Part shown: positions 1-64,000 of the stretch, piece after piece
Layout: each line of letters starts with the position of its first letter
Position numbering within the stretch: the first letter of the stretch is position 1
The notes under the pieces: model-generated
Database searches by the model: none
Told to the model about the DNA's origin: nothing
Seen by the model: the letters and a program-made list of their open reading frames with translations, nothing else
Program-made: the position numbers and the translations under genes
Assembly (NCBI GenBank): GCA_964464905.1
Contig: CAYXHC010000001.1
Span: forward strand, 1,097-65,096
Source: an uncultured Lachnospiraceae bacterium
GTDB taxonomy: Bacteria > Bacillota > Clostridia > Oscillospirales > CAG-272
Direction of reading: 5' to 3'
DNA: 64,000 nt

Positions 1-86
1 GCGGTCTTGCCGAGGGGCTTGCCTGCTGCATCGAGAACGTACCACTTGCGTTCAACCGTCTCTTTTTTTGCCATGTAGGTCGACAT
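1..86 (-). CDS. rplM: 50S ribosomal protein L13, first 28 codons only (gene continues past the left edge)
   Basis: Minus-strand reading from 86 gives ATG TCG ACC TAC ATG GCA AAA AAA GAG ACG GTT GAA CGC AAG TGG TAC GTT CTC GAT GCA GCA GGC AAG = MSTYMAKKETVERKWYVLDAAGKPLGKT. This contains the conserved L13 N-terminal ERKWYV.DA.G..LG pattern. GGAGGA lies 6 nt upstream of the ATG. The fragment is too short for the ORF track. Confidence 0.8.
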   Translation of the reverse strand, partial: MSTYMAKKETVERKWYVLDAAGKPLGKT

Positions 87-174
87 TGTGATTCCTCCGA
101 TGAATATCTGATTTAATAAAAAACTGTTTTGTTGCACGGAAAAGAGAGCGTACCTCTCCGGCCGCGCGAGTGAA

Positions 175-203
175 ATTATAACACGGGGTATCAGGCTTGT
201 CAA
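175..203 (-). promoter_or_regulatory. SigA-type promoter upstream of rplM
   Basis: On the minus strand: TTGACA (203..198), 17 nt spacer, TATAAT (180..175). Both hexamers are consensus. It lies about 90 nt upstream of the rplM start. Confidence 0.7.
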
Positions 204-345
204 TACACTTTTCAAAAAAATATTATAAAATTTTAATTTACACCCGACTTTTCTCGCAAAATCTCTTGATATCTCCGCTTTTTGCCCGTTTTTGGCCTGC
301 TGATTGCATGCAAACAATGCTTGCAGTGCTATGCGACATACATTA

Positions 346-379
346 TAAAAGAAAAAACGGCGGTGTGGTCACCGCCGTT
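346..379 (-). terminator. Rho-independent terminator after solute-binding protein gene 1
   Basis: Stem AACGGCGGTG (356-365) / CACCGCCGTT (370-379) with loop TGGT. On the minus strand it is followed by a T-run (plus-strand A-run 346-357). It lies 17 nt beyond the stop at 396. Confidence 0.75.
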
Positions 380-395
380 TCGTTTTATTAGATCA

Positions 396-1835
396 TCAGC
401 CGAAAATATCGAGCTTTTCCATGCTCTTTTCAATCGCCTTGTTTATAGACTTCTGAAGCTTGGCATAGAGGGTGGCGGGACTCGCATTTACGTCCTGAAG
501 GGTGGTGTATGCGGAACCCCAGTTGAAGAATACGCCAAGGTCGTAGCTTCTCTGCTCAAATATGATATCAAGCATTGCGCCGGATTCCTCGTCACGGGAG
601 TAGCGGGACTTGAGCTGACCCTCGTAGTAGGCGGGAATGAGATAGTCGGATCCCTTTGCAGCCATGGCTTCAACGATGATGCTGGTGGTGTAGGGATCTT
701 CGCAGTTAAGACCAACGGTCATAACGCAGGAGGAAACGGCTATGTAGGAATAGTAACGCTTCTGATCGGAGTTCTGCTTGGGGAAGGGGACGATGCCGAA
801 ATCTTCTTCGTTTTCGCGGAAGCCGCGGGCGTGAGCGATGACCTCGGTCGCAAAGAGGGTTCTTGCTTCCTGGAAAATGAGACGCGCCTGATTGGAGTTA
901 TCGTAGCATTCGGTGTCACCCATTATGAGAACGAGCTTTTCAAAGGCGTTTACGAAAGCCTCGGAACCCCAGGCAATGGCGGGAACGCCGTCTTTGTCGA
1001 TCTCAACTAACTTGAGACCTGCAGACTGCCAGAATGCGGGATAGTTTTCGCTGTGACCTGCAATGCCGAAAATATCGGTGCCGCTGTCGGCAACTCCGTT
1101 TGCGTTAACGTCTTCTTTGACTATGTTGCCCATTTCGTACATCTTATCCCAGGTCCACTCGTTGTTGTTGACGAGGTCGTAGGGACTTTCGAGACCTGCA
1201 TTTTCGATCATAGACTTGGTGAAGTATACGCACCAGATACATTCCTTGTCGGAAAGGGCGATATCGCCGGAAATCATATAGTGTAATCCGCCGAGAGCGA
1301 GCTGATCGGTGCAGTCGCTGTTCCACCAGGCTTTGTCGAGGTTGATATAGTCGAATTCTTCGATGGGATAGCAGTATCCGGAACCTACCGCTGTTGCGGA
1401 GTAGCTCATATTGTTAAAGCAGATGTTGTAGTCCTGAGTGTTTGCATCAACGTCGGTCTTGAAAAGATTGTAAACAGACTCGCCCATTGACGCGGTGGCT
1501 TCGCTGATCTCGATGCCGAGGAGATCTTCAACCGCACGGTTGCGCTCGTAGACTGCCTGTTCGTAAGCATCGTCTGAGGGCTCGTCAAAGTCGCAGAGAG
1601 TGTAATTGTATGTAAGTATGTCGGGGGTGAGTATGGTGAATGCCATACCGTCAAACTTTTCGTTGGGGATCTCAAGAACGTCCTTTTGAGTATCGGCGTT
1701 TTCAGTCTCCGTGCTGCCGGTACCGGTGTCTGCAACGTCGCCCGTGCCCTCGCCGCCGTCAGCGGGATCGGAGCAGGCTGCCAGCGGAACCGTGATCATA
1801 AGAAGCACGAGCAGTAAACTTAATAATTTTCGCAT
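396..1835 (-). CDS. Extracellular solute-binding lipoprotein, LplA/LipO-like (SBP paralog 1)
   Basis: ORF track gives 396..1847. I moved the start to ATG 1835 (MRKLLSLLLVLLMITVPLAAC) because GGAGG sits 5 nt upstream. The lipobox is L-A-A-C, followed by a Gly/Thr/Asp-rich linker. The protein is about 60-65% identical by eye to the next two paralogs, e.g. WWNSDCT.QLALGG.HYM.SGDIALSDKECIW and YYEGQLKSRYSRDEESG.MLDIIF. Confidence 0.85.
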   Translation of the reverse strand: MRKLLSLLLVLLMITVPLAACSDPADGGEGTGDVADTGTGSTETENADTQKDVLEIPNEKFDGMAFTILTPDILTYNYTLCDFDEPSDDAYEQAVYERNRAVEDLLGIEISEATASMGESVYNLFKTDVDANTQDYNICFNNMSYSATAVGSGYCYPIEEFDYINLDKAWWNSDCTDQLALGGLHYMISGDIALSDKECIWCVYFTKSMIENAGLESPYDLVNNNEWTWDKMYEMGNIVKEDVNANGVADSGTDIFGIAGHSENYPAFWQSAGLKLVEIDKDGVPAIAWGSEAFVNAFEKLVLIMGDTECYDNSNQARLIFQEARTLFATEVIAHARGFRENEEDFGIVPFPKQNSDQKRYYSYIAVSSCVMTVGLNCEDPYTTSIIVEAMAAKGSDYLIPAYYEGQLKSRYSRDEESGAMLDIIFEQRSYDLGVFFNWGSAYTTLQDVNASPATLYAKLQKSINKAIEKSMEKLDIFG

Positions 1836-1873
1836 AATTACCTCCAATGTTTTTGTTATAACTGTACAATTTA

Positions 1874-1879
1874 ATGATA
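1874..1879 (-). promoter_or_regulatory. Probable -10 box (TATCAT) of the SBP1 promoter, inside a 15-nt block shared with the SBP2 promoter
   Basis: Plus-strand TTAATGATACAGCAT (1871-1885) is identical to 3575-3589 upstream of SBP2. On the gene strand it reads ATGCTGTATCATTAA. No good -35 hexamer is present. TGTGAA repeats lie just upstream (see findings). Confidence 0.5.
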
Positions 1880-2040
1880 CAGCATCACAGGCGGCAATAT
1901 GTGAACGAAAATAAAACTAATCATCAATATTGTGAAAATAATATTTCAAATATGTGAATAGAATTTCAAAAAGATTGAAAATCAGCGGAAGGAAGCCTTT
2001 GTCGCGTTTTGACGATCGGGAGGGGGATGACTTTTTGGGA

Positions 2041-2069
2041 AAACAAAAACCGGCAGAGAGATCTGCCGG
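2041..2069 (-). terminator. Rho-independent terminator after SBP paralog 2
   Basis: Stem CCGGCAGA (2050-2057) / TCTGCCGG (2062-2069) with loop GAGA. On the minus strand it is followed by TTTTTGTTT (plus-strand A-run 2041-2049). Confidence 0.8.
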
Positions 2070-2081
2070 TTTTATTATGTT

Positions 2082-3560
2082 GATCTTAGAGACCGAGCTT
2101 TTCGAACGCCTTTTCGATCTGCTTGTTGGTCTGCTTTTCTACCTTAGCGTAGAGGGAAGCGGGGTTAACGTCTACGCTCTTGAGGGAGGAGTACGCGGAG
2201 CCCCAGTTGAAGAATACGCCGAGGTCGTAGCAACGGTTAGCAAAGATGATGTCGAGCATTTCGCCGGACTCTTCGTCACGGGAGTAGCGGGACTTGAGCT
2301 GACCTTCGTAGTAAGCGGGCATAAGGATCTCGGAACCCTTGGCAGCCATAGCTTCGAGAATGATGCTGGTCTGGTAGGGGCTTGCGCAGTCCTTACCAAC
2401 GGTCATAACGCAGGAGTTAACTGCGATATAGGAGTAGTAGGTGTCAATGTCAGAGCTGTACTTGGGATAAGGAAGGATACCGAAGTCGTATTCGTTTTCA
2501 CGGTAGTCGCGAACGAAAGCGATAACCTCGGTTCCGAAGAGGCACTTACCTTCCTTAAGGCAGGTGGTGATGTGCGCAACAGCGTCGGAAACGGTGGAGG
2601 TGGTGGTCCAGTTTACGTTTTCGGTGTCGCCCATGAGCTCAACGATATCTTCGAATACGTTAACGAACTGTTCGGAGTTCCAGTTGATCTTGGGTGTGCC
2701 TGCTTCGTCAAGGGAAGCGAGGGTGAGACCTGCGGATTCCCAGCTTGCAGGGAAGTTTTCGCCGTGTGTAACGAAACCGTAGATGTCGCCGGAGTCGAGA
2801 GCGCCGGAGCCGTTTTCGTCAGAGGTAGCGGTCATAGCCATTTCGTGCATCTTGTCCCAGGTCCATTCGTTGTTCTTAACGAGCTGGTAGGGATCTTCGA
2901 GGCCCTTGTACTTTTCAATGAGTTCCTTGATGAAGTAAACAGCCCAGATACATTCCTTGTCGGAAAGGGCGATGTCGCCGGAGAGCATGTAGTGCATGCC
3001 GCCGAGAGCGAGCTGCTCGGTGCAGTCGCTGTTCCACCAGGACTTGTCGAGATCGATGTAATCGAACAGGTCAAGCTCGTAGCAGAGGCCGGCGCCGGTA
3101 GCGGTGCAGGAGTACTCCATCTGGTTGAAGGTTACGCCGTAGTCGCCGGTGTTAGCTTCAACGGCAGTCTTGAAGAGGGTGTAAACTTCGGAGCCGATGC
3201 CGGAGGAAACCTCGGTGATGGTGATGTTGAGGAGGTTCTCGACAGCGTCGTTACGCAGATAAAGAGCGTTTTCGTACATGTCTTCGGAAGGCTCGTCAAA
3301 ATCGGTTGCGGTGTAGTTATACGTAACTACGGTAGGAGTGAGAACTACGAATTCATAGCCGTCGAAGTCCTCTGCGGGGATCTCGAGAACGTCAGAAACG
3401 TCACCCGTGCCGGAAGTTTCAGTGCCGGTACCGGTGTTTGCAGCGTCTCCCGTGCCCTCGCCGTCATCAGCGGGATCGGAGCAGGATGCAAGCGGTACTG
3501 CGAGCATGAGAACTACAAGCAGTAAGCTTAAGAATTTTTTCATAAATACCTCCAAGTATT
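2082..3560. repeat. Direct repeat copy 1 (1479 bp) of a tandem duplication with period 1695 bp
   Basis: 2082..3560 matches 3777..5255. The translated ORFs in several frames on both strands are letter-identical in the ORF track: 485 aa, 75 aa and 80 aa on the minus strand, and 72 aa plus the 317-aa tail on the plus strand. The boundary bases differ (2081 t vs 3776 c; 3561 c vs 5256 t). Confidence 0.9.
2086..3543 (-). CDS. Extracellular solute-binding lipoprotein, LplA/LipO-like (SBP paralog 2, duplicate copy 1)
   Basis: ORF track gives 2086..3720. I placed the start at ATG 3543 (MKKFLSLLLVVLMLAVPLASC) with GGAGG 5 nt upstream. The lipobox is L-A-S-C. The 485-aa product is identical to that of 3781..5238. 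Confidence 0.85.
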   Translation of the reverse strand: MKKFLSLLLVVLMLAVPLASCSDPADDGEGTGDAANTGTGTETSGTGDVSDVLEIPAEDFDGYEFVVLTPTVVTYNYTATDFDEPSEDMYENALYLRNDAVENLLNITITEVSSGIGSEVYTLFKTAVEANTGDYGVTFNQMEYSCTATGAGLCYELDLFDYIDLDKSWWNSDCTEQLALGGMHYMLSGDIALSDKECIWAVYFIKELIEKYKGLEDPYQLVKNNEWTWDKMHEMAMTATSDENGSGALDSGDIYGFVTHGENFPASWESAGLTLASLDEAGTPKINWNSEQFVNVFEDIVELMGDTENVNWTTTSTVSDAVAHITTCLKEGKCLFGTEVIAFVRDYRENEYDFGILPYPKYSSDIDTYYSYIAVNSCVMTVGKDCASPYQTSIILEAMAAKGSEILMPAYYEGQLKSRYSRDEESGEMLDIIFANRCYDLGVFFNWGSAYSSLKSVDVNPASLYAKVEKQTNKQIEKAFEKLGL

Positions 3561-3577
3561 CTATGTTACTACTGTTA

Positions 3578-3583
3578 ATGATA
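3578..3583 (-). promoter_or_regulatory. Probable -10 box (TATCAT) of the SBP2 promoter
   Basis: Same 15-nt block as at 1871-1885. It lies about 35 nt upstream of ATG 3543. Three TGAA-type repeats with an 11-bp period start 23 nt further upstream, at 3606, 3617 and 3628. Confidence 0.5.
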
Positions 3584-3702
3584 CAGCATATTGCGTCTGT
3601 AATGATGAATAATGTGTGAACGTCGTGTGAATTCATGACGAAGGGGGCGGGAGGTAGTCTTTTTTTGCGATGAAGTGCCTGAATGTATTTTCGCAATAGA
3701 AA

Positions 3703-3742
3703 CAAAAAAAGGAAATACACACGCCGATGCGTGTGTATTTCC
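3703..3742 (-). terminator. Rho-independent terminator after SBP paralog 3
   Basis: 14-bp stem GGAAATACACACGC (3711-3724) / GCGTGTGTATTTCC (3729-3742) with loop CGAT. On the minus strand it is followed by TTTTTTTGTTT. Confidence 0.85.
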
Positions 3743-3776
3743 CTTTATCGGAATAAAAATCTAAACCGTTAGAATC

Positions 3777-5255
3777 GATCTTAGAGACCGAGCTTTTCGA
3801 ACGCCTTTTCGATCTGCTTGTTGGTCTGCTTTTCTACCTTAGCGTAGAGGGAAGCGGGGTTAACGTCTACGCTCTTGAGGGAGGAGTACGCGGAGCCCCA
3901 GTTGAAGAATACGCCGAGGTCGTAGCAACGGTTAGCAAAGATGATGTCGAGCATTTCGCCGGACTCTTCGTCACGGGAGTAGCGGGACTTGAGCTGACCT
4001 TCGTAGTAAGCGGGCATAAGGATCTCGGAACCCTTGGCAGCCATAGCTTCGAGAATGATGCTGGTCTGGTAGGGGCTTGCGCAGTCCTTACCAACGGTCA
4101 TAACGCAGGAGTTAACTGCGATATAGGAGTAGTAGGTGTCAATGTCAGAGCTGTACTTGGGATAAGGAAGGATACCGAAGTCGTATTCGTTTTCACGGTA
4201 GTCGCGAACGAAAGCGATAACCTCGGTTCCGAAGAGGCACTTACCTTCCTTAAGGCAGGTGGTGATGTGCGCAACAGCGTCGGAAACGGTGGAGGTGGTG
4301 GTCCAGTTTACGTTTTCGGTGTCGCCCATGAGCTCAACGATATCTTCGAATACGTTAACGAACTGTTCGGAGTTCCAGTTGATCTTGGGTGTGCCTGCTT
4401 CGTCAAGGGAAGCGAGGGTGAGACCTGCGGATTCCCAGCTTGCAGGGAAGTTTTCGCCGTGTGTAACGAAACCGTAGATGTCGCCGGAGTCGAGAGCGCC
4501 GGAGCCGTTTTCGTCAGAGGTAGCGGTCATAGCCATTTCGTGCATCTTGTCCCAGGTCCATTCGTTGTTCTTAACGAGCTGGTAGGGATCTTCGAGGCCC
4601 TTGTACTTTTCAATGAGTTCCTTGATGAAGTAAACAGCCCAGATACATTCCTTGTCGGAAAGGGCGATGTCGCCGGAGAGCATGTAGTGCATGCCGCCGA
4701 GAGCGAGCTGCTCGGTGCAGTCGCTGTTCCACCAGGACTTGTCGAGATCGATGTAATCGAACAGGTCAAGCTCGTAGCAGAGGCCGGCGCCGGTAGCGGT
4801 GCAGGAGTACTCCATCTGGTTGAAGGTTACGCCGTAGTCGCCGGTGTTAGCTTCAACGGCAGTCTTGAAGAGGGTGTAAACTTCGGAGCCGATGCCGGAG
4901 GAAACCTCGGTGATGGTGATGTTGAGGAGGTTCTCGACAGCGTCGTTACGCAGATAAAGAGCGTTTTCGTACATGTCTTCGGAAGGCTCGTCAAAATCGG
5001 TTGCGGTGTAGTTATACGTAACTACGGTAGGAGTGAGAACTACGAATTCATAGCCGTCGAAGTCCTCTGCGGGGATCTCGAGAACGTCAGAAACGTCACC
5101 CGTGCCGGAAGTTTCAGTGCCGGTACCGGTGTTTGCAGCGTCTCCCGTGCCCTCGCCGTCATCAGCGGGATCGGAGCAGGATGCAAGCGGTACTGCGAGC
5201 ATGAGAACTACAAGCAGTAAGCTTAAGAATTTTTTCATAAATACCTCCAAGTATT
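3777..5255. repeat. Direct repeat copy 2 (1479 bp)
   Basis: See copy 1. The repeat covers the stop codon, the whole CDS, the RBS and 17 nt of 5' UTR. It does not include the promoter or the terminator. Confidence 0.9.
3781..5238 (-). CDS. Extracellular solute-binding lipoprotein, LplA/LipO-like (SBP paralog 3, duplicate copy 2)
   Basis: ORF track gives 3781..5274. I placed the start at ATG 5238 with the same GGAGGTATTT-ATG context as copy 1. The protein is identical to 2086..3543. Confidence 0.85.
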   Translation of the reverse strand: MKKFLSLLLVVLMLAVPLASCSDPADDGEGTGDAANTGTGTETSGTGDVSDVLEIPAEDFDGYEFVVLTPTVVTYNYTATDFDEPSEDMYENALYLRNDAVENLLNITITEVSSGIGSEVYTLFKTAVEANTGDYGVTFNQMEYSCTATGAGLCYELDLFDYIDLDKSWWNSDCTEQLALGGMHYMLSGDIALSDKECIWAVYFIKELIEKYKGLEDPYQLVKNNEWTWDKMHEMAMTATSDENGSGALDSGDIYGFVTHGENFPASWESAGLTLASLDEAGTPKINWNSEQFVNVFEDIVELMGDTENVNWTTTSTVSDAVAHITTCLKEGKCLFGTEVIAFVRDYRENEYDFGILPYPKYSSDIDTYYSYIAVNSCVMTVGKDCASPYQTSIILEAMAAKGSEILMPAYYEGQLKSRYSRDEESGEMLDIIFANRCYDLGVFFNWGSAYSSLKSVDVNPASLYAKVEKQTNKQIEKAFEKLGL

Positions 5256-5496
5256 TATCGTGATAGATGTACAAAATAATTTTACAACTAAACCGTTTAC
5301 AAAAGGTTAATAAATTGTGAACGAAAGATTAACATAGTGAGATAATGAATAAAAAAACAAACTAATTGAGAAAAAATCCTCTGCCAATGGTATAACTTGA
5401 CGATTATCTTAAACAAATCTTAAGGTTTTGGGTTATTTTATCTTAATAATGTTTGTGGTACAATTGAAGCGTGAAATGAAAAAGGAGACGATATCT

Positions 5497-6201
5497 ATGT
5501 ACAACATACTCGTTTGCGATGACGAAAAGGATATAGTGTCGGCGCTTGAAATATATCTTTCGGCTGAGGGATACCGCGTTTATAAGGCGTATGACGGCGA
5601 GGAGGCGATAAGCACCGTGAGAACGGAAGAGATACATCTCGTGCTTCTGGACGTTATGATGCCGATGACGGACGGGCTCCGCGCTATGAGGCGCCTGCGT
5701 GAGTTTTCAAACGTGCCCGTTTTGCTGCTGACGGCGAAAAGCGAGGAAACGGACAAAATAGCGGGACTGAACCTGGGCGCCGACGATTACATAACGAAGC
5801 CTTTCAATCCGGTTGAGGTTGCGGCGCGGGTGAAGGCGAATCTGCGTCGTTATATGCAGCTTGGCGGCGGTGACGTGAAGGCTCTTGAAAGCGTTTACAG
5901 CGTTTCCGGCATCGTGATGGACGATAAAGCTCACACCGTTACGAGAGACGGCGAGCCTATATCGCTGACTCCCACCGAATACGATATACTGAAACTGTTT
6001 CTGATGCATCCCGACGAGCTGATGACGCCGAAGCGCATTTACGGCGCGGTCTGGGGCGGCAATTTCATCGGTGGCGAGGGGACCGTTGCCGTTCACATAC
6101 GTCATCTTCGCGAAAAACTTGAATACGATCCGTCCTCACCGAGATATCTTCGCGTTGTGTGGGGGCAGGGGTATAAGCTGTCAAGCATCGTTGGTGTTTG
6201 A
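5497..6201 (+). CDS. OmpR/PhoB-family response regulator (receiver plus winged-helix domain)
   Basis: ORF track gives 5428..6201. I placed the start at ATG 5497 (MYNILVCDDEKDIV) with AAGGAG 9 nt upstream. Receiver motifs are DD, LLDVMMP.DG and LLLTAK. The C-terminal end reads ...HIRHLREKLE...VWGQGYKL, typical of OmpR-type DNA-binding domains. Confidence 0.9.
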   Translation: MYNILVCDDEKDIVSALEIYLSAEGYRVYKAYDGEEAISTVRTEEIHLVLLDVMMPMTDGLRAMRRLREFSNVPVLLLTAKSEETDKIAGLNLGADDYITKPFNPVEVAARVKANLRRYMQLGGGDVKALESVYSVSGIVMDDKAHTVTRDGEPISLTPTEYDILKLFLMHPDELMTPKRIYGAVWGGNFIGGEGTVAVHIRHLREKLEYDPSSPRYLRVVWGQGYKLSSIVGV

Positions 6202-6233
6202 TATAAAAACATAAATATTAAGGAAAGGAACCG

Positions 6234-8156
6234 ATGAAAATGAAAAAACTTCAATGCTACAGATGGGCGCGAGTTGCGGCAGTGCTGCTGGCGGCTGTGA
6301 CGCTTACTGTTTTCTTTGGATCTGTCTTGGGGATCGTCGCTGCAGCAGATCTGGGACTCTATACACAAAGCTATGACAACGCAAAGGAAATGGCAGTGAC
6401 GGACGTGCTCTACGGCAATGCCTACCTTATAGTGAACGCCTACCGTGACAGCTATGTGCTTGGGTATTACTCACATTCACAGGCAAAAGCGCAGATGCAG
6501 GAAGCCGTGTTCCGCAAAAATCTTGATTTTGAGCTTTGGCGCGGGGAAGATATGCTCTATTCGTCTTATTCCGGTGTCGTTCCCGAGTCTGACGCTGTGT
6601 ATGAGCTTGGCGTGGCAGAGTACGGCGAGGGTGAATACAGCGTGCGTTTTTATCTTCTCAAAAACACGAAATGTTACGACGAGATCTATTTTATGGAGCA
6701 TTGGCTCGACAAGCTTTACGAAATGCGGTTCGCGCTCATCGTGATCTGCGTTTTGTCGTTGATCCTGTCGTTTTTGACGTGGCTTTTCGCCGTTTCTGCG
6801 GCGGGCAAGCGCCTCACCCTTGACGGATACGCAAGCGGCGTGCTGACGATGCTTGACCGCGTCCCTCTTGATCTGCTGCTGGCTTTTGCTGCAGCGGCTG
6901 TGTTTGTCGAGGCTCTCATATACGACTTCAACCACGACATAGGAGACATATTTACCGCCGTGCTTCTCGGCGTGTACGTTTTCGTTGATTCCGTATTCGT
7001 CACTCTTTTGTCGATGACCGTGAAGGTGCGTGTCGTAACGAAGACGGCACTTGATAACAATATCACGGCGATGCTTCTCAGACTGGGGTATAAGCTTGTA
7101 GTCCGGATATGGGAATGTATAAAGTCGGGAGCGAGGCTGATGGTGAAAATCGTTCGGTGCGTTCCCATGTTCTGGCGGACGCTGACTGCAACGATCGCCA
7201 TGACGGTGATAAGCTTCGTTATTACGTGTCTGGCTGCCGGAAACAGCGACGCGGCAATATTCCTTTTCGTGCTGTTTTGGCTTGCGGTAACGGTGTGGCT
7301 CTGCTTCTCCGCCTGGAATATGACGATACTCCGTCGGGGCGCCAAGCGTATCGCCGAAGGTGACCTTTCCTATCGCATCGACACGAAATATCTTCTTTTT
7401 GATTTTAAGCGTCACGCCGATGACCTTAACAGTATCAAAAACGGTATGGCAACGGCGGTGGAGGAACGGATGCGCGGCGAGATGTTCAAAACCGAGCTTA
7501 TCACCAACGTGTCCCACGATATAAAGACGCCTCTGACTTCAATAATAAATTACGTGGATCTTTTGAAAAAATGCGGAGTGGAAAATGAAGAAGCAAGAGG
7601 GTATATCGAGGTGCTCGACCGCCAATCCGCGAGACTCAAAAAGCTGACGGAGGATCTTGTAACTGCCTCGAAGGCGTCGTCGGGCGTCGTTAAAGCGGAG
7701 CTTAAGCCCTGCGATCTCGGGATCTTCGTTGAACAGACGGCGGGCGAATATGAAGAAAAGCTTGCGAAGGCGGATCTTAAGCTCGTGGTGTCAACGCCCG
7801 ACTATCCCGTTACCGTGGAGGCTGACGGCAAGCTTCTCTGGCGCATCTTCGATAACCTTATGAACAACGCTTTGAAATATTCGCTTCCGGGGTCGCGGGT
7901 GTACCTGTCTCTTAAAGAAAATGAAAGAGAAGGAACGGTGACGGTGACGAATGTGTCCCGCGAGCCGATAACGCGCGACGGGGGAGAGCTTACGGAAAGG
8001 TTCGTTCGCGGCGACGATTCCCGACATACGGAAGGCTCGGGACTCGGACTCTCTATCGCCAAAAGCTTCACGGAGCTTCAGAGAGGTACTTTTGACGTAA
8101 CGGCGGACTATGATCTGTTCCGCGTGACGGTGAAGTTTCCTTTGCCGGAGGAGTGA
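6234..8156 (+). CDS. Multi-pass membrane sensor histidine kinase (HisKA plus HATPase_c)
   Basis: The H-box is ELITNVSHDIKTPLTSI. The N box is NLMNNALKYS and the G boxes are GSGLGLSIAKS. TM1 is followed by an extracytoplasmic stretch of about 130 aa. Several further hydrophobic helices precede a HAMP-like linker. The gene starts 33 nt downstream of the response regulator stop. Confidence 0.9.
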   Translation: MKMKKLQCYRWARVAAVLLAAVTLTVFFGSVLGIVAAADLGLYTQSYDNAKEMAVTDVLYGNAYLIVNAYRDSYVLGYYSHSQAKAQMQEAVFRKNLDFELWRGEDMLYSSYSGVVPESDAVYELGVAEYGEGEYSVRFYLLKNTKCYDEIYFMEHWLDKLYEMRFALIVICVLSLILSFLTWLFAVSAAGKRLTLDGYASGVLTMLDRVPLDLLLAFAAAAVFVEALIYDFNHDIGDIFTAVLLGVYVFVDSVFVTLLSMTVKVRVVTKTALDNNITAMLLRLGYKLVVRIWECIKSGARLMVKIVRCVPMFWRTLTATIAMTVISFVITCLAAGNSDAAIFLFVLFWLAVTVWLCFSAWNMTILRRGAKRIAEGDLSYRIDTKYLLFDFKRHADDLNSIKNGMATAVEERMRGEMFKTELITNVSHDIKTPLTSIINYVDLLKKCGVENEEARGYIEVLDRQSARLKKLTEDLVTASKASSGVVKAELKPCDLGIFVEQTAGEYEEKLAKADLKLVVSTPDYPVTVEADGKLLWRIFDNLMNNALKYSLPGSRVYLSLKENEREGTVTVTNVSREPITRDGGELTERFVRGDDSRHTEGSGLGLSIAKSFTELQRGTFDVTADYDLFRVTVKFPLPEE

Positions 8157-8231
8157 AACAACGAGAAAGGGGAAATTTGCCGACTAATTCCAAAATCGCG
8201 GTCAAAATGTTACAATATTATTGATTTTTTA

Positions 8232-8261
8232 TTGACACAATGCAATTATATGTGTTATCAT
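8232..8261 (+). promoter_or_regulatory. SigA-type promoter for the first surface-protein gene
   Basis: TTGACA (8232-8237), 18 nt spacer, TATCAT (8256-8261), with TGTG immediately upstream of the -10. The conserved leader element starts about 7 nt after the -10 box. Confidence 0.65.
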
Positions 8262-8267
8262 ATAGAC

Positions 8268-8329
8268 AATAGTAGCCGGAGGGCGCCCTCCGTTATGATA
8301 GGTTCGCAGAACCTATCATAATAAACCTT
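8268..8329 (+). promoter_or_regulatory. Conserved 62-nt two-hairpin leader element, copy A
   Basis: 58 of 62 nt are identical to 12123-12184. It contains a 16-nt perfect palindrome, CGGAGGGCGCCCTCCG (8277-8292). It also contains a 13-bp perfect-stem hairpin, TTATGATAGGTTC-GCA-GAACCTATCATAA (8293-8321). No U-tract follows the hairpin. Confidence 0.8.
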
Positions 8330-8379
8330 TATGGCGGGAAGTTCCGACGGCACGAAAATTTATTTTGGAGGAACTTTTC

Positions 8380-9237
8380 ATGAAAAAGATTCTTGCTCTC
8401 GTAATGGTAGTTGCAATGCTCGCATGCTTCGCTACCGCTACATCCGCTGCAGAAATGAAGTTTGTTGAAGAAGCAAGCTTTGATTTCAGCACCACCGAAG
8501 GCCTCAAGGGCTATACCGCAAGCTGGCCCGGTAACGACCTCATGTGCAACGCTGCTGCTGCAGAGGTTGCTGAAGGCGTTATCGTTGACGGCGCATTCGT
8601 TGCAGGCACCATGGGCTTCGTTGTAGACGAAGTATTTGATGCTACCAACGGTATCAAGATCAAGATGGACATTACCATCGACAAGACCAAGGTTGGCGGT
8701 TCTCCCTGGTTCCAGGGCGTTGCTTCCTTCTTTAATGCAGACGGCAAGTCCGCTGAATTCCTCGCTCTCGCTGGCGAAGAGTTCGAGCACTCCTACGATG
8801 CATACTACCTCAACTACAAGGGTTCCGGTACTCACTTCCAGGCACATACCGGTGACCTCGGCGAAGGCGCTACCGGCAACAATGTTGTTTGGGGCGGCGA
8901 CGTTGCTGAAGACCTCGTTACCGACGATGCTCCCACCTGGAGCGGCACTGTAGAATTCATCGTTGTTCCCGCTGAAACCGGCGCTACCGTTACCATCCTT
9001 GTTGACGGCGTTGACATCGGTCTCCCCAACAACCCCGAATTCGCAAACTTCCTCTCTGACGAAATGCTCGTTACCATCGGTGCTACTCACTACGGCGACT
9101 ATGCACTCGCTTCCACCATTGATAACGTTGTTATCTACACCATGCAGGAAGAAGCTACTCAGACCGGTTTCGCTACTGTTGCTCTCGCAATCGTTGCAAT
9201 CGGTTCCGGCGCTTACATCGTATCCAAGAAGCACTAA
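8380..9237 (+). CDS. Secreted ConA/LamG-like (DUF1080-like) beta-sandwich protein with a C-terminal QTG-TM-KKH anchor
   Basis: ORF track gives 8365..9237. I placed the start at ATG 8380 with GGAGGA 8 nt upstream. The signal peptide is MKKILALVMVVAMLACFATATSA/AE. The C-terminus is EEATQTGFATVALAIVAIGSGAYIVSKKH (motif, hydrophobic helix, basic tail). The fold call is by eye from the beta-rich pattern ending ...STIDNVVIY. Confidence 0.7.
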   Translation: MKKILALVMVVAMLACFATATSAAEMKFVEEASFDFSTTEGLKGYTASWPGNDLMCNAAAAEVAEGVIVDGAFVAGTMGFVVDEVFDATNGIKIKMDITIDKTKVGGSPWFQGVASFFNADGKSAEFLALAGEEFEHSYDAYYLNYKGSGTHFQAHTGDLGEGATGNNVVWGGDVAEDLVTDDAPTWSGTVEFIVVPAETGATVTILVDGVDIGLPNNPEFANFLSDEMLVTIGATHYGDYALASTIDNVVIYTMQEEATQTGFATVALAIVAIGSGAYIVSKKH

Positions 9238-9253
9238 TTATTGGATCAAAAAA

Positions 9254-9278
9254 GGCTCCCTAAAGGGGGCCTTTTTTT
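9254..9278 (+). terminator. Rho-independent terminator
   Basis: Stem GGCTCCC (9254-9260), loop TAAA, stem GGGGGCC (9265-9271), followed by TTTTTTT (9272-9278). It is nearly the same hairpin as at 10190-10213. Confidence 0.85.
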
Positions 9279-9307
9279 AGATGGGCATCAAAATTGTAAA
9301 TAAAGTG

Positions 9308-9336
9308 TTGACAAAGTTTTTATGCGGTGTTATTAT
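9308..9336 (+). promoter_or_regulatory. SigA-type promoter for the second surface-protein gene
   Basis: TTGACA (9308-9313), 17 nt spacer, TATTAT (9331-9336). Confidence 0.7.
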
Positions 9337-9390
9337 GAGATATAAAGTTTTGATGCTTCATCAAAAACAAAAAAACATGGAGGAACTTTT

Positions 9391-10170
9391 ATGAAAAAGA
9401 TTCTTGCTCTCGTAATGGTAGTTGCTATGCTCGCATGCTTCGCTACCGTTGCAAACGCTGCTGCTCCCGAAGGACAGATTGCGTACTACACCTTTGACGC
9501 TGCTGACGAAGCAGGCCTCACCGTAAACGGCGACAACGCTACCTACGCTGACGGCGCTGTTACTCTCGGCGACGCTACTTACCTCACTGCGGACATCGAT
9601 CTTTCCGGTGTTACCGCTATGACCGTTGCTCTCAAGGTTAAGATCACCGATACTGATGCTAACTGGGGCTTTGAGATCACCTCTGAAGAGGCTCACTCCT
9701 GGCCGGCTGAGCATTACATCGGCTGCCTCCTCAACGGCAGTGCTGTGATCGAACGCTACAACAACACCGACGGTCGTCCCAATTCCGCTTCCGCTACTAT
9801 CGCGGTTGACGAATGGGTTGAGCTCGTAGTTGTTCTTCCTGAAGACGGCTCCATCGTTCTTTATGCTGACGGCGCAGAAGTTGCTAACGTTCCTCAGACC
9901 GAAGGCTTCGACCTCGCTATCGCAAACTGCATCGGCGAAACTCCCGTATTCCAGATTGGTAAGGCTAACTGGGGCGAAGGCGAATACGCTGCAGGCACCT
10001 CCATCGACACTTTTGCAGTTTACAACACTGCTCTCTCTGCTGACGAAGTAGCTACCGCTCTCGAAGCTCCCGCAGCAGACGAAGAAGCTGCTCAGACCGG
10101 TTTCGCTACCGTTGCTCTCGCAATCGTTGCAATCGGCTCCGGCGCTTACATCGTGTCTAAGAAGCACTAA
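9391..10170 (+). CDS. Secreted LamG-domain protein with a C-terminal QTG-TM-KKH anchor
   Basis: GGAGGA lies 7 nt upstream of the start. The signal peptide is MKKILALVMVVAMLACFATVANA/AA. The LamG-like hallmark is ...IGKANWGEGEYAAGTSIDTFAVYNTALSADEV, resembling the common ...D.V.IYNRALSA.EI ending. The C-terminus is EEAAQTGFATVALAIVAIGSGAYIVSKKH. Confidence 0.75.
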   Translation: MKKILALVMVVAMLACFATVANAAAPEGQIAYYTFDAADEAGLTVNGDNATYADGAVTLGDATYLTADIDLSGVTAMTVALKVKITDTDANWGFEITSEEAHSWPAEHYIGCLLNGSAVIERYNNTDGRPNSASATIAVDEWVELVVVLPEDGSIVLYADGAEVANVPQTEGFDLAIANCIGETPVFQIGKANWGEGEYAAGTSIDTFAVYNTALSADEVATALEAPAADEEAAQTGFATVALAIVAIGSGAYIVSKKH

Positions 10171-10189
10171 TTCCTGAATGAGCGAAAAA

Positions 10190-10213
10190 GGCTCCCGAAA
10201 GGGAGCCTTTTTT
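10190..10213 (+). terminator. Rho-independent terminator
   Basis: Stem GGCTCCC (10190-10196), loop GAAA, stem GGGAGCC (10201-10207), followed by TTTTTT. Confidence 0.85.
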
Positions 10214-10257
10214 GCGTTAAAATGCTGCGTTTGATTCAGTTAATGTTAATAAACGTA

Positions 10258-10286
10258 TTGCACCGGAGCGGGTTATATGGTATAAT
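10258..10286 (+). promoter_or_regulatory. SigA-type promoter for the lectin-like lipoprotein gene
   Basis: TTGCAC (10258-10263), 17 nt spacer, TATAAT (10281-10286). Confidence 0.7.
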
Positions 10287-10325
10287 AATCTTGCAATATC
10301 CTATATAATATAAGGAGAATTATTC

Positions 10326-11675
10326 ATGAAAAAGATACTTGCTCTTTTACTTGCCGTTATGATGCTGGCAGCTCTCGTTGCCTGCGACGATGGCAGTCTG
10401 CCTCCCGTTGACGGAGAAAGCGATAGCGAAGGCACGGGAACGGGCGAAGGCACCGAAACTGAGGCAGAATCCGAAACCGAAGAAGAAGACGAGGACTATG
10501 TCCCTGACTTTGAAGCGAAATACGGCGGCTGCGTCGGTGTGGGCGTTGAGTCCGGCTCCGCTTACTTCGATAACCTTAAGGTTGTGTCTAAGCAGACCGA
10601 TAAGAAGGAGCTCTACTACGATGAGCTCGAGGGCGAGCTTCCCGTTCTCACTTACGTTACGGGTGCTGAAGCCGATTGGGCTGTTGCTGTTGACCCCACC
10701 GAGGATGAAGATGAGGATGATCCCAACCACGCTCTCGGATACACGGGCTCTTCCGCTTCTATGGTGACCTTCGGTTCCTCCAACTGGAATTACTATCAGT
10801 ATTCCATGAAGGTGTATCCCGTTGACGACACCACAGTTATCGATCTTTATTTCTGCGTTACCGATGCTGATAACTATTTCGTCGTTTCCGTTGGCGGAAA
10901 CGATGGCGATTCCCTTTGCTATCAGGTAGTCGGCGGCGAGAAGACGGCTGTTGCGCCCAGTGTTTACGCTCCCGTTGAGATCGGTGAATGGACCTCCGTC
11001 GGCATTACCGTTGAACGTGAGACCATCGATATCTACATCGGCGGCACCAAGCGCTTCTCTCTCTTTAATGATGAATTCGAATACAGCATGACCATCGCAA
11101 ACAGAGCTACCGTTAACGCTCCTTACTGCGCTTCCTGGGAAACTCCCGGCTCCATTAACGACGGTATGTATCCTGACGCTACCTACGCTTCCGTTTCCAA
11201 CGGTACCGCTTACGGCTCCTGGAGCATGGCAGATATATCCGAGACCATTTCTTACGAATGGGACGAGGCTGTGACTGTTGACGGTATCGGTCTCTTCTTC
11301 TGGCAGGACAAGGAAACCCGTGAATACTGGCTCGAAAACGGCGGTATCCACTCTGCTTCCTACTATACCATCCAGTATCTCGATGAAAACGGCGACTACG
11401 TAGACGTTGAAAATGCTGTTGGTCTTGAGGTTCTCGATGACGTTATGAACCAGACCTTCTTCGATGCTGTTACCACCACGTCAATTCAGGTAACTCTCTA
11501 TAAGTTCACCGAAGAGGAGGATGCTACCTACAGATTCTCCGAATATAAGGAGTATGAAGCAAACGGCGGCGATGTCGATGCTGAAGATGCACCTACGGAT
11601 CCTTCCATCCGCGGACTCGGACTCTTTGAGTTTGAAGTGTACGCAGCAGGCACAGTTGAAAGACCCGAGGAATGA
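10326..11675 (+). CDS. Lipoprotein with an acidic linker, a ConA/LamG-like domain and a C-terminal discoidin/galactose-binding-like domain
   Basis: The signal and lipobox are MKKILALLLAVMMLAALVAC. A Glu/Asp/Thr-rich linker follows. FDNLKV and ...IDIYIGG... strands resemble DUF1080/LamG. The C-terminal half (ASWETPGSINDG...GSWS...ISYEWDEAVTVDGIGLFFWQD...) looks like an F5/8-type-C carbohydrate-binding module. Domain calls are by eye. Confidence 0.6.
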   Translation: MKKILALLLAVMMLAALVACDDGSLPPVDGESDSEGTGTGEGTETEAESETEEEDEDYVPDFEAKYGGCVGVGVESGSAYFDNLKVVSKQTDKKELYYDELEGELPVLTYVTGAEADWAVAVDPTEDEDEDDPNHALGYTGSSASMVTFGSSNWNYYQYSMKVYPVDDTTVIDLYFCVTDADNYFVVSVGGNDGDSLCYQVVGGEKTAVAPSVYAPVEIGEWTSVGITVERETIDIYIGGTKRFSLFNDEFEYSMTIANRATVNAPYCASWETPGSINDGMYPDATYASVSNGTAYGSWSMADISETISYEWDEAVTVDGIGLFFWQDKETREYWLENGGIHSASYYTIQYLDENGDYVDVENAVGLEVLDDVMNQTFFDAVTTTSIQVTLYKFTEEEDATYRFSEYKEYEANGGDVDAEDAPTDPSIRGLGLFEFEVYAAGTVERPEE

Positions 11676-11711
11676 GTTTTTCGGCAATGACGCCTACATA
11701 AAACAATAACG

Positions 11712-11743
11712 GCTGACGCGGTTTTTCCGCGTCAGCTTTTTTT
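11712..11743 (+). terminator. Rho-independent terminator
   Basis: Stem GCTGACGCGG (11712-11721), loop TTTTT, stem CCGCGTCAGC (11727-11736), followed by TTTTTTT. Confidence 0.9.
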
Positions 11744-11768
11744 GTTTGTCGGCGCGAAACTGAGGATG

Positions 11769-11828
11769 TGTGAATAAAACTGTGAATATCGTTGAATATT
11801 TTTTTGAGGGGAAATTTTGTGTTAAAAT
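11769..11828 (+). promoter_or_regulatory. Candidate activator-dependent promoter: three TG(T)GAAT direct repeats plus an extended -10
   Basis: The repeats are TGTGAAT (11769), TGTGAAT (11781) and GTTGAAT (11791), spaced 12 and 10 bp apart. TG-T-TAAAAT follows at 11820-11828, and there is no recognisable -35. A transcript from here would carry a leader of about 450 nt into the importer operon. Confidence 0.4.
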
Positions 11829-12122
11829 ATTGTTCGATAAAATGAACAAAGTATGGCGAAAAAGTCCGACTTGTGTTATGAAATATGGTGAAAAAGATGA
11901 AAAAGTGCTGTGGGGACTTGAAATATTACACCGATGTATGATAAAATAAACAAACATTAAAAATCAAAATGTATAGGTGTTTGTATTTTGTTTTTTATTG
12001 GGAAGCGATTCCTTGACGACGACGGCGTTGCCGCGTCGTTCAATGGCGCATTGTGATGCCCGGTCAGTGTATGCCGGACCGGTGCGCAACTGTCTTTCCT
12101 TGTGTATGCGTTATTATATAAA

Positions 12123-12184
12123 AATAGCAGCCGGAGGGCGCCCTCCGTTATGATAGGTTCTGCGAACCTATCATAATAAACCTT
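12123..12184 (+). promoter_or_regulatory. Conserved 62-nt two-hairpin leader element, copy B
   Basis: It has the same palindrome (12132-12147) and the same 13-bp stem (12148-12160 / 12164-12176) as copy A. The 3-nt loop is TGC here, the reverse complement of GCA in copy A. One further substitution is at 12128. Confidence 0.8.
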
Positions 12185-12222
12185 ATCATTAAGCCGGAAC
12201 GGGGGAAGGGCAGATCATTTCG

Positions 12223-12270
12223 TTAACGGAGAGCTAAGCTCTGTTAAATTATATTTTTTTATATTTTTTT
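12223..12270 (+). terminator. Terminator-like hairpin plus T-rich tract inside the importer leader (possible attenuator)
   Basis: TTAAC-GG-AGAGC (12223-12234), loop TAA, GCTCT-GTTAA (12238-12247), then ATTATATTTTTTTATATTTTTTT. It lies immediately before the RBS GGGAGGA (12271-12277). The stem is short and imperfect. Confidence 0.4.
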
Positions 12271-12285
12271 GGGAGGAACAAAAAA

Positions 12286-14748
12286 ATGACAACTTTCAAG
12301 AGACTTATGAGCGTGCTGCTTGTTCTCTGTATGTTGTCCGTAGCTTTCGTTTCCTGCTCTAACAAGGGCGGCGACGCGAAGGTCGGTAACTATACATATA
12401 ACAGCTACGCAAGCAGTCTCGGAACCAACTGGAACCCCCACACGTGGGAAGTAAGTTCCGATGACGCTATCCTCGGCTACGTAAGCTCCCCCTTCTGCAC
12501 GATGCAGGTTTCCGATTCCGAAAACGGCGTCTACCAGTGGGTGTATGAGATGGCTACCTCTATCGAGGACGTAACCAAGGATCACCAGGACGATCTCACC
12601 AAGTATGCTGTAACACTTCCCGAAGGCCAGTCGGCTTCCGAGACCACCGAAGGTTACGTTTACGAGATCAAGCTCAATGAAGATGCTAAGTGGGAAAACG
12701 GCACTCCTATCAATGCTGACACCTACATCTACTCCATGAAGGCTCTTCTTGACCCCGCTATGAAGAACTACCGCGCTAACCTCTACTATGCAGGCGAATC
12801 TGCAGTAGCAGGCGGTAATGCTTACTACTATAGCGGAGACATTGCATGGGATACCGATCTCATGGGTGCTGAAACCCTCGAAACCATCGTTAAGGGCGAA
12901 GACGGCACTTACACCACCTCTGATGGCAAGCCCATCGCTGTAGCTCTCACCTCCGCGCTTGATTGGCTCAGCGGATACGCTCTTTCCGACTACGTTGACG
13001 CTTACGGCGAAGCATACTTCGGCGTTGCAGATTACGAAACCCTTTCTGCTATGGCAGTTGGCGGCTTTGTACCCGTAACCGACGAAGTTATCGACCTTAT
13101 GGAAGGCGTTATCACCGCTGTTGAAGCTTGGGGCGAAACCAGAGCTGACGTAGCTCAGTACTTCTACTCCGGTACTCAGATGCCTGAGGCTACCTACGAC
13201 GTTGTAGGCTGCTACAAGGTTGACGATTACACCATTCGTTATGTATGCCAGACATACCTCGACAAAAACTACTTCCTCACCTCCTGCACCTCTACCTGGC
13301 TCGTATATGAAGATCTCTACGAAGCAGGAAAGGACACCACCGGTACTCTCGTAACCACTAACTACAACTCTTCTCCTGAAACCACCATGTCCTACGGTCC
13401 TTACAGAATCGAGTCCATGCAGAACGACAAGCAGATCGTTTACGTTCAGAATGAGAACTGGTACGGCTACGAAAAGGAAGGCGACTACCTCGTATCCTAC
13501 ACTCCTTACCTCGTTGACGGTAAGAACGTACAGCGCTACATGACCACCAAGATCGTTATCAACGTTATGGATAACGACGCTGCAAAGCTCGCGTTCCTTA
13601 AGGGTGACCTTGACGACTGGGCTCCCAGTGCAGACGACCTCGTTAACTACGCTATGAGCGAACAGCTCTACAAGGTTGACGAAACCTACACCATGTCCTT
13701 CTTCTTCAACACAGACGTTTCTATGCTCCAGGAGATGGATAACTCCAAGGGTAACATCAACTCCGTTGTTCTTTCAAACTACAACTTCCGTAAGGCATTC
13801 TCCCTTGCAGTTGACCGTACTGAGTTTGTAACCGCTACCGAAGGCTACAAGCCCGCTTACGCACTTATGAACAACCTCTACTTCTACGACGTATACAACG
13901 ATCCTAACTCCTCCTACAGAGGCTCTGATGAGGCTATGCAGGCAGTCTGCGATCTTTACGGCGTAAAGTACGGTGAAGGTACTCCTTATGCAACTCTCAA
14001 GGAAGCATACGACTCCATCACCGGTTACAACCTTACTGAAGCTAAGGCTCTCATGGCAACCGCTTGCCAGGAGCTCGTAGATGCAGGCCTCTACACCGCA
14101 GGTGAAGACATCACCATCCGTATCGGCTGGTCCAAGTCTGCTCTCACTTCTGCTGATAACAATCAGATCGCTCTTATGAACAAGTACATCAACGCTGCTG
14201 TTGAAGGATCCGGCTTCGGCAAGATCACTCTCGAAGGCGTTGGCTCCGTTGAAGACCGTTACGGCGACGTTCCCGCAGGTAACTTCGCAATCGGTTACGG
14301 CGCATGGGGCGGTGCTGCGTTCTATCCTTTCCGTAACTTCCAGGTTTACTGCGACACCGAGCAGTATGCAGGCCAGATCAATGAAATGGCATGCTGGGAT
14401 CCTTCCGTTGAAGAGCTCACTCTCACGGTAGACGGCAAGGAAGTAACTATGACATGGCAGGAATGGTCTCGTTCCATGACCGGTACCGGCCAGTTCGCAA
14501 CTGCAGACTTCTCCGTTAAGCTCGCTATCACGGCTCAGATGGAAAAGCTCTTCCTTGAAAAGTACTACAGAATCCCCTTCTGCGGAACTACTATATGCTC
14601 TATGCTCTCCTACAAGTGCAACTACTACACCGATGAATACAACATCATGTACGGTTTCGGCGGACTTGAGCTTATGACCTACAACTACACCGATGAAGAA
14701 TGGGCAGAATTCTGCGCTGAACAGAATGGCGATATTAAGTACGAATAA
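12286..14748 (+). CDS. ABC transporter substrate-binding lipoprotein, family 5 (Opp/Dpp-type), unusually long at 820 aa
   Basis: The signal and lipobox are MTTFKRLMSVLLVLCMLSVAFVSC. By eye the layout is family-5: ...YVYEIKLNEDAKWENGTPINADTYIYSMKALLDP..., then ...YGPYRIES...VYVQNENWYG... It is followed by Opp-type permeases and ATPases. Confidence 0.8.
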   Translation: MTTFKRLMSVLLVLCMLSVAFVSCSNKGGDAKVGNYTYNSYASSLGTNWNPHTWEVSSDDAILGYVSSPFCTMQVSDSENGVYQWVYEMATSIEDVTKDHQDDLTKYAVTLPEGQSASETTEGYVYEIKLNEDAKWENGTPINADTYIYSMKALLDPAMKNYRANLYYAGESAVAGGNAYYYSGDIAWDTDLMGAETLETIVKGEDGTYTTSDGKPIAVALTSALDWLSGYALSDYVDAYGEAYFGVADYETLSAMAVGGFVPVTDEVIDLMEGVITAVEAWGETRADVAQYFYSGTQMPEATYDVVGCYKVDDYTIRYVCQTYLDKNYFLTSCTSTWLVYEDLYEAGKDTTGTLVTTNYNSSPETTMSYGPYRIESMQNDKQIVYVQNENWYGYEKEGDYLVSYTPYLVDGKNVQRYMTTKIVINVMDNDAAKLAFLKGDLDDWAPSADDLVNYAMSEQLYKVDETYTMSFFFNTDVSMLQEMDNSKGNINSVVLSNYNFRKAFSLAVDRTEFVTATEGYKPAYALMNNLYFYDVYNDPNSSYRGSDEAMQAVCDLYGVKYGEGTPYATLKEAYDSITGYNLTEAKALMATACQELVDAGLYTAGEDITIRIGWSKSALTSADNNQIALMNKYINAAVEGSGFGKITLEGVGSVEDRYGDVPAGNFAIGYGAWGGAAFYPFRNFQVYCDTEQYAGQINEMACWDPSVEELTLTVDGKEVTMTWQEWSRSMTGTGQFATADFSVKLAITAQMEKLFLEKYYRIPFCGTTICSMLSYKCNYYTDEYNIMYGFGGLELMTYNYTDEEWAEFCAEQNGDIKYE

Positions 14749-14794
14749 TTCTGATAACTGAAATAATCATACTGAATACACCATAAAAAAGGCG

Positions 14795-14926
14795 GCAGGG
14801 GGGAATTTGATCCCCCCTGCTAACCTTGATTTTTCGGGTTGATGAAAATTGTTCCTTTTTTCGTTCGAGATCGTTCACTCCGACGTCCCGTTGGACGGGC
14901 ATTCCGAGCGGATCATCTCGAGCGAA
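14795..14926 (+). promoter_or_regulatory. Structured spacer between the SBP and permease genes (two hairpins)
   Basis: Hairpin 1 is GCAGGGGGGA (14795-14804) / TCCCCCCTGC (14811-14820). Hairpin 2 has outer stem TTCGTTCGAGAT (14860-14871) / ATCTCGAGCGAA (14915-14926, one G-U pair) and inner stem CCCGT-TGG-ACGGG. No clean U-tract follows either hairpin. Confidence 0.55.
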
Positions 14927-14984
14927 GAATCAACTATTTTTCACTCTATAATCTACCATCCCTTAAGCTAAGGAGAATAACGTT

Positions 14985-15950
14985 ATGACGAAATACGTTA
15001 TAAAAAGAATCCTTTTGATGTTCTTCACGCTGTTCGTTATTGTTACGATCGCGTTTACGCTTATAAGACTGCTCCCTCAGCAGCCGCCGGACGGACTCGA
15101 CGCGAACCAGCGAAAAGCAGTTCTTGATCGTTGGAGAGCTCTTGGTTATGAAGAGCCCATTCCTACGCAGTTTGCGATCTACCTGAAGAATATCTTCACA
15201 AACGGAGACTTCGGCACGTCCTGGTCTATTGACTACCGTGAGCCTGCCCTTGATCTTCTTTTGTCCAGACTTCTTCCCACCGTTATCGTAAACCTTTATT
15301 CACTGCTGTTCTCCATCCCGATAGGTATCGGCCTCGGCATTTATGCAGCAGTCAAGAAAAATAAATGGCAGGACTCCTTCATAAGCACTATCGTTATGGT
15401 GTTTATTTCCGTGCCCTCCTACGTTTATGCCTTCCTCGTTCAGTATTTCTTCTATTATAAGTGGAACCTTCTGCCTCAGCTCGTTTCGTCTCTTGCGGAT
15501 GCGGGCGGTTCCTGGTTCTCCTGGAAGATGTTCGTAAGTATGATCTCCCCCGTGCTTGCGCTCTCCTTCGGTGAGATCGCAGGTCTTTGCCGTTTCACAA
15601 GAGCAGAGCTTACGGAGACCCTTACCTCCGACTATATGCTGCTCGCACGCACGAAGGGACTTACCCGCGCGCAGGCAACCACCCGTCACGCACTTAAAAA
15701 TGCAATGGTGCCGATCCTCCCCATGATCATTTCCAGCTTCGTTGGCATCCTCGGCGGTTCTATGATCATCGAACAGATCTTCTCCGTTCCCGGCGTTGGT
15801 CAGCTCTATATGCGTTCCATCAATCTGCTTGACTACGACGTATTTATGGTCGATACTGTATTCTACACGTTTATCGGACTTCTTGCCGGCATCGTCGTTG
15901 ATATAAGCTACGGCTTCATCGATCCGAGAATCAGAATGGGAGAAAAATAA
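14985..15950 (+). CDS. ABC transporter permease, OppB/DppB-like
   Basis: 321 aa, six predicted TM segments. The EAA-type loop reads LARTKGLTRAQATTRHALKNAMVPILP. AAGGAG lies 9 nt upstream of the ATG. Confidence 0.9.
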   Translation: MTKYVIKRILLMFFTLFVIVTIAFTLIRLLPQQPPDGLDANQRKAVLDRWRALGYEEPIPTQFAIYLKNIFTNGDFGTSWSIDYREPALDLLLSRLLPTVIVNLYSLLFSIPIGIGLGIYAAVKKNKWQDSFISTIVMVFISVPSYVYAFLVQYFFYYKWNLLPQLVSSLADAGGSWFSWKMFVSMISPVLALSFGEIAGLCRFTRAELTETLTSDYMLLARTKGLTRAQATTRHALKNAMVPILPMIISSFVGILGGSMIIEQIFSVPGVGQLYMRSINLLDYDVFMVDTVFYTFIGLLAGIVVDISYGFIDPRIRMGEK

Positions 15951-15951
15951 T

Positions 15952-17604
15952 ATGGCAGAAAAAACCTTTGATATTAACAGTATCCCGCGTGAGAAATTTG
16001 AATTTGCCCACGAAGGCGAACGCCTTATGGACAAAAAGTTCGATGATAAGCCGATAAGCTATTTCCGCGATGCATGGATCCGCTTCCGCAAGAATAAAGC
16101 GTCCGTTGCCGCGCTTGCTATCATCGTTATTATTGCTCTTTTCTCGTTCCTTTGCCCCGTTATCTCCGGATTCAGATCTACGGAAAAGACGACGTTTGAT
16201 AAAACGTTTATGGACGTTTATTATGCAAAGAAGGGACCGAGAAACGAGTTCCTTGCCAATATCGGCATTGCCGACGGTACCGTTGAGCGCTCTTATTCCG
16301 AGAAATCTCTCGTTTACACCGTTGGTATAGGCGTTGGTGCTGCAGACGGCGATGCTCACGGTGCGACCTTTGAGGAGGGGCTTGCAAGCAAGTATCAGCC
16401 TCTCATAAGAGGCTACAGTGATCCCGTGCTTCAGCAGAATGCAAAGAAGCAGATGGTTGAATATTATTATGCCGATTCCGACGTTTATCTTGAGGTTGGC
16501 TTTATCGAAAAGTCTATCGAGCAGTCCGAATACGCAGCGCTCAAGGCGTGGGAAGAGGAGACCGGTCTTCAGGTCCTCTATCCTCTTGTTGCGAAGAACG
16601 AATTCAATGCAGACCCTGCAAACGCAAACAACTGGTATAAGACTCAGAAGAACAATCCCGTTTCCGTTGATGAAGACGGTAACGTGACAAAGATCAAGCT
16701 TGCCGATCTCCAAAGCGGTAAGGCAGTGCTCGAGGATAATTACGAGCGCGACGCTGAGGGTAATGTTCTTTATTACAAGTACTCCGGAAGCAGCGACTTT
16801 GATACTGCTATGTTCAGAGTCCGTCTCCTTTACTATAACTACTATATGTTCAACAATGGCTTCGCACCCGAATATATTTTCGGTACCGACAGCCAGGGCT
16901 ACGACCTTGCTATACGTATGGCAGATGGTATCAGACTCTCTCTGCTCGTTGCCGTTTTCGTTTCCGTTATCAATTTCGTTCTCGGCGCTATGTACGGTGC
17001 CATTGAAGGATACTACGGCGGAACCATTGATATCATTCTTGAGCGTGTGTCCGATATCCTTGCAGGTATCCCCTTCGTCGTCGTTGCGACATTGTTCCAA
17101 CTCCACCTGAAGGACCCGATGGACCTTTTCTTCAGAAATGAATTCGGTCTTAAGTCTGCAGGTCCTATCGTATGTCTTCTCTTTGCATACGTCGTAACCG
17201 GATGGATCGGCACTGCGTCCAGAGTCAGAACGCAGTTCTACCGCTTCAAGTCTCAGGAATACGTTATGGCAGCAAGAACCCTCGGCGCGAGCGACCGCCG
17301 TATCATTTGGAAGCACATTTTCCCGAACACACTCGGTACTATCATCACATCATCCGCACTCGTTATCCCCGGAGTTATCAACTCAGAAAGTATGCTCAGC
17401 TATTTGGGTATCGTTAAGCTCGGTACAGCGGAAGCAACCTCTCTCGGTACGCTTCTCTCCGATGCAAGCAGCATCTGGACGAACTACCCGCACCTTCTCA
17501 TTTTCCCCGCTCTCATACTCTCTCTCCTTATGATATGCTTCAACCTATTCGGTAACGGTCTGCGCGATGCATTTAACCCGTCCCTTCGCGGTGTGGAGGA
17601 CTAA
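15952..17604 (+). CDS. ABC transporter permease, OppC/DppC-like, with an insertion of about 240 aa between TM1 and the GTD motif
   Basis: 550 aa. TM1 spans about aa 51-72. The canonical FGTDSQGYDLAIRMADGIRLSL motif appears only at aa 310. The EAA loop is ARTLGASDRRIIWKHIFPNTLG. The start lies 1 nt after the previous stop. Confidence 0.9.
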   Translation: MAEKTFDINSIPREKFEFAHEGERLMDKKFDDKPISYFRDAWIRFRKNKASVAALAIIVIIALFSFLCPVISGFRSTEKTTFDKTFMDVYYAKKGPRNEFLANIGIADGTVERSYSEKSLVYTVGIGVGAADGDAHGATFEEGLASKYQPLIRGYSDPVLQQNAKKQMVEYYYADSDVYLEVGFIEKSIEQSEYAALKAWEEETGLQVLYPLVAKNEFNADPANANNWYKTQKNNPVSVDEDGNVTKIKLADLQSGKAVLEDNYERDAEGNVLYYKYSGSSDFDTAMFRVRLLYYNYYMFNNGFAPEYIFGTDSQGYDLAIRMADGIRLSLLVAVFVSVINFVLGAMYGAIEGYYGGTIDIILERVSDILAGIPFVVVATLFQLHLKDPMDLFFRNEFGLKSAGPIVCLLFAYVVTGWIGTASRVRTQFYRFKSQEYVMAARTLGASDRRIIWKHIFPNTLGTIITSSALVIPGVINSESMLSYLGIVKLGTAEATSLGTLLSDASSIWTNYPHLLIFPALILSLLMICFNLFGNGLRDAFNPSLRGVED

Positions 17605-17607
17605 GTC

Positions 17608-19767
17608 ATGGATAAGATTCTTGAAGTTAAAGGACTTAAAATATCGTTCCGTACAAGCAGCGGAACGCTCAAGGCGGTTCGTGATATCTCCTTCGACCTT
17701 GAGCGCGGTAAGACTCTTGCCATAGTCGGTGAATCCGGCTCCGGCAAGTCTGTTACATCAAAAGCAATTCTCGGTATTCTTGCCGGCAACTCTATTATTG
17801 AGGGTGGCGAGATACTTTACGACGGTAAGGATCTTCTTAAGATCACCGAGGATGACATGTATAAGATCCGCGGAGATAAGATCTCTATGATCTTCCAGGA
17901 TCCGCTTTCGTCTCTGAATCCCATCGTTAAGATCGGTAAACAGATCACGGAAGCAATGCTCCTTAAAAATAAGGCAAACCGCAAGGAAGCGAGAGCTGAA
18001 TTTAACAGCATCCTCGCTCTCCTTCGCGAGAATATGATTGCAGCGTCCGGTGCTGAAAATGCGTCGAAGATCGAGGAGATGATCTCAACCTTCGACAAGT
18101 TCTGCATTGAGGCGACCAAGATCGAAACTGAATATAACGAAGCTTCTTCCGTTGCAGAAGAGCTTATCTCCAACATTGAAGACTTCGTCTTTATGATGGA
18201 AAAGAAGCAGAAGCTCGACGTTAAGGCGTCTCTCAAGGAATATGCAGAAAAGCTCGCAAGAGTTAAGAATCAGTTCCTTACAGTTGATCGCGACGAGGAG
18301 CTCACACGTCTCGCGGATGAAATGCTCGCTTTCAGAGCAGAGTATAAGAAGGACGCAAACGCTGAGGGCATGACTGAAAAGGTCATTTCCGTTCTTCGTG
18401 AAGTGCAGGCGGTCCTCCGGCAGGTGCTTGCAACCGAGCGTCCCAACTTCTTCCGCATCGGCTACTATAAGTACTGCGGAAACGACATTTCTCTTAACGG
18501 TAGGACCGTAGAAGAGCTCAACGAGATCACGCTTTCGTATCTCGACGAGAATTATATGAGAGAGTTCATCTCCGTTGAGACTAAGGGCGTTGAACATTCG
18601 TATAATGTTGCCCTCGAAAAGAAGAAGGAGGTTCTCGGAAAGCTTTCTGAAGCAAAGGAATTCTATCGCGGTGATTTCAAACAGAAGGCGGCAGAAGCTC
18701 TCTGCAAGACTCTTTCCGCTGAAGTTGAAGCTTCCATTGACAAGCTGGAGCTGCTCAAGGATAGTACTGCATACACGTTCAGAAGCAGTCTCTCCGGCGC
18801 CGTTGCGCAGTACTTCCGTTTCAAGAAGCAGAATCCTCGCGAGGAAGCACGCTTCGAACGTCAGACTAAAAAGCGCGATGCTCTTATCGCTCGCGGCAAG
18901 ACTGTTGACTGGAAGGTAGTGCCCAAGGTCGTCTACGATCTTGACGAGCTCAAGGCGAACATCGTTTCCATCATTGAGCATCTTGAAGAGCGCTACAATG
19001 CATACATTGCAGGTGCCGATTCTATAGATTTCAAGACACGCAGCTCCGATATCGTAGATCACCTTAAGGAAAAGGCTTCTCAGGTGGTTTACCGTGTAAC
19101 TGCAAGTATGGCAAAGGAACAGGCTATCAAGCTTATGGACGAGGTTGGTATCCACGAGCCCCGTACCCGTTACTATCAGTATCCCTTCGAGTTTTCCGGC
19201 GGTATGCGTCAGAGAATCGTTATCGCTATTGCACTTGCGGCAAACCCCGACATTCTCATCTGCGATGAACCTACCACTGCTCTCGACGTTACCATTCAGG
19301 CACAGATACTTGAGCTTATCAATAAGCTCAAGAGAGAAAGAAACCTTTCCGTTATCTTCATCACACACGACCTTGGTGTCGTTGCGAACATGGCTGACGA
19401 CATCGCAGTTATGTACGCAGGTAAGATCGTTGAATACGGTACGGCTGACGATATTTTCTATGATCCTCGTCATCCTTACACCTGGGCGCTCCTTTCTTCT
19501 ATGCCCGATCTCGATACCAATGAAAAACTCGACGCTATCCCCGGCACACCTCCCAATATGATCTATCCCCCTGTGGGCGATGCTTTTGCAGACCGTAACA
19601 AGTACGCGCTTAAGATAGATTTCGAGGCTCAGCCTCCTATGTTTGAGGTGTCTCCCACTCATAAGGCTGCTACCTGGCTCCTGCATCCCGATGCACCAAA
19701 GGTTGAGGTGCCGAAGATCATTACGAGCCGCATCGAAAGAATGAAAAAGGCAGGAGGTAATAACTGA
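17608..19767 (+). CDS. ABC transporter ATP-binding protein, OppD-like, 719 aa with an insertion of about 360 aa in the helical subdomain
   Basis: Walker A is GESGSGKS (aa 41-48). The Q-loop is MIFQDP (aa 94-99). The signature FSGGMRQR appears only at aa 529-536. Walker B is ILICDEPTTALD. The C-terminal Opp-type extension reads PRHPYTWALLSSMP. Confidence 0.9.
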   Translation: MDKILEVKGLKISFRTSSGTLKAVRDISFDLERGKTLAIVGESGSGKSVTSKAILGILAGNSIIEGGEILYDGKDLLKITEDDMYKIRGDKISMIFQDPLSSLNPIVKIGKQITEAMLLKNKANRKEARAEFNSILALLRENMIAASGAENASKIEEMISTFDKFCIEATKIETEYNEASSVAEELISNIEDFVFMMEKKQKLDVKASLKEYAEKLARVKNQFLTVDRDEELTRLADEMLAFRAEYKKDANAEGMTEKVISVLREVQAVLRQVLATERPNFFRIGYYKYCGNDISLNGRTVEELNEITLSYLDENYMREFISVETKGVEHSYNVALEKKKEVLGKLSEAKEFYRGDFKQKAAEALCKTLSAEVEASIDKLELLKDSTAYTFRSSLSGAVAQYFRFKKQNPREEARFERQTKKRDALIARGKTVDWKVVPKVVYDLDELKANIVSIIEHLEERYNAYIAGADSIDFKTRSSDIVDHLKEKASQVVYRVTASMAKEQAIKLMDEVGIHEPRTRYYQYPFEFSGGMRQRIVIAIALAANPDILICDEPTTALDVTIQAQILELINKLKRERNLSVIFITHDLGVVANMADDIAVMYAGKIVEYGTADDIFYDPRHPYTWALLSSMPDLDTNEKLDAIPGTPPNMIYPPVGDAFADRNKYALKIDFEAQPPMFEVSPTHKAATWLLHPDAPKVEVPKIITSRIERMKKAGGNN

Positions 19768-21023
19768 TGGAAGAAATCAAAAACGGTGAAGTTCTTCTCA
19801 AAGTTGAGAACCTGTGCCAGTATTTCAAAACGAATAAGGCTGTTGACGACGTAAGTTTCGAGATCAAGAAGGGCGAGGTTTTCGGACTCGTTGGAGAATC
19901 CGGTTGCGGTAAAACGACTACCGGCCGTTCCATCATCAAGATCTACGATATCACGTCAGGCAGCATCTATTTTAAGGGGCAGCGCATCTGTGCAGGTGTT
20001 CGTTCATATCTGAACGCTATCTCCGAAGCGAGAAAGTCCACTGCAGAAAAGATCAAGTCTCTTAAGGATGAGATCAAAGCTGATCCCGCAAAGGCAGATA
20101 CGAACAAGGCACTTATCGCTGAAGCGGAAGCAGAACTCAAAAAGATCGTGGCGGAAAACCGCGCCAATATTAAGTCTGCCAATTTCGATCATAGGTATTC
20201 CGACAGAGAATACTCAAAAACGTTGGTTGAAAGGATCAAGACAGAATATAAGGAACAGCTTAAGGCGGCAGAAGGCGATGCTAAGAAGACGGCAGAGCTG
20301 AAGCGCAAATATAAGAACGATCTCCGTGTTGCAAAGAACACGAAGCTCGTTACTAAGATACAGATGATTTTCCAGGATCCCATCGCGTCTCTCAATCCCC
20401 GTATGACGGTACGAGAGATCATCGCGGAAGGTCTCGTTATCAACGGTATCAAGGACAAGGAATATATTGACGAGAAGGTATACGAGATCCTTGAGCTCGT
20501 TGGTCTCGTTCGTGAACACGCAGGTCGTTATCCTCATGAGTTCTCAGGCGGTCAGCGTCAGAGAATCGGTATCGCCCGTTCCGTTATTATGCGTCCCGAT
20601 CTTCTTATCGCAGACGAGCCTATCTCCGCTCTTGACGTTTCCATTCAGGCTCAGATCATCAACCTTTTGAATGATCTTCGTCAGCAGCTCAGTCTTACCA
20701 TTCTCTTCATCGCACACGATCTTTCAGTCGTTAAGTATTTCTCCGATAGGATCGGTGTTATGTACTACGGTAAGATGGTAGAGCTTGCAACCTCCGATGA
20801 GCTTTTCGCGCATCCGTTGCATCCTTATACTCGTTCGCTTCTTTCTGCTATTCCGCTTCCGGATCCCCATTCGGAAAAGAACCGCACGAGGATCGTATAT
20901 AATTCTCTCGCGGAACACGATTACAGTGTTGATAAGCCCTCTATGAGAGAGATCACTCCCGGTCACTTCGTTTACTGTAACGATGCTGAGGAAACACGTT
21001 ACAAGAAGGAGCTTGGTCTGTGA
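19767..21023 (+). CDS. ABC transporter ATP-binding protein, OppF-like, 418 aa with an insertion of about 110 aa between Walker A and the Q-loop
   Basis: Walker A is GESGCGKT (aa 43-50). The Q-loop QMIFQDP appears only at aa 199-205. The signature is FSGGQRQR and Walker B is LLIADEPISALD. The ATG overlaps the upstream TGA by 1 nt. Confidence 0.9.
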   Translation: MEEIKNGEVLLKVENLCQYFKTNKAVDDVSFEIKKGEVFGLVGESGCGKTTTGRSIIKIYDITSGSIYFKGQRICAGVRSYLNAISEARKSTAEKIKSLKDEIKADPAKADTNKALIAEAEAELKKIVAENRANIKSANFDHRYSDREYSKTLVERIKTEYKEQLKAAEGDAKKTAELKRKYKNDLRVAKNTKLVTKIQMIFQDPIASLNPRMTVREIIAEGLVINGIKDKEYIDEKVYEILELVGLVREHAGRYPHEFSGGQRQRIGIARSVIMRPDLLIADEPISALDVSIQAQIINLLNDLRQQLSLTILFIAHDLSVVKYFSDRIGVMYYGKMVELATSDELFAHPLHPYTRSLLSAIPLPDPHSEKNRTRIVYNSLAEHDYSVDKPSMREITPGHFVYCNDAEETRYKKELGL

Positions 21024-21436
21024 AAAAGTATGCTCCGACAATTTTCAAATACGCCGTTACAATCGTGTTTGGCGCTATAATGTCGTGTTTGATATTTGAA
21101 AATTACGAATATGCCTCGGTTACCGATCTTGCTCAGAAGTATAAGATACTTTGCGATGCTTTTTCGGTGCCCGGTATCCTTCTGATAATGCTCGGATGCC
21201 TTGTGTATCTATCGAACGAAGGTGCTCTTGACGGCGTTTCGTTTTTGGTTGGCGGTGTTTTCAAGCGTCTGTTTCCGTTCGGGCAATGGCGCGAGGAAAG
21301 ATACGAGAAATATTCCGAATACGTAGAGCGCAAGCGCTCAAAAAAAGTAAAGGGATATGGCTTCGTTTTCATCGTCGGTGCAGGCTTCTTTGCTGTCTCA
21401 CTCATATTCTATTACCTGTTTTACAGCGTATATTGA
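21020..21436 (+). CDS. Small membrane protein (DUF3899-like), translationally coupled to the importer
   Basis: The GTG start overlaps the upstream stop (GTGA, 21020-21023). It is 138 aa with three or four hydrophobic segments and a central basic loop (ERKRSKKVKG). The DUF3899 assignment is by eye and tentative. Confidence 0.55.
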   Translation: MKKYAPTIFKYAVTIVFGAIMSCLIFENYEYASVTDLAQKYKILCDAFSVPGILLIMLGCLVYLSNEGALDGVSFLVGGVFKRLFPFGQWREERYEKYSEYVERKRSKKVKGYGFVFIVGAGFFAVSLIFYYLFYSVY

Positions 21437-21448
21437 CAAAGAAAAGAT

Positions 21449-21490
21449 CCGATTTCAAGAGTATGTGCCCTTGAAATCGGATTTTTTGTT
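21449..21490 (+). terminator. Rho-independent terminator ending the importer operon
   Basis: 13-bp stem ATCCGATTTCAAG (21449-21461) / CTTGAAATCGGAT (21472-21484), followed by TTTTTT. Confidence 0.85.
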
Positions 21491-21525
21491 CGTTTTGGAT
21501 AATGTTCGGGAATGGAACCGTTATT

Positions 21526-21555
21526 CGTTGACATCCGTAGTGCGGCGGTGATATA
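21526..21555 (+). promoter_or_regulatory. SigA-type promoter for the GH43 gene
   Basis: TTGACA (21526-21531), 18 nt spacer, TATACT (21550-21555). Confidence 0.6.
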
Positions 21556-21591
21556 CTGAAAACAGAGAAAAACTCTGCTGAGGTGTTGGCT

Positions 21592-23013
21592 ATGAAGACG
21601 AAAGAATACATAAAGGGCGCAAATCCATACATGCCCCTCTGGGAACACGTTCCGGACGGTGAGCCCCGTGTGTTTAACAATAACGGTGAGGAGAGACTTT
21701 ACGTTTACGGCTCCCACGATACGCTGAAAACGGAGTACTGCGGCACGGATTATGTTGTGTGGAGCGCGCCTACGGATGACCTTACCGACTGGAAATGTCA
21801 CGGTATATGCTACCGTTCGTCGGATGGCAGTCCGCTTTACGCGCCCGACGTGGTGGAGAAGGACGGAATATACTATCTGTATGCGGCGGAGGGCAGAGGC
21901 TCGCGTATCTTTGTGGCAAAGAGTGAAACACCGTGGGGACCTTTTACGGATCCCGTAAAAACGGAGCTTGGATTTGATCCCGGCGTGTTTGTTGACGATG
22001 ACGGTAGGGTGTATGCATTCTGGGGATTCTGCGCCGCATACGCAGCGGAGCTCTGTGACGATATGGCAACCATAAAGACCGGAACATTCCGCGCACAACC
22101 TATCGGCTGCTGCGACGCGCCCTGGCGAAACGGAAACTTGCCATATGATCCCGTTGATTCGTTTTTTGAAGCGTCCTCTCCTAGAAAGGTGGGGGATAAA
22201 TACATTTACATCTATTCAAAGCGTTATGAGGGGTATTTGCCCGAGTTTGGAATAAACGGTCCCTGCAGCGGATTTCTTTCCTATCAGTACAGCGACTCGC
22301 CCCTGGACGGATACGTGTGGGGCGGCGACATAAGTCTTAACGCAGGCGAGATTCTGGAGAAGAAGGAGGGCAAGGAACACACCTTCCGTTGGGGAAACAA
22401 TCACGGAAGCATCGTTTGCGTGAAGGGAAAGTGGTACGTGTTCTACCATAGACAGACCGGTCGCGACGAATACTCCCGTCAGGCGATGCTGGAGCCTATC
22501 GAGGTGGCGTTTGGCAAGGACGGGAAGCCTTATATAGGCAAGGTGATATACGAAAACGGGGAACCCATAGCTTCCGTGCCTGTTGAAATGACCTCTCAAG
22601 GAGCGCATACGGACGGTATTGATGCGTATAAGATCATATCCGCAGGCTATGCCTGTCATATTTCCAGAGCAAAGGGGGCGTATATCGTTGCCGTTTACGA
22701 CGAGATTGAATCGGTGACGGCTCCGGTGGCTGATATACCGAACGGAGGTGTAGTTGGCTTCAGATATTTGAATTTTGGTGACGTTTCGCCAAAGACGGTG
22801 ACTTTGGAAGCAGAATCCGAGGCGAATCTTACGGTAAACGTACGTATTAACAGCCGCGACGGTGAGATCATTGCAACCGTGGTGATCGAAAAAGGCAAGA
22901 CGGAGGCTGATGCTGACGTAAAAGCAAACGTCACGGGCAACAAGGCGGTGTATTTTGAGTTTGTCACCGACGGCAGCCTTGCGAGATTCGACAGATTCAC
23001 CTTCGACCGATAA
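21592..23013 (+). CDS. Glycoside hydrolase family 43 (beta-xylosidase / alpha-L-arabinofuranosidase-like) with a C-terminal beta-sandwich
   Basis: ORF track gives 21583..23013. I placed the start at ATG 21592 with GAGGTG 6 nt upstream. The N-terminus, NPYMPLWEHVPDGEPRVF...LYVYGSHD, is typical of cytoplasmic GH43 enzymes. No signal peptide is present. Confidence 0.8.
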   Translation: MKTKEYIKGANPYMPLWEHVPDGEPRVFNNNGEERLYVYGSHDTLKTEYCGTDYVVWSAPTDDLTDWKCHGICYRSSDGSPLYAPDVVEKDGIYYLYAAEGRGSRIFVAKSETPWGPFTDPVKTELGFDPGVFVDDDGRVYAFWGFCAAYAAELCDDMATIKTGTFRAQPIGCCDAPWRNGNLPYDPVDSFFEASSPRKVGDKYIYIYSKRYEGYLPEFGINGPCSGFLSYQYSDSPLDGYVWGGDISLNAGEILEKKEGKEHTFRWGNNHGSIVCVKGKWYVFYHRQTGRDEYSRQAMLEPIEVAFGKDGKPYIGKVIYENGEPIASVPVEMTSQGAHTDGIDAYKIISAGYACHISRAKGAYIVAVYDEIESVTAPVADIPNGGVVGFRYLNFGDVSPKTVTLEAESEANLTVNVRINSRDGEIIATVVIEKGKTEADADVKANVTGNKAVYFEFVTDGSLARFDRFTFDR

Positions 23014-23090
23014 GAGAGTTTAATGAAAGTAAAAATGATGCCATTGGCGGATGCTTATTAAACATTTTCTGAACATATAGAGGTGAAAAG

Positions 23091-23678
23091 ATGAAAGACT
23101 TTATATTTATTACCGGAGCAAGCGGTATAGGAAAAACAACCTTGAGTAACGGTTTACTCGCACACTATAAAACAACGTGTGTAGAGCAGCATATGATACC
23201 TGAGTTCATCTCACGAGACGGCGCCGAGGCGATGACGGGAGAACTTGAAGAGCTTACTTGTTGGGAAAATCAAGTGGCAATGCTTATGTGTTTTCATGGG
23301 TTAGGTTATAAAAATATAATTGCTTCTGATATTGACGATTTAAGAACGGCAGATATTCCTATTGTTTTCAAGGGCACTGATTTCATCACAATAAAACTTA
23401 TATGCAGCGATTTAGATCAGATTCAGGAGCAGATGAAAAATCGACCTAACAACGGACTTATAGATTACGAGTTGCAAAAAAAGATGAATGAGAAAAATAT
23501 TAAGCGAAAGCCTCTTGTCAATGAAGTGGAAATTGATGTTGCTGGTAAATCAATTGAAGAGGTGCTTGAACAAGCCATAAATATTATTGACACCACGACC
23601 TCTCTGTTTGACTATGAATACACAAAACCACCAAAAGAGATGTTTTATTCATGGGTTTTTGCGAATGGATTAAGATAA
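23091..23678 (+). CDS. P-loop NTPase / small kinase-like protein, compositionally foreign
   Basis: Walker A is ITGASGIGKTTLS at aa 7-19. GAGGTG lies upstream of the start. The first 100 nt contain 39 G+C, against 50 of 100 for the start of the neighbouring GH43 gene (hand counts). The gene uses TTA five times, TCA three times and many ATA codons, which neighbouring genes avoid. Confidence 0.65.
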   Translation: MKDFIFITGASGIGKTTLSNGLLAHYKTTCVEQHMIPEFISRDGAEAMTGELEELTCWENQVAMLMCFHGLGYKNIIASDIDDLRTADIPIVFKGTDFITIKLICSDLDQIQEQMKNRPNNGLIDYELQKKMNEKNIKRKPLVNEVEIDVAGKSIEEVLEQAINIIDTTTSLFDYEYTKPPKEMFYSWVFANGLR

Positions 23679-23900
23679 AACTTGAATTTGTCCGCTCTTG
23701 AAAAAACTTTGGGAACTAAAGGGCGAATTTCTATACACTCCGGTTAGGCGTATCGTGCATCCGCGGAGCTTCGTTCGCCATCAGCAGAAGAAAATTCATA
23801 GCCAAGAACGTTACGTTGCTATTTTCCGTCAAGGTGAGCCCGCTTTTTTTGCGCTGCAAAAGCGGCTATCCACTGCGGACGGTAAGTTTGATGAATATCC

Positions 23901-23938
23901 GAAAAGGTCCTCCGTATGATCTCAGTCATACGGAGGAC
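23901..23938 (-). terminator. Hairpin downstream of the PNPOx-like gene (probable terminator, weak U-tract)
   Basis: 13-bp stem GTCCTCCGTATGA (23907-23919) / TCATACGGAGGAC (23926-23938). On the minus strand it is followed by CTTTTC. Confidence 0.55.
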
Positions 23939-23979
23939 TAACTGTTTTATGAGCGTCCGCCATTGGCGCGGTTTATTAT

Positions 23980-24405
23980 CTAAAATTCGATCTCATATCG
24001 TGTTCCGTGCGAAAAAAGAATGCCACGGGTAAGCTTTATCTCAAGAATCACGATGTTCGGATCTGATTCATCCGTATGTCCGTTATTATACCATTCCGCG
24101 AAAACAGCGCGAAGCTTCGAGGCAATCTCCGCGTTTTTATCGGCGAGTATGTGTCCTCTGCTTTCACCGACGCCGTGGGCGGTGAACCAGTCACCACAGA
24201 TCGAGACATGCGGATTTTCTTCTATTTGAAGCATTTTGTTTGACTTTGCGTGGGTGATAACGTAAAAGCTGCCGTTTTCATAGTAAGCGTTCACAGCGCG
24301 CACATAAGGCGTGTTTTTACTGATCGTTGCAAGTGCGATAAGGTTATCGTGACCGAATCTCTCGTTCATAATCGTCAGCGCTTCGTTTTCATTGCATTTT
24401 GTCAT
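23980..24405 (-). CDS. Pyridoxamine 5'-phosphate oxidase-family (FMN-binding split-barrel) protein
   Basis: 141 aa. By eye the pattern ...LIALATISKNTPYVRAVNAYYENGSFYVITHAKSNKMLQIEENPHVSICG... matches the general-stress-protein-26 / PNPOx-like fold. Confidence 0.65.
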   Translation of the reverse strand: MTKCNENEALTIMNERFGHDNLIALATISKNTPYVRAVNAYYENGSFYVITHAKSNKMLQIEENPHVSICGDWFTAHGVGESRGHILADKNAEIASKLRAVFAEWYNNGHTDESDPNIVILEIKLTRGILFSHGTRYEIEF

Positions 24406-24421
24406 ATCAACACCTCTGTTT

Positions 24422-25612
24422 TTATTTTCCTTTCATTCCTATGCGTTCGTCGGTGAGCCGGTCGAAATATATCGCCCACTTTACGGTGTGGCGCGGGTCG
24501 GGGCGGAGTGAGAAATTGTAAATCCGCTTTTCGTGATAAACGTCGAAGCGGTCTGCAACCGTGATGGGCACAGCGGGGATGTTTTCTGTGGGTACGTTGA
24601 AGGAAAGTGGCTTTCCGAAAAGCTCGCCATCAAAGGAGAAGCTGTCACGGTCAAGACGGCACCTGCCATAGCCTGCGCCCTTTACCATTATACCGTCATT
24701 GTCTGTGGAGGAAAGGGAGGCTTCACTTTCAAGGGGAATGCTCGTATCAAGCTCGCTGTATTGCCACTCATACCACTCGTTGACGGTGGATAAAGGCGCT
24801 CCCGTGAAAACGCAATCGTCGTGGAGAGTGGCGTTAAGACCGCAGGTACAGCGGATGCTTGATTTCTCGGCGGTAAGAGTCCATTCTTTTTTGCAGGAAG
24901 GGCATTTATAGAGTATACCGTCGAGTCCTTCCGCTGTGGCGCAGGTTTTGAATCTTATGCCACGGCATGCGGTCTCGTCGTCGTGACGGAAGGCATCTGC
25001 CATGCGGGAAAAGATCTCTTCCTTTGTGAGCTCAGGTATTTCATCTGCAGAGAAAAGAAGACTACCCGTGATGGTGATCTTTCCGCGGCGAGGCTTTTTC
25101 GCCCACTTGGGGAAAGTGAGTGCGGCACCGTTTGGGATAAGGTGATATACGTTCACCTTAAGCTTTTGTATAAGTGAGACGGTACCCTCTGTGATACGCA
25201 TAGAGTGAGCATACCAGGTGAGTCTGCCCTCGGGAAAAAGAACGATAACATTCCCCGATCTTGCGGCACGCATAATATTCAACACAGCACCCGTATCTGC
25301 GTCAAACATACGCTTTGTGATTGCGTTCATAAGCTTCAGAACGGGGCGAAGAAAGCGATTCATCATAAAGTGTGCGGAAAGCACATATGTGGGACGGTTT
25401 GGCGCGAGAGCAAGGGCTGTAAGAAAATGGTCCTTGTCGGAAAGATGGTTTGACAAAACGAGTGCGGGCCCCTTTATTTTGGGCATATTCTTGTCGATCC
25501 TTACGTTGTAGCGGAGCTTATAATAGATAGATACGATAAAGAGCGCCGGATAAAAAAGCCACGCCGCGGGGCGCTTGAACTTTTTCGCGGCGCGGGCTTT
25601 ATTCTTTTTCAC
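24422..25612 (-). CDS. Lysophospholipid (1-acyl-sn-glycerol-3-phosphate) acyltransferase-family protein with a C-terminal Cys-rich extension
   Basis: The H(X)4D motif is NHLSDKD and the FPEGR motif is LFPEGRLT. The C-terminal part contains CPSCKKEW...CTCG. The GTG start at 25612 lies 1 nt after the cysS stop. Confidence 0.75.
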   Translation of the reverse strand: MKKNKARAAKKFKRPAAWLFYPALFIVSIYYKLRYNVRIDKNMPKIKGPALVLSNHLSDKDHFLTALALAPNRPTYVLSAHFMMNRFLRPVLKLMNAITKRMFDADTGAVLNIMRAARSGNVIVLFPEGRLTWYAHSMRITEGTVSLIQKLKVNVYHLIPNGAALTFPKWAKKPRRGKITITGSLLFSADEIPELTKEEIFSRMADAFRHDDETACRGIRFKTCATAEGLDGILYKCPSCKKEWTLTAEKSSIRCTCGLNATLHDDCVFTGAPLSTVNEWYEWQYSELDTSIPLESEASLSSTDNDGIMVKGAGYGRCRLDRDSFSFDGELFGKPLSFNVPTENIPAVPITVADRFDVYHEKRIYNFSLRPDPRHTVKWAIYFDRLTDERIGMKGK

Positions 25613-25613
25613 G

Positions 25614-27035
25614 TCAGTTGATCTTGTAGGTGGTGCCGTTGGGGGTGTCGATCAGGGTGATACCGCGTTCTGCAAGCTCGGCGCGGATCCTGTCGGCTTC
25701 GGCATAATCCTTGTTTGCTTTCGCCTTTGCTCTTGCGGCGATGGCGTCGAGGATCTCGGGATCGCCGTTTTCAGCCTGACGCGCAGCCTCGTCGCGCTGG
25801 CGCTGTGCTTCTGCGTTTTCAAGAAGATCGAGAGAAAGCACGCGATCGAAATCTGCAAGGAGGGAAAGCTTCGTTGCGTCGGAGATGGGTGCCTTCAGCA
25901 CGTCGTAAAGGGCGGTGACTGCAAGGGAGGTGTTGATGTCGTTGTCGAGCGCTTCGATGAAACGAGCCTTGTATTCATCGAATGCGGCGTTGTCAACGTC
26001 GCCGCCCTCCTTGAGGGATGCGATTTTTGCGATAAGCTTGTTATAAGCTCCGGCAGCGTTGTCAAGGCCTTCCCAGGAGAACACGAGGGACTTGCGGTAA
26101 TGAGATTGCAGGCAGAAGAAGCGGTATGCGACAGGGGCGTATCCCTTTTCCTCAAGGAGCGAAACTGTGAGGAATTCGCCAGTGGATTTGCTCATCTTTC
26201 CGCCGGAGGTGTTCAGGTGAAGCACGTGGACCCAATAGTTGCACCATTTGTGTCCGAGGTAGGCTTCGGACTGCGCGATCTCGTTTGTGTGGTGAGGAAA
26301 TGCGTTATCGATACCGCCGCAGTGGATGTCCAGATGCTCACCGAGATGCTTGATGCTGATGGCGGAGCATTCGATGTGCCAGCCGGGGTAGCCTAGTCCC
26401 CATGGACTGTTCCATTTAAGCTCCTGATCTTCGAATTTGCTTTTCGTGAACCAGAGAACGAAGTCGCACTTGTTGCGTTTTGCTTTGTCCTCCTCAACGC
26501 CCTCGCGAACGCCAACGGCAAGGTCTTCCTCATTCTGCTTGTTGAAAACGTAATATTCAGGGAGCTTAGAGGTGTCAAAATAAACGTTACCGTCGGAGAT
26601 GTAGGCGTATTCCTTTTCGATGAGCTTTCTGATCATCTTGATATAGTCTCCGATGCAGCGTGTTGCAGGCTCGGTGATGTCAGGCCAACGGATATTGAGT
26701 TTTTTTGCATCTGCGCGGAAAGCATCGGTATAGAATTTGGCGATCTCAAGCACCGTCTTGTTTTCGCGGCGAGCACCTTTAAGCATCTTGTCCTCGCCTT
26801 CGTCGGCATCGCTGGAAAGATGTCCGACATCGGTGATGTTCATAACGCGCTTAACGTCGTAACCGGAATAGCGGAGGTACTTATCAAGCACATCCTCCAT
26901 TATATAGGTGCGGAGATTTCCGATATGCGCGAAGTGATAGACGGTGGGGCCACAGGTGTACATGCTGACCTTTCCGGGGGTGTAAGGTGTGAAAAGCTCT
27001 TTTTCGTGAGTTGCGGAATTGTAAAGATAAAGCAT
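25614..27035 (-). CDS. cysS: Cysteine--tRNA ligase
   Basis: The HIGH motif lies in [17 protein letters not shown] and the KMSKS motif in [11 protein letters not shown]. The 473-aa length and overall pattern are typical of CysRS. Confidence 0.95.
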
Positions 27036-27041
27036 AGCGGG

Positions 27042-28226
27042 TTAGATTCCTTTTTCTGATTCTTTTGTTTTGTCCTTTGCGCCATCCTTGATGATAATGA
27101 ATGCGCACGCCGCAAATACTAAAAGCGACACAGCAACGACGGCGAGTACCTCGCCGTTCGTTGAGTTTTCGTTCAGTATAGGCAGGTAGTTGGTGGCGTT
27201 GAATGCCGCGTGGAAGAGTATCGGAACGGTAACGGAGTCGTACTTTTCATAAAGATAAGCAAGGGCGAGGCCAAGGATGAAGGCATAGGAAATGGCGATG
27301 ATGTGCCCGTGAGCTATGCCGAAAATGAAGGAGGAGAAGATGGCGGCGGGTACGGCGGACATTCCTCTTTTAAGGCGCGACTGGATACAGCCGCGGAATA
27401 TAAGCTCCTCCACCAAAGGTGCACCGATGACGACGGAGATTATCTCGATCAAAAATGGACTTTCACCGATGAAGGAATAAAGCTCCTCGTAACCCTTGAG
27501 CGTTTCCTCGGAAAATGGGATGATGTTGAGGATGAATATAACGATAAACTGGAGCGCGATCGCCGCAGGGATAACGGCGTATACGGCAGGTCTTGACAGA
27601 GGCTTCAGCCTGAAGCCTGTGTGCTCGGCAAATGTGCGGTGCTTTAGCTTTGCGATAATCATAAGCACGATAACGGTGACGGCAGATGCAATGGCGCTTA
27701 GAAGGTTATAGTCGATATCCTCGATAGACTCCATCATTATGACGTTCAGCTCTTCCGTAAGCTTATTCATCATCGCCTCGTATTCTTCATCCGTAAGGTC
27801 GTCAACGTCAATGCTTTCTTTGAGGTAATAATCCGTTAAATAATCGGCGGTCGTGTCTACTGCCAAAACTGTTGCGAATACGGTGGCAACGGCGTTCTGC
27901 ACCAAAAGGAAGAGTGTGAAATAGAGCAGTGCATGCCAGATGCCGTGGATGAGCTTTTTTGCAGGAGATGCTTCGGCGGCAGGGGGTGGAACTTCTCGTG
28001 GCGGAATGAATGGGGGAGGCATCGTGGGGTTTTTCATCAGGTCCTCAAGAGGCATACCTTTCACGATATCGTCGGTTATAACGACGTCTTCTTTTTCATT
28101 TTTGTCGCTGTCTTTGGCTTCGTCGGACTTCACCTCGATCTCGCTGTCGTCGGTGAAGGATTTTCCGCAATAGGGGCAATATGTCTCACCATCGTCGGAT
28201 AAACGGAAGCATCGCTTGCAGATCAT
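27042..28226 (-). CDS. Zinc-ribbon plus CPBP-family (CAAX/Abi) intramembrane glutamic endopeptidase
   Basis: The N-terminal zinc ribbon is CKRCFRL...CPYCGK. The CPBP motifs are EELIFRG, FGIAHG and HAAFN, within a multi-TM C-terminal half. Confidence 0.8.
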   Translation of the reverse strand: MICKRCFRLSDDGETYCPYCGKSFTDDSEIEVKSDEAKDSDKNEKEDVVITDDIVKGMPLEDLMKNPTMPPPFIPPREVPPPAAEASPAKKLIHGIWHALLYFTLFLLVQNAVATVFATVLAVDTTADYLTDYYLKESIDVDDLTDEEYEAMMNKLTEELNVIMMESIEDIDYNLLSAIASAVTVIVLMIIAKLKHRTFAEHTGFRLKPLSRPAVYAVIPAAIALQFIVIFILNIIPFSEETLKGYEELYSFIGESPFLIEIISVVIGAPLVEELIFRGCIQSRLKRGMSAVPAAIFSSFIFGIAHGHIIAISYAFILGLALAYLYEKYDSVTVPILFHAAFNATNYLPILNENSTNGEVLAVVAVSLLVFAACAFIIIKDGAKDKTKESEKGI

Positions 28227-28249
28227 TCTTATAATAGTCCTTTCTTTGC

Positions 28250-28966
28250 TTATTCGTTGCTGTTTTTATTATTTTCAAGCGCTTCAAGCCTGATGTTGAT
28301 GCGGCACAGCTCCTGAGCCACGGGGTCTGGAATGTGTACCTGATCGAGATTGTCTATACGGGTGCCGTTCTTCTTTACGATGCGGGCAGGAATGCCAACG
28401 GCGGTGCTGTTTTCCGGAACGGGACCGAGCACGACGGCGTTTGCGGCGATCTTGGTGTTGTCGCCGATGGAAAATCCGCCCAGAACCTTGGCGCCTGCGC
28501 CTATCATAACACCGTTGCCGAGGGTGGGGTGTCGCTTGCCCGTTTCTTTGCCGGTACCGCCCAGAGTTACCCCCTGATAGATGGTGCAGTTGTCTCCGAT
28601 CTCGGCGGTCTCTCCGATCACGACGGCTGAGCCGTGGTCGATGAAAAGACCGTGACCGATTGTGGCGCCGGGATGTATCTCAATGCCCGTTATCAACTTT
28701 GCCGCCTGACTGATCGCGCGCGCTGACGTGAAGCGGTTTTTTTTATATAACGCGTGGGAGATGCGGTGCGCCCAGATGGCGTGTATGCCGGGGTAGAGAA
28801 GCGCCACTTCAAGGTCGCTCTTTGCGGCCGGGTCGCGTTCACGAACCGATTTGATATCGTTTGACATTTCATTTTTTATATTAGTTAATGTGTCGGTGGC
28901 TTTGATGACAGCTCTGCCTGCGTCATGGGCAAGGCAAGCAGCGATTGATATTTGTATCTTACTCAT
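28250..28966 (-). CDS. cysE: Serine O-acetyltransferase
   Basis: It carries RDPAAKSDLEVALLYPGIHAIWAHRISHALYK and hexapeptide repeats (GIEIHPGATIG..., GDNCTIYQGVTLGG...). The start at 28966 is the first ATG after the T-box terminator. An internal ATG at 28867 (MSNDIKSVRERDPAA) is an alternative start. Confidence 0.9.
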   Translation of the reverse strand: MSKIQISIAACLAHDAGRAVIKATDTLTNIKNEMSNDIKSVRERDPAAKSDLEVALLYPGIHAIWAHRISHALYKKNRFTSARAISQAAKLITGIEIHPGATIGHGLFIDHGSAVVIGETAEIGDNCTIYQGVTLGGTGKETGKRHPTLGNGVMIGAGAKVLGGFSIGDNTKIAANAVVLGPVPENSTAVGIPARIVKKNGTRIDNLDQVHIPDPVAQELCRINIRLEALENNKNSNE

Positions 28967-28981
28967 TGATTTGATGACCTT

Positions 28982-29222
28982 TCAAAAAAATAAGCCTCCC
29001 GTGAAATTTTTCACGGGAGGCGGTATGACCGCGGTTCCACTCCGGTTTGTCGCTTTACTCCGCGTAACGTGCGGGGACGTGAGCGCTACTGAAATTTCAC
29101 GCGCAAGACTCACGGACGCACATACGGCACCTCTTTCCGTCCGTTTCAGCCATAGGGACGGTCTCTGAAAAAGCGGCGGGATCCGTTTTCTTTCCGATCA
29201 CAGTCGTAATATTATTTATCTT
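28982..29222 (-). promoter_or_regulatory. T-box leader (tRNA-sensing riboswitch), probably Cys-specific
   Basis: The minus strand carries the T-box sequence AAACCGGAGUGGAACCGCGG (plus 29029-29048). A 13-bp terminator stem follows directly, GCCUCCCGUGAAA / UUUCACGGGAGGC (28993-29020), then UUAUUUUUUU. An AGAGA motif lies in the stem I region. UGC triplets occur in the stem I 3' side (GAGG-UGC-C and UAUG-UGC-G). The exact specifier position is not resolved. Confidence 0.85.
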
Positions 29223-29228
29223 CAATAT

Positions 29229-29257
29229 ATTATATACAAATGAGGCGGATTTGTAAA
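29229..29257 (-). promoter_or_regulatory. SigA-type promoter driving the T-box/cysE operon
   Basis: On the minus strand: TTTACA (29257..29252), 17 nt spacer, TATAAT (29234..29229). Confidence 0.7.
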
Positions 29258-29329
29258 CCCCGAAAAGTTAAATTTAACAGATCCGTTACGAGATAATACT
29301 CTGCTAAATGTAAATACTTATATTTTGTG

Positions 29330-29358
29330 TTGAAGTGTTCGGTATCAGGTGATAAAAT
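29330..29358 (+). promoter_or_regulatory. SigA-type promoter for the 29391 operon
   Basis: TTGAAG (29330-29335), 17 nt spacer, TAAAAT (29353-29358). Confidence 0.6.
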
Positions 29359-29390
29359 ATATCATATAAGAACAGAAAGGATGTTTGCTT

Positions 29391-30434
29391 ATGAACGGGA
29401 AAATACGGTATATCATCACCGCCGTGGCCTGCGATCTGCTTGCTCTTGCGGTGCTGCTGTTTTCGTTTGTGTGGCATCATCACGTCAAGCGCCTTTCCGA
29501 CTCATCCGGTAAAAGTGACGATGCCATCGGTATTATCGGCAGGGATGAGGTCAAAGAGGAAACTGACGGGGAGGACGATGCGGAGGCTGATACAGATCAC
29601 GAAAGCACTGTCGATAAGGGCGATTTCGGAGACACACTCCCAGATGTTTTCGCAGAGAAGGGGGTTGTTGACGAAGGAGACGGCTACTACCGCAGTCACG
29701 ATATATATATGACAGTTACGGAGGTGACAGTCCCCGTTGACGATTATGCGGCGAAATATATCGTTTACGACGTTTATGTTCGTAACATTGAAAACTTGTT
29801 CACAGTGGCAAGTGATTCTCGGCACCCGTTTACGGAGCTGGTCGATGCAGCTGATCCGATCGGAGCCATAAGCGGCGACTTTTGGGGCAACAGCGCTGCC
29901 GTTGCAATAAGAAACGGTACGGTGCTTACGATAAGCGATAACATAGAAAACGACATTTGCGTGCTGTACCGTGACGGAACTATGGAGATCGTGTCTCCCA
30001 ATGAATATTCCGAGGATTATTTCGACGGCAAGGACGTTTATCAGGTGTGGGATTTTGGGCCGTCGCTTCTTAATGTGAAAGGAGAGGCTTACGCTTCCTT
30101 TAGCGACTACAGTGACATAACGTCACGCAATCCGCGTTCTTCTATTGGCTACTACGAGCCGGGACATTACGTTTTCATCGTCGTAGAGGGAAGATTAGAT
30201 CTTATGTATGAGGGCGAACTGACGTATTTCAAGGGAATGAGACTTCCCGACCTTGCGCAGGTATACGAGGAGCTTGGTGTGACCCTTGCGTATAATCTTG
30301 ACGGAGGCGACTCCGCTTTCGCGTACTACGACGGCGAGGTTATACGTCAGGATTATGAAAGAGCAACAGAGTCTGACAAGGAGCCGCGTGAAATATACGA
30401 CATAATTGCCGTTGGCGAGGTGGCGTATGAATAA
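29391..30434 (+). CDS. Membrane-anchored phosphodiester glycosidase-family (DUF2233/NAGPA-like) protein
   Basis: ORF track gives 29385..30434; I used ATG 29391. An N-terminal TM helix is followed by an acidic linker. ...SGDFWGN... and ...LAYNLDGGDSAFAYYDGEVI... resemble the phosphodiester glycosidase family. Confidence 0.65.
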   Translation: MNGKIRYIITAVACDLLALAVLLFSFVWHHHVKRLSDSSGKSDDAIGIIGRDEVKEETDGEDDAEADTDHESTVDKGDFGDTLPDVFAEKGVVDEGDGYYRSHDIYMTVTEVTVPVDDYAAKYIVYDVYVRNIENLFTVASDSRHPFTELVDAADPIGAISGDFWGNSAAVAIRNGTVLTISDNIENDICVLYRDGTMEIVSPNEYSEDYFDGKDVYQVWDFGPSLLNVKGEAYASFSDYSDITSRNPRSSIGYYEPGHYVFIVVEGRLDLMYEGELTYFKGMRLPDLAQVYEELGVTLAYNLDGGDSAFAYYDGEVIRQDYERATESDKEPREIYDIIAVGEVAYE

Positions 30435-30849
30435 GACAAAACGCATTTTTTATAATATTGTCGCACACGGCGCGTTGATCTTATCGGTGGTGGTGATGCT
30501 TTTGCTTTTTGCTGATGCGGCGTATCCTGCCCGTCTTTACGTTAATTCGACGGATACGGGGACGATACTGATCGTGTATTGCGTTTTCGCTTTTGCGGCG
30601 GCGATACTGCGTATACTTTATTCATTTCGCGGCGCGAGAGGCGGGATATTGTCCGTCATCATACCGCACGGTGTAATAGTGATGACTCTCATGACGTTGA
30701 CTCTTGCGATCACGAATATATTTAACCGGTCGATGGGATTTGTAACAAGTGACATTTCTAAGCTCATTTTCGGTTGTCTTGCGGTTTTTGGACTGTTATT
30801 GTCTCTGGGACTCATTGAATGCATTATGAAAGAGGTTGGCAAAGAATGA
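30427..30849 (+). CDS. Hypothetical four-TM membrane protein
   Basis: The internal ATG at 30427 (MNKTKRIFYNIVAHGALILSVVVMLLL) overlaps the upstream stop by 8 nt. Four hydrophobic segments are present. No family was recognised. Confidence 0.55.
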   Translation: MNKTKRIFYNIVAHGALILSVVVMLLLFADAAYPARLYVNSTDTGTILIVYCVFAFAAAILRILYSFRGARGGILSVIIPHGVIVMTLMTLTLAITNIFNRSMGFVTSDISKLIFGCLAVFGLLLSLGLIECIMKEVGKE

Positions 30850-31496
30850 AGGCAGTAATATTTGATATGGACGGTCTAATGCTGGATACGGAGTATCTTT
30901 CCGTTCTTGCATTTGACTATGCCGGAGAAAAGATCGGTATCGGGCCCGCCGGCTATATGAACGACCGAATGATAGGACTCACTTGGGCGGCAACTCAGCC
31001 GATCTGGGTGGCACAGTTCGGTGACAGATACAAAGCCGATGAATTCAAGCAGTATAGAAACGAATTCTTCGCCCGTTATTTTGAAGAAAAAGGCGTTCCG
31101 GTGAAGCCGGGACTTCGTGAGCTTCTGGACTATCTGAAGGAGAGTGGATATAAGCTTGCTGTTGCATCTTCTTCGAGCACGAAAAGCGTAACGTCGCAGC
31201 TTGCCGCTATCGACGTTTTGAAGTATTTCGACGCCGTTATCACGGGGGATATGGTGGAAAGGTCGAAGCCTGCCCCCGATATTTACAGACTTGCCTGCGC
31301 GTCAATAGGCGAGGATCCTATAGACTGCATTGCCCTTGAGGACGGTAAAAACGGAATTTTGTCTGCCCACGGAGCCGGCTGCGGAGTTATTATGGTGCCT
31401 GATATGTGGCAGCCCGACGAGGAAGTGAAGGGAATCGTTCTTTCGATAGAAGAAAGCCTTTTCGGCGTGATGGAACATATAAAAGAACATATATAA
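30846..31496 (+). CDS. HAD-superfamily hydrolase, subfamily IA (beta-phosphoglucomutase-like)
   Basis: The start at 30846 (MKAVIFDMDGLMLDTE) overlaps the upstream stop (ATGA). Motif I is DMDG, motif II is VASSS and motif IV is EDG.NG. The layout is typical of HAD-IA. Confidence 0.8.
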   Translation: MKAVIFDMDGLMLDTEYLSVLAFDYAGEKIGIGPAGYMNDRMIGLTWAATQPIWVAQFGDRYKADEFKQYRNEFFARYFEEKGVPVKPGLRELLDYLKESGYKLAVASSSSTKSVTSQLAAIDVLKYFDAVITGDMVERSKPAPDIYRLACASIGEDPIDCIALEDGKNGILSAHGAGCGVIMVPDMWQPDEEVKGIVLSIEESLFGVMEHIKEHI

Positions 31497-31500
31497 AAGA

Positions 31501-31530
31501 AAAGCTCCCGACGGCAACGTCGGGAGCTTT
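31501..31530. terminator. Bidirectional terminator between convergent genes
   Basis: 13-bp stem AAAGCTCCCGACG (31501-31513) / CGTCGGGAGCTTT (31518-31530) with loop GCAA. It is flanked by A-rich sequence on the left and T-rich sequence on the right. Confidence 0.8.
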
Positions 31531-31537
31531 GATATTT

Positions 31538-32623
31538 TTATATTTTACGTCCTGTGACCTCGGTTGCCTGAAGCTGTGCGCGGACACAAAGTTCTGCCGC
31601 CAGAAGCGCGTGCTCCTGAGTCATTGCGCTTTCGGTGCGGTTGATGCAGTCAAGTATAAGCCTTCCAAAATAGGGGAAGCCGACGGTTCCGTGGGCGTTA
31701 ATGTAATGCTCACCTTTTTTATCGACAAAATAAAGGTTGCTTCCGCCGCCGGATCTTGCAACATCGATATATTTGCGAAGCTCAATATAGCCGTCGGTGC
31801 CGAGAATGAAGGTTCTTCCGTCGCCCCAGGTGCCGAGACCGTCGGGGGTGAACCAGTCAACGCGGAAATATCCCGTGGCACCGCCGTCGCCGATGAGGGT
31901 GGCGTCACCGAAGTCGTCGAGCTCAGGGTACTCGGGGTGGTTATAGTTGCCGATTTTTGCGTTTACGATAGTGGCAGACTTTGAGCCGGTGTAGAAAAGA
32001 AACTGCTCTATCTGATGGCTTCCGATGTCGCAAAGGATGCCGCCGTATTTTTCCTTGATGAAGAACCAGTCGGGGCGGGAGGGGGCGTTGAGTCTGTGGG
32101 GACCCATACCGAGAACCTGCACCACCTTGCCGATGGCGCCGGCTTCTATGAGATTGCCTGCGTATATGGCGGCTTCGTTCTGAAGACGCTCGCTATAGCA
32201 AACGGCGTATTTGCGTCCCGTTTCGATAACGGTGCGGCGCACCTCTTCAAGCTGTGAAAGAGTCGTCAGGGGGGCTTTATCAACGAAGTAGTCCTTGCCT
32301 GCGCGCATCACGCGGATGCCGAGTGCAGCGCGCTCCGACGTGACGCAGGCGGCGGCTACGAGCTTCACTTCATCGTCTGAAAGAATCTCATCCTCTGAAC
32401 GGGCAGCTTTCGCCTGAGGGTAGCGGTGAAGGAAAGCTTCTAACTTTTTGGGATCCGGATCGTATGCCCATTTAATGGTGGCGCCTGCGTCAAGTAGACT
32501 GCCGACCATTCCGTATATGTGTCCGTGGTCCATGCCGATAGCAGCGATGATGAATTCACCCGGCTTTACGACAGGCTGAGGGAAGCCTTCGGGTACATAG
32601 TTCATTCCGTCCATGTGTGCCAT
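31538..32623 (-). CDS. Gfo/Idh/MocA-family NAD(P)-dependent oxidoreductase
   Basis: 361 aa. A Rossmann-type N-terminus (FIIAAIGMDHGHIYGMV) is followed by the alpha/beta C-terminal domain typical of this family. Confidence 0.75.
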   Translation of the reverse strand: MAHMDGMNYVPEGFPQPVVKPGEFIIAAIGMDHGHIYGMVGSLLDAGATIKWAYDPDPKKLEAFLHRYPQAKAARSEDEILSDDEVKLVAAACVTSERAALGIRVMRAGKDYFVDKAPLTTLSQLEEVRRTVIETGRKYAVCYSERLQNEAAIYAGNLIEAGAIGKVVQVLGMGPHRLNAPSRPDWFFIKEKYGGILCDIGSHQIEQFLFYTGSKSATIVNAKIGNYNHPEYPELDDFGDATLIGDGGATGYFRVDWFTPDGLGTWGDGRTFILGTDGYIELRKYIDVARSGGGSNLYFVDKKGEHYINAHGTVGFPYFGRLILDCINRTESAMTQEHALLAAELCVRAQLQATEVTGRKI

Positions 32624-32636
32624 AATGAGTCCTGCC

Positions 32637-33797
32637 TTATTTTTTATAGTTTCCGAGGGTTATATCTCCGTTTGTGAAGTTTTCAACGGAGGCGGATTTT
32701 TCGTAGAAGTGAGGGGCGTTTGCAAGAAGTCCTTCGAAGCGGTAGAATTCATCGTCCTTTTCGATGGGGAGCATCACCGTCCGCTTCAGGGAGCCGGACT
32801 TGTATATGGCGGTGATAAGTTCAACGGTGCGTCTGCCATCCACGCCCGTGATCATGGGGCGGGTGCCCTTTTCAAGTGCCGTCATAAAGTTGTCGATCTC
32901 GCCTGTGTGACCTTCGTAGGGCAGGTGCGGTATCGCGTCGTAATCGGCGCGAAGCTGTGCCTCCAGCTCATCGTCGCGGCGGGGGAATCCGTTTGAAAGG
33001 GACGCGGACGCGTATACGTCCCAGGGGGTCTCAAGCTTGGCGCGCTCGCACTGGAAAACGAGTCCCTGCTCCTCGCCGTGATGAACGACGGAGGCGGTGA
33101 TATCTGCCATAAAGCCGTCACGGTAGCGAAGGACGGAGAAGGAAAGGTCCTCTATCTCGGCGTTGTCGTGAGCTACGTTTGAGAGAACGGAGGTGACCTC
33201 AAGGGGAAGCTCTCCGCGGAACCAATTTATCATATCGATATGGTGAACGGCGTGATTGAGAGTGCATCCGCCGCCTTCCTTTTCCCAAAGGCCGCGCCAC
33301 CAGAGATCGTAGTAGCAATGGCCGCGCCACCAAAGAGAATTAACGTGAGCCATAAGGGGCTTGCCCGCCTTGCCGCTGTCGATCACGGTCTTCAGCTTGC
33401 TTATGGGATCGCGGAAGCGGTTTTGTGCGATGCAGCACATGGTGACGGAGTTTTCCGCTTCGGCTGCAAGCATCAGGTCGCATTCTTCAAGGCAGGTAGC
33501 CATAGGCTTTTCGACTACGACGTTTTTCTTCGCCTTCATAGAATTGATGGCGATCTCGGCGTGAGTGTAGGGCGGCGTGCAAACGTGCACCACGTCTATT
33601 TTTACGTCGGAAGCGAGCATTTTTTCGTGATCGTCGAAAACGAGACAATCAAGCCCGAAGCGTTCCTTCATTGCGTAAGCTTTTTCGGGATATATGTCGC
33701 AAAGAGCGACGATCTTGCATCTTTCGGGAAACGTGAGAAGCGCACCGATATGAGCAGGCGCTATATTACCCGTACCTACAACGGCAACGTTAAGCAT
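32637..33797 (-). CDS. Gfo/Idh/MocA-family NAD(P)-dependent oxidoreductase
   Basis: ORF track gives 32637..33815. I placed the start at ATG 33797 (MLNVAVVGTGNIAPAH) with AAGGAGG 6 nt upstream. It has a GxGxxA Rossmann motif and a ...VVEKPMA... active-site region. Confidence 0.8.
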   Translation of the reverse strand: MLNVAVVGTGNIAPAHIGALLTFPERCKIVALCDIYPEKAYAMKERFGLDCLVFDDHEKMLASDVKIDVVHVCTPPYTHAEIAINSMKAKKNVVVEKPMATCLEECDLMLAAEAENSVTMCCIAQNRFRDPISKLKTVIDSGKAGKPLMAHVNSLWWRGHCYYDLWWRGLWEKEGGGCTLNHAVHHIDMINWFRGELPLEVTSVLSNVAHDNAEIEDLSFSVLRYRDGFMADITASVVHHGEEQGLVFQCERAKLETPWDVYASASLSNGFPRRDDELEAQLRADYDAIPHLPYEGHTGEIDNFMTALEKGTRPMITGVDGRRTVELITAIYKSGSLKRTVMLPIEKDDEFYRFEGLLANAPHFYEKSASVENFTNGDITLGNYKK

Positions 33798-33880
33798 GTG
33801 AAGCCTCCTTGGCACTTTTTATAAGTCAATTATATATCAACGGTATCGGAACAGTAAAGACGGTTATACGATTTTTTAAT

Positions 33881-33912
33881 AAAAATATCCCGTCCGCTTT
33901 CGAGGACGGGAT
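33881..33912 (-). terminator. Rho-independent terminator after SBP paralog 4
   Basis: Stem ATCCCGTCC (33887-33895) / GGACGGGAT (33904-33912). On the minus strand it is followed by ATTTTTATTAAAAAA. Confidence 0.75.
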
Positions 33913-33924
33913 ACAAAGCGTCGG

Positions 33925-35427
33925 TTATTCAACGGCGGTCAGGTTCGTGTAGAGCTTTTCAAGAGCCTTGTTGATCTGCTTTTCGTATGCCTTGAGAGCC
34001 GTGGTGAAGGATGAGGGGCCATTTGTGAGAACATTCTGGTATGCGGTGCGGAGGTTACTTGCCCAGGAAAGGTCGCCTGCCCAGTCGTATACCTTGGAGT
34101 CAAGAATATACGTGAGCATCTCCTTTGATTCCTCGTCTCTGATATATTTGGACTCAAGGAGCTGATCGTAAAGCGCGGGCGTTACGAGGTCCTTTGATGC
34201 GGCGGACATACATTCAAGAATGGCGCCGATCTCGGAAGCCTCGGTGTAATCAAAATAACGGGGGATAGCGATAACGGTAGTCCAGCCGTTTGAAACGTAT
34301 GCGCGGTATTTCTCCATAGAAGCGTCACCCTTGGGCATGGGGAGGATGCCGAAGTCGGTCTCCATATCACGGAAGCTGGGGATAGCACCGAGCATTTCGC
34401 CGTAGAAGAGACATTTATCCTGCATAAAGTGGGATGCGGTCACAGAGGTGGACACAACGGTGGTGTCGCTGAACATGGTGTAGATCTTATCGAGGACGGC
34501 GGTGTTGGTGTCGTTGGGCATAACTACCTTAGGAACGCCGTGCTCGTTGTTCTCGCTCATTTTCAGATCGTAGCAGAAGATGTAGTGAGGAACTGCGTCG
34601 TAGTTGTCGGCGATGCCGCAAACGTCAACGCCGGGGTCGAGGGTGTCGTTGCCGTTTTCATCGTATGCAGCCTTCTTTGCCATCTCATACATAAGATCGA
34701 TGGTCCATCCACCGTCTCTTACCTTCTGATAGGGATTATCGTAGCCGATGTTTTCGCAGATGTCCTTGTTGAAGAACATGACCTGAACGGCGTAGTCGTC
34801 GAAATAGTTCAGGTCGCCGGAGAGGGTGTAGAGAGTGTCACCGTCAATGGTGAAGGTGTTGATGATCTCTTTATCCCACCAGCCGTTTTCAAGATTCATG
34901 GTGTCGATATCGTAGAAGTTAAGGAGCATTCCGTTGGTGGCGAAGTTGATCGCGTAGTCAAGACGGGTGAGAATAACGTCGTAGTATTCCTTGTCGCCTG
35001 CGGAATCGTTCAGGGTGACGATCGTGTTGATGTCACCCGTGTCTCCAACGAATATCGGTTCGATCTCAACGCCAATGGCATCGGCGAGCCTGAGATTACG
35101 GTTATATACCGCGTTGGGGAGAGCCTCGGACGAGGGCTCATCATAGAAGATCTCGTTTTCGGTGGCAGAGCTCCAGTTGTAGAAGTGCTTGCCTGGGCTG
35201 GGGGAGAGGATCTTGAGCGTTTCCTTCTCAAAATCTACGCCTGAGCAGTTTTCAAGAGCGATCTCAAGATTCGTCTTTCCGGCGTTAAGGCCCATCGTTT
35301 CGGTTCCCGTTCCGGAATCAACCGGTCCCTTAGTTCCATCGTCGTTGTCGTCGCCGGAAGTGCCGCAGGCGATCATCGAAAGCAAAAGAATTAAAACGAG
35401 TAGAAGCGCGATGAGTTTGTTTTTCAT
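33925..35427 (-). CDS. Extracellular solute-binding lipoprotein, LplA/LipO-like (SBP paralog 4, more divergent)
   Basis: The signal and lipobox are MKNKLIALLLVLILLLSMIAC. It shares family blocks with paralogs 1-3: FGILPMPKGD, YDQLLESKYIRDEESKEMLTYIL and WW-type motifs. It is monocistronic, with no adjacent permease. Confidence 0.8.
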   Translation of the reverse strand: MKNKLIALLLVLILLLSMIACGTSGDDNDDGTKGPVDSGTGTETMGLNAGKTNLEIALENCSGVDFEKETLKILSPSPGKHFYNWSSATENEIFYDEPSSEALPNAVYNRNLRLADAIGVEIEPIFVGDTGDINTIVTLNDSAGDKEYYDVILTRLDYAINFATNGMLLNFYDIDTMNLENGWWDKEIINTFTIDGDTLYTLSGDLNYFDDYAVQVMFFNKDICENIGYDNPYQKVRDGGWTIDLMYEMAKKAAYDENGNDTLDPGVDVCGIADNYDAVPHYIFCYDLKMSENNEHGVPKVVMPNDTNTAVLDKIYTMFSDTTVVSTSVTASHFMQDKCLFYGEMLGAIPSFRDMETDFGILPMPKGDASMEKYRAYVSNGWTTVIAIPRYFDYTEASEIGAILECMSAASKDLVTPALYDQLLESKYIRDEESKEMLTYILDSKVYDWAGDLSWASNLRTAYQNVLTNGPSSFTTALKAYEKQINKALEKLYTNLTAVE

Positions 35428-35511
35428 GATGTTTCTCCTTATAAAAATATTTATTGGGTAAATATTGATTCTCTGATTTCACTGGTGTACAATGTTATCG
35501 AGGTGATGTAA

Positions 35512-36366
35512 ATGCCAAGAAGAAGCAGCGGCGTTGAGCTTGTGAAAACGCCCACGAAAAACGACAGATCCAATGCCTACGTTACCGTTGAAAATGCCGG
35601 CTTCGGTAATTTTTACAATAGTAATATCCATTACCACAGCTTTTGCGAGCTTGAGTTTATTATCGATGGCAAGGGCCTATACGAGATAAATAACGTTTCG
35701 CACAAGGCTTGCCGCGGCACGCTCTTTCTCACGACGCCTGCTGACTATCACACCTATTCCTTGAAGGAAGACGAGTATCTTGATTTTTATAACGCTCAGT
35801 TCTTTCTCTCGTACATAAACGATGAGGTGGCGTCGCTTCTGTATTCTTATTCGGTGCCTATTGCGATCCAATATACCGATGAGGACTGCGACGATATGAT
35901 ACGGAAATTCGAGGAGCTGCGCCTTGCCTTTGAAAAGAAGGGAGCGATGTATGAGATCGAGGTGAGAAACCGTCTTGAAAATCTTTGCATTTCCATTATC
36001 CGTGACATGGAAAAGATAAGCCTTCCTGCGGTGGATCACCCTATGATCAAATCTGCCATCATATACGTTAAGGAGCATTATCGCGAGGATATAAGCCTTG
36101 ATGAGATGGCGAAGCATGTGGGACTTTCAAGCGCGTATTTTTCACACAAATTCACCGAGGTGGTAGGCATGGGATTCTCCGCTTATCTTCGCCAGATGAG
36201 GCTTTCGGCAGCGGCAAATCTTATGAAATCAACGGAGCTTTCAGTGAAGGAGATCTGCTATCAAACGGGATTTTCCGATCCTAATTATTTTTCAAATGCT
36301 TTTCGCGCTCAGTTTGGCTCGTCCCCCCGTAAGTATCGCGAGGAATATAAGCCAAAACACGGATGA
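35512..36366 (+). CDS. AraC/XylS-family transcriptional regulator (cupin sensor plus two HTH motifs)
   Basis: The C-terminal region, ISLDEMAKHVGLSSAYFSHKFTEVVGMGFSAYLRQMRL...ICYQTGFSDPNYFSNAFRAQFGSSPRKYR, is a canonical AraC HTH domain. The gene is divergent from SBP paralog 4. Confidence 0.9.
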   Translation: MPRRSSGVELVKTPTKNDRSNAYVTVENAGFGNFYNSNIHYHSFCELEFIIDGKGLYEINNVSHKACRGTLFLTTPADYHTYSLKEDEYLDFYNAQFFLSYINDEVASLLYSYSVPIAIQYTDEDCDDMIRKFEELRLAFEKKGAMYEIEVRNRLENLCISIIRDMEKISLPAVDHPMIKSAIIYVKEHYREDISLDEMAKHVGLSSAYFSHKFTEVVGMGFSAYLRQMRLSAAANLMKSTELSVKEICYQTGFSDPNYFSNAFRAQFGSSPRKYREEYKPKHG

Positions 36367-36475
36367 CATTATCCTACACTTATTATAACCTTGGGGGGAA
36401 AGTGCTTTCAACAGCCATAGGTTTTCATATATTTTGAATACCTTTGTTATTTTTAGATTGTACGTTTGTGCCTAT

Positions 36476-36510
36476 AAAAAATCACGCGGGGGTGACACCG
36501 CGTGATTTTT
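36476..36510. terminator. Bidirectional terminator between araC-like and GH29 genes
   Basis: Stem ATCACGCGG (36481-36489) / CCGCGTGAT (36498-36506). An A-run lies on the left and a T-run on the right. Confidence 0.8.
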
Positions 36511-36511
36511 T

Positions 36512-37993
36512 TTATTCTGTTTCGATCTTGAAAACGACGGGAGCATTGCTCTTGACATTTGCCGTTTTGATGCGGAGAGCATCTCCGTCGCGGCTCCAGA
36601 CGGGGCGTTCATCAAACCCCAAAACGGTCACGTTTTTGATGATGCCGTGGAAGTGAGGCTTGGAGGATGCGTCGCGGTCCGCAAGGGACTTGAGCGCCAC
36701 TCCGCCCGATTCGGGATAATTCAGCACGAAGGCGTAGATGGAGTTGCCGCGGCAGGTGTAGCGGATATCCTCGGAGGTGAAGTTTTTGTTTCTTCCGTCA
36801 GTGAACTGACCTTCTGGGATCTCGGTGGGGCCTTCGGCGGAAACGCGCCATGGAAGGGAGCCATATACTGCCTCACCGTTTGCCTTCAGCCAACGGCCGA
36901 TGGTGAGAAGTATGTTCTTATCCTCGTCTGTGATCGTTCCGTCTGCACGGGGACCTACGTTAAGGAGAAGTCCGCCGTTTTTGCTGATGATGTCAACGAA
37001 ATCACGGATGATGGAGATGGGATCCTTGAAATGATTGTTTTCGGTGTAGCACCAGGAGTTGTGAGCGCAGGCTGTGTCGGTCTGCCAGTAATAGGGCTTG
37101 CAGTCTGCAAACTGACCGCGTTCGATATCAACGGTTGCAGTGCCAAACGCGAAGGCGTCGTGCTTATAGTTGATAACGGGCTTATATCCCATTTCCTCGG
37201 CGCGGTTATAGTAGTAGGCGGCGAATTTCTGCAGATAGGGCCTTGCGGCGCTGTGCTGTATCCACCAGTCAAAGTACACGAGCTTTGGGGCGTAGCGATC
37301 GACGATCTCGCAGCACCGGAGGAGCCAGTCTTCAAGATATTCTTGGCTTGGTGTGGGCTCGGAGAAAAGATCCTGATGGTGTGGTTCGGGCATGGCGGGC
37401 CAATAAAAGTCACCGCATTTGAGTGGTTCTTTTATATCAGAATCGAATTCCTTGCCGTGCCCCATAAAGAACCAATGCTCGATTCTGTGGGTGGAGGCGC
37501 AGATGTTGAGTCCTCTTTCTTCAACGGCAGTTTTCAGCTCGCCGAGAACGTCGCGACAGGGACCTTTTTCCGCAGCATTCCATTCGGAAAGATCGCTCTT
37601 GTACATCTGGAAGCCGTCGTGGTGCTCTGCCACGGGAACGACGTATTTTGCGCCTGCATCGGCAAATAACTGTGCCCACTCGTCTGCGTTGTATTTCTCT
37701 GCCTTGAACATGGGGATGAAGTCCTTGTAGCCGAAATCCTTCTGCGGGCCGTAGGTCTTCACGTGATGCTCGAATTCACGTGTGCCCTGTATGTACATGC
37801 TTCTCGAATACCATTCGGAACCGAATGCGGGTACGCTGTATACGCCCCAATGAATGAAGATGCCGAACTTCGCATCTCTGTACCACTTGGGCGTTTCGTA
37901 TTGAGCGAGGGATTCCCAATTATCCTTGAAGCGACCGTTTTTTATGGTGTTTTCGATCTTTTCAAGATACGCTTTGCGATCCATTATGTTCAT
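36512..37993 (-). CDS. Alpha-L-fucosidase, glycoside hydrolase family 29
   Basis: It carries FGIFIHWGVYSVPAFGSEWY, followed by ...AKYVVPVAEHHDGFQMY.... This is the typical GH29 catalytic domain. A C-terminal beta-sandwich follows. No signal peptide is present. Confidence 0.85.
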   Translation of the reverse strand: MNIMDRKAYLEKIENTIKNGRFKDNWESLAQYETPKWYRDAKFGIFIHWGVYSVPAFGSEWYSRSMYIQGTREFEHHVKTYGPQKDFGYKDFIPMFKAEKYNADEWAQLFADAGAKYVVPVAEHHDGFQMYKSDLSEWNAAEKGPCRDVLGELKTAVEERGLNICASTHRIEHWFFMGHGKEFDSDIKEPLKCGDFYWPAMPEPHHQDLFSEPTPSQEYLEDWLLRCCEIVDRYAPKLVYFDWWIQHSAARPYLQKFAAYYYNRAEEMGYKPVINYKHDAFAFGTATVDIERGQFADCKPYYWQTDTACAHNSWCYTENNHFKDPISIIRDFVDIISKNGGLLLNVGPRADGTITDEDKNILLTIGRWLKANGEAVYGSLPWRVSAEGPTEIPEGQFTDGRNKNFTSEDIRYTCRGNSIYAFVLNYPESGGVALKSLADRDASSKPHFHGIIKNVTVLGFDERPVWSRDGDALRIKTANVKSNAPVVFKIETE

Positions 37994-38214
37994 AAAAACT
38001 TTCCTTTCCGAATAAAAGTGGGCGGCTCTGCCCCGTGTAAGTTTATTATATCATTATCGGTGCTTCTGTGCTCTAATATTTATATCGATTTTTTTAGAAT
38101 ATCACAGTTATTTTTTATTGACGCGGCGCCACTTGGAAAAACGGCTGAAAATACGTCGCGAACACGTTAGGTGCGTCACACCTTATTCTTATGCGGAATC
38201 CCTCTTGTAAAAGC

Positions 38215-38243
38215 AACGTTTTTGTGATACAATTTACAGTAGA
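38215..38243 (+). promoter_or_regulatory. SigA-type promoter for rimM-trmD
   Basis: TTGTAA (38215-38220), 17 nt spacer, TACAAT (38238-38243), with TGTGA immediately upstream of the -10. Confidence 0.6.
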
Positions 38244-38276
38244 TAAGTATATGTTCAAAAGGAAATCATACGCTTG

Positions 38277-38786
38277 ATGAAAAAGTCTTTATACCTCCCC
38301 TGCGGAGAAATAATAAATACACACGGTGTGCGCGGTGTCGTCAAGGCGAGATCCGACTGCGACAGCCCCGAAATACTTGCCTCCCTCCCTACGGTCTATG
38401 GGGATCCCGAGGGAAAGCGCGCCTTTGATATCAAGGCGGCATCCCTTCAGAAGGGCTTCGTTCTGCTCACTCTTGAAGGCGTTGACACCGTTGAAGCCGC
38501 TATCGCGCTGAAGGGCACACCTCTTTATGCGGCACGTGAGGAGCTCCAAAAATTCCTTATGGAGGGTGACAGATTTATCGCCGACCTGCTCGGTCTGCCC
38601 ATAATACACGCTGATTCCAAGGAAAATATCGGCACCCTCAAAAACGTTATTAACTGCGGCGCTTCCGATATATACGTTATCGACACTGCCGACGGCGAGC
38701 GTATGATGCCCGCTGTGCCTGAGTTCGTTATCGAAATGACGGAGGACGCCATATACGTTCGTCCCATCCCGGGAATGTTTGACTGA
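38277..38786 (+). CDS. rimM: Ribosome maturation factor RimM
   Basis: GEIINTHGVRGVVKA (RimM N-terminal beta-barrel) plus a PRC-barrel C-terminus. The gene sits immediately upstream of trmD. The start is ATG 38277; TTG 38274 is also possible. Confidence 0.85.
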   Translation: MKKSLYLPCGEIINTHGVRGVVKARSDCDSPEILASLPTVYGDPEGKRAFDIKAASLQKGFVLLTLEGVDTVEAAIALKGTPLYAAREELQKFLMEGDRFIADLLGLPIIHADSKENIGTLKNVINCGASDIYVIDTADGERMMPAVPEFVIEMTEDAIYVRPIPGMFD

Positions 38787-38787
38787 T

Positions 38788-39480
38788 ATGAGATTTGATA
38801 TAATGACCCTGTTCCCCGAAATGGTCCGTTCGGTGCTTGACGCCAGCATAACGGGCAGAGCGCAGACGGCGGGACACATTGAGGTGAACACGTATAATAT
38901 AAGGGATTACACGGCCGACAAGCATCGCCGCGTTGACGATACTCCCTACGGCGGCGGCAAGGGAATGCTTATGATGCCCCAGCCGGTCTGTGACTGCCAC
39001 GAGGCAGTGCTAAGTACCTTGCCTGAAGGCGCGAAGGTGCGTACTCTTTATATGTCGCCAAAGGGTACGGTGTTTACGCAGGAAAAGGCACGCGAGCTTC
39101 TCGGATACGATGCCGTAGTGATCCTGTGCGGTCACTACGAAGGCATCGATCAGCGCGCGCTTGACCTTGTCGTTGACGAGTACGTTTCCGTAGGCGACTA
39201 CGTTCTCACGGGAGGTGAAATACCTGCCTGCATCGTTGTGGATGCCGTTTCAAGGCTTGTGGACGGTGTGCTTGCGGCACCCGAATGCTATGAATCGGAA
39301 AGCCTTGAAAACGGACTTTTGGAATATCCTCAGTATACACGTCCGCCCGTTTACAAGGGCGTCGCCGTGCCGGAGGTCCTTCTTTCGGGTCATCACGGCA
39401 ACATTGATAAATGGCGAAGGGAGAGAGCTTTTGCCGAAACGGAGAAGCGTCGCCCCGATCTGCTTATCAACAACAAATGA
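38788..39480 (+). CDS. trmD: tRNA (guanine37-N1)-methyltransferase
   Basis: MRFDIMTLFPEM..., then ...DDTPYGGGKGMLM... and GHYEGIDQR are the canonical TrmD motifs. ATG 38788 lies 1 nt after the rimM stop. Confidence 0.95.
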   Translation: MRFDIMTLFPEMVRSVLDASITGRAQTAGHIEVNTYNIRDYTADKHRRVDDTPYGGGKGMLMMPQPVCDCHEAVLSTLPEGAKVRTLYMSPKGTVFTQEKARELLGYDAVVILCGHYEGIDQRALDLVVDEYVSVGDYVLTGGEIPACIVVDAVSRLVDGVLAAPECYESESLENGLLEYPQYTRPPVYKGVAVPEVLLSGHHGNIDKWRRERAFAETEKRRPDLLINNK

Positions 39481-39507
39481 TCATATTTTGCGTAAGGAGG
39501 TGGGATA

Positions 39508-41409
39508 ATGAACGGATCTTTGAAAGGGAGCGCATCGAAACATGATGCGGTGCAAAAAACGGGAATCTTTGAATATATTTTCACTTCCTACGAGGCACTT
39601 TCGCGCAATTGGGAAAAGAGCGGCGTGGCTGCCATCTTTTCGCGCGTGCAATATTCTAAAGCTGTTGCTTTCGTAAGACGTACCGTTTCACGTTCCGCCG
39701 AACGCAGCGTTCTTCTTCGTCTTCTTAACAGATTCGTAAGCGCTTTGCCGGGAGTGACCCTTAAAGCGTACGGCACCTTTCTTTTCTCTCTGGGATTTTA
39801 TTCAGTGCTCGCTTTTGTTATCAAGGCGGTATCATCTACCCTTGTTGCAGATATAGACGCGCTTATCACGGCGGTAGTTATCATGCTCGTTGCCTTCCCG
39901 CTTCTGCTGTCTAAAAAGACACTTGCAGAAGGCGTGCTGGAAAGTTGGGTGGGGTCGTTTATCGCATTTGACGTTTTAGGATTCAGACGAGAGGCAGCTG
40001 CGTTGAAGCGCGCCGTTTATCGCAAAAGCGAAGCGGCGATGCTTTCGGGAATGATATTAGGGTTATTATCCTTTTACGTTGATATAAGGCATATCGTAGC
40101 AGCGGTGGTTTGTATCATTTCGGGATACCTTCTGATGACGAGAACGGAGGGCGGAGTTATCGTGCTTTTCGTGCTTGCCCCATTTATGTCATACGATGCT
40201 ATGACGGTGTATATAGCGTTTCTGGCGCTGGGATACATATTTAAGCTCGTAACGGGACGCAGAACCTTCAAACTTGATGTCGTCGATACCGTTATGCTCA
40301 TTTATGCATTTGTCGTTATTTTCGGTGGGATCGTTCATTATGGGAACGGATCGGGTATCGGTGACGCCGTCTCTGTTCATTACATCCTCGTTTATTTCGT
40401 TATAACCAACGTTATCAAGAACGACGATTGGCGGGAAAAGTGCCGTCGTTCTGTCACCGTGGGCGGTGGTTTTCTAGCGTTCGTATTCCTGATCTCTCGC
40501 TTGTTTGATATGGAAGTGATGCTTTCATGCGATTTTGCATCTTCTGCACTTCAGCGCATGGCGGATCGCGCCATCACGCTTTTTGCAGAGTCTGCCGATA
40601 TGACTCCTTTTCTCGTTATGCTTTTGCCTATGATGATCACACGTGCCGTCGTCAGAAAAGAAGGCGGTGTGTCTGTATCGGCGGTCTTCGCCGTGGTTAT
40701 CACCGTTGCAGCCGTCGTATACACCGAGTCGCGGAGCCTGTGGCTTGGTGCTTTGGCGGGCATTATCATTATTTTGGCGACACGAAACATTAATTTTCTT
40801 TGGCTTCCTATGGCTGCGGCGGTCGCGGCGCCCTTCGTTTTATACGTGGCGCCTCCCACACTTGAACGTTTTATTATGCGCATACTCGATCTTTCGGGAG
40901 CCGATACGGTCGCGCGTGTCCGTGTGAGAGCCAATTCGGCGCGTATATTCCTTGATAATGTGATTGGCGGTATAGGCGCATCCGACGACGTATTTTCGTC
41001 TCTTTACGCATCCTACGACCGATTCGGCGAGCTTGCCTCCAACAGTCAGTGTCTCCCTCTCGGCATTGCGGTGCGCTATGGAGTCACGGGTGTTCTTATA
41101 TTTATGCTTTGGATCATTCTTCTTATCATAAAAGCCGTTACTGCATCAAAAAACAGCGGATCTCGTGAAAGCTCGGCGGTAGCAGCGTCGTCCGTTATCG
41201 GAATGATTGCGCTTTTGATAAGTTCCTTTACGATGGATGTATTATCTGATCAAAGGCTCTTCATCTTGTTTTTTATGTTTGCTGCATTTGTTTCGGCGTA
41301 TACGTCACCGAAGCCGAGGGAGAGTTGCACGAGCGACGACCGCGTGAGTGGCGGTAACATCGCTTTGAGCGACGCAAAAACGGCTGCCGTTGACGTTGAT
41401 TACAGATAA
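39508..41409 (+). CDS. O-antigen ligase/polymerase-family (Wzy_C-like) polytopic membrane protein
   Basis: 633 aa with at least 12 hydrophobic segments. The loop ...VYTESRSLWLGALAGIIII... resembles the Wzy_C/O-antigen ligase signature. AAGGAGG lies 7 nt upstream of the ATG. The family call is by eye. Confidence 0.6.
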   Translation: MNGSLKGSASKHDAVQKTGIFEYIFTSYEALSRNWEKSGVAAIFSRVQYSKAVAFVRRTVSRSAERSVLLRLLNRFVSALPGVTLKAYGTFLFSLGFYSVLAFVIKAVSSTLVADIDALITAVVIMLVAFPLLLSKKTLAEGVLESWVGSFIAFDVLGFRREAAALKRAVYRKSEAAMLSGMILGLLSFYVDIRHIVAAVVCIISGYLLMTRTEGGVIVLFVLAPFMSYDAMTVYIAFLALGYIFKLVTGRRTFKLDVVDTVMLIYAFVVIFGGIVHYGNGSGIGDAVSVHYILVYFVITNVIKNDDWREKCRRSVTVGGGFLAFVFLISRLFDMEVMLSCDFASSALQRMADRAITLFAESADMTPFLVMLLPMMITRAVVRKEGGVSVSAVFAVVITVAAVVYTESRSLWLGALAGIIIILATRNINFLWLPMAAAVAAPFVLYVAPPTLERFIMRILDLSGADTVARVRVRANSARIFLDNVIGGIGASDDVFSSLYASYDRFGELASNSQCLPLGIAVRYGVTGVLIFMLWIILLIIKAVTASKNSGSRESSAVAASSVIGMIALLISSFTMDVLSDQRLFILFFMFAAFVSAYTSPKPRESCTSDDRVSGGNIALSDAKTAAVDVDYR

Positions 41410-41428
41410 TTTGCCGGCGGAGGTATAT

Positions 41429-41890
41429 ATGAATAACGGAATCAAAGAGAGCGGTTCCGGAAAAAAGCGTATCGGAATCACGCTTTTCGACGTGCTGCTT
41501 GCGATCATAATAATTGCCGTTGGCGTACTTGTTTACGAGTTTGTGCTGACGGATTCCACGCTTGACGACACCTATTCCGTCAGCTATGTTATCAGAGCTG
41601 CCGAGGTGAGAGACGAGCTCACCGACCGTGTGACCGTGGGAGACGAGGTCTTCGCCACGGACGGTACGTTTATGGGAAATGTCAAAGCTTACGAGGTTAC
41701 CGCGTCACGCTCTGCTCTCACGGGACAGCTCATACCGGGACGATACGATCTATATATAACGATCTCGGCAGAATCATCGTCTCCCGATGAAGTTATCGTA
41801 TCGGGATACGAGGTGCTTGTTGAAAGTAAGTATTCCCTGCGGACGGATAATTTTTCATTCAGCGGCGTTTGCATCAGCGTGGGCAAATAA
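41429..41890 (+). CDS. Small N-terminally anchored protein (DUF4330-like), paralog 1
   Basis: ORF track gives 41390..41890. I placed the start at ATG 41429 with GGAGGT 6 nt upstream. A single TM helix (ITLFDVLLAIIIIAVGVLVY) is followed by a beta-rich domain of about 110 aa. The DUF4330 label is tentative. Confidence 0.55.
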   Translation: MNNGIKESGSGKKRIGITLFDVLLAIIIIAVGVLVYEFVLTDSTLDDTYSVSYVIRAAEVRDELTDRVTVGDEVFATDGTFMGNVKAYEVTASRSALTGQLIPGRYDLYITISAESSSPDEVIVSGYEVLVESKYSLRTDNFSFSGVCISVGK

Positions 41891-41916
41891 ACGCCCGATC
41901 TATGTAGGAGGACGAT

Positions 41917-42411
41917 ATGCAAAACAGAAAGATAACCTTCGGTGTGCTTGATCTGTTTTTACTCGTACTGATACTCGTTATGGTAACGGGTGTAGCGGCG
42001 AGATATATTCTCACTGAAAAAAACGGCATCCTTGCGGTGACCCCCGAATTTACGGGTGCAGCGGTGTCTGTTCTTATCACTGATATCGAAGGAACGTCGT
42101 CGGTGCATTTTGTTGAGGGGGAAAGCTTCACCCTGAACGACACAGCGACGGGTGCTGTGTTATCTGACTTTACCGTAACGCCTGCCCAGTATTACACGGA
42201 GAATGAGGACGGAGAGCTTGTGATCGCTTATCACGACGAGGAAAGCGGCAGGATAGATTGCCGCGGAGCCTTCTCCGTTTCGGGTTATTATTCCGAGGGG
42301 GTATACCTTCTTAACGGAGTGCTGCCGATAACGGCGGGTATGGAGATCGATCTCTTTAATGGAGAGATAAAGGTCACAGCGTTGGTTATTGACGTTTCAC
42401 CGCTGTCCTGA
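41917..42411 (+). CDS. Small N-terminally anchored protein (DUF4330-like), paralog 2
   Basis: AGGAGG lies 5 nt upstream of the start. It has the same architecture as paralog 1: KITFGVLDLFLLVLILVMVTGV, then a beta-rich domain. The endings ...VTALVIDVS here and ...FSGVCISVG in paralog 1 are similar. Confidence 0.55.
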   Translation: MQNRKITFGVLDLFLLVLILVMVTGVAARYILTEKNGILAVTPEFTGAAVSVLITDIEGTSSVHFVEGESFTLNDTATGAVLSDFTVTPAQYYTENEDGELVIAYHDEESGRIDCRGAFSVSGYYSEGVYLLNGVLPITAGMEIDLFNGEIKVTALVIDVSPLS

Positions 42412-42591
42412 ACGGCGACGTTGTTGAGGCAATAGTAAAAATGCCATAAAAGAATGTGCGTCAAACTGATAAAATATATTATTATGTACATTGATTTTGA
42501 CGTCGGCATTTGTTATAATTATTCAAATCAAGATGATATAACTGAGAAGAGTCGTTTGCACTCGAGTGTATTCGATTTTTTTGGAGGAAAT

Positions 42592-42855
42592 ATGATATCC
42601 AAAAGCGTCACGATAAAGAATAATGTGGGACTTCACGCGAGACCTGCTACATATTTTATACAGAAAACGAACAGCTACGCAAGCTCCATTTGGATCGAAT
42701 GTGAAGGCGGTAAGGTCAACGCAAAGAGCCTCCTCGGAGTTCTTTCGCTTGGTGTTAATCAGGGAGCAGTCATCAGTCTGATCGCTGACGGAGAAGACGA
42801 GAACGAAGCTATCGCAGGACTTACTGCGCTTATCGAAACCGGTTTTTCCGAATAA
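42592..42855 (+). CDS. ptsH: Phosphocarrier protein HPr
   Basis: The internal ATG at 42592 has GGAGGA 6 nt upstream. His15 lies in the context NNVGLHARPA. The Ser46 region is KVNAKSLLGVLSLG. The product is 87 aa. Confidence 0.9.
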   Translation: MISKSVTIKNNVGLHARPATYFIQKTNSYASSIWIECEGGKVNAKSLLGVLSLGVNQGAVISLIADGEDENEAIAGLTALIETGFSE

Positions 42856-42879
42856 AACTAATGGATTCTATTAAGAAAA

Positions 42880-42904
42880 GCGGACGTGACCACGTCCGCT
42901 TTTT
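42880..42904 (+). terminator. Rho-independent terminator after ptsH
   Basis: Stem GCGGACGTG (42880-42888) / CACGTCCGC (42891-42899), followed by TTTTT. Confidence 0.8.
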
Positions 42905-42964
42905 CATGTTCCTGCGACAAATCACCCTTGCATTGAGGACATCTTTTGTTTATAATAAAAAGCG

Positions 42965-44851
42965 ATGAAAAGAATTGATATCAGCAAAGAAAAAAGCGAT
43001 AAACTGAATAGCCTTTACCGCGAAGCTATGGAGCTGCCGTCTACGTTCGGTGTTTATATAATGCGTGATAAAAACGACAGCATTATATATGTGGGAAAAT
43101 CCAAGGCGTTGAGAAGCCGTGTTTCTCAGTATTTTGCAGATACCGCACACGCCGTCAAAACTGAGCGTATGGTATCGTCGGTGGACCGTTTTGAAACTAT
43201 CGTCTGCGAAACCGAGATGGAGGCGCTGACTCTTGAGGCGTCGCTGATAAAGAGGCATGAGCCGAGATACAATATAAAGCTTAAGGATGCGAAGGCGTAT
43301 CCGTATATAAAGGTGGATATGAGGGTGGATTTTCCGCGGCTGACTATGACGAGAAAGCGCGGCGCTGAAAGATCCACGGAGGCGCTATATTTTGGCCCGT
43401 ATTCGTCTGCGGCGGCTGTGAGAGATATACTGACTTCGATGGAGCGTATATTCTCGCTTCCTACCTGCAAGTATGAGTTTCCCCGCGATATCGGTAAGGT
43501 GGGTTCATGCGTTTACGATCAGATGGGACGATGCTCCGGTGTTTGCCGCGGCAGGATATCGTCCCGTGAATATAAGGAACACCTCAAGGAAGCGATTTCC
43601 GTGCTGCGCGGAGATATACGCGGAGCTGCCACCGCTCTTCATGAGCGTATGATGGAATATGCTGAAGCGGAAAATTACGAAGCGGCGGCAAGATGCCGTG
43701 ACAGTATCGCCTCTCTTGAACGGCTGAAGGAAAGGCAGAACGTGGTGGCATCTCCCGAAACGGAAAGGGACGTTATCGCGTACCACGAGGACGAGGACGG
43801 CATTTGTTCATCTGCGGCGCTTCTCGTTATACGCGGCGGCGCCGTCGCCGACAAGCAAAGCTTCGACTTCGGTGCGGACAGGCTTTTGGGAGCCGACTCG
43901 ATATCGGAGGAGGACGGCATGGTGGAATTCCTTACGGTGCTTTATTCGTCGAGAGAGTATATTCCAAACGAGGTGCTTGTGTCGTTCGATCTGAGCAATG
44001 AAAACAGAGCTCTCATCGGTGAATATCTCACCGAAAGATCAGGCCATAAAGTGACGGTGCGCACTCCCGAAAGAGGAGAGGGCCGCAGACTCGTTCATCT
44101 TGCTCTTGAAAATGCGCGTCATTCTGCGGAGCTTTATAAGTCCCGTGCAAAAAGTGATCTCGATGTTCTCGTTAAGCTTGCGACGATGCTTTGTCTTGAA
44201 ACTGTGCCGGAGCGTATCGAATGCTACGATATATCGAATCTTGGGGCCGAGCATATAACGGCAGGTATGATCGTTGTTGAAAATGGCAAATTCAAAAAAA
44301 AGGCGTACAGGCTTTTCTCGATAGAGGGTAAAAATGCGCCTGACGATTACGCAGCGATGTCGGAGGCATTGCGCCGCAGGGCGGCACACACCGAATGGGG
44401 GGATATGCCCGATCTGATTCTTCTTGACGGCGGTAAGGGGCATGTGGGCGTTGCAAGAGCGCTTTTCCGTGAGCTTGGCATTGATATACCCGTGTTCGGT
44501 ATGGTCAAGGATGAGCATCATAAGAGCCGCGCCATTGCGGGAGATCGCGAGGAGATAAGTATCGCCCGTGAGCAGGCGGTATTTCAGTTTATATATAGAT
44601 TGAGTGAAGAGGTACACAGATTTACAGTGTCGAGCATGAAGCGCGCAAAAGCAAAGACTCTCTCCCGTTCATCGCTGACGGCGGTGGAGGGAATAGGCCC
44701 TGCGAAAGCAAAGGCGCTCCTGTCGCATTTCGGCACTGTGACGGCGCTCCGCGCCGCGTCTCTGAACGAGATCGGAACGGTGGGTGGTATCAGCGAAAAG
44801 AACGCTGCCGCCGTTTACGAATTCCTCCACAAAAACGATGAAAGGAAGTAA
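42965..44851 (+). CDS. uvrC: Excinuclease ABC subunit C
   Basis: It has a GIY-YIG N-terminus (GVYIMRDKNDSIIYVGKSKALRSRVSQY), a UVR domain, an endonuclease V-like domain and a C-terminal (HhH)2 region. The product is 628 aa. Confidence 0.95.
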   Translation: MKRIDISKEKSDKLNSLYREAMELPSTFGVYIMRDKNDSIIYVGKSKALRSRVSQYFADTAHAVKTERMVSSVDRFETIVCETEMEALTLEASLIKRHEPRYNIKLKDAKAYPYIKVDMRVDFPRLTMTRKRGAERSTEALYFGPYSSAAAVRDILTSMERIFSLPTCKYEFPRDIGKVGSCVYDQMGRCSGVCRGRISSREYKEHLKEAISVLRGDIRGAATALHERMMEYAEAENYEAAARCRDSIASLERLKERQNVVASPETERDVIAYHEDEDGICSSAALLVIRGGAVADKQSFDFGADRLLGADSISEEDGMVEFLTVLYSSREYIPNEVLVSFDLSNENRALIGEYLTERSGHKVTVRTPERGEGRRLVHLALENARHSAELYKSRAKSDLDVLVKLATMLCLETVPERIECYDISNLGAEHITAGMIVVENGKFKKKAYRLFSIEGKNAPDDYAAMSEALRRRAAHTEWGDMPDLILLDGGKGHVGVARALFRELGIDIPVFGMVKDEHHKSRAIAGDREEISIAREQAVFQFIYRLSEEVHRFTVSSMKRAKAKTLSRSSLTAVEGIGPAKAKALLSHFGTVTALRAASLNEIGTVGGISEKNAAAVYEFLHKNDERK

Positions 44852-44856
44852 CTAAA

Positions 44857-45423
44857 GTGAGGATCATAACAGGAGAAGCAAGAGGCAAGAAACTTATCAC
44901 TCTGGAGGGCGAGGCGACCCGTCCCACCGGTGAAAGAGTGAAGGAAGCGCTGTTTTCAATGATACAGTTTGACCTTGAGGGCAGGAAGGTTCTCGATCTT
45001 TTCGGCGGCTCGGGTCAGCTTGGCCTTGAGGCGATATCGAGAGGTGCCGCGTCAGCAGTGATACTTGACGCATCGTTGGATGCGGTGAACGTTATCAAGA
45101 CGAATGCGAAAACAACGGGACTTTTTGACAGATGTAGAATATCTGTGATGGAGTATGAAGCGTTTTTGAAGCGCGCTGCGGGCAAGGAGAGTTTTGATAT
45201 AATTTTCCTTGATCCGCCATATAAAAGTGACTACATGAAGCGATCCCTTGAACTTATCGTTAGAGGTTCGATAGCGAATAAAAATGCCATTATCGTTTGC
45301 GAGAGCGAGAATGGGGATGTCTTTGACGGTGATGGCGTGCTGGAGGAAAAATACAAAGTTATGCGTTCGTCTAACTATGGCAAGGCTTGGATCACGTTGC
45401 TCACGCCTTCGGCGGACGAGTGA
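44857..45423 (+). CDS. rsmD: 16S rRNA (guanine966-N2)-methyltransferase RsmD
   Basis: GTG start. It carries MRIITGEARGKKL..., ...LDLFGGSGQLGLEA... and the DPPY motif (IIFLDPPY). Confidence 0.85.
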   Translation: MRIITGEARGKKLITLEGEATRPTGERVKEALFSMIQFDLEGRKVLDLFGGSGQLGLEAISRGAASAVILDASLDAVNVIKTNAKTTGLFDRCRISVMEYEAFLKRAAGKESFDIIFLDPPYKSDYMKRSLELIVRGSIANKNAIIVCESENGDVFDGDGVLEEKYKVMRSSNYGKAWITLLTPSADE

Positions 45424-45450
45424 GATCTGATGTTGGAAAGAGGATGAGAT

Positions 45451-45933
45451 ATGAAAAAAGCGGTTTTTTCGGGAAGCTTTGACCCGATAACGAAAGGACA
45501 TCTTGACGTTATAACACGTGCGGCAAAGATATTTGACGAGCTCTACGTTGCGGTGTGCTACAACACGCAAAAGGGGGGCGGAATGTTCACTCCCGAAGAA
45601 AGGCTCACGCTTATAAACGCCGCTCTCGGAGAGCTTGAATTTGAAGGCACCGTCAAGGCGGAGATATGTGAGGGCCTTCTTGCAGAGTACGCAGCGGCGC
45701 GCGGCATCGATACCATCGTGCGCGGCGTTCGCTCAGCATCGGAATATGAATGGGAGACTGCTATGGCTGAGATGAACCGTGACCTTGGTTCTCTTGAAAC
45801 GGTGGTGTTCCCCACACGTCCCGAGCTTGCTCATCACAGCTCCACCTACTGCCGTGATATGATCATTTACGGACGCGAGGATATGGTGCTTCCGTCTGCG
45901 GTGGCAGAGGCGCTGAAGACGCTGAAAAAATAA
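45451..45933 (+). CDS. coaD: Phosphopantetheine adenylyltransferase
   Basis: AVFSGSFDPITKGHLDVI carries the (T/H)xGH motif. The 160-aa length and the position after rsmD match the usual Firmicutes arrangement. Confidence 0.95.
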   Translation: MKKAVFSGSFDPITKGHLDVITRAAKIFDELYVAVCYNTQKGGGMFTPEERLTLINAALGELEFEGTVKAEICEGLLAEYAAARGIDTIVRGVRSASEYEWETAMAEMNRDLGSLETVVFPTRPELAHHSSTYCRDMIIYGREDMVLPSAVAEALKTLKK

Positions 45934-45950
45934 AATGAACGCGAGTTTTG

Positions 45951-45987
45951 CAGGGTGTGCCCGAGTGTTGGAGCACCCTGTTTTTTT
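45951..45987 (+). terminator. Rho-independent terminator after coaD
   Basis: Stem CAGGGTG (45951-45957) / CACCCTG (45974-45980), followed by TTTTTTT. Confidence 0.7.
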
Positions 45988-46191
45988 ATGCTTTTGTGGG
46001 GGATTTATCCGTGAATAATCATACACCTGTCAGGCTCGTATATGCTGCGTAAAACTATGATTTTGACGCTTTTTGACGAACGGTGTATAAGCCTGCGGCG
46101 ATATAAATCGAAAACCTGAAAAAAGTGACGGGAAGGCTGATGCTTTGGACTAAAAAATCGGAAAATAGTTCTTATTTTTTTGTTTATTATA

Positions 46192-46220
46192 TTGACTTGT
46201 CAACGTAATCGCCGTATAAT
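46192..46220 (+). promoter_or_regulatory. SigA-type promoter of the dcw cluster (P-mraZ)
   Basis: TTGACT (46192-46197), 17 nt spacer, TATAAT (46215-46220). Confidence 0.8.
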
Positions 46221-46225
46221 AACAC

Positions 46226-46251
46226 TGTGGTGGCGTGAAATGGAGTGAAAA
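46226..46251 (+). promoter_or_regulatory. Candidate MraZ operator: GTG-rich direct repeats just downstream of the -10
   Basis: GTGAAA occurs at 46235 and 46245, an exact 10-bp period (GTGAAATGGA GTGAAAATCA). It is preceded by TGTGGTGG (46226-46233). Confidence 0.45.
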
Positions 46252-46298
46252 TCAACGATTTCACACCGAGAAAACAGCCTGAAAGGAGGAAAGATACC

Positions 46299-46724
46299 GT
46301 GAATCGATTCGTTGGCGAATACGCTCAGGGCATAGACAGCAAAAACAGAGTGTTCATTCCCGCAAAGTTTCGCGAGATGCTTGGTGAAAAAATATTCATC
46401 ACCCGTAATTTTGAGGGTTGTCTTTCCGTTTATTCCGAGGCAGGCTGGGACGAATATGCAGACAAGCTTCTGTCTTTGCCGACGACGGAAGGCAGCGGTC
46501 TTATGAGATTCATATTCTCCTCCACCATAGACGTTAAGCTTGATTCTCAGGGGCGTGTCGTTCTTTCTTCTTCCCTTAAGGAATATGCAGGTCTCAACAA
46601 GGACATATATATCATCGGCATGGGCGACCATCTGGAGATCTGGGACAAGGATAGATTCGAGGGCGAAAACACCGTTGAAAAGATCTCGGGATATATAGAC
46701 GTGCTCAAGAAGAACAGCTTTTGA
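46299..46724 (+). CDS. mraZ: Transcriptional regulator MraZ
   Basis: ORF track gives 46245..46724. I placed the start at GTG 46299 with AGGAGG 9 nt upstream. There are two SpoVT/AbrB-like repeats with DxxxR-type motifs (GIDSKNRVFIPAKFR and KLDSQGRVVLSSSLK). Confidence 0.9.
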   Translation: MNRFVGEYAQGIDSKNRVFIPAKFREMLGEKIFITRNFEGCLSVYSEAGWDEYADKLLSLPTTEGSGLMRFIFSSTIDVKLDSQGRVVLSSSLKEYAGLNKDIYIIGMGDHLEIWDKDRFEGENTVEKISGYIDVLKKNSF

Positions 46725-46732
46725 CGCAAAAG

Positions 46733-47752
46733 ATGAAGAGCAAGAAACATAATAAGCATAAGGCTCCCGAGAGTGTGAAAGCAGCTCCCGTCCGCGGCGG
46801 CGGAGAGGCGTCCGGAACTTTCTCCCACGTGTCGGTTATGCTGTGGGAATGCATCGAGGGACTAGATATAAAACCCGATGGCGTGTACGTTGACGGTACG
46901 GCGGGCGGAGGCGGTCACTCCTTTGAGATTGCGTCTCGGCTTGATGGCGGCAGATTGATCTCGATCGACCGTGATTCCGATGCCATCGCCGCGTGCGGCA
47001 AACGGCTTTCTGCTTTCGGTGACAGCGTTACGCTTGTACACGATAATTACAGAAATCTCGAGGCTGTTCTTCAAGGTCTCGGTATAGATAAGATTGACGG
47101 TATGCTTCTGGATCTGGGTGTCAGCTCGCATCAGATAGACACCGTTGAAAGAGGGTTTTCATATAGCGCATCCGAGTCGGCGCCTCTCGATATGAGGATG
47201 TCGCGCGACGACAAACTGACGGCGTACGAGGTCGTTAATGAGTATAGCGAGGCTGAGCTTCGTAGGATCCTTTTTGATTACGGTGAGGAAAAATTCGCCG
47301 CCCGTATAGCACAGAGGATCGTGGAGGCGAGAGAGGTCTCGCCGATAGAAACGACGAAGGAGCTTTCCGATCTCGTTAAGTCTGCGGTGCCCGCCGCATC
47401 CGTTGAGCGTGGCTCGCACCCTGCAAAGCGAACCTTTCAGGCTGTAAGGATCGAGGTGAACGGTGAACTTGACGGAATAGAGCCTGCACTCAAGGCGGCT
47501 ATAGCGGCACTGAAACCCGGCGGCCGTCTTGCCGTGATAACGTTCCACTCCCTTGAAGACAGAATAGTGAAGCGTGTCTTTGCCGAGGCGGCAAAGGGAT
47601 GCGACTGTCCCCCGGATTTTCCCGTTTGTGTGTGCGGTAAAAAGCCGATACTCAGGCAGGTGAACAAAAAGCCTATCACGGCAAATGCCGATGAGCTTTC
47701 CGGAAACACAAGATCAAAAAGCGCGAAGCTGAGAGTGGCGGAACGCTTATAA
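46733..47752 (+). CDS. rsmH: 16S rRNA (cytosine1402-N4)-methyltransferase RsmH
   Basis: It carries HVSVMLWECIEGL..., YVDGTAGGGGHS, ...ITFHSLEDRIVK... and a Cys-rich CDCPPDFPVCVCG segment. The start is ATG 46733, or TTG 46721 overlapping the mraZ stop. The N-terminus has an unusual basic extension of about 30 aa. Confidence 0.9.
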   Translation: MKSKKHNKHKAPESVKAAPVRGGGEASGTFSHVSVMLWECIEGLDIKPDGVYVDGTAGGGGHSFEIASRLDGGRLISIDRDSDAIAACGKRLSAFGDSVTLVHDNYRNLEAVLQGLGIDKIDGMLLDLGVSSHQIDTVERGFSYSASESAPLDMRMSRDDKLTAYEVVNEYSEAELRRILFDYGEEKFAARIAQRIVEAREVSPIETTKELSDLVKSAVPAASVERGSHPAKRTFQAVRIEVNGELDGIEPALKAAIAALKPGGRLAVITFHSLEDRIVKRVFAEAAKGCDCPPDFPVCVCGKKPILRQVNKKPITANADELSGNTRSKSAKLRVAERL

Positions 47753-47780
47753 CATAAAAATTACGAAAGGAAAAGATACC

Positions 47781-48752
47781 GTGACAGAGCGTATGATCGG
47801 CGGCTACGACCCCGCAACGACAGGATACAGAAAACCGAATACGAAATCTGCGGCACCTGCCAGAGTGCGCGTGTACCCCGATGCTGATTATGCTTCATCT
47901 CAGCTCGTTACAAAGCTCCGCGCAAGAAAGCCTGTCTCGGGTGAAAATCTTAATCGTGCAAGATCCGAGGATCTGATGCAGAACGCATATAAGACTATGC
48001 CGACGAAGAATGCTGCACGCCGTGCGCAGGCAGCCAATGTCAGTGAGGTCGCTCCTCGTTTCAATAATAACTATAGTGCATATTCCAGCGTGAACAAAGC
48101 TGCGGCTGAGGAGGCAAGAAAACGCGAGGCAGAAGCGAGAGCAAGGTCTGCTCACGCGGCTCATCCCGTTGCATCTGCAGGATCTGCAGCGGCAAATACA
48201 AGACCTGCACAGTCTGCGGTAAGTAAGGCTCCCGTGGCTGCACGTCCTATGGCGAAGCCGGCTCCCGTGAAAAAGGCTCCGGTTGCCGCTTCCGCTATGG
48301 TAAAGGAAGTGAAATTCCGTAATTCCGGCGTATCCGAGCAGCTTGCAGAATCCGGCCCCCGCGAGGTTTTATATAAGCGCGTACCGTTCCCCAGATTCGC
48401 CGTAATGATCCTTCTTATCGCTGTGATTTTCTTCCTTATGGTTCAGAGTATAATGAAGAATTTCGAGTATAAGCAGGAGATATCACGTCTTGAAAGTCAG
48501 CTTTCCGATCTTAATGACCGCGCCGAGGAATTAAGACTCGAACTCGAGGAACGTGACGATCTTGCAGAACTTGAGCGTCTTGCTGAGGAGATCGGTATGA
48601 TCAAGGATGCAAGTGTTGACGAAAAATACATAAGCCTTGAAAACAGTGACGTTATCGAAAACTTCACTAAAGACAAGGAGGATCTTGGTCCCGTCACGAC
48701 GATGCTCAGCGCCGTTAACCGTCAGTTGTCCCGTTTTCTCGGCGGCGAATGA
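47781..48752 (+). CDS. ftsL: Cell division protein FtsL-like (single TM plus coiled coil) with an N-terminal low-complexity extension of about 205 aa
   Basis: The GTG start has GAAAGGAAAAG upstream. The TM segment FAVMILLIAVIFFLMVQSIM lies at about aa 206-224. The coiled coil EISRLESQLSDLNDRAEELRLELEE follows. The position between rsmH and the PBP gene is the usual FtsL slot. Confidence 0.75.
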   Translation: MTERMIGGYDPATTGYRKPNTKSAAPARVRVYPDADYASSQLVTKLRARKPVSGENLNRARSEDLMQNAYKTMPTKNAARRAQAANVSEVAPRFNNNYSAYSSVNKAAAEEARKREAEARARSAHAAHPVASAGSAAANTRPAQSAVSKAPVAARPMAKPAPVKKAPVAASAMVKEVKFRNSGVSEQLAESGPREVLYKRVPFPRFAVMILLIAVIFFLMVQSIMKNFEYKQEISRLESQLSDLNDRAEELRLELEERDDLAELERLAEEIGMIKDASVDEKYISLENSDVIENFTKDKEDLGPVTTMLSAVNRQLSRFLGGE

Positions 48753-48892
48753 ATCCCGTCATAAAAAGGGAACGCTCTAAATACAAATATAAAGAACACA
48801 AAAGAGTAAGGAGACTTAAGTTATTAAAGCTCGTTACTCTTTTTAAGTAATGGAAAAAGATGCGGTATGCTGCATCGGAAAGGAGGTCTTAC

Positions 48893-51277
48893 GTGAAAAT
48901 CAACGAACGAATAACGAAAAGGGGCATAGTGGTGCTTGTGGCATTCATACTCTTGTGGCTGCTTATGTGCGGAGTGCTTTTCGATATACAGATACTGTCC
49001 TACGACTATTATCAGAAAAAGGTGATAAATCAGATAACGAAGGAGACCTCCGTTACTGCTGAGCGAGGCGATATCTACGACGCTAACATGAATCTTCTCG
49101 CCGGAAATAAAACGGTATGGCTCGTGTTTATCTCACCTCAGGATATAATCAACGCTATGGGGAATGAGTTTTCTATATACGCTCTTGCTACCGAAGATGA
49201 TAAGGTGAGGGTAGGTACTCTCGGTAAGCTGGGTGACCTTCACGAAGCGTCGGAGCTTTATATCTACACTGATGCCGAGGGGAATTCATCGTCGTACACG
49301 ATGGATAAACTCGTGGCCAAGGGACTTTCCGAGATACTTGGCGTTGATTATAACAATGTTCTTGAGCTTACGAAGAAAAAGAACCGCTATTACGAGGTTA
49401 TAAAGAAAAACGTTGAAAAATCGGAGGCGGATATCCTTAGGGAATTTATCGATGAATACGGTCTTGAGGAACAGATACATCTGACTGCATCCACGAAACG
49501 TTATTATCCCAACAATACCCTTGCCTGCCACGTGATCGGTTTCGTTAATTCCGATGGCGACGGTGTTTACGGTATTGAATCCTACTACAACGACATACTT
49601 AAGGGTACGTCGGGAAGCTACATCACGTCGCAGGGCGGGTGGGGCAATGATATGCCCGATTCTTATGAAAATTATCTTTCCGATGAGGACGGACTCAGCG
49701 TTATCACCACGATAGATTCCTATATACAGTATGAGCTTGAATCTGTGCTTGAGGAGACACTTGCGGTGAATAAAGCGGGCAACCGCGCCTCGGGCATCGT
49801 TATGGACGTTAACACCGGCGGCATACTTGCTATGGCAACGGTGGGCGGATATGACCTTAACGAACCCTATACGTTAACGGAGTATTATCAGACAGCACTC
49901 GATGCCGCCGGCCTGACTGAGGGAACGACTGAATATAAGACGGAATTCTACAACCAGCTTTATACTATGTGGAATAACAAGGCGGTAACGGAGCTTTACG
50001 AGCCCGGCTCCACCTTCAAGATAATCACAAGTGCCATGGCGCTGGAGCTTGGCGTTGTGACTACGTCCGATAATTTTACCTGCTCGGGAAGCATAAGTAT
50101 TGAGGGATATTCGAGTCCCATCTCCTGCCACAAGCGCACGGGACACGGAAAGCTTAATTTTGCGAGCGCTCTCCAACAGTCGTGCAATCCCGCTTTCGTT
50201 AATATGGGATTCCGTATAGGACGTGATAATTTTTATAACTATTTCAAAATGTTTGGTTATGGATCAAGGTCGGGGATCGACCTTCCCGGCGAAGCTTTGA
50301 CCATCTATCACAGCTATCAGGATTTCAGCAACGTTTCTCTTGCGGTGTGTTCGTTCGGACAGACGTTTAAGGTAACACCCATACAGCACCTTTCCGCTAT
50401 CGCTGCCGTTGCAAACGGTGGGTATCTTGTAACGCCTCACGTTATGAAGAGCGTTGTTGACGATGACGGAAACATTATCGACACTTATACGAATGAAACA
50501 AAGCGTCAGGTCCTCAGCCAAGAAACTTGCAGCATCCTCGCGTCCGTGCTTGAAGAGGGTGTTTCCGGAAACGGTGGTGCCAAGAACGCTTACGTTGCCG
50601 GTTACGCTGTTGCTGCAAAAACGGGGACGTCCCAGAAGCGCGACAAGCTTGATGAAAACGGAGAGGACACACTCCGAGTCGGATCCTGCGTCGCTTTCGC
50701 GCCTGCAGACGATCCTCAGGTGGCGGTCCTTATCCTCGTTGACGAACCCTCCGGCGACAGTGTATACGGTTCCGTTGTTGCGGCGCCCTACGTCTCCAAG
50801 CTTCTTTCCTTCGTGCTACCGTATCTGGGATTCGAACCTCAGTATTCAGAGGAAGAAATTGCAGCAAAGGAATCCGTCGTGAGCAAATACGAGGGACTTA
50901 CCGTTACTACGGCGGTGTCGCTTCTTGAAAAGAACGGATTTGAATATCGCATCGTTGGCGATGGTGACACTGTTACGGCTCAGTCTCCTGCTTCGGGAAC
51001 GATTGTTTCTGAAATAACCAAAACTATCGTTATCTACACGGATGGTGAAGAGCCGAAGAACACCGTTGAAGTCCCCGCCGTTGTGGGTAAAACTGCAGAG
51101 GCTGCAAACAGACTTATCATAAACGCGGATCTCAATATCCGCATAAACGGTGCCGCAAACTTTACAAGCGGCTCCGGTGCTACCGTTATCTCTCAGTATC
51201 CCGAAGCAGGCACGAAGGTGCCGGAGGGAACCGTTATTACGCTTGAATTTATGCATTTGTCGGATATAACCGACTAA
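48893..51277 (+). CDS. Class B penicillin-binding protein (FtsI/PBP2B-type transpeptidase) with two C-terminal PASTA domains
   Basis: ORF track gives 48860..51277. I placed the start at GTG 48893 with AAGGAGG 6 nt upstream. Catalytic motifs are STFK, SCN and KTGT. Two PASTA repeats occupy the last 130 aa or so. Confidence 0.9.
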   Translation: MKINERITKRGIVVLVAFILLWLLMCGVLFDIQILSYDYYQKKVINQITKETSVTAERGDIYDANMNLLAGNKTVWLVFISPQDIINAMGNEFSIYALATEDDKVRVGTLGKLGDLHEASELYIYTDAEGNSSSYTMDKLVAKGLSEILGVDYNNVLELTKKKNRYYEVIKKNVEKSEADILREFIDEYGLEEQIHLTASTKRYYPNNTLACHVIGFVNSDGDGVYGIESYYNDILKGTSGSYITSQGGWGNDMPDSYENYLSDEDGLSVITTIDSYIQYELESVLEETLAVNKAGNRASGIVMDVNTGGILAMATVGGYDLNEPYTLTEYYQTALDAAGLTEGTTEYKTEFYNQLYTMWNNKAVTELYEPGSTFKIITSAMALELGVVTTSDNFTCSGSISIEGYSSPISCHKRTGHGKLNFASALQQSCNPAFVNMGFRIGRDNFYNYFKMFGYGSRSGIDLPGEALTIYHSYQDFSNVSLAVCSFGQTFKVTPIQHLSAIAAVANGGYLVTPHVMKSVVDDDGNIIDTYTNETKRQVLSQETCSILASVLEEGVSGNGGAKNAYVAGYAVAAKTGTSQKRDKLDENGEDTLRVGSCVAFAPADDPQVAVLILVDEPSGDSVYGSVVAAPYVSKLLSFVLPYLGFEPQYSEEEIAAKESVVSKYEGLTVTTAVSLLEKNGFEYRIVGDGDTVTAQSPASGTIVSEITKTIVIYTDGEEPKNTVEVPAVVGKTAEAANRLIINADLNIRINGAANFTSGSGATVISQYPEAGTKVPEGTVITLEFMHLSDITD

Positions 51278-51313
51278 AAGAAAGGAAAGAAAGGCATCAA
51301 ACTTCACAAGCTT

Positions 51314-52780
51314 TTGAGGGTGCTTGACTGCGAGTATCCCTCGGAGGACGTTGAAATCACGGACGTGACCGCTGACAGCAGAAAGGCGGGCAAGGGGACT
51401 CTTTTCGTTTCAATACGGGGGCAAACCTCAAACGGGAGTGATTTTATTGAGGATGCCGTAAGGCGGGGCGCCGCTGCCGTTTTGACTGACAGCGTGCCCC
51501 AAAGAGACGTGGCGGTGCCGTACATACTAGCAGACGATACGAGACGCGCTCTTTCGCTTTTGTGCGCCAGGTTCTATGGGATCGAAAGGGCAGACGGGAA
51601 AACTGGCATCGTTGCCGTTACCGGAACCAATGGCAAAACTACGACCGCACACATGATAGCACACCTTCTTTCGTCGTCGGGATATAAGGTCGGTATTATC
51701 GGTACTGTGGGAAGTGGGTTTTATTCGGGTTATCGTCGAGCGCCCAACGGAATGACGACGCCTGAACCAGAAGACCTTTACCGCGAAATAGGAAATTTGA
51801 AAAGAGACGGTGCAGATTATATCGTCATTGAGGCAAGTTCGCACGGTATCCATCAAAAGCGGCTGGCGGGTCTATATCTTACGGAATGCGAGCTGTCCGC
51901 GGCGGTGTTTACGAATCTTTCGCCGGAACATATGGATCTTCATCCCACGATGGAGGATTATTATCTGACGAAAATGAAGCTATTTACCGATTACGGTTTT
52001 GCACGCAGAATAATAAACGCAGACGACGAATACGGTCAGCGGTTGTGCTATACCTACGGTGGCATAAGCGTTGGTGAGGGCGATGACGCTCTTTGCCGCG
52101 CAAAGAACATAACGTTTCTCGGTGAGGACGGTGTTTGCTACGTTTATTCGTCGCCAATGGCAACGCTGAACGTTAAGTGCCCTATGCCGGGGACATATAC
52201 AGTATCAAATTCGATGCTTGCTGTGACGACAGCGCTATCTCTTGGCGCCGATGCTATGACGGTGGCTGAGGCCATGCAGAGCTTTTCCGGTGTGAAGGGG
52301 AGGATGGAGCGCATTGAGGTTGATGAAGACTGCTTCGTTCCGCCTGTGTTCATTGATTTTGCCCATACACCGGCGGCGCTTGAAGCGTTGATACGCTCCG
52401 TTAAAACGGTGTTCCCCGAAAAGAGGATCGTTGTCCTTTTCGGCTGCGGCGGCGACAGAGACAGAACGAAACGCGCCGTTATGGGGCGCATCGCCACCAG
52501 AGACGCCGATCTTACCGTGATCACCTCGGACAACAGCCGAACCGAACGAAGCGACGATATAATCAGTGATATAATGATGGGAGTGCTGCCGTCGTCGGCA
52601 TATTCCGTCATAAAGGACAGGAAAAAAGCGATAGAATATGTTATAATGAACGCGGACGACGACGACGTTATCGTTCTTGCGGGCAAAGGTCACGAGGACT
52701 TCGAGGACGTAAACGGCGAAAAACGCTTTTTTGACGAGCGAAGGATAGTGCTCGATGCTATTAAAAAAAGAAACGGATAG
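51314..52780 (+). CDS. murE: UDP-N-acetylmuramoyl-L-alanyl-D-glutamate--2,6-diaminopimelate ligase
   Basis: It has the Mur ligase P-loop VTGTNGKTTT, the DNPR-like motif DNSRTE (meso-DAP type) and GKGHE. The start is uncertain: TTG 51314, or in-frame ATC 51296 giving IKLHKLLRVLD (see finding). Confidence 0.9.
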   Translation: MRVLDCEYPSEDVEITDVTADSRKAGKGTLFVSIRGQTSNGSDFIEDAVRRGAAAVLTDSVPQRDVAVPYILADDTRRALSLLCARFYGIERADGKTGIVAVTGTNGKTTTAHMIAHLLSSSGYKVGIIGTVGSGFYSGYRRAPNGMTTPEPEDLYREIGNLKRDGADYIVIEASSHGIHQKRLAGLYLTECELSAAVFTNLSPEHMDLHPTMEDYYLTKMKLFTDYGFARRIINADDEYGQRLCYTYGGISVGEGDDALCRAKNITFLGEDGVCYVYSSPMATLNVKCPMPGTYTVSNSMLAVTTALSLGADAMTVAEAMQSFSGVKGRMERIEVDEDCFVPPVFIDFAHTPAALEALIRSVKTVFPEKRIVVLFGCGGDRDRTKRAVMGRIATRDADLTVITSDNSRTERSDDIISDIMMGVLPSSAYSVIKDRKKAIEYVIMNADDDDVIVLAGKGHEDFEDVNGEKRFFDERRIVLDAIKKRNG

Positions 52781-52807
52781 ATATATATCAGCGAAAGGAC
52801 GGCGGCT

Positions 52808-54274
52808 TTGCCGCATACGGAAATGACAGAGAACTCGGTTAAACTGACCCTGATGCCTATGGATGCGGAAATGATAAGCAGAGTGACGGCGGGTAAGCTC
52901 GTCACCCTGAACGGAGGATATGGCGGTAGAATAGAATACGTTACGACGGATTCCCGTATTCCCTTGGAATCGGGTATGTTTGCCGCTATTTCCGGTGAAA
53001 GATTCGACGGACACAACTATATTGCCGACGCTATCGGCAAGGGGGAGCGTCTTATTCTTTGCGAGCGAGTTCCTGAGATCGGTGAAGATATTCCCGGATG
53101 TGATCTTGTTTTGGTTGAGAATACGGTTATGGCGCTTGGAAAGCTTGCGGCTCACTACATTTACGAGAGTCGTGTGAGGACTGTTGCCGTTACGGGTTCC
53201 GTTGGAAAGACCACGACGAAGGAACTTGTTTCGTCGGTGCTTTCGCGTAAATACTGTACTCATAAGACGGAAGGAAACAAGAATAACGAGATCGGCTTGC
53301 CGCTGACGGCATTCGCCATCGCGCCTGATACGGAATACGCCGTTTTTGAGTGCGGTATGTGCGGCCTCGGTGAGATAGAGTATCTTTCCGATATCGTTCA
53401 TCCGGATATTGCCGTTATAACGAATGTCGGATCCTCGCATCTTGAAAAGCTCGGCACGAGAGAGAATATTGCGAAAGCGAAGCTTGAGATCGTTCACGGT
53501 ATGGATAAAAGCGGAGTTCTTATAATTAACGGCGACGAGCCTCTTCTCACCTGTTCGGATGCCGTGAAATCGAGAGAGCGCGTGATAACGGCGGCTCTTC
53601 ATAACAGAAACGCTGATTACAGAGCGCTCAATATACGCAGCATGGGCGATAAAACGCTTTTCGATCTTATATATAATAATAAAGTTGCCGCAAACGTGGA
53701 GATCCCGCTTCTCGGTACGCATAATGTTTACGACGCTCTTTATGCATTTGCCGTGGGAATTGAAGCGGGGATGACGGAGGAGGCTATAAGGATAGGACTT
53801 TCTATGTATCGCGGCGTAGCTATGAGACAGCGGGTATACGATATCGGAGGATTTACCGTTATTGAGGACTGTTACAACGCAAGTCCTGAGTCTATGCGTG
53901 CCGGTATAGACGTTCTTATGATGATGGCAAATGCAAAGGGCAGGCGGCCGGCGGCGCTTCTCGGTGATATGAAGGAGCTTGGTGACGGTACACATCTTCT
54001 GCACGATCAGATTGGCGTGTACGCTGCAAAAGCAGGCGTTAAGCTTCTTTATACATACGGGCCGTTGGCGGAGGGAATAGCAAAAGCGGCTATATCAAAC
54101 GGTATACGAGCAGAAAACGTGTACGTAAACGTGGATAGCGGAGATCCTGCGTCAACGGGGGATATGATACTTTCCTCCATTGAAAAGGGTGACATCCTTC
54201 TCGTTAAGGCGAGCCGTTCCATCGCCGCCGAGCGCGTTATCGAATATGTAAAAAATAAGGAATTGAAAGGATAA
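52808..54274 (+). CDS. murF: UDP-N-acetylmuramoyl-tripeptide--D-alanyl-D-alanine ligase
   Basis: It has the P-loop VTGSVGKTTTKE and a C-terminal domain with ...LGDMKELG.... Its position after murE fits. The start is TTG 52808 (GAAAGGA 7 nt upstream) or ATG 52823. Confidence 0.9.
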   Translation: MPHTEMTENSVKLTLMPMDAEMISRVTAGKLVTLNGGYGGRIEYVTTDSRIPLESGMFAAISGERFDGHNYIADAIGKGERLILCERVPEIGEDIPGCDLVLVENTVMALGKLAAHYIYESRVRTVAVTGSVGKTTTKELVSSVLSRKYCTHKTEGNKNNEIGLPLTAFAIAPDTEYAVFECGMCGLGEIEYLSDIVHPDIAVITNVGSSHLEKLGTRENIAKAKLEIVHGMDKSGVLIINGDEPLLTCSDAVKSRERVITAALHNRNADYRALNIRSMGDKTLFDLIYNNKVAANVEIPLLGTHNVYDALYAFAVGIEAGMTEEAIRIGLSMYRGVAMRQRVYDIGGFTVIEDCYNASPESMRAGIDVLMMMANAKGRRPAALLGDMKELGDGTHLLHDQIGVYAAKAGVKLLYTYGPLAEGIAKAAISNGIRAENVYVNVDSGDPASTGDMILSSIEKGDILLVKASRSIAAERVIEYVKNKELKG

Positions 54275-54291
54275 ACGGAAGCTTTATCATT

Positions 54292-55326
54292 ATGGAAAAT
54301 ATGACCTATATACTGACGGCGGTATCCGCTGTTGCCGCGTTTATACTGACCGTGATCTTCTCCCGTATTATCATTCCCATTCTGAAAAGCCGTAAGATGG
54401 GACAAAAGATACTTGAGATAGGCCCTCGCTGGCACAAGTCCAAGGAGGGAACCCCCACTATGGGCGGCATCACCTTTATTTTTGCTATGACGGCAGTGAT
54501 GATAGCGGCAATAATCGTTATGGCGCTACGCACGGGTACCGTTCCGGTTGCAATGACGGCAACCTTCGTTTATGCGCTTTTCTGCGGATTTATCGGCTGT
54601 ATCGACGACTCTGCGAAACTGCGTAAAAAACAGAACGAGGGTCTTACGGCTCTCCAGAAACTTATACTTCAGATAGTGGCGGCGGGAACGTATACGGCGG
54701 CTCTCGTGTATTTTGGCTGTATCGGAGATTCACTTTATATTCCGTACTTTGATATATGGATAAACGATCTCGGTATCGTTTATTATCTCTTCATCGTCTT
54801 TATGCTCGTTGGTATCGATAACGCCGTGAACCTCACGGATGGTATTGACGGTCTTGCGTCGTCTCAGGTGCTGGCGGTGGCTGCTTTCTTCGTCGTCATA
54901 GCGTTCACGAAGCTTGGCGCGGGCAGCATGGAGGGCGCAGAGCTTGCCGTTCTCGGCGCTTCTATGGCAGGCGGAGCTTTAGGATTTTTGATGTATAATT
55001 TCCACCCCGCCCGCGTATTTATGGGCGACACGGGCTCTCTATTCTTCGGCGCTCTCGTTATGGGCGGCGCTGTGATGCTGGATAACCCGCTGATCGTTTT
55101 GGTGTTTGGTCTTATGTTCATCATTGAAACCGCATCGGTTATGATACAGGTGCTTTATTTCAAGGTGACTCACGGAAAAAGGTTTTTCCGTATGGCTCCC
55201 ATCCACCACCACTTTGAAAAGTGCGGCTGGGGCGAGATAAAGATAGTCGCCGTATTCACGGCAATAACCGTTCTTATGTGTCTGCTTGCTTATTTTGGAA
55301 TTGCTGAAGCAAGCAGTCTTACCTAA
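54292..55326 (+). CDS. mraY: Phospho-N-acetylmuramoyl-pentapeptide-transferase
   Basis: It carries KEGTPTMGG, NAVNLTDGIDGLA and the HHHFE motif (APIHHHFEKCGW). Ten TM segments are predicted. Confidence 0.95.
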   Translation: MENMTYILTAVSAVAAFILTVIFSRIIIPILKSRKMGQKILEIGPRWHKSKEGTPTMGGITFIFAMTAVMIAAIIVMALRTGTVPVAMTATFVYALFCGFIGCIDDSAKLRKKQNEGLTALQKLILQIVAAGTYTAALVYFGCIGDSLYIPYFDIWINDLGIVYYLFIVFMLVGIDNAVNLTDGIDGLASSQVLAVAAFFVVIAFTKLGAGSMEGAELAVLGASMAGGALGFLMYNFHPARVFMGDTGSLFFGALVMGGAVMLDNPLIVLVFGLMFIIETASVMIQVLYFKVTHGKRFFRMAPIHHHFEKCGWGEIKIVAVFTAITVLMCLLAYFGIAEASSLT

Positions 55327-55375
55327 GCTTTTATTAACACATATAACGTAAAGTTTGCGAAAGGAGGGCGAAGAT

Positions 55376-56644
55376 TTGAAGAGACAGCAGTCCAGATCGA
55401 AAGGCGCAGATCATATCAACGAAGCGACACCTAAAACTGATGTCACCGTGCGCGAAGCGGAGCTTCCGGCCCTTCCCGTTGAACCTCGCGGCAGACGGAA
55501 GGAGCCTGAATATATACGCATAAAAACGTCGCCCGACCGTATTCTTATGGTGCTTATGCTCGTGCTTATATGCATCGGCTCCATAATGGTGTTCAGCGCA
55601 AGCTATCCTTACGCCATAAGTCAGGGACTTGACAGCTACTATTACGTTAAGCGTCAGATATTCTTCGTTGCAGTGGGACTTTTCGGAATGACCATTGCAA
55701 TGCGTGTGCCGTATCATTATTACAGAAAGCTTGCCCCCTGGATATTCGCATTCGCTTGCTTTCTTTTGGTGCTGGTGCTTTTTATCGGCGTCAGCGAAGG
55801 AGAGGCTCAGCGGTGGATATATATACCCGGAATAGGAATATCCGTGCAGCCGTCGGAGATAATGAAGGTGGCGCTTATTATCATTTTGGCAAGCTATGTT
55901 GGTAAGTATTCGGAACGTATGTCGGTGGGGGCGCCGCTGAAGCTTCGCTTTCTTTACGGCGTTTTCTATCCGTCAGGTATACTCATTACCGCTTGCGGTC
56001 TCGTGCTTCTTGAAAAGCATCTTTCGGGCACCGTTATAATCTTTGCTATCGGTTGTATCGTTTTGTATATAGGCGGCGCAAGTGTCGGACTTATGGCGGC
56101 TACGTATCTGCCGCTGGGAATTGTCGGCGGGGCTGTCTATCTTATGAAAAATCCTTACGCGCTTCAGCGCATCACGACGTTTTTTGACGAAAACGCAGAT
56201 GCTCTTGCAGAGGACTGGCAAACGACTCAGGGACTACTCGCCATCGGTTCGGGCGGTCTTTTCGGTGTCGGTCTCGGAGAGAGCAGACAAAAATACGGTT
56301 ACGTTTCACAGCCACAGAATGACTTTATTTTCACTATCCTTTGCGAAGAACTTGGATATATAGGCGCGGTTGCCGTTATTCTTCTGTTCGTTGCTCTTTT
56401 ATGGCGCGGCTTTACGGTGGCAAGGCGTGCTCCTGACGTTTTTTCATCTCTTGTTGCTTACGGTATAATGAGCCACATCTCGCTTCAGGCGATATTGAAT
56501 ATAATGGTCGTTACCGATTCCATCTTCAACACGGGCGTTTCGCTTCCGTTTTTCTCATACGGCGGCTCGTCGCTTATCGTGCTTATGGCGGAGATGGGAG
56601 TAATACTGTCGATCTCAAGACATTCAAGACAGAGAAAGATATGA
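55376..56644 (+). CDS. ftsW: SEDS-family peptidoglycan glycosyltransferase FtsW/SpoVE
   Basis: ORF track gives 55355..56644. I placed the start at TTG 55376 with AGGAGGG 7 nt upstream. SEDS blocks are present: ...QPSEIMKVALII..., ...DFIFTILCEELGYIG... and ...LPFFSYGGSS.... Confidence 0.9.
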   Translation: MKRQQSRSKGADHINEATPKTDVTVREAELPALPVEPRGRRKEPEYIRIKTSPDRILMVLMLVLICIGSIMVFSASYPYAISQGLDSYYYVKRQIFFVAVGLFGMTIAMRVPYHYYRKLAPWIFAFACFLLVLVLFIGVSEGEAQRWIYIPGIGISVQPSEIMKVALIIILASYVGKYSERMSVGAPLKLRFLYGVFYPSGILITACGLVLLEKHLSGTVIIFAIGCIVLYIGGASVGLMAATYLPLGIVGGAVYLMKNPYALQRITTFFDENADALAEDWQTTQGLLAIGSGGLFGVGLGESRQKYGYVSQPQNDFIFTILCEELGYIGAVAVILLFVALLWRGFTVARRAPDVFSSLVAYGIMSHISLQAILNIMVVTDSIFNTGVSLPFFSYGGSSLIVLMAEMGVILSISRHSRQRKI

Positions 56645-56677
56645 TTTTGGTCCAACCTATCCTATGAGGAGGAATTT

Positions 56678-57796
56678 ATGCGAGTATTAATGACGGGAGG
56701 TGGCACAAGCGGTCACGTTAATCCCGCAATTGCTATTGCTGAATCTATAAAAAAGAATTTTCCCGGCTCGGAGATCGCCTTTGTCGGTACTCCCAGAGGA
56801 ATCGAAAACAAGCTGGTGCCTGCTGCAGGATATAAGCTTTATCACGTTGATGTGAGAGGGATCAGACGATCATTGTCGCCTGCCAATCTCCGCGCAGCAT
56901 ATCTTGCTCTGACGTCGCCCTACAAGGCTAAAAAACTCATAAAGGAGTTCAAGCCCGACATCGTTATCGGAACCGGAGGGTATGTTTCCTGGCCCGTTAT
57001 CAAGGCAGCGTCAATGATGGGAGTGCCTTCGATGCTTCACGAGTCCAACGCATATCCCGGCGTTGCAGTAAAGATGCTGTCGGGTGTCGTTGACAAGATA
57101 CTTCTAAATTTTGATAAAACGGCCGAATACCTTAAGTGTCCGAAGGAGAAGCTCGTTACCGTCGGTAATCCTTTGCGTTCAGGTTTTGTTCCTGCTTCCG
57201 ACAAGAAGACTGCCAAGGTTGCTGTGGGGGCAGATAAATATGAAAAAATGATACTCTCCTATGGCGGAAGCATGGGTGCTCAGTACGTGAACGAGGCTGT
57301 GCTTGCTATGATGAGAGATTACACGAAGCATCATCCCGAGATACTGCACGTTCACGCCGTTGGCTCCATTGAGCTTGCTGATGCAACGAAAATGTATTCG
57401 GATTACGGTCTCGACGGCACACCGAACATAAAAATGCTTGAATACATATACGATATGCCGGCGCAGATGGCGGCAGCAGACCTTCTTATTTGCCGTGCGG
57501 GTGCGATGACGATATCCGAGGTGGCCATGATGCGCAAGCCGACTGTGTTTATTCCGTCGCCCAACGTAACGGAAAATCATCAATATAAAAACGCCCGTAT
57601 GCTCGAAGAGGCGGGCGCAGCTGTAATAATCGAAGAGAAGGATCTTGATGGCGGTAAACGTCTTGTGGCGGAGGTTGAGGCTATCCTCAAAGATGACGAC
57701 AGACGCATTGCTATGGGCGAATGTGCGGGAGATTTTGCCGTTGCCGATGCAAACCGTTTGATCATAGAGGAAATCAGAAAACTGTTAGGAAAATAA
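56678..57796 (+). CDS. murG: Undecaprenyldiphospho-muramoylpentapeptide beta-N-acetylglucosaminyltransferase
   Basis: The MRVLMTGGGTSGHVNPAIAIAE N-terminus and the ...LICRAGAMTISE... C-terminal domain are present. Confidence 0.95.
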   Translation: MRVLMTGGGTSGHVNPAIAIAESIKKNFPGSEIAFVGTPRGIENKLVPAAGYKLYHVDVRGIRRSLSPANLRAAYLALTSPYKAKKLIKEFKPDIVIGTGGYVSWPVIKAASMMGVPSMLHESNAYPGVAVKMLSGVVDKILLNFDKTAEYLKCPKEKLVTVGNPLRSGFVPASDKKTAKVAVGADKYEKMILSYGGSMGAQYVNEAVLAMMRDYTKHHPEILHVHAVGSIELADATKMYSDYGLDGTPNIKMLEYIYDMPAQMAAADLLICRAGAMTISEVAMMRKPTVFIPSPNVTENHQYKNARMLEEAGAAVIIEEKDLDGGKRLVAEVEAILKDDDRRIAMGECAGDFAVADANRLIIEEIRKLLGK

Positions 57797-57798
57797 AT

Positions 57799-58782
57799 AT
57801 GGACGGTGAAAACCGAAATAGGTCGCAAGGGAAACTGCTCACCCGCTCCGAGCGTTTGGCGCTTAAGCGTATGCAGCGTGAGCTTGGTTATCATAAAAAG
57901 AAAGCGGAAAAACAAAAAAAGCTTATGCCAAAGCTCGTGCAGATGGCGAAAGCGGGGAACGAAAGGATTGAGAGCGAGCGCGCTTTTGAACATAATCTTG
58001 CCGTTGCCTCAAAGCACGAGAGACGTGTAAACGTCAAGCGGCGCTGGCGGATATATACCTTCGCGGTGACGGCGGCATTCGTGTTGCTTTTGGTTGGATA
58101 CGTGCTGTATTCGTATATATTCGTGATCAACTCCGTTACGGTCTCGGGAAGTGCCAGATATACGCAGGAGGAGATCCTTGCCGTTGCAAAGGTTGCGGTG
58201 GGCGATAAGCTTTTTTCTGCCAATATAGATGAAGAAGATGTCAATGCGGCGGTGGTGAAGTATTTTCCGTATATCAAAAGCGTGAAGCTTTATAGAACGG
58301 TGCCCGATAAGCTCACTCTTGAACTTATCGAGGAGGATCCGGTGTTTCTGTCGGAGATATACGGTCAATACGCGCTTTTATCGGAGGAGCTTCGCGTGCT
58401 TGAACTTCGCGACACGGAGCCTCTCGGCGATTATATAATCCTCCGCTTGCCGGAGGTGAAAAGTGCCGTTGCCGGACAGGTGCTCGTGTTCAGAGACGAC
58501 GTTTTGAGTGTGGCTCTGCGTGCGGCAGAAGCAGTGGCGTCTCCCGCCATGCGTGAGGGCACGTCGCTGCTCGATGTCTCTGACAGATTCAGCATATATG
58601 TGTCCTACAGTGGAAAATACAAGCTTATGATAGGCGATATAAACGACATCGATCTGAAGCTTGCGATAGCTTTTGAGATAATGAAGGATGAAGTGTTTGC
58701 AGCGGGAAACAAGGGGACGATTTATCTTGAAAACATTAACAGTCCCAGTGTGATCATAGATAACGAGATAGATCTCGACTGA
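57799..58782 (+). CDS. ftsQ: Cell division protein FtsQ/DivIB (POTRA domain)
   Basis: ORF track gives 57721..58782. I used ATG 57799, 2 nt after the murG stop. A basic cytoplasmic N-terminus is followed by a TM segment (IYTFAVTAAFVLLLVGYVLY). A POTRA-like region follows (INSVTVSGSARYTQEEILAVAKV). Confidence 0.8.
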   Translation: MDGENRNRSQGKLLTRSERLALKRMQRELGYHKKKAEKQKKLMPKLVQMAKAGNERIESERAFEHNLAVASKHERRVNVKRRWRIYTFAVTAAFVLLLVGYVLYSYIFVINSVTVSGSARYTQEEILAVAKVAVGDKLFSANIDEEDVNAAVVKYFPYIKSVKLYRTVPDKLTLELIEEDPVFLSEIYGQYALLSEELRVLELRDTEPLGDYIILRLPEVKSAVAGQVLVFRDDVLSVALRAAEAVASPAMREGTSLLDVSDRFSIYVSYSGKYKLMIGDINDIDLKLAIAFEIMKDEVFAAGNKGTIYLENINSPSVIIDNEIDLD

Positions 58783-58863
58783 TGCCTAAAATGGAAAAAC
58801 AGCGATAATGGGCGAAAAAACGAAAAAATCCTTGAATTATCTTATAAAAATACAAAAAAAGTA

Positions 58864-58892
58864 TTGCAAAACAAGAGAAAATCCTATATTAT
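58864..58892 (+). promoter_or_regulatory. SigA-type promoter upstream of ftsZ
   Basis: TTGCAA (58864-58869), 17 nt spacer, TATTAT (58887-58892). Confidence 0.65.
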
Positions 58893-59001
58893 ATAAGTAA
58901 TAATGCAAGACAATGATAGGCGTGTGCCTTTATTAGACAAGCGCAAATAATCAGCTTTGAGTGCCTCTGCGAAGTGTTGCCGAGGCGGAAAGGAATAAAA
59001 A

Positions 59002-60264
59002 ATGGCATTTGAACTCGACGATAACTTCGAAAGTGGCGTAAATATTAAAGTTGTAGGTGTAGGCGGCGGCGGCGGAAACGCTGTGAACAGAATGATCTCC
59101 TCCATCAGAGGAGTTGAATTTATCTGTGTTAACACGGACAAGCAGGCGCTTCTTCATTCCAGCGCAACGAATAAGATCCCGATAGGTGAAAAGATCACAA
59201 AGGGTCACGGCGCAGGTGCTAATCCCGAGATTGGCGCACGTGCGGCAGAAGAAAGCCTTGAAGAGATCAAGAACGCTATCAACGGCGCAGATATGGTGTT
59301 CATCACCGCCGGTATGGGCGGCGGTACCGGTACCGGTGCGGCTCCCGTAGTTGCTCGTGCAGCTAAGGAAATGGGTATCCTCACGGTCGGCGTTGTAAGT
59401 AAACCCTTCGCGTTTGAAGGCAGACGCAGAATGACTCAGGCTGAAGGTGGTATCGAAAACCTCAGCACTTACGTTGATTCTCTCGTAGTTATCCCCAACG
59501 AGAGACTTGCTCAGGTATCTGATGCAAGGATCACTCTTATCAACGCATTTGAGATCGCAGACGATATGCTCCGTCACGGCGTGCAGAGCATCTACGAGCT
59601 TATAAACGTACCCGGACTTATCAATCTCGACTTTGCTGACGTTTCCTCCATTATGATGGATGCAGGTCTCGCTCACATGGGAGTTGGTGAAGGTACAGGC
59701 AAGGACAGAGCAGAGATCGCAGCAAAGGCGGCTATTTCCTCTCCGCTGCTTGAGACCTCCATCTCCGGCGCTACCGGTATTCTCGTTTCCATCTCCGGCT
59801 CTCCCGATATGGGACTTGACGAAGTCATTCAGGCATCCACGATGGTATCCGCAGAGGCTCATCCCGATGCAAATATCATTTGGGGTGCAAACATCGATCC
59901 TAATCTTGAAGATAAGATGAAGGTCACCATCATTGCTACCGGATTTGCAAAGAAGGATGCAGACCCCCGCGTACAGCGTCACGTTGCTCCCGCTCCTGCG
60001 ATCACGGTTAAGCCTGCAATAAAGGTGGAACCCAAGCCCCAGCCCGTACAGAAGCCTGCGGCTGAGGAAGAAGACATCTTCGCAGCAGATGATATTTATA
60101 ACGAGCAGACTTCCTGGAAGCCTATCGCAAATGAAGAGCCTGCTGTGGAAGAGCAGAACTATGAAGTTGGCGAAGCTGACGATACCCTCTCCGATGACGA
60201 TTTCGACGATCTTATGAGCATTCTCAAGAAGACGAGAAACAACAATAACGGCAGACGCTTCTGA
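59002..60264 (+). CDS. ftsZ: Cell division GTPase FtsZ
   Basis: The tubulin signature [10 protein letters not shown] and the [17 protein letters not shown] motif are present. A disordered linker precedes the conserved C-terminal peptide [12 protein letters not shown]. Confidence 0.97.
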
Positions 60265-60276
60265 TCAATTATAAAT

Positions 60277-60310
60277 CGAGCCGCCGCAGGTGTTCCTGCG
60301 GCGGCTCTTT
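60277..60310. terminator. Rho-independent terminator after ftsZ, shared with the convergent GNAT gene
   Basis: 13-bp stem GAGCCGCCGCAGG (60277-60289) / CCTGCGGCGGCTC (60294-60306), followed by TTTT. Confidence 0.85.
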
Positions 60311-60316
60311 TGCGCT

Positions 60317-60871
60317 TTATTTCCCCCACTCGTTTTTCAGTATCGAATAAAAGGCAATGTCGAAAAATTCGCCCGTCTTTGATCTGAAAAAGCCGCGCTT
60401 AGTACCCTCGTATGAAAGGCCGCATTTCTGAGCGACTTTTCCCGAGGCAGGGTTCGAGGTTACGTGGGAGATCTCGATGCGGTTTACACCGACTTTATCG
60501 AAAAGATATCCGATAACGGCCTTTGCGGCTTCCGTGGTGAGTCCGAGTCCCCACCAGGGCTTCCCGATACAGTAACCGATACAGGCGTATTCGTGTTTAT
60601 CGCTGACGAGGACGGCGGAGATGTTACCGATGGGGGTGCCGTCATACTCAATGAGCCAGTTATATTTGTTTGGCTGTTCATATTCGGCACACCAAAGGGT
60701 GAGAAGCTGTTTCGTCACCTCGACGGTGGCGTGAGGCTGCCAGGTGAGATAGCGGCAAACGTCCTCGTCGTTTGCCCAATTATGAAACATTGCCTCAGCA
60801 TCGTCGGGAGTGAATGGGCGGAGCGTGAGACGGAGAGTTTTGATCGTTTGTGTTCCGATGTGATCGAGCAT
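60317..60871 (-). CDS. GNAT-family N-acetyltransferase (RimJ/RimL-like)
   Basis: ORF track gives 60317..60979. I placed the start at ATG 60871 (MLDHIGTQTIKTLRLTLRPFTPDDAEAMF) with GAAAGGA 7 nt upstream. It shows the typical Acetyltransf_3 pattern (...WGLGLTTEAAKAVI...). Confidence 0.8.
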   Translation of the reverse strand: MLDHIGTQTIKTLRLTLRPFTPDDAEAMFHNWANDEDVCRYLTWQPHATVEVTKQLLTLWCAEYEQPNKYNWLIEYDGTPIGNISAVLVSDKHEYACIGYCIGKPWWGLGLTTEAAKAVIGYLFDKVGVNRIEISHVTSNPASGKVAQKCGLSYEGTKRGFFRSKTGEFFDIAFYSILKNEWGK

Positions 60872-60875
60872 GGGA

Positions 60876-61667
60876 TTAGTCCTTTCTGAATATATCCAAC
60901 ATATGGTGTGTGGCGCCGACCATGTCGGGGCGCTCGCAAATGAAGAAGTGATAGCGAATGTAGGCTTCAAAAAGCTCATCGCTCATTGCATCCACGATGT
61001 CGGGCATAAAGTGCGTTGCCATATCTGTGCCAACATAGTGAAGCCGCGATGTGGGAAAGGCGGACATAAGTGCGTCCACGTCTTCCTTGCGGTAGAGCTG
61101 GAACAGCTCTCTGGGGGTTGAGGATGCCTTGAAGGTCTCGTGGTCGATCATTTTCTGATAGTGTTCTTCCAGAAGCTTGCCTTTGCCGAAGCAGAATTCT
61201 ATCATCGTTGCATCGTTATTGCAGTATGCGGCGAATATAACGCCGCCCTTTTTTGTGACGCGGATCGCCTCGGAAAGCGCCTTTAGCTGATCCTCCACAG
61301 TGTACAAATGGTACATAGGGCCAAGAAGAAGTGTGAGGTCATAGGTTTCATCGGAGAAATCTGCGAGGTCAAGGGCGTTGCCTTTGGTTATGGACACAGG
61401 TTCATCGGGTGTGATGTGACTTTTGAAGATCTCGATATTGTGGTCTAAAAGCTCAACCGCATCGACCCGGCATCCGCGGTGAGCGAGCGCGTGGCTATAT
61501 CGACCCGTTCCGGCTCCGATCTCAATGATATATGCGCCCGAGGTGAGATATTTTTCGATATAACGCATAGTGGTGAGGTACTCAACGGAGCCGTGACGGG
61601 AAGTGAGGCGTGCGTCTTCGTCACATTTGTTTTCATAAAATTCGATGAGATAGTCAAGGGTGTGCAT
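60876..61667 (-). CDS. Class I SAM-dependent methyltransferase
   Basis: ORF track gives 60876..61736. I placed the start at ATG 61667 with GGAGGA 6 nt upstream. Motif I is IIEIGAGTGRYS and the post-I motif is VDAVEL. Confidence 0.8.
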   Translation of the reverse strand: MHTLDYLIEFYENKCDEDARLTSRHGSVEYLTTMRYIEKYLTSGAYIIEIGAGTGRYSHALAHRGCRVDAVELLDHNIEIFKSHITPDEPVSITKGNALDLADFSDETYDLTLLLGPMYHLYTVEDQLKALSEAIRVTKKGGVIFAAYCNNDATMIEFCFGKGKLLEEHYQKMIDHETFKASSTPRELFQLYRKEDVDALMSAFPTSRLHYVGTDMATHFMPDIVDAMSDELFEAYIRYHFFICERPDMVGATHHMLDIFRKD

Positions 61668-61690
61668 AAGATTCCTCCAAAATAACGATA

Positions 61691-61740
61691 AAATAAAAAG
61701 ACAGTGCAGGCAAAACGGATACGTTTTGGCTTGCACTGTC
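61691..61740 (-). terminator. Rho-independent terminator downstream of the MFS gene region
   Basis: Long imperfect stem GACAGTGCAGGCAAAACG (61700-61717) / CGTTTTGGCTTGCACTGTC (61722-61740). On the minus strand it is followed by TTTTTATTT. Confidence 0.75.
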
Positions 61741-61905
61741 GTTTTTGTGAATATAAATATCTCTAATCAATTTATATTTGGGTATGACAATGTAAGCCCG
61801 TTGCTATAAGGCATAGCGAAGACGGACCAGACGACGTTATTATAACGTGCGGTGAGGTTAAACATTGTCATTTTCCTTTTGATCGGTTAGTTTTTATTGA
61901 TTATA

Positions 61906-63123
61906 CTACGTTTTGTTTGCAGTGTCAAGGGCATCTTTGGCGTTCTTTTTTCGGGCGGAGGTCTCAATGAAAAGACAGACGAGGAGAGTGACGGGGAAGA
62001 TGACGGCGGCAAGTATGCCCAGTTTCAGGTCGTCGCCGAAGGCGTCGGACACGGTTCCCACGAGAGTTGGACCCAATGAACATCCAAGGTCGCCTGCAAG
62101 GGCGAGAAACGCAAACATTGCGGTGCCGCCGAGTCTCATTGCTGCGGAGGCTTTGGAAAAGCATCCCGGCCACATTATGCCGACAGAAAGACCGCAGAGG
62201 GCACATCCTATGAGAGACATGACCGGAGAACGGGAAAGGGAAGCAAGAAGATATGCAAAGACCGAAAGGGCGGTGCTTGCCTTCATAAACCGATCAAGGT
62301 CGATCCTTTCGCCGAATTTGCCGTAGAATACACGGGAAAGTCCCATAAGCGTTGCGAATGTGAGCGGGCCTGCAAGGTCACCGGCTGTTTTCGTTATGCC
62401 GAGCCCCAGCTCGGCAAATGCGGACGCCCATTGGGAAACTGCCTGTTCGCTTGAGCCTGCGGCAAACATCATCACCGTGAAAAGCCAGAAGAGAGGCTTT
62501 TTGAAAAGCTCCGAAACCGACATCCCTTTTTCGTCGTCTTGTATGAGGTGTGCGATGGGGGTCACGGAAAAGAGAAAAACGTTGAACAGCGGAACGAGTG
62601 CCCACACGTATGCGAGCATTTTCCAGTTTTCAATGCCGACAGTGGCAAAGAATAGAGTGGAGATGAGCACAACGCCAACGTGTCCCCAGCAGTAAAAGGA
62701 GTGGAGCAGACTCATCGCCTTTTCCTTGTTATCGGTGGGGCAGCTTTCGACGATAGGACTGACGAGGACCTCGAGAAGTCCTCCGCCAACGGCGTAGACG
62801 GCAACGGAGATAAGTATACCCGAAAAGGGGGTGGGCGTCACGTTTGGCAGAACCGTCAGGGAGAAGATGCCCGCCGCGGCGAAGACGTGAGCGATGATGG
62901 CGGAGGCTCTGTATCCGATCTTGTCGATGAAAGCGATGGAGAGAAGATCGACTCCAAGCTGGATCAGAAAATTTATGGTGACGAGCATGGAGATCTGTGA
63001 CAGTGGAATGCCGTACGACGTGTGGAAGGTGATGAAAAGAAGCGGGATAAAATTGTTTATGATCGCTTGGACGATGTAGGCGATAAAGCAAGCGTAAACG
63101 GTGGTTTTGTATGTGAATCTCAT
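61906..63123 (-). CDS. MFS transporter (12 TM)
   Basis: 405 aa with twelve hydrophobic segments in a 6+6 arrangement around a central basic loop. The substrate cannot be inferred. Confidence 0.8.
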   Translation of the reverse strand: MRFTYKTTVYACFIAYIVQAIINNFIPLLFITFHTSYGIPLSQISMLVTINFLIQLGVDLLSIAFIDKIGYRASAIIAHVFAAAGIFSLTVLPNVTPTPFSGILISVAVYAVGGGLLEVLVSPIVESCPTDNKEKAMSLLHSFYCWGHVGVVLISTLFFATVGIENWKMLAYVWALVPLFNVFLFSVTPIAHLIQDDEKGMSVSELFKKPLFWLFTVMMFAAGSSEQAVSQWASAFAELGLGITKTAGDLAGPLTFATLMGLSRVFYGKFGERIDLDRFMKASTALSVFAYLLASLSRSPVMSLIGCALCGLSVGIMWPGCFSKASAAMRLGGTAMFAFLALAGDLGCSLGPTLVGTVSDAFGDDLKLGILAAVIFPVTLLVCLFIETSARKKNAKDALDTANKT

Positions 63124-63164
63124 TTTGGCTGCCGGAGTATCTTCCTTTTATACTATATGGTGAT

Positions 63165-64000
63165 TCAGAGAGGTAAAACGGTGCCGAAGGCGATGCCGTT
63201 TTTAACAGCATCGAAGCGGACGCGGCGGATCTCACCGGAGGATATGCCTGCGGGCGGAACTCTTACTTCAATGAAGTTTGCGGTGTGGCCTGCGTGGAGT
63301 CCTGCAACGTCGGATTCGAAAAGCACATCTGCTTCGGGGTTGCGTGCGATATAATCGGTTACAACGTCGTTTGCGATCTTTTCGCCGAGGGCAATGAGAC
63401 GCGCTGAGCGTTCGTGCTTTATCATCTCGGGGATCTGATCCTTCATTTCTGATGCCGGTGTGCCGCGGCGTTTTGAATACTGGAAAACGTGCATTGAAAG
63501 AAAACGTGCTTTTTTTACAAATTCAAGCGTTTCTTCAAAGTCTTCATCGGTCTCGCCGGGGAAACCCACGATAATATCAGTGGTGAACATAACGTCGGGG
63601 ATCGCGGCACGGAGGGCATCGAGCTTTTCCATTGCTGTTTTCGCGTTGTATTTGCGCCGCATGGCGGCAAGCGTGCGTGAGCATCCGCTCTGGAGGGAAA
63701 GGTGGAAATGGGGTACCACGTGGGGGATTGAGGAAACTGCCTCAATAAAGGCGGGACGCATAACGGTAGGCTCAAGAGAACCCATTCTGATGCGCTCCAG
63801 TCCTTCCGTTTTCGACAGGGCGCGGAGAAGCACCTCAAGCGGTTCCTTTGTGTCGTGACCGTATGAGGCGGTCTCGATTCCCGTGAGCACTACCTCGGCG
63901 CATCCGCTCTTAACGAGGGCGGAAACCTCGTCGCATATTTCGGATATAGGACGGGAGCGCACGGCGCCTCTTACGGAGGGGATGATGCAGTATGAGCATT
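63165..64000 (-). CDS. Radical-SAM methylthiotransferase of the MiaB/MtaB family, C-terminal part (gene continues past the right edge)
   Basis: The reading frame stays open to the window edge, where it reads ...CSYCIIPSVRGAVRSRPISEI, the end of the CxxxCxxC radical-SAM motif. A C-terminal TRAM-like domain follows (GHTANFIEVRV...). It resembles MtaB more than MiaB by eye. Confidence 0.75.
   Translation of the reverse strand, partial: CSYCIIPSVRGAVRSRPISEICDEVSALVKSGCAEVVLTGIETASYGHDTKEPLEVLLRALSKTEGLERIRMGSLEPTVMRPAFIEAVSSIPHVVPHFHLSLQSGCSRTLAAMRRKYNAKTAMEKLDALRAAIPDVMFTTDIIVGFPGETDEDFEETLEFVKKARFLSMHVFQYSKRRGTPASEMKDQIPEMIKHERSARLIALGEKIANDVVTDYIARNPEADVLFESDVAGLHAGHTANFIEVRVPPAGISSGEIRRVRFDAVKNGIAFGTVLPL

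Follow-up and report, generated by a model that had tools for sequence, protein, structure and literature searches.

Genes and transcription units of the locus

The window, meaning the whole 64-kb stretch of DNA that was analysed, carries a two-component system (TCS), genes for three surface proteins (A, B and C), an ABC importer operon and a GH43 gene on its forward strand, with genes for lipoproteins resembling substrate-binding proteins (SBPs) on the reverse strand (Table 1).

Table 1. Features of the locus, with positions in the window
Feature	Position	Strand	Remarks
SBP-like lipoprotein, paralogue 1, 483 aa	396..1847	-	lipobox signal peptide
SBP-like lipoprotein, paralogue 2	2086..3540	-	protein identical to paralogue 3
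SBP-like lipoprotein, paralogue 3	3781..5235	-	divergent from regulator gene
Direct repeats ATCTTAA-N4-ATCTTAA and third ATCTTAA (5440-5446)	5406..5446	+	candidate operator, conserved
OmpR/PhoB-family response regulator	5497..6201	+	Response_reg, Trans_reg_C
Histidine kinase	6234..8156	+	HisKA, HATPase_c; ~130-aa outer loop, multi-TM sensor region
Promoter of gene A, TTGACA-18-TG-TATCAT	8232..8261	+	11/12 consensus match
Element copy 1, two perfect hairpins	8268..8329	+	starts at predicted +1 of A transcript
Surface protein A	8380..9237	+	signal peptide, weak LamG, C-terminal ATQTG, TM, KKH
Surface protein B, LamG/ConA-like	9391..10170	+	C-terminal AAQTG, TM, KKH
Lipoprotein C	10326..11675	+	N-terminal ConA-like and C-terminal F5/8-type-C-like domains
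TGTGAA-N6-TGTGAA-N5-TTGAAT repeats	11769..11797	+	partly kept in L016, absent in L001
Importer promoter TTGAAA-18-TG-TAAAAT	11918..11947	+	conserved in L016, L001, L003
~83-nt insertion in importer leader	12100..12183	+	holds element copy 2 (12123-12184), degraded -10 box
Terminator-like hairpin just 5′ of importer RBS	12223..12247	+	conserved in L016, L001, L003
Lipoprotein SBP, 820 aa, Opp/Dpp (cluster C) fold	12286..14748	+	SBP_bac_5
OppB-type permease	14985..15950	+	
OppC-type permease, 550 aa	15952..17604	+	~230-aa insertion after TM1
OppD-type ATPase, 719 aa	17608..19767	+	~365-aa helical insertion (residues ~130-495)
OppF-type ATPase, 418 aa	19767..21023	+	
Small DUF3899 membrane protein	21020..21436	+	last importer-operon gene
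Importer operon terminator	21447..21482	+	
GH43 + CBM6, cytoplasmic	21593..23013	+	own promoter 21528-21557

The regulator/kinase pair named in the earlier note is an OmpR-type regulator, whose best NCBIfam matches are VanR- and YycF-like and all below cutoff, followed by a HisKA/HATPase kinase with full-length homologues at ~40% identity widespread in Clostridia. The TCS promoter (extended -10 TGgTACAAT, 5456-5464) is preceded, and in part overlapped, by ATCTTAA repeats. The pair ATCTTAA-N4-ATCTTAA has a single exact occurrence in the window, is also exact and unique 5′ of the regulator gene in genomes L001 and L017, and is the sole phylogenetically conserved motif at this promoter; it does not recur in front of the lectin, importer or GH43 genes, and no conserved promoter motif is common to the locus. 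The TGTGAA-type direct repeats noted earlier comprise a lone hexamer at 5316 and, at 11769-11786, one phased pair; the three phased pairs in the window do not exceed chance (0.9 expected, maximum 4, in shuffles).

An exact 1479-nt tandem duplication (2082-3560 = 3777-5255) holds lipoprotein paralogue 2. Paralogue 1 has a weak SBP_bac_8 match (E 8e-5, under the curated cutoff). The equivalent position to paralogue 3 is occupied by a 483-aa gene in L001 and by a lipoprotein 65% identical to it in L017. By analogy with CuaD and CuaSR of the three-component system CuaDSR of Ruminiclostridium cellulolyticum (PMC10384115), such a lipoprotein may act as co-sensor of the kinase: in both cases an extra SBP-like lipoprotein gene adjoins a kinase/regulator pair, an arrangement kept here across relatives. 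The locus differs from CuaDSR in that its lipoprotein is only weakly SBP-like (judged on one paralogue) and its kinase has a multi-TM sensor region.

Proteins A, B and C are all secreted, and each gene has its own sigma-70-like promoter and terminator, as expected from the claim that they are separately promoted. The description of all three as lectin-fold proteins holds firmly for B, a clear Laminin_G_3 protein (E 3.7e-14). Protein A scores below threshold with this model (E 8e-4) and is connected to B by alignment of its final ~95 residues; protein C has no significant domain match on its own sequence, and its assignment comes from its family, in which 13 of 25 members match Laminin_G_3 and 12 of 25 match 3-keto-disaccharide hydrolase. 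Protein C is a lipoprotein and not QTG-anchored. About 33 homologues share the C-terminus of the A/B type, made up of an xPQTG-like motif, then a hydrophobic helix, then a KK(R)H tail. This C-terminus has the tripartite plan of sortase-anchored (LPXTG) proteins, a class that includes the SrtB substrates of C. difficile, which carry (S/P)PXTG or NVQTG. It differs from LPXTG proteins in its motif, A-P/T/A-Q-T-G, and in the unusual invariance of its TM segment and tail (SGAYIVSKKH). No NCBIfam anchor model matched these C-termini at E<0.01, and a search of the window ORFs of at least 180 aa gave no sortase gene.

The six-gene importer operon is as first described, encoding an SBP_bac_5 protein, two BPD_transp_1 permeases (one with OppC_N), two ATPases with oligo_HPY tails and the DUF3899 protein, which has a small gene in the equivalent position in L001-L003. 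Both its domain set and the fold of its SBP (AF2 model, pLDDT 83.6) resemble Opp/Dpp importers (peptide/nickel, TC 3.A.1.5); the top Foldseek matches are the peptide-binding OppA/Ali/MppA/DppE, and the fold matches include chitooligosaccharide SBPs. It is unlike these importers in the length of the SBP (820 aa against about 520-650 aa in solved Opp/Dpp SBPs), in the ~365-aa OppD insertion, where the alignment with Rv1281c breaks at residues 127/496, and in the extra DUF3899 membrane protein. The genes are thus enlarged, as had been noticed, but not uniquely so: both ATPases find their best NCBIfam matches in the Mycoplasma-type OppD/OppF models (MMSYN1_0167/0168), which are also longer than classical OppD/F, although all scores fall below the curated equivalog cutoffs.

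The GH43-CBM6 enzyme following the importer lacks a signal peptide, in agreement with the cytoplasmic location first proposed, and a terminator precedes its promoter.

Gene order in related genomes

The complete gene order of the window recurs in two genomes, L016 and L001 (SBP 84% identical). In L017 (kinase 44% identical) the divergent lipoprotein and the series regulator, kinase, LamG protein, protein C and GH43 are contiguous and the importer is absent; L017 is the sole genome showing this arrangement, and its contig ends shortly after GH43. Conversely, the more distant relatives L002 and L003 (SBP 66% identical) have the six-gene importer intact among unrelated neighbours. The genes are therefore not syntenic in relatives as one unit. 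Of the single co-regulated system proposed earlier, the part that stands is the grouping of the TCS, LamG proteins, protein C and GH43, which stay together down to 44% kinase identity; membership of the importer is not supported.

We consider it more likely than not that the locus is a mosaic, composed of two modules, each inherited independently, and a young duplicated DNA segment. The first would comprise one to three SBP-like lipoprotein genes divergent from an OmpR-type regulator and multi-TM kinase, then separately transcribed LamG-type surface proteins with a conserved sorting signal (APQTG, TM and KKH), the ConA-like/F5-8 lipoprotein and the cytoplasmic GH43-CBM6. From gene order, this looks like a real conserved module, and we infer for it a role in glycan sensing or glycan binding at the cell surface. 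The second would be the importer, a self-contained six-gene Opp/Dpp-family operon that has a conserved promoter and a ~330-nt leader of its own, and whose candidate substrate is either a peptide or an oligosaccharide. It is widespread in uncultured Oscillospiraceae-like Clostridia; in the gene orders compared, this lineage alone has it between protein C and GH43.

Two observations fit the mosaic less comfortably. All parts are adjacent in three genomes (the window, L016 and L001), which may reflect a lineage-specific functional association; and the substrate of a cytoplasmic GH43 has to be brought in by some importer, with no other adjacent.

The alternative is that everything from the TCS to GH43 forms one co-regulated capture-and-import system, a Gram-positive analogue of a polysaccharide utilization locus (PUL), in which lectin-like proteins would capture a glycan or peptide at the surface, the Opp-type system would import it and GH43 would cleave it in the cytoplasm, under control of the TCS and of a shared leader element. 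Tight clustering on one strand, the order retained in the window, L016 and L001, the cytoplasmic GH43 and the presence here of the element at both gene A and the importer are consistent with this, as are the chitooligosaccharide SBPs among the fold matches, since Opp-fold SBPs can bind oligosaccharides, at least in Thermotoga as cited (Cuneo et al. 2009, cited in PMC12838199). We nevertheless judge it improbable, because the two modules occur apart (L017 against L002 and L003), LamG homologues in L011-L013 have no TCS, importer or GH43 near them, the locus divides into six or more transcription units with individual promoters and terminators, the conserved TCS-promoter motif is missing from the other promoters, the TGTGAA repeats do not exceed chance, the closest structural neighbours of the importer SBP are peptide binders, and the common element is a species-specific insertion.

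The gene combination had not been recognised as a described system, but it makes no new category, because a Gram-positive PUL (gpPUL) concept already exists, whose operational definition (Sheridan et al. 2016, PMC5320581) combines a glycoside hydrolase with a transporter and a regulator. The locus holds all three kinds of gene, which speaks for the single system, and agrees with the definition on two of its three points, the carbohydrate role of the importer being putative. It departs from gpPULs in that this transporter is of Opp/Dpp type and is not syntenic with the hydrolase and regulator outside the lineage, and in having several separate transcription units with no common conserved promoter motif. 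The locus is mostly ordinary.

A duplicated hairpin segment in two leaders

Gene A and the importer do carry a common 62-nt element (58/62 identical) with no third copy: it occurs exactly twice in the 64 kb, and two matches were obtained in 0 of 100 shuffles. The extent first given needs correction, since the similarity runs about 20 nt further upstream, into the -10 box. Both copies have the same orientation and lie in 5′ leaders of forward-strand genes, upstream of a GGAGG RBS. Each consists of two perfect palindromes, the first hairpin carrying GGAGG/CCUCC and the loop of the second being reverse-complemented between copies (GCA versus TGC). Predicted folding is strong (z about -5.5; -5.6 for copy 1).

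As a supposed regulatory link between the genes, the element is recent. Alignment with L016 and L001 identifies its importer copy as part of an ~83-nt insertion relative to L016, the closest relative, bordered by CCTT on each side; neither L016 nor L001 has the element, and the block is missing in paralogous and orthologous leaders. Copy 1 is likewise extra sequence relative to paralogous leaders but lacks the CCTT duplication. An identical copy 1 occurs in a same-species Logan contig (L020), which ends inside the element. No Rfam family matches it. Seven matches in GTDB representative genomes are all unrelated terminators, either of two patterns gave 0 matches in JGI metagenomes, and the hairpin-2 core has one match in IMG/VR, unconfirmed as a copy; no confirmed copy was thus found in these three collections.

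On these alignments the shared element is a recent, species-specific duplicated hairpin segment. An ~80-nt stretch, comprising a -10 box and two hairpins, would have been copied within the species from the promoter and leader of gene A into the importer leader; this direction we infer. The -10 box of the duplicated segment matches the gene A promoter; copy 2 retains only a TATTAT box without TG or -35. At gene A the element would form the mRNA 5′ end, probably as a 5′ stem-loop leader. Within the longer leader of the importer it would be an internal passenger.

Identity between the copies is only ~70% over the left ~20 nt of the segment, compared with ~94-100% for the hairpins. This is unlike a simple recent copy and is a hint that the hairpins have been under selection or gene conversion.

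Two known classes invite comparison, the 5′-terminal stem-loops that stabilise Firmicute mRNAs and palindromic repeats of the REP/MITE kind. The stable hairpins with which the gene A mRNA is predicted to begin would resemble the former, copy 2 differing in being internal to a longer leader. Like the latter, the element is short, palindromic and inserted in intergenic DNA with a 4-nt junction repeat, but only two copies are known and it lacks terminal inverted repeats as understood for MITEs. That it is a small selfish or dispersed repeat with many genomic sites and no dedicated regulatory role would account for the clean insertion of copy 2 between CCTT repeats, for the two perfect palindromes and exact loop inversion (a DNA-level palindrome event), for the extra sequence at copy 1 and for the Logan contig breaking off within the element, as assemblies do where they meet repeats. 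We hold this to be possible but unlikely, given two copies only in 64 kb, both in one orientation in leaders, no CCTT duplication at copy 1, no confirmed copy in the public collections covered, where the single IMG/VR match is unconfirmed, and homology reaching a -10 box like that of gene A, which fits the copying of a promoter and leader better than a mobile element.

Less likely still is a functional cis-regulatory module through which gene A and the importer would now be controlled together, whether as an operator for a dimeric DNA-binding protein (13+13-bp palindrome) or as an RNA decoy or anti-Shine-Dalgarno. The much better conservation of the hairpins than of the flanking ~20 nt, the strong folding and the GGAGG RBS downstream of both copies would suit it, and loop inversion would be neutral both for an operator with a non-specific spacer and for a stem-loop. 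Against it, two near-identical copies offer no covariation, neighbouring genes encode no candidate binding protein, the element is missing from orthologous leaders in the closest relatives, and the copies differ in transcript position (+1 at gene A, about +170 at the importer).

With copy 2 a passenger in a longer leader, any coupling of these transcription units would be a recent species-level accident or innovation and not an ancestral regulon.

Gene content, surface proteins and sorting signal

Pfam gene calls bore out the inventory of the earlier note, in which a response regulator (RR) and histidine kinase (HK) pair is followed by three secreted proteins (A, B and C), a six-gene importer and a GH43 enzyme (coordinates are tabulated below). 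The domains of the pair are those of an OmpR/PhoB-family two-component system (TCS). The enzyme matches Glyco_hydro_43 (E 8e-22) and CBM_6, and no signal peptide was found in it, in keeping with the cytoplasmic location already proposed. Predicted promoters and terminators accompany A, B, C, the importer and the GH43 gene, so that the description of the surface proteins as separately promoted is reasonable; to judge from these predicted signals, at least six transcription units look separate in the region.

Features of the locus, in window coordinates unless a relative is named
Feature	Position	Remarks
Three tandem ~483-aa lipoprotein paralogues	396-5255	minus strand; upstream of RR gene
RR, OmpR-type	5497-6201	receiver and winged-helix Trans_reg_C (Pfam)
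HK	6234-8156	HisKA/HATPase_c (Pfam)
Gene A promoter, predicted	8232-8261	near-consensus
Surface protein A	8380-9237	cleavable signal peptide
Sorting signal of A	9150-9237	C-terminal
Gene A terminator, predicted	9244-9277	hairpin/T-run
Gene B promoter, predicted	9308-9336	
Surface protein B	9391-10170	cleavable signal peptide
Sorting signal of B	10083-10170	C-terminal
Gene B terminator, predicted	10180-10213	
Protein C	10326-11675	lipobox
Gene C terminator, predicted	11711-11737	gene C also has a promoter of its own
Importer promoter/leader region	11918-12285	
Same, L016	3430-3716	
Same, L001	9710-9980	
Same, L003	9735-9990	
Importer SBP_bac_5 protein	12286-14748	820 aa, lipobox
OppB	14985-15950	Pfam
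OppC	15952-17604	550 aa
OppD	17608-19767	719 aa
OppF	19767-21023	418 aa
DUF3899 protein	21020-21436	sixth importer gene
Importer terminator, predicted	21447-21482	
GH43 promoter, predicted	21528-21557	
GH43+CBM6 gene	21593-23013	Pfam

One of the lipoprotein paralogues beside the TCS weakly matches SBP_bac_8, and copies 2 and 3 lie within an exact 1479-nt tandem duplicate (2082-3560 and 3777-5255); the duplication is very recent unless it is an artefact of assembly. The lipoprotein gene is kept beside the TCS in two relatives (L001 and L017) as well. In pairing a lipoprotein with a TCS the locus recalls the CuaDSR three-component system (PMC10384115), a likeness of domain content only.

The rest of the window includes an ordinary dcw cluster (mraW, ftsL-like, PBP, murE/murF, mraY, ftsW, murG, ftsQ and ftsZ) at 46721-60264 and genes for CysS, UvrC and TrmD, and the window is therefore core chromosome, not a mobile island. 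A second carbohydrate-type cluster (31538-37993) encodes two GFO/IDH/MocA oxidoreductases (31538-33815), a 500-aa paralogue of the SBP-like lipoprotein, 30% identical (33925-35427), an AraC-family regulator (35512-36366) and a GH29 alpha-L-fucosidase (36512-37993).

The three surface proteins had been taken to share a lectin fold. For B this holds clearly, with a ConA-like Laminin_G_3 match at E 3.7e-14 (53.6 bits against a Pfam cutoff of 27.6 bits). The other two are individually below threshold and are related to LamG through B or through homologues: A scores 20 bits against the LamG model and aligns to B over its last ~95 residues, and C alone scores 17 bits, with no significant match. Among 1.8 billion representatives searched, 134 proved to be relatives of C; of 25 full-length ones, 13 match Laminin_G_3, 12 match 3-keto-disaccharide hydrolase (3keto-disac_hyd) and five match F5/8 type C. 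The profile of the C family weakly matches the ConA-like domain of an arabinanase (PDB 5hon, E 0.002). From these comparisons a lectin fold is plausible for all three proteins and strong for B only.

The C-termini of A and B are identical (QTGFATVALAIVAIGSGAYIVSKKH), and the consensus of the sorting signal, APQTG-[FV]AT[IV]ALA..A..SGAYIVSKK(R)H, is near-invariant, TM helix included, among ~33 homologues (P0121-P0155). Like LPXTG sortase substrates, A and B have a hydrophobic segment and a basic tail, KK(R)H, but the pentapeptide is A-(P/T/A)-Q-T-G rather than LPXTG. The sorting signal matched none of the NCBIfam anchor models, and no sortase gene was seen among window ORFs of at least 180 aa. 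Paralogue number varies among close relatives, since L001 has four surface-protein genes where the window has three, the extra one encoding a 234-aa APQTG protein (L001 5138-5842, in region 5001-8090). Another relative (L013, 6955-10867) carries a LamG/APQTG tandem pair directly 3′ of lgt and a gene for an Rce1-like (CPBP) intramembrane protease. An Rce1-like protein is encoded in the window too, at 27042-28226, ~4 kb downstream of GH43. A link between this protease and processing of the C-terminal signal is possible.

The importer and its neighbours in related genomes

Assignment of the importer to the Opp/Dpp (PepT) family is secure: it comprises a cluster C SBP_bac_5 solute-binding protein (SBP), a pair of permeases and a pair of ATPases, the latter with oligo_HPY at the C-terminus, all matching Pfam above gathering scores. 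The AlphaFold (AF2) model of the SBP, built on a 30-sequence alignment (pLDDT 83.6), matches OppA-type structures at E 1e-21. Its best neighbours are cluster C peptide binders (Listeria OppA, pneumococcal AliD/AliB/AmiA, MppA and DppE, 12-14% identity), with chitooligosaccharide binders lower among the matches; at the level of this predicted model the search confirms an Opp-type fold and does not separate peptide from glycan. Opp-fold proteins that bind oligosaccharides are known, according to a reference cited in PMC12838199.

None of the importer proteins reached an NCBIfam equivalog cutoff. The best matches of OppD and OppF there are the Mycoplasma mycoides OppD/OppF models, which are themselves enlarged, as the window ATPases are, although both scores fall under the model cutoffs. 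OppD residues 1-127 and 496-689 align to solved OppD-type ATPases, and between them (residues ~130-495) a charged, helical insertion of ~365 residues lies inside the nucleotide-binding domain. OppC has an extracytoplasmic insertion of ~230 residues after TM1 (residues ~75-300). Both insertions are conserved across the family.

The importer promoter (TTGAAA-18-TG-TAAAAT, 11918-11947) is conserved in relatives, with a leader of ~250-330 nt. A conserved terminator-like hairpin, TTAACGGAG...CTCTGTTAA (12223-12247), is followed by a T-run directly before the RBS, and the leader looks like an attenuator in its predicted architecture. It has no Rfam match, and five leader sequences supported no consensus structure. 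Within the operon, the SBP and OppB genes are 236 nt apart (14749-14984). Two hairpins lie in this gap, the first GC-rich with a weak T-run (14795-14820) and the second one long, and a gap of 250-430 nt is kept in L001, L002 and L003; it is probably an intra-operon attenuator or stabiliser that would set the SBP:permease ratio.

The SBP family is large (~2,000 homologues at E<0.001 among 8,000 candidates scored) and comes mostly from uncultured Oscillospiraceae/Clostridia MAGs. Gene order is fully syntenic with the window in L001, whose SBP is 84% identical. At 66% identity (L002 and L003) the six-gene importer remains whole, its long OppC and OppD and a small terminal membrane protein among the genes kept, but its neighbours are unrelated in both: a DNA methylase and a beta-lactamase-like gene in L002, and glycogen genes and, upstream of the importer, PepF peptidase in L003. 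That peptidase aside, the surroundings carry no hint of an oligopeptide substrate.

LamG homologues of B (74%, 59% and 46% identity) occur alone or paired elsewhere; neither a TCS nor an importer nor GH43 lies within 10 kb of them. Members of the kinase family at ~40% identity are widespread, and in one relative, at 40%, an ECF sigma/anti-sigma pair comes after the TCS instead. L017 (HK 44% identity) has a contiguous arrangement of a 484-aa lipoprotein gene on the minus strand and then RR, HK, LamG, a 443-aa C homologue and GH43+CBM6, with no importer between C and GH43.

Gene order thus divides the earlier claim of a single co-regulated capture-and-import system. What is conserved, as the gene order of L017 indicates, is the TCS-LamG-C-GH43 group together with its divergent lipoprotein. 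By the synteny check that the earlier note itself proposed, the importer is not part of the conserved system, because it is absent between C and GH43 in L017 and stands elsewhere in L002 and L003.

A duplicated leader element and promoter motifs

The 62-nt leader element reported at gene A and at the importer is real: its two copies (8268-8329, copy 1, and 12123-12184, copy 2) are 58/62 identical, there is no third in the 64 kb, and no shuffle yielded two matches. It consists of two adjacent perfect hairpins, CGGAGG-GCGC-CCTCCG and then TTATGATAGGTTC-NNN-GAACCTATCATAA (z about -5.5). The second is a 29-nt perfect palindrome (8293-8321 and 12148-12176), and three of the four differences between copies form its loop, GCA in copy 1 and TGC in copy 2. 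These are exact reverse complements, which argues that the palindrome was inverted at the DNA level rather than altered by three independent substitutions. A gathering-score Rfam scan of the entire window gave no matches, and a permissive scan of 5200-12400 gave terminator-like chance matches only (E>0.1), neither copy being matched.

The element appears young. The closest relative with the importer leader available (L016, GCA_045586225.1) aligns base for base minus ~83 nt (window 12100-12183). Compared with this empty site, copy 2 has CCTT at each of its junctions, a possible target-site duplication; no such repeat flanks copy 1. L001 (GCA_045588245.1) has the element at neither site despite full synteny. 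Its importer leader also has two hairpins, and we rejected them as an ancestral element, since by position those ~50 nt are the sequence flanking the insertion in the window and L016. The block is missing from orthologous and paralogous surface-protein gene leaders. Copy 1 is present in a Logan contig of the same species (L020, SRR14307659; HK 97% identical), where 2895-3072 equals window 8120-8297 bar one base in the HK coding sequence, and is identical as far as the contig runs. Exact-pattern scans gave seven matches in 185,579 GTDB representative genomes, all unrelated terminators, and one match to the hairpin-2 core in IMG/VR; JGI metagenomes gave none for that core and none for hairpin 1 plus junction. 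With the element missing from L016, L001 and related leaders, no homologous copy confirmed in the public collections scanned, and a copy in L020, these comparisons confine it to this species.

Copy 1 starts at the predicted +1 of the strong gene A promoter. Similarity between copies runs ~20 nt further upstream, at lower identity, into the -10 box (TG-T-TATCAT in copy 1, CG-T-TATTAT in copy 2), and copy 2, without a -35, lies ~170 nt downstream of the importer promoter. Because copy 2 keeps a degraded gene A -10 box in a non-promoter context, we infer that the gene A promoter/leader was the source of the segment and the importer leader its destination. Two rivals to such simple copying are live, a dispersed selfish repeat and a selected functional hairpin module. 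Both are kept so by the uneven identity between copies (~70% in the flank, ~94-100% in the hairpins) and by the L020 contig, which stops within the element where hairpin 2 begins. Contig breaks at repeats are typical of short-read assemblies.

Promoter motifs give the proposed regulon little in common. The TGTGAA-type direct repeats reported around the TCS and upstream of the importer leader do not exceed chance: the window has three phased pairs, where shuffles lead one to expect 0.9 and reach 4 at most. L016 retains only half of the pair at 11769 and L001 none of it, and we rejected TGTGAA as the regulator's box on both grounds. All four surface-protein promoters of L001 have phased TGTGAM-N5 repeats abutting GTGTTGACA. 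TGTWAH-N5/6-TGTTGA boxes, which abut the -35 upstream of the B and C genes and recur in four genomes, resemble WalR/PhoP boxes; they could be neither told from A/T-rich UP-like sequence nor attributed to this RR.

Upstream of the RR gene, at 5406-5446, ATCTTAA-N4-ATCTTAA and a further ATCTTAA that overlaps the -35 region make a good candidate for a TCS operator, possibly autoregulatory, in a form typical of OmpR-family direct repeats. The repeats are exact and unique in the window, in L001 (2274-2291) and in L017 (2849-2866), each time 5′ of the RR gene. They are absent from the promoters of A, B, C, the importer and GH43, so that direct repeats common to the proposed targets, as expected of an OmpR-family regulon, were not found.

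Comparison with polysaccharide utilisation loci

Gram-positive polysaccharide utilisation loci are operationally defined by a glycoside hydrolase, a transport system and a regulator (PMC5320581; Sheridan et al. 2016). In domain content, the locus has the first and the last outright, and the second as a transporter with a putative carbohydrate role: GH43+CBM6 is the polysaccharide-degrading enzyme, the OmpR-type RR plus HK supplies the regulator, and the transport item is an Opp/Dpp-type ABC importer whose top fold neighbours are peptide binders and whose operon is not syntenic with the glycoside hydrolase in L017, L002 or L003.

The observations of the earlier note were largely correct, and its integrated interpretation is only partly supported. 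The locus is best read as a conserved sensory, surface and GH43 module within which sits an Opp-type operon of independent inheritance; in one species a young, duplicated, palindromic leader segment of putative function joins module and operon. We think it improbable that the whole of a bolder reading applies, namely that the module is an undescribed Gram-positive surface glycan-sensing and display system (an SBP-like lipoprotein, a multi-TM kinase with an OmpR-type regulator, LamG proteins with the invariant APQTG...SGAYIVSKKH, a ConA/F5-8 lipoprotein and a cytoplasmic GH43-CBM6), that its sorting signal marks a new dedicated anchoring pathway, and that the double-hairpin leader is a portable regulatory cassette by which this species has just brought an importer into the regulon.

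Had the single-system reading held, it would have added a new kind of locus for nutrient capture in uncultured Clostridia of the gut or rumen. The comparative context shows instead that adjacency of genes and a repeat common to two of them, in a single genome, do not amount to evidence of a regulon. Three leads are left, each a modest annotation target that would not surprise a specialist: the conserved lipoprotein-TCS-LamG-GH43 module, a family of enlarged Opp-type importers, large and widespread, whose ATPase insertions are Mollicutes-like, and a strongly conserved APQTG-type C-terminal sorting signal.

Follow-up and report, generated by a model that had tools for sequence, protein, structure and literature searches.

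Firmicute mRNAs may carry stable stem-loops at their 5' end or close to it, known as 5' stabilisers of the ermC and aprE type, and these have neither a ligand-binding architecture nor a required loop sequence. Short palindromic units are also known as repeats of intergenic DNA. The RAYT-associated REP/BIME elements occur as many dispersed intergenic copies, often clustered and in both orientations, and a GTAG just 5' of a hairpin is one of the features of REP elements; the PATE elements derived from IS200/IS605 carry similar subterminal hairpins for one TnpA. Paired hairpins in leaders are found in the targets of ANTAR proteins, which reportedly have hexanucleotide loops with a conserved A1 and G4 and a second hairpin that overlaps a terminator. 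Finally, template switching between the arms of inverted repeats makes or maintains perfect stems and inverts their loops (PMC8794818, PMC8604942, PMC5941160).

The locus described here has something in common with each of these. It consists of a two-hairpin repeat present twice in a window of 64 kb (the whole stretch of DNA that was analysed, 64,000 nt), one copy, A, being at the start of a lectin-like gene and the other, B, within the leader of a transporter operon. As in the ANTAR targets, two hairpins adjoin each other in a 5' leader, and at copy B a terminator-like hairpin follows, but the loops are GCGC and GCA or TGC (3-4 nt, unconserved, one of them invertible), and the terminator-like hairpin lies 47 nt downstream with no overlap. 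The repeat is a young duplicated promoter and leader segment with perfect hairpins of the template-switch type.

Anatomy and genomic setting of the repeat

The window is chromosomal DNA of an uncultured member of the Clostridia, whose closest relatives in the databases are labelled Oscillospiraceae or "Eubacteriales", with the genes rimM, trmD, HPr and mraZ further along. In order, the genes around the repeat are those of a response regulator and a histidine kinase, then copy A, three lectin-like genes, the leader with copy B, and an Opp-like operon. Each lectin-like paralogue has its own promoter and its own terminator. The features are as follows.

5428-6201: gene of an OmpR-type response regulator
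6234-8156: gene of a histidine kinase
8232-8261, + strand: promoter P1 of the first lectin-like paralogue, TTGACA-18-TATCAT with an upstream TG, 11/12 match to the consensus
8247-8329, + strand: copy A, about 83 nt, comprising -10 region, leader start and two hairpins, with the 62-nt core at 8268-8329
8277-8292, + strand: hairpin 1 of copy A, a perfect 16-nt palindrome CGGAGGGCGCCCTCCG, 6-bp stem and GCGC loop
8293-8321, + strand: hairpin 2 of copy A, 13-bp perfect stem, loop GCA (8306-8308)
8336-8379, + strand: predicted separate hairpin of the copy A leader, not part of the repeat, pairing GGGAAGUUCC with the ribosome-binding site GGAGGAACUUUUC
8380-11675: three tandem paralogous secreted ConA/Laminin_G_3-like (lectin-like) proteins
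9348-9366, + strand: 8-bp perfect hairpin TTTTGATG-CTT-CATCAAAA in the leader of the second paralogue (promoter P2), about 5 nt from the predicted mRNA 5' end
11918-11947, + strand: promoter of the Opp-like operon, TTGAAA-18-TAAAAT with TG, conserved in the relatives L001, L002 and L006
12090-12213, + strand: predicted host stem (fold prediction only), in which 12090-12100 pairs with 12203-12213 and the apical loop holds copy B
12101-12184, + strand: copy B, 84 nt, with CCTT on both sides, an insertion relative to L006
12132-12147, + strand: hairpin 1 of copy B, CGGAGGGCGCCCTCCG, identical to that of copy A
12148-12176, + strand: hairpin 2 of copy B, same arms as in copy A, loop TGC (12161-12163)
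12223-12270, + strand: conserved hairpin GTTAACGGAGAGC-TAA-GCTCTGTTAA, then T-runs, directly 5' of the ribosome-binding site of the binding-protein gene
12286-21023: Opp-like ABC transporter operon, including an 820-aa binding protein

The 62-nt core occurs at 8268-8329 and 12123-12184, in both cases on the + strand, and is identical at 58 of 62 nt; comparison within the window bore out the position and identity that the sequence-only reading, made before this analysis, had given. A 31-nt core is found exactly twice in the window, against 0 expected from shuffles. The same reading took the element to be 62 nt long. This is exact for the core, but the segment shared by the two copies is longer, extending about 20-25 nt further upstream to a total of about 81-84 nt (A, ~8247-8329; B, ~12101-12184). 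The two copies are identical at 23 of 31 positions (74%) in the 5' part versus 54 of 55 (98%) in the hairpin part outside the loop, unpaired positions included. A single recent copying event would not predict such uneven divergence, which suggests that the donor was another or an older sequence, that gene conversion came later, or that the block is under constraint.

Each copy folds into a pair of neighbouring hairpins (-26.2 kcal/mol; z = -5.6 and -5.3), and none of 200 shuffles was equally stable. Both hairpins, the 16-nt palindrome and the 13-bp perfect stem with a 3-nt loop, are present in both copies as previously described. All 19 pairs are Watson-Crick in both copies, with no G-U pair. 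Hairpin 1 is GC-rich and hairpin 2 AT-rich, with 13 bp, and there is no sequence relation between them. Hairpin 1 of copy A contains GGAGG (8278-8282) and CCTCC (8287-8291). Reverse-complementing the 29-nt hairpin 2 of copy A gives that of copy B exactly, so that the three loop differences between the copies, GCA versus TGC, amount to one flip of the loop. The loop thus accounts for three of the four core differences, and the view that these arose in a single inversion at the DNA level stands.

No T-run follows hairpin 2 (..CATAATAAACCTT) on the + strand in either copy, and a scan of the + strand with a terminator consensus did not call the repeat, which is therefore not an intrinsic terminator, as had been stated. 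On the - strand, the scan gave a weak call for hairpin 1 of copy B only, where there is no converging gene; a terminator reading of hairpin 1 on that strand was rejected as chance on this ground. Hairpin 2 of copy A may also be read as a mini-ORF of 8 codons (ATG..TAA, MIGSQNLS and stop) with GGAGG 12 nt upstream. A leader peptide of this kind was likewise rejected as chance; a TTATGA..TCATAA palindrome around a 3-nt loop yields such a frame automatically.

The core of copy A begins 7 nt past the -10 box of P1, in keeping with the few nucleotides noted earlier; the box runs up to 8261, hairpin 1 begins at 8277, and the palindromes are at about +10 to +54 from the predicted transcription start. 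From the predicted 5' end to hairpin 1 there would be 8-9 unpaired nt. A single-stranded stretch of this size is longer than ideal for 5'-end protection, according to work on Bacillus subtilis. The -10 half of P1 is inside the repeated unit, and promoters of the P1 architecture are also present 5' of the other paralogues and of their orthologues. Copy B, which had been placed within a long leader, is indeed inside the leader of about 330 nt that runs from the promoter at 11918-11947 to the Opp-like operon. An artefact of assembly was rejected, because the 5' part of copy B differs, the flanks share no sequence of k-mer length with those of copy A, and copy A is also present in two independent assemblies (L013 and L007).

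Distribution among relatives and in sequence collections

Site B can be compared with the sister genome L006, whose binding protein is 95% identical in amino acids (gene, 93.5% nt), and whose leader flanks are 87-90% identical. Its transporter leader lacks 84 nt that match the extended copy B unit exactly: in the window copy B is enclosed by CCTT on either side, and in L006 there is a single CCTT with nothing between. The unit is also absent from the more distant transporter leaders L002, L003 and L004. The hairpin at 12223-12270, in contrast to the block, is conserved in L001, L002 and L006, and is the truly conserved part of the transporter leader.

The transporter leader of L001, whose binding protein is 84% identical to that of the window, carries, at the corresponding position and directly behind a TGTCTTT common to both leaders, two adjacent perfect hairpins that differ from those of the window. 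The pair reads CCAAAGGG-GTAT-CCCTTTGG followed by TATGCTCCG-TATTG-CGGAGCATA, and is the sole adjacent pair of perfect hairpins within 22 kb of L001. When it was aligned with the block of the window by eye and post hoc, the 17 aligned pairs comprised 11 identical, 6 compensatory and 0 broken ones. These compensatory changes leave room for a structure-selected RNA role. The mini-ORF is not conserved in L001.

At site A, the conspecific assembly L013 has an identical copy A, the GCA loop included, and in a conspecific short-read contig (L007) copy A is identical up to the contig end, which falls inside the element. In two sister lineages, the block is missing. Promoters for the orthologous gene are present without the hairpin block at L008, which is of the same genome as L006, and at L015, where the gene is 94.7% identical in nucleotides. 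L015 shares the leader start AATAATAGCCG and then diverges. The lectin-gene leaders of L001 are also without the block. Neither L008 nor L015 offers an empty site A with a clean boundary. The sequence-only reading had called the repeat a conserved leader element; its absence at both sites from sister lineages that are only about 5-6% diverged at the gene level speaks against this.

Searches for further copies gave a similar picture. There were 0 matches to Rfam 15 at gathering thresholds over the whole window, and in E-value mode around both copies the matches were at chance level only (the best had 20.9 bits, where 50 were required), with none centred on the element, in line with the earlier statement that no known riboswitch or leader family was recognised. 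A covariance model of A and B, a search proposed in the sequence-only reading, found no third copy in the 64-kb window with filters off, and its best foreign match was the L001 transporter leader, a weak one (13.5 bits, E 0.28). The exact 20-mer CCCTCCGTTATGATAGGTTC had 0 matches among the GTDB species-representative genomes. A degenerate pattern, built from the window and L001 versions of the hairpin pair, matched in those genomes only L001's own site, the single one in the L001 genome to fit it, and 3 sites within coding regions that are attributable to chance. The pattern of hairpin 2 gave one chance match in the JGI metagenomes, on an unrelated high-GC contig. No copy was found in JGI viral contigs by pattern scans or in plasmids and phages by BLAST, and none of the window ORFs scanned is a transposase or RAYT-like gene. 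Judged from these sequence comparisons, the repeat is not a conserved RNA family, and is an ordinary young repeat confined to one species.

Origin of the copied segment and predicted role of the hairpins

The 5' part of copy B, ATGCGTTATTAT, matches the -10 regions of lectin genes, namely window P2 (ATGCGGTGTTATTAT), L001 Pa (ATGCGTTATACT) and L015 P1 (TATATGTTATTATAT), and no -35 element accompanies the -10 box of copy B. The unit thus contains a -10 box, which is not transcribed, and must have spread as DNA; the lectin-type -10 sequence without a -35 points to a lectin-gene promoter and leader as the source of the copied DNA. The simplest direction of copying that we infer is from a promoter and leader of the A type into the transporter leader.

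A relation of hairpin 2 to lectin leaders is suggested by two further comparisons. The hairpin in the P2 leader has, in 8 pairs aligned with hairpin 2, 6 identical, 2 compensatory and 0 broken pairs, and the P2 leader of L006 has TTTTGAT-TGTT-ATCAAAA in the same place; by sequence, the P2 hairpin is likely to be a shorter relative of hairpin 2. The orthologous lectin leaders of L001 read GTTATGATTTGGTTAACAGCC, which resembles the 5' arm and loop of hairpin 2.

The arms of hairpin 2 are perfect, and the sole multi-nucleotide difference between A and B is an exact inversion of the loop, as is expected of template switching. Perfect arms with a flipped loop fit template switching during replication, an origin that is read here from its footprint. 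In their perfect Watson-Crick arms and exact loop inversion the copies resemble the repeats in which quasipalindrome correction and loop inversion have been described (PMC8794818, PMC8604942, PMC5941160), and the resemblance of the 5' arm to native leader sequence in the relative L001 is a further likeness to template-switch repeats. They differ in that the process is deduced from the footprint and not from polymorphic reads or ancestral states.

As to function, the block is predicted to fold autonomously, and its deletion in silico leaves the neighbouring structures unchanged. The host stem (12090-12100:12203-12213) is kept when the unit is deleted in silico, so that, on this fold prediction, the loop that holds copy B is a place tolerant of insertion. 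The separate hairpin at 8336-8379 forms in silico with or without the two-hairpin block, and the ribosome-binding site of copy A is sequestered by it irrespective of the block. Pairing between the anti-SD sequence of hairpin 1 and the SD costs, when forced, +7.1 kcal/mol at copy A and +2.0 kcal/mol at copy B, where it spans 130 nt. Taken together, the autonomous fold, the tolerant location of copy B and the cost of a switch make a 5' stabiliser at A with a passenger at B the most economical interpretation that we can infer.

Three functions had been offered in the sequence-only reading, namely a protein-binding operator, a 5' stabiliser stem-loop and a translational switch, and it is the second that the comparative data favour as a predicted role. 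It is favoured because in the P2 mRNA a shorter hairpin with a similar arm comes about 5 nt after the predicted 5' end, in the window as well as in the sister genome. Copy A would most likely act as an mRNA 5'-stabilising stem-loop, and copy B is probably a passenger. The likeness to the ermC and aprE stabilisers consists of stable stem-loops near the predicted 5' end, which also lack a ligand-binding architecture and a required loop, and extends to the short P2 hairpin with its similar arm; the unlikeness consists of the 8-9 predicted unpaired nt before the first stem at copy A, and of copy B being internal to a 330-nt leader.

These elements may be combined into one account, to which as a whole we give about an even chance. 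A promoter-proximal piece of 81-84 bp, consisting of the -10 box of a lectin gene and the first ~60 nt of its leader with two perfect stem-loops, would have its native place at copy A, at the mRNA 5' end of the first of the three lectin-like paralogues. Copy B would be an ectopic duplicate, made at the DNA level, within the predicted apical loop of the leader of the adjacent Opp-like operon. Hairpin 2 would be an enlarged form of the short 5'-proximal stem-loop shared with the paralogue leader, and template switching between its inverted-repeat arms, in a young hairpin, would have produced the perfect arms and the flipped loop. At copy A, a very stable 5' stem-loop would hinder 5'-end-dependent mRNA decay of the RNase J or RNase Y type of Firmicutes, and copy B would be a tolerated passenger.

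Competing explanations and implications

The history may have run in the opposite direction. The block could be an old, structure-selected RNA element of site B, orthologous to the L001 pair, that was lost in L006 through a CCTT deletion and was recently copied from B to A; its function would be that of a barrier to processing or decay, or of a platform for protein binding, and the lectin-like gene would have gained the same post-transcriptional control. Palindromes flanked by short direct repeats are prone to deletion, which counts in favour of this. So do the adjacent perfect pair at the same leader position in L001 (6 compensatory and 0 broken among 17 pairs), which is the only such pair in 22 kb and the top foreign match of the covariance model, and the lack of the block in the lectin-gene leaders of L001, L008 and L015; a recent transfer of the block alone would also account for the uneven divergence of A and B. 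However, both the 5' part of copy B and the 5' arm of hairpin 2 resemble lectin promoters and leaders and so indicate an origin at sites of the A type, the element is dispensable in L006 and L002, and the resemblance to L001 is weak (E 0.28), its alignment having been made post hoc by eye. Moreover, the stems are purely Watson-Crick without G-U, and the loop sequences are unconstrained. On balance we consider an ancestral element at site B unlikely.

With still less probability, the block may be a portable, structure-selected post-transcriptional cassette, orthologous to the L001 pair, that moved between operons of one cluster linked to a two-component system and placed a secreted lectin-like protein and an Opp-like importer under shared control at the RNA level. 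Such control could come from an RNase barrier or an RNA-binding factor that both have in common, and template switching could supply the compensatory changes.

Comparably improbable is a small non-autonomous mobile or dispersed palindromic repeat of the MITE, REP or PATE kind, with an outward -10 box, inserted independently at both sites. Like REP/BIME, MITE and PATE elements, the repeat is short, palindromic and intergenic and has sharp ends, and its presence varies among close relatives at either site; the indel is a discrete one of 84 nt, its ends coincide with those of the A/B homology, and a 4-bp direct repeat, CCTT, flanks one site (copy B). The palindromes are perfect, a GTAG directly precedes hairpin 1 in copy A, and the conspecific short-read contig L007 ends within the element. 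Nevertheless, there are two copies only in 64 kb, 3.9 kb apart and in the same orientation, both in 5' leaders, as opposed to the many copies of REP/BIME elements, and no cognate transposase or RAYT-like gene is found among the window ORFs scanned. Terminal inverted repeats of the MITE type are missing, the left ends (TTGTGTATGCG.. and TATATGTG..) and the right end (..CATAATAAACCTT) not being reverse complements; as to a target-site duplication, copy B has CCTT on both sides against the single CCTT of L006, but copy A has no CCTT on the left. The two hairpins, of 6-8 bp and 13 bp, are unrelated, unlike the similar ones of PATE elements. There were, in addition, no copies in the public collections searched and one site for the degenerate pattern in the L001 genome, and at its 5' end the unit resembles the native promoters of the paralogue family.

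A cis-regulatory RNA switch, or a protein-binding leader that coordinates both operons, is a very unlikely explanation, whether it acts through the CCCUCC of an SD/anti-SD pairing or through a leader peptide from the mini-ORF. It would explain why both copies are in sense orientation in 5' leaders of neighbouring operons beside a two-component system, and it is consistent with the 98% identity of the hairpin part even where unpaired, with GGAGG and CCUCC in hairpin 1, and with an 8-codon ORF that fits exactly into hairpin 2 and has GGAGG 12 nt before it. As proposed in the sequence-only reading, CCCUCC would pair with the downstream ribosome-binding sites, of which the GGGAGGA at 12271 was placed correctly and the GGAGGA of gene A is at 8367-8372 rather than 8358. 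At copy A the cost of +7.1 kcal/mol disfavours this, and a hairpin outside the block already sequesters the ribosome-binding site; at copy B the cost of only +2.0 kcal/mol is more favourable, but the pairing is a long-range one over 130 nt. Against any such switch, sister lineages keep the genes and the rest of the leader without the block, Rfam has no match, the loop is freely invertible, and the mini-ORF, not conserved in L001, is an automatic by-product of a palindrome with a 3-nt loop.

Lastly, the palindromes might be double-stranded DNA operators of a dimeric repressor, blocking RNA polymerase downstream of P1 and forming a roadblock in the transporter leader, as two perfect dyads (16 bp; 13-3-13) identical at both sites, their location at about +10 to +54 from the predicted start of copy A and a perfect Watson-Crick symmetry that is a property of DNA would allow, but this is highly improbable, given that the adjacent genes offer no candidate regulator (the response regulator among them is of the OmpR type, whose members bind direct repeats), that a perfect dyad of 29 bp is unusually long, that sister lineages have the same genes but not the sites, and that the L001 counterpart alters 6 of 17 aligned base pairs with pairing kept, which a conserved repressor would not tolerate.

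The account of a native copy A and a duplicated copy B is a warning that a regulatory RNA family does not follow from finding two structured leader elements of nearly the same sequence in one genome. In this case, comparison with the sister genomes points to a young, DNA-level duplicate of promoter-proximal sequence and not to an RNA family. If the structure-selected reading were true, leader stem-loops would be exchangeable modules that rewire post-transcriptional control between operons. The locus is a small, clean example of how fragments of promoters and leaders can be transplanted between neighbouring operons, and of perfect hairpins with flipped loops as a footprint of template switching in a gut or rumen lineage of Clostridia.

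Tandem paralogues in the window and its sister genome

The family of the lectin-like genes is tiny in public data, where no more than 10 homologues reach E<=1e-10.

8380-11675: three tandem secreted ConA/Laminin_G_3-like paralogues, each with its own promoter and terminator

The signal peptides and the C-terminal membrane-anchor tails are near-identical among the three. In the sister genome (L008, 2990-3060), a called histidine-kinase ORF ends in, or directly before, a match to the C-terminal tail and terminator of these paralogues; this junction reflects either genuine recombination or a chimeric assembly at the paralogue repeats. Separately, a tandem trio of paralogous genes, each roughly 1.7 kb long (483, 544 and 497 aa) and weakly matching SBP_bac_8, lies on the - strand at window 396-5274, with repeat blocks 75-100% identical.

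Hairpin 2 and hairpins in relatives

Hairpin 2 of the two-hairpin repeat, which has a 13-bp stem and a 3-nt loop, overlaps exactly with a short reading frame in both copies.

8295-8321 (copy A): 8-codon mini-ORF, MIGSQNLS*
12150-12176 (copy B): 8-codon mini-ORF, MIGSANLS*

A GGAGG lies 12 nt 5' of this mini-ORF, which is not conserved in the relative's locus L001. It probably arises automatically from the TTATGA..TCATAA palindrome with its 3-nt loop.

In the sister genome (L006, about 745-790), the leader from P2, the promoter of the second lectin-like paralogue, opens with a 12-nt palindrome, TCCTATATAGGA, followed at once by a TTTTGAT..ATCAAAA hairpin, and thus a two-hairpin 5' end recurs with a different sequence.

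Two intergenic regions of the more distant L003 (5987-6284 and 19174-19336) contain arrays of adjacent perfect hairpins of 8-14 bp, some of them alike (GGGCGACC..GGTCGCCC and GGGCGATC..GATCGCCC), and are similar in look to REP/BIME clusters.

The leader of the transporter operon

About 100 nt of the leader of the Opp-like operon (window 11996-12100) are only 59% identical to the sister L006, versus 87-90% in the flanks. GC hairpins are abundant in both versions but are different ones, and the segment is therefore hypervariable yet still structured. Further downstream lies a hairpin with counterparts in relatives.

12223-12270: hairpin GTTAACGGAGAGC-TAA-GCTCTGTTAA, then T-runs, directly 5' of the binding-protein ribosome-binding site
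L001 9921-9960, L002 about 958-985, L006 3655-3700: counterparts

Its sequence is kept in relatives with binding proteins 74-95% identical, while the remaining leader is variable. This hairpin may be the actual attenuator or regulatory site of the Opp-like operon.

Follow-up and report, generated by a model that had tools for sequence, protein, structure and literature searches.

In Streptococcus pyogenes, the emm, mrp and enn genes of the mga regulon are arranged in tandem, encode sortase-anchored proteins and combine conserved signal-peptide and LPXTG ends with divergent middles and inter-gene mosaics. The M-like proteins form coiled-coil fibrils, on which immune pressure exerts diversifying selection. 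In Helicobacter pylori, the end segments of babA and babB are strongly similar within a strain, and a published account reads this as intragenomic gene conversion and concerted evolution (PMC3960876, citing Pride and Blaser, 2002). The same account also describes chimeric bab genes (PMC3960876).

Here we describe two adjacent genes, A and B, with near-identical ends around divergent cores. They lie in a 64-kb stretch of DNA from an uncultured gut member of the Clostridia, hereafter the window, by which we mean the whole stretch that was analysed. We consider it likely that segmental gene conversion between these tandem paralogs keeps their ends near-identical, a known process and not programmed switching. 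The A/B pair reveals no new mechanism.

Two independent genes with near-identical ends

A and B are positioned between a two-component system (TCS) and an Opp-type ABC importer, and a GH43+CBM6 enzyme is encoded further downstream in this locus. Each has its own predicted promoter, ribosome-binding site (RBS) and terminator (Table 1), and the two genes are independent transcription units and old paralogs. The first 54 nt of the neighboring gene C are 76% identical to the 5' module of A and B, and gene C has no QTG tail. Two long antisense ORFs (8329-9234 and 9361-10167) were set aside as codon-bias by-products of the genes. A search of the window against Rfam gave no match at gathering thresholds, and scanning the gene A leader at relaxed stringency returned only a VrrA match at chance level.

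Table 1. Features of the A/B locus, with coordinates relative to the first nucleotide of the window.
Feature	Coordinates	Strand	Description
Predicted sigma-70 promoter, gene A	8232..8261	+	TTGACA-18-TATCAT, TG before the -10 box; 11/12 consensus matches
5' module, gene A	8366..8450	+	RBS GGAGGAACTTTT and signal-peptide DNA; homogenised with 9378-9461
Gene A	8380..9237	+	285 aa: Sec signal peptide, predicted ConA-like beta-sandwich core, linker, [A/T]QTG sorting signal, TM helix, KKH end
3' module, gene A	9148..9277	+	EEA-TQTG sorting signal, stop codon, intrinsic terminator (hairpin 9254-9271); homogenised with 10081-10213
Predicted sigma-70 promoter, gene B	9308..9336	+	TTGACA-17-TATTAT, TG before the -10 box; 11/12 consensus matches
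5' module, gene B	9378..9461	+	RBS and signal-peptide DNA; informative sites group by genome
Gene B	9391..10170	+	259 aa: signal peptide, LamG/Laminin_G_3 core, linker, AQTG sorting signal, TM helix, KKH end
3' module, gene B	10081..10213	+	Sorting signal, stop codon, terminator (hairpin 10190-10207)
Gene C	10326..11675	+	449 aa lipoprotein (…LVAC lipobox), same locus, family D4

An earlier note on this DNA had claimed a near-identical 57-nt start and 90-nt end, and an exact recount returned the same figures. Positions 8380-8436 and 9391-9447 differ at 1 of 57 sites (8415, A/T, a synonymous GCA/GCT change), and positions 9148-9237 and 10081-10170 differ at 5 of 90. Among the latter, the change at 9157 (ACT/GCT) exchanges Thr for Ala, and those at 9177, 9204, 9222 and 9225 are synonymous. 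The RBS that had been described as common to both genes is GGAGGAACTTTT in each, with a 1-nt indel ahead of the ATG, and both of the terminators that had been reported (GGCTCCC-TAAA-GGGGGCC after A and GGCTCCC-GAAA-GGGAGCC after B) are present and fold well. BLASTN delimits the 5' tract to 85 nt at 93% identity and the 3' tract to 133 nt at 89.5% (coordinates of the modules in Table 1). The tail pattern occurs twice in the 64-kb window, and shuffles of the window contain no chance match to it.

Predicted secretion and wall anchoring

Sortase substrates are defined by an N-terminal signal peptide and, toward the C terminus, a motif located 17-45 residues before the protein end, a run of hydrophobic residues and two or more basic residues (PMC4155245). 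As read from the sequence, A and B both start with a MKKIL…A-x-A signal peptide and end with [T/A]QTG (position -26), FATVALAIVAIGSGAYIV and SKKH in this order, so that the signal peptide, C-terminal motif, hydrophobic stretch and basic residues listed in that study (PMC4155245) are all found. The structure models of A and B predict helices at both protein ends. The window tails score 15.5 and 14.8 bits on NF033846 (cut-off 23.5) and 18.9 and 18.7 bits on TIGR03065 (cut-off 21.35). The tail of the relative P0017 passes NF033846 with 24.4 bits (cut-off 23.5) and scores 15.7 on TIGR01167 (cut-off 15.9). Both proteins are probably anchored to the wall by a sortase. No sortase gene or domain was present among the window ORFs scanned, from ~0.4 to 55.3 kb.

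In two distant relatives (L006 and L008), B-like genes adjoin LGT and Rce1-like/CPBP genes. The only Rce1-like gene of the window (27042-28226) is no ortholog of these, with 27-30% identity over one domain, and an LGT homolog was found neither in the window nor in L002. A non-sortase processing system, to which this gene neighborhood may point, was not adopted as an explanation.

Divergent cores of a common fold

As had been claimed in the earlier note, the middles of A and B show no nucleotide likeness, and BLASTN returns nothing core versus core. Calling them unrelated goes too far, as both are ConA-like/LamG beta-sandwiches and are weakly homologous. Once the signal peptide and tail are removed, the last ~65 core residues of A and B are homologous by BLASTP (E 2e-4) and by hhalign (probability 83%, E 9e-6). 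Gene B matches Pfam PF13385 (Laminin_G_3) with 53.6 bits, above the gathering threshold of 27.6, and gene A reaches 20 bits, below it. Gene A is assigned to the ConA-like fold solely from its predicted structure, through Foldseek matches to lectins and GH16 (E 6e-6 to 1e-4). Its model (pLDDT 73.6) matches legume lectins, a galectin-like protein, GH16 enzymes and domain 4 of AbnA, and that of gene B (pLDDT 85.4) matches CBM40 and AbnA domain 4. A and B may bind glycans, an activity that would serve the adjacent transporter.

Core dN/dS values of 0.05-0.28, calculated at the level of whole genes from few sequences, indicate purifying selection, and diversifying selection on the cores is ruled out at this whole-gene level. 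Divergence of the two cores is ancient, and each now evolves like any other ortholog, constrained by purifying selection.

Flanks group by genome and cores by gene

We compared three genome lineages (window/L003, L002 and L010), the comparison set consisting of MAGs or metagenome contigs throughout. The signal peptide common to A and B is MKKILALVMVVAMLACFAT in window/L003, MKKILSLVMVVIMLSCFAT in L002 and MKKILVIALAALMLAVMAVPAFA in L010. Quartet tests were done for the pairs window/L002, window/L010 and L002/L010. In the 5' module, 8-26 informative sites group by genome versus 0 by gene, and in the 3' module 6-9 sites group by genome versus 0-1 by gene, the exception being one site in one comparison. 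Conversely, 131 core sites group by gene versus 6 by genome. Paralogous flanks (A versus B in one genome) differ at 0-5 sites, whereas orthologous flanks differ at 8-26 (8-22 in one of the counts), amino-acid changes included. The A/B tracts of L002 measure 172 nt at 93.6% and 133 nt at 99.2% identity, covering ~99 nt of upstream DNA and the entire terminator, and the 5' tract of L010 (88 nt at 100%) has 23 nt of UTR within it. The earlier suggestion that the flanks are a substrate for gene conversion is therefore upheld in all three lineages, which carry genome-specific 5' and 3' modules down to non-coding bases, with cores that follow orthology.

Mosaic forms, of the kind that the earlier note had proposed to look for, do exist: depending on the genome, one and the same core can carry different flanks. 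The B genes of L002 and L010 are 90% identical in the core, 58% in the 5' module and 80% in the tail, and those of L004 and L005 are 91% identical in the 5' module and 69% in the core. JAZNXW provides a third pair, A and A', with identical ends and cores only ~50% identical, and a single new 5' module is carried by its A, A' and B.

The gene order A-B-C is conserved in the window, L002, L003 and L031. B occurs in two contexts, the TCS/ABC locus (window, L002 and L003) and a radical-SAM/SKI locus (L004, L005 and L010), in which B precedes A. Units have been gained and lost among relatives: L002 has an additional Z gene, JAZNXW has both A and A', L004/L005 have only B, and L023 has an orphan tail scar. 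A search for further copies, as proposed in the earlier note, showed 3 or 4 tail matches in each of the three related representative genomes that were hit, one match being a remnant without a gene, and only 2 copies in the window. Neither silent donor cassettes nor recombinase or invertase genes were seen among the annotated neighbors examined. The portrayal of A and B as a variable surface-protein family with cassette exchange is not supported, the cores being conserved orthologs in conserved order, under purifying selection and with their own promoters.

The window and L003 carry the same flank alleles, with 0 informative sites by genome for that pair, and the last homogenisation is therefore older than the window-L003 split. 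In L031, whose identity to the window is 98%, both cores are present in unchanged order and differ by 3 and 10 nt, and the comparison of these two strains revealed no unambiguous conversion event. Three tail polymorphisms were considered as a fresh conversion event in L031 and rejected, as polarisation with L003 makes them look like new mutations of the window lineage. The 5' module of the window/L002 type was not found in a scan of metagenomes, and a scan with the tail pattern returned only a distant bioreactor clade.

A model of segmental gene conversion and its alternatives

We propose that the start and end modules are near-identical in A and B because the ends are repeatedly copied between the genes. 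Repeated non-reciprocal homologous recombination between the tandem copies would be the likely cause of the flank identity, homogenising 5' modules of ~85-170 nt and 3' modules of ~130 nt within each genome. Conversion tracts would end where the homology between A and B ends, at the signal-peptide cleavage site and in the linker ahead of QTG, and unequal crossing-over at the same short repeats could lead to the gain and loss of units among relatives. We infer a dependence on RecA-type recombination. The longest perfect identity runs between the window A and B tails are only ~26 nt, near the lower limit for homologous recombination, and conversion may have ceased at the 3' end in the window genome.

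Purifying selection on the signal and anchor peptides, combined with strong codon bias, might keep the ends alike without any recombination. The functional peptides are indeed conserved family-wide, the tail peptide even in distant relatives, and 59% of identical core residues share a codon, a bias strong enough that flank similarity is somewhat inflated by it. We nevertheless regard this explanation as very unlikely, since the similarity reaches into the non-coding RBS/UTR and terminator, orthologous flanks differ far more than paralogous flanks within a genome and the quartet test already contradicts it. A control is provided by the tandem W/B pair of L026, from the bioreactor clade, in which 20/24 tail residues are identical with a dS of 1.2 and identical codons at 9/20. 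The same tail peptide is thus found with saturated synonymous sites, and peptide selection alone therefore fails to explain the flank identity. Saturation, which the earlier note had singled out as the mark of purifying selection, is not what A and B display: flank dS is 0.06-0.20, with 0.08 and 0.20 in the window. Identical residues also share their codon more often in flanks (39/44) than in the core (29/49; P = 2e-5). An assembly artefact, in which repeat collapse or chimeric joins created the common ends, appears extremely improbable. Every sequence comes from a MAG or a metagenome contig, and several contigs break inside the modules, but real repeats would also give such breaks. The modules are shorter than typical reads, a few private SNPs separate A from B, and the architecture is found again in assemblies made independently by different studies, as well as in a Logan contig that matches the window exactly.

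Alternatively, the flanks could serve as homology arms through which whole cores are swapped between genomes or loci after DNA uptake, with exchange as the main process. The 90%-identical B core with different flanks in L002 and L010, the two genomic contexts of B and the presence of the tail on at least 10 different cores in the clade are all consistent with such swaps. Within-genome replacement of flanks fits these data equally well, as the new 5' module common to all three JAZNXW genes illustrates, and flank-anchored exchange would leave a recipient-congruent flank phylogeny that is here indistinguishable from conversion. Moreover, the arms are very short (57-130 nt), and no foreign core conflicting with its neighboring genes was found inside the flanks of one genome. 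We therefore hold exchange as the main process to be unlikely. Programmed antigenic or phase variation, with an expression site and donor cassettes as in pilE/pilS, vlsE or mycoplasma vsp, is suggested by the architecture, in which surface proteins combine conserved ends with divergent cores as they do in such systems, and by assembly breaks at the modules, which show a multi-copy state. It is highly improbable for A and B, as every copy has its own strong predicted promoter, RBS and terminator, copies are few (two in 64 kb and 3 or 4 tail matches per related representative genome in the three matched), the cores are orthologously conserved (dN/dS 0.05-0.28), the annotated neighbors include no recombinase or invertase and the 98%-identical strain has retained both cores in the same order.

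Segmental gene conversion between A and B would represent a clean, well-controlled case of concerted evolution of gene segments in a gut commensal that is Gram-positive, involving the secretion and anchoring ends with their regulatory DNA included, while the binding domains are free to diverge. Short identical modules of this kind can break MAG assemblies and can mislead orthology calls that rest on protein termini. The analysis also marks out a small, clade-specific sorting signal, [A/P]QTG, and a Gram-positive candidate locus for glycan capture comprising a TCS, putative wall-anchored LamG proteins, a lipoprotein, an Opp-type ABC importer and GH43. It is conceivable, though doubtful, that in this clade of gut Clostridia the promoter/RBS/signal-peptide and sorting-signal/terminator modules, kept identical by conversion, act as 'plug-in' arms for exchanging, duplicating and deleting glycan-binding cores between loci or genomes by homologous recombination. 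If so, they would constitute a natural modular surface display that tunes which glycans are captured by the adjacent transporter locus.

Comparison with known systems

In their predicted layout, A and B agree with clostridial sortase substrates such as the C. difficile SrtB (S/P)PXTG substrates, NF033846 Rumino_NPXTG and the TIGR03065 QVPTGV class, having a signal peptide, xxQTG placed 26 residues before the C terminus, then a hydrophobic helix and KK(H/R). Unlike clostridial sortase signals, the window motifs A-T-Q-T-G and A-A-Q-T-G are without Pro, and they fall below the HMM cut-offs. Both predicted cores superpose on the non-catalytic, sugar-binding beta-sandwiches of CBM40 and of domain 4 of the Geobacillus AbnA GH43 arabinanase (PDB 5hon), with sequence identities of only 10-23% and query-normalised TM-scores (TMq) of 0.35-0.55. 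In A and B the domain is no enzyme module; it stands alone and is predicted to be wall-anchored.

Like the emm-like genes, A and B are tandem surface-protein genes with conserved ends around divergent middles. Unlike the M-like proteins, they have globular ConA-like domains (by structure prediction for A), are under purifying selection and belong to a nutrient-uptake locus of a gut commensal. In contrast to pilE/pilS, vlsE and vsp, no promoterless silent donors and no cores hypervariable between close strains were seen for them. With H. pylori babA/babB, homA/homB and sabA/sabB they have in common that paralogous genes for surface lectins or adhesins combine a divergent binding segment with concerted ends. 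The bab genes encode Gram-negative outer-membrane proteins from distant loci, whereas A and B are adjacent, Gram-positive and predicted to be wall-anchored. Only the 3' segment is concerted in bab, compared with both ends in A and B, RBS and terminator included. Conversion in bab switches the binding phenotype during infection, whereas no phenotype-switching chimeras were seen for A and B. Taken together, A and B show three features of bab/hom-type concerted evolution: their ends group by genome and the rest by orthology, with synonymous and non-coding sites homogenised.

Genes A and B share their ends around diverged cores

The neighbouring surface-protein genes A and B are arranged head to tail. 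The sharing of flanks claimed by the earlier note is borne out: there is one difference, a synonymous one, in the opening 57 coding bases, and there are five in the final 90 (four synonymous, one Thr/Ala). BLASTN delimits a 5' and a 3' tract around these segments and finds no nucleotide similarity between the two cores of ~700 nt each. The tail pattern occurs twice within the window, with 0 matches in shuffled windows. Each gene has its own predicted promoter and is followed by a stable terminator of its own; A and B are separate transcription units.

Coordinates of the genes, shared tracts and neighbouring features in the window
Feature	Position	Strand	Description
Response regulator + histidine kinase	5428-8156		OmpR-type regulator; ahead of A and B
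Histidine kinase	6234-8156		
Gene A promoter	8232-8261		predicted sigma-70, near-consensus 11/12, extended -10
82-nt element, two copies	8249-8329; 12105-12184		91% identical, 62-nt core 94%
5' tract, A/B	8366-8450/9378-9461		85 nt, 93%, RBS GGAGGAACTTTT included
Gene A	8380-9237	+	285 aa
3' tract, A/B	9148-9277/10081-10213		133 nt, 89.5%, stop codon and terminator hairpin included
Gene B promoter	9308-9336		predicted sigma-70, near-consensus 11/12, extended -10
Gene B	9391-10170	+	259 aa
Lipoprotein C	10326-11675		after A and B
ABC importer	12286-21023		Opp-type, with 820-aa binding protein; after C
GH43+CBM6 enzyme	21583-23013		after importer
Rce1-like gene	27042-28226	-	

The 5' module codes for a Sec-type signal peptide (MKKILALVMVVAMLACFAT…A-x-A) and the 3' module for a linker followed by [T/A]QTG, a hydrophobic helix and SKKH, arranged like the sortase cell-wall sorting signals defined previously (PMC4155245). 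The window tails score 15.5 and 14.8 bits on NF033846 Rumino_NPXTG (cut-off 23.5) and 18.9 and 18.7 bits on TIGR03065, in each case under the cut-off; one relative's tail clears NF033846 with 24.4 bits. No sortase gene was found among the window ORFs examined, and the A and B products are putative sortase-anchored proteins.

The middles had been described as unrelated, a view that the protein comparisons overturn. The B core clearly belongs to Laminin_G_3 (53.6 bits), a family that the A core matches weakly (20 bits), and the predicted AlphaFold models (pLDDT 73.6 for A, 85.4 for B) both match ConA-like beta-sandwich carbohydrate-binding domains and domain 4 of the GH43 arabinanase AbnA. When signal peptide and tail are left off, the final ~65 core residues of A and B can still be aligned by BLASTP (E 2e-4) and by hhalign (probability 83%, E 9e-6). 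Given the shared fold and these alignable residues, the middles are deep paralogs of one fold.

A further protein, P0034, resembles a circularly shifted P0033-type LamG protein, in which the last strands and the 'ALSADEVAAL…GGDP' linker come before a full domain; tandem copies may have given rise to it by unequal recombination. In two distant relatives (L006, 5754-7350; L008, 6955-8612), a B-like gene lies directly 3' of an orthologous pair of LGT-like and Rce1-like (CPBP protease) genes, of which the window Rce1-like gene is no ortholog. The pair may process the tail or may be no more than syntenic neighbours.

Ends group by genome and cores by gene

Protein searches returned a small family, with 35 B-type and 8 A-type members that all come from uncultured Clostridia/Eubacteriales, and their loci were fetched. 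The 5' modules are genome-specific and common to the paralogs of each genome: MKKILALVMVVAMLACFAT is found on A and B alike in the window and in the related locus L003, MKKILSLVMVVIMLSCFAT on both genes in L002 (GCA_045588245.1), and, in L010 (GCA_045594085.1), MKKILVIALAALMLAVMAVPAFA on B and on two A-type genes, A and A'. In L002 the 5' modules of A and B differ at 1/57 sites and the 3' modules at 0/81; the 5' tract takes in ~99 nt of upstream DNA (172 nt at 93.6%) and the 3' tract passes through the terminator (133 nt at 99.2%). A and B of L010 are 100% identical over 88 nt, 23 nt of UTR among them. Between genomes, the flanks of orthologs have 8-22 differences in 57 sites. Concerted evolution of the A and B ends is demonstrated, at the level of sequence, by this comparison of genomes.

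Parsimony-informative sites in quartets of A and B from two genomes
Quartet	Region	By genome	By gene
Window/L002	5'	8-10	0
Window/L002	3'	6	0
Window/L002	core	6	131
Window/L010	5'	25	0
Window/L010	3'	9	1
L002/L010	5'	26	0
L002/L010	3'	9	0

Individual genes are mosaic. The B genes of L002 and L010 are 90% identical in core DNA, 58% in the 5' module and 80% in the tail; those of L004 and L005 show the opposite mosaic (5' module 91%, core 69%). In JAZNXW, a relative with an A and A' pair, the first ~119 nt and the last 38 residues of the two genes are identical and the cores only ~50%. Several independent MAG and Logan contigs (L001, L003, L010, L012, L017 and L023) start or stop at the common 5' module, within it or in gene A, which suggests that short shared repeats break short-read assemblies.

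Origin of the shared ends

Selection on the encoded peptides could account for similar ends if synonymous sites were saturated, the refuting condition set in the earlier note. This is the case in the bioreactor control clade (L026/L008), where the tandem genes W and B have a signal peptide of the same kind as well as tails with 20/24 identical residues at a tail dS of 1.2, the same codon being used in only 9/20 of the identical residues. Set against that value, flank dS is low in the window (0.08 for 5', 0.20 for 3') and in L002 (0.06-0.07), so that saturation holds in the control clade only. Between A and B of the window, identical residues have identical codons at 39/44 flank versus 29/49 core positions (P = 2e-5). 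By flank codon identity, low flank dS and the W/B control, peptide selection alone does not account for the shared ends. Nor do A and B behave as a programmed variation system. Core orthologs keep the order A-B-C in the window, L002, L003 and the close strain L031; core dN/dS is 0.05-0.28 (purifying selection) versus 0.03-0.17 for neighbouring genes, and between the window and a strain 98% identical to it the A and B cores hardly differ (3 and 10 nt). Every copy has full expression equipment, and the annotated neighbours showed no recombinase. A search of 185,579 species genomes for the tail pattern gave only 15 stretches; the three related representative genomes that were hit have 3 or 4 matches each, one of these being a remnant without a gene. 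The cores are conserved orthologs, and the picture of a variable surface-protein family is not supported.

Gene conversion or cassette exchange, proposed initially, holds in part: flanks are homogenised per genome and cores follow the gene, with no programmed variation. The mosaics would also be compatible with modules that act as arms for the exchange of cores between genomes, a reading that we consider unlikely. The homogenised ends would result from RecA-type homologous recombination between short tandem direct repeats, in which non-reciprocal events make the ends alike, with tracts stopping where A/B homology stops, and reciprocal or unequal events gain or lose whole units. The extra Z gene of L002, a scar in L023, the A/A' pair of JAZNXW and the occurrence of B alone in L004 and L005 fit events of the latter kind. 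The window 3' tails have drifted to 5 differences, with a longest perfect run of ~26 nt, and conversion may be fading there. As the window and L003 carry common flank alleles, the last homogenisation would be older than their split.

In L023 (JAZMZX010000075.1, reverse complement, ~3026-3106), an orphan 3' module, made up of the terminal 36 nt of a CDS with QTG tail plus the terminator, lies directly behind the histidine-kinase stop codon without a gene body. A Z-like gene, still present in L002 at 7938-8642, was probably lost here and left this scar.

Genomic context and other repeats

The stretch from the regulators through A, B, C and the importer to the GH43 enzyme looks like a Gram-positive glycan-utilisation locus, and context and fold make A and B likely surface glycan-binding components of it. 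The histidine kinase is far more diverged from that of a close relative (L023 and L002 compared; dS 1.45, 73% nt) than the adjoining A, B and transporter genes (dS 0.2-0.58), which suggests that the locus itself is a recombination mosaic.

Besides a -10-like box, the 82-nt element contains two strong hairpins, one of them CGGAGGGC/GCCCTCCG and the other a 13-bp stem, TTATGATAGGTTC…GAACCTATCATAA. One copy runs from the predicted +1 of gene A, and the other precedes the gene of the ABC binding protein by ~100 nt. Copy 2 carries its second hairpin as the exact reverse complement of the one in copy 1, which inverts the loop. The element is found in L031, is absent from L002, L003 and L023, and matched no Rfam family. 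It could be a shared operator or 5'-UTR stabiliser.

Three tandem lipoprotein genes (396-1847 and, on the minus strand, 2086-3720 and 3781-5274) also lie in the window. The first has a weak, sub-threshold SBP_bac_8 match; no Pfam family was hit by the other two. Over 1483 nt, copies 2 and 3 (2082-3564, 3777-5258) are 99.93% identical, pointing to duplication or conversion in the very recent past; copy 1 shows 77-83% identity, patchwise. The L031 contig has one lipoprotein copy only before its end.

Comparison with known systems

Streptococcal emm-like tandem genes are similar to the A/B case. The closest parallel is provided by babA/babB and homA/homB of H. pylori, whose within-strain similarity of end segments has been attributed to gene conversion (PMC3960876). 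Unlike babA/babB, A and B encode ConA-like proteins, putatively anchored to a Gram-positive wall by sortase, in a nutrient locus of an uncultured gut clade, and they are homogenised at both ends, regulatory bases included.
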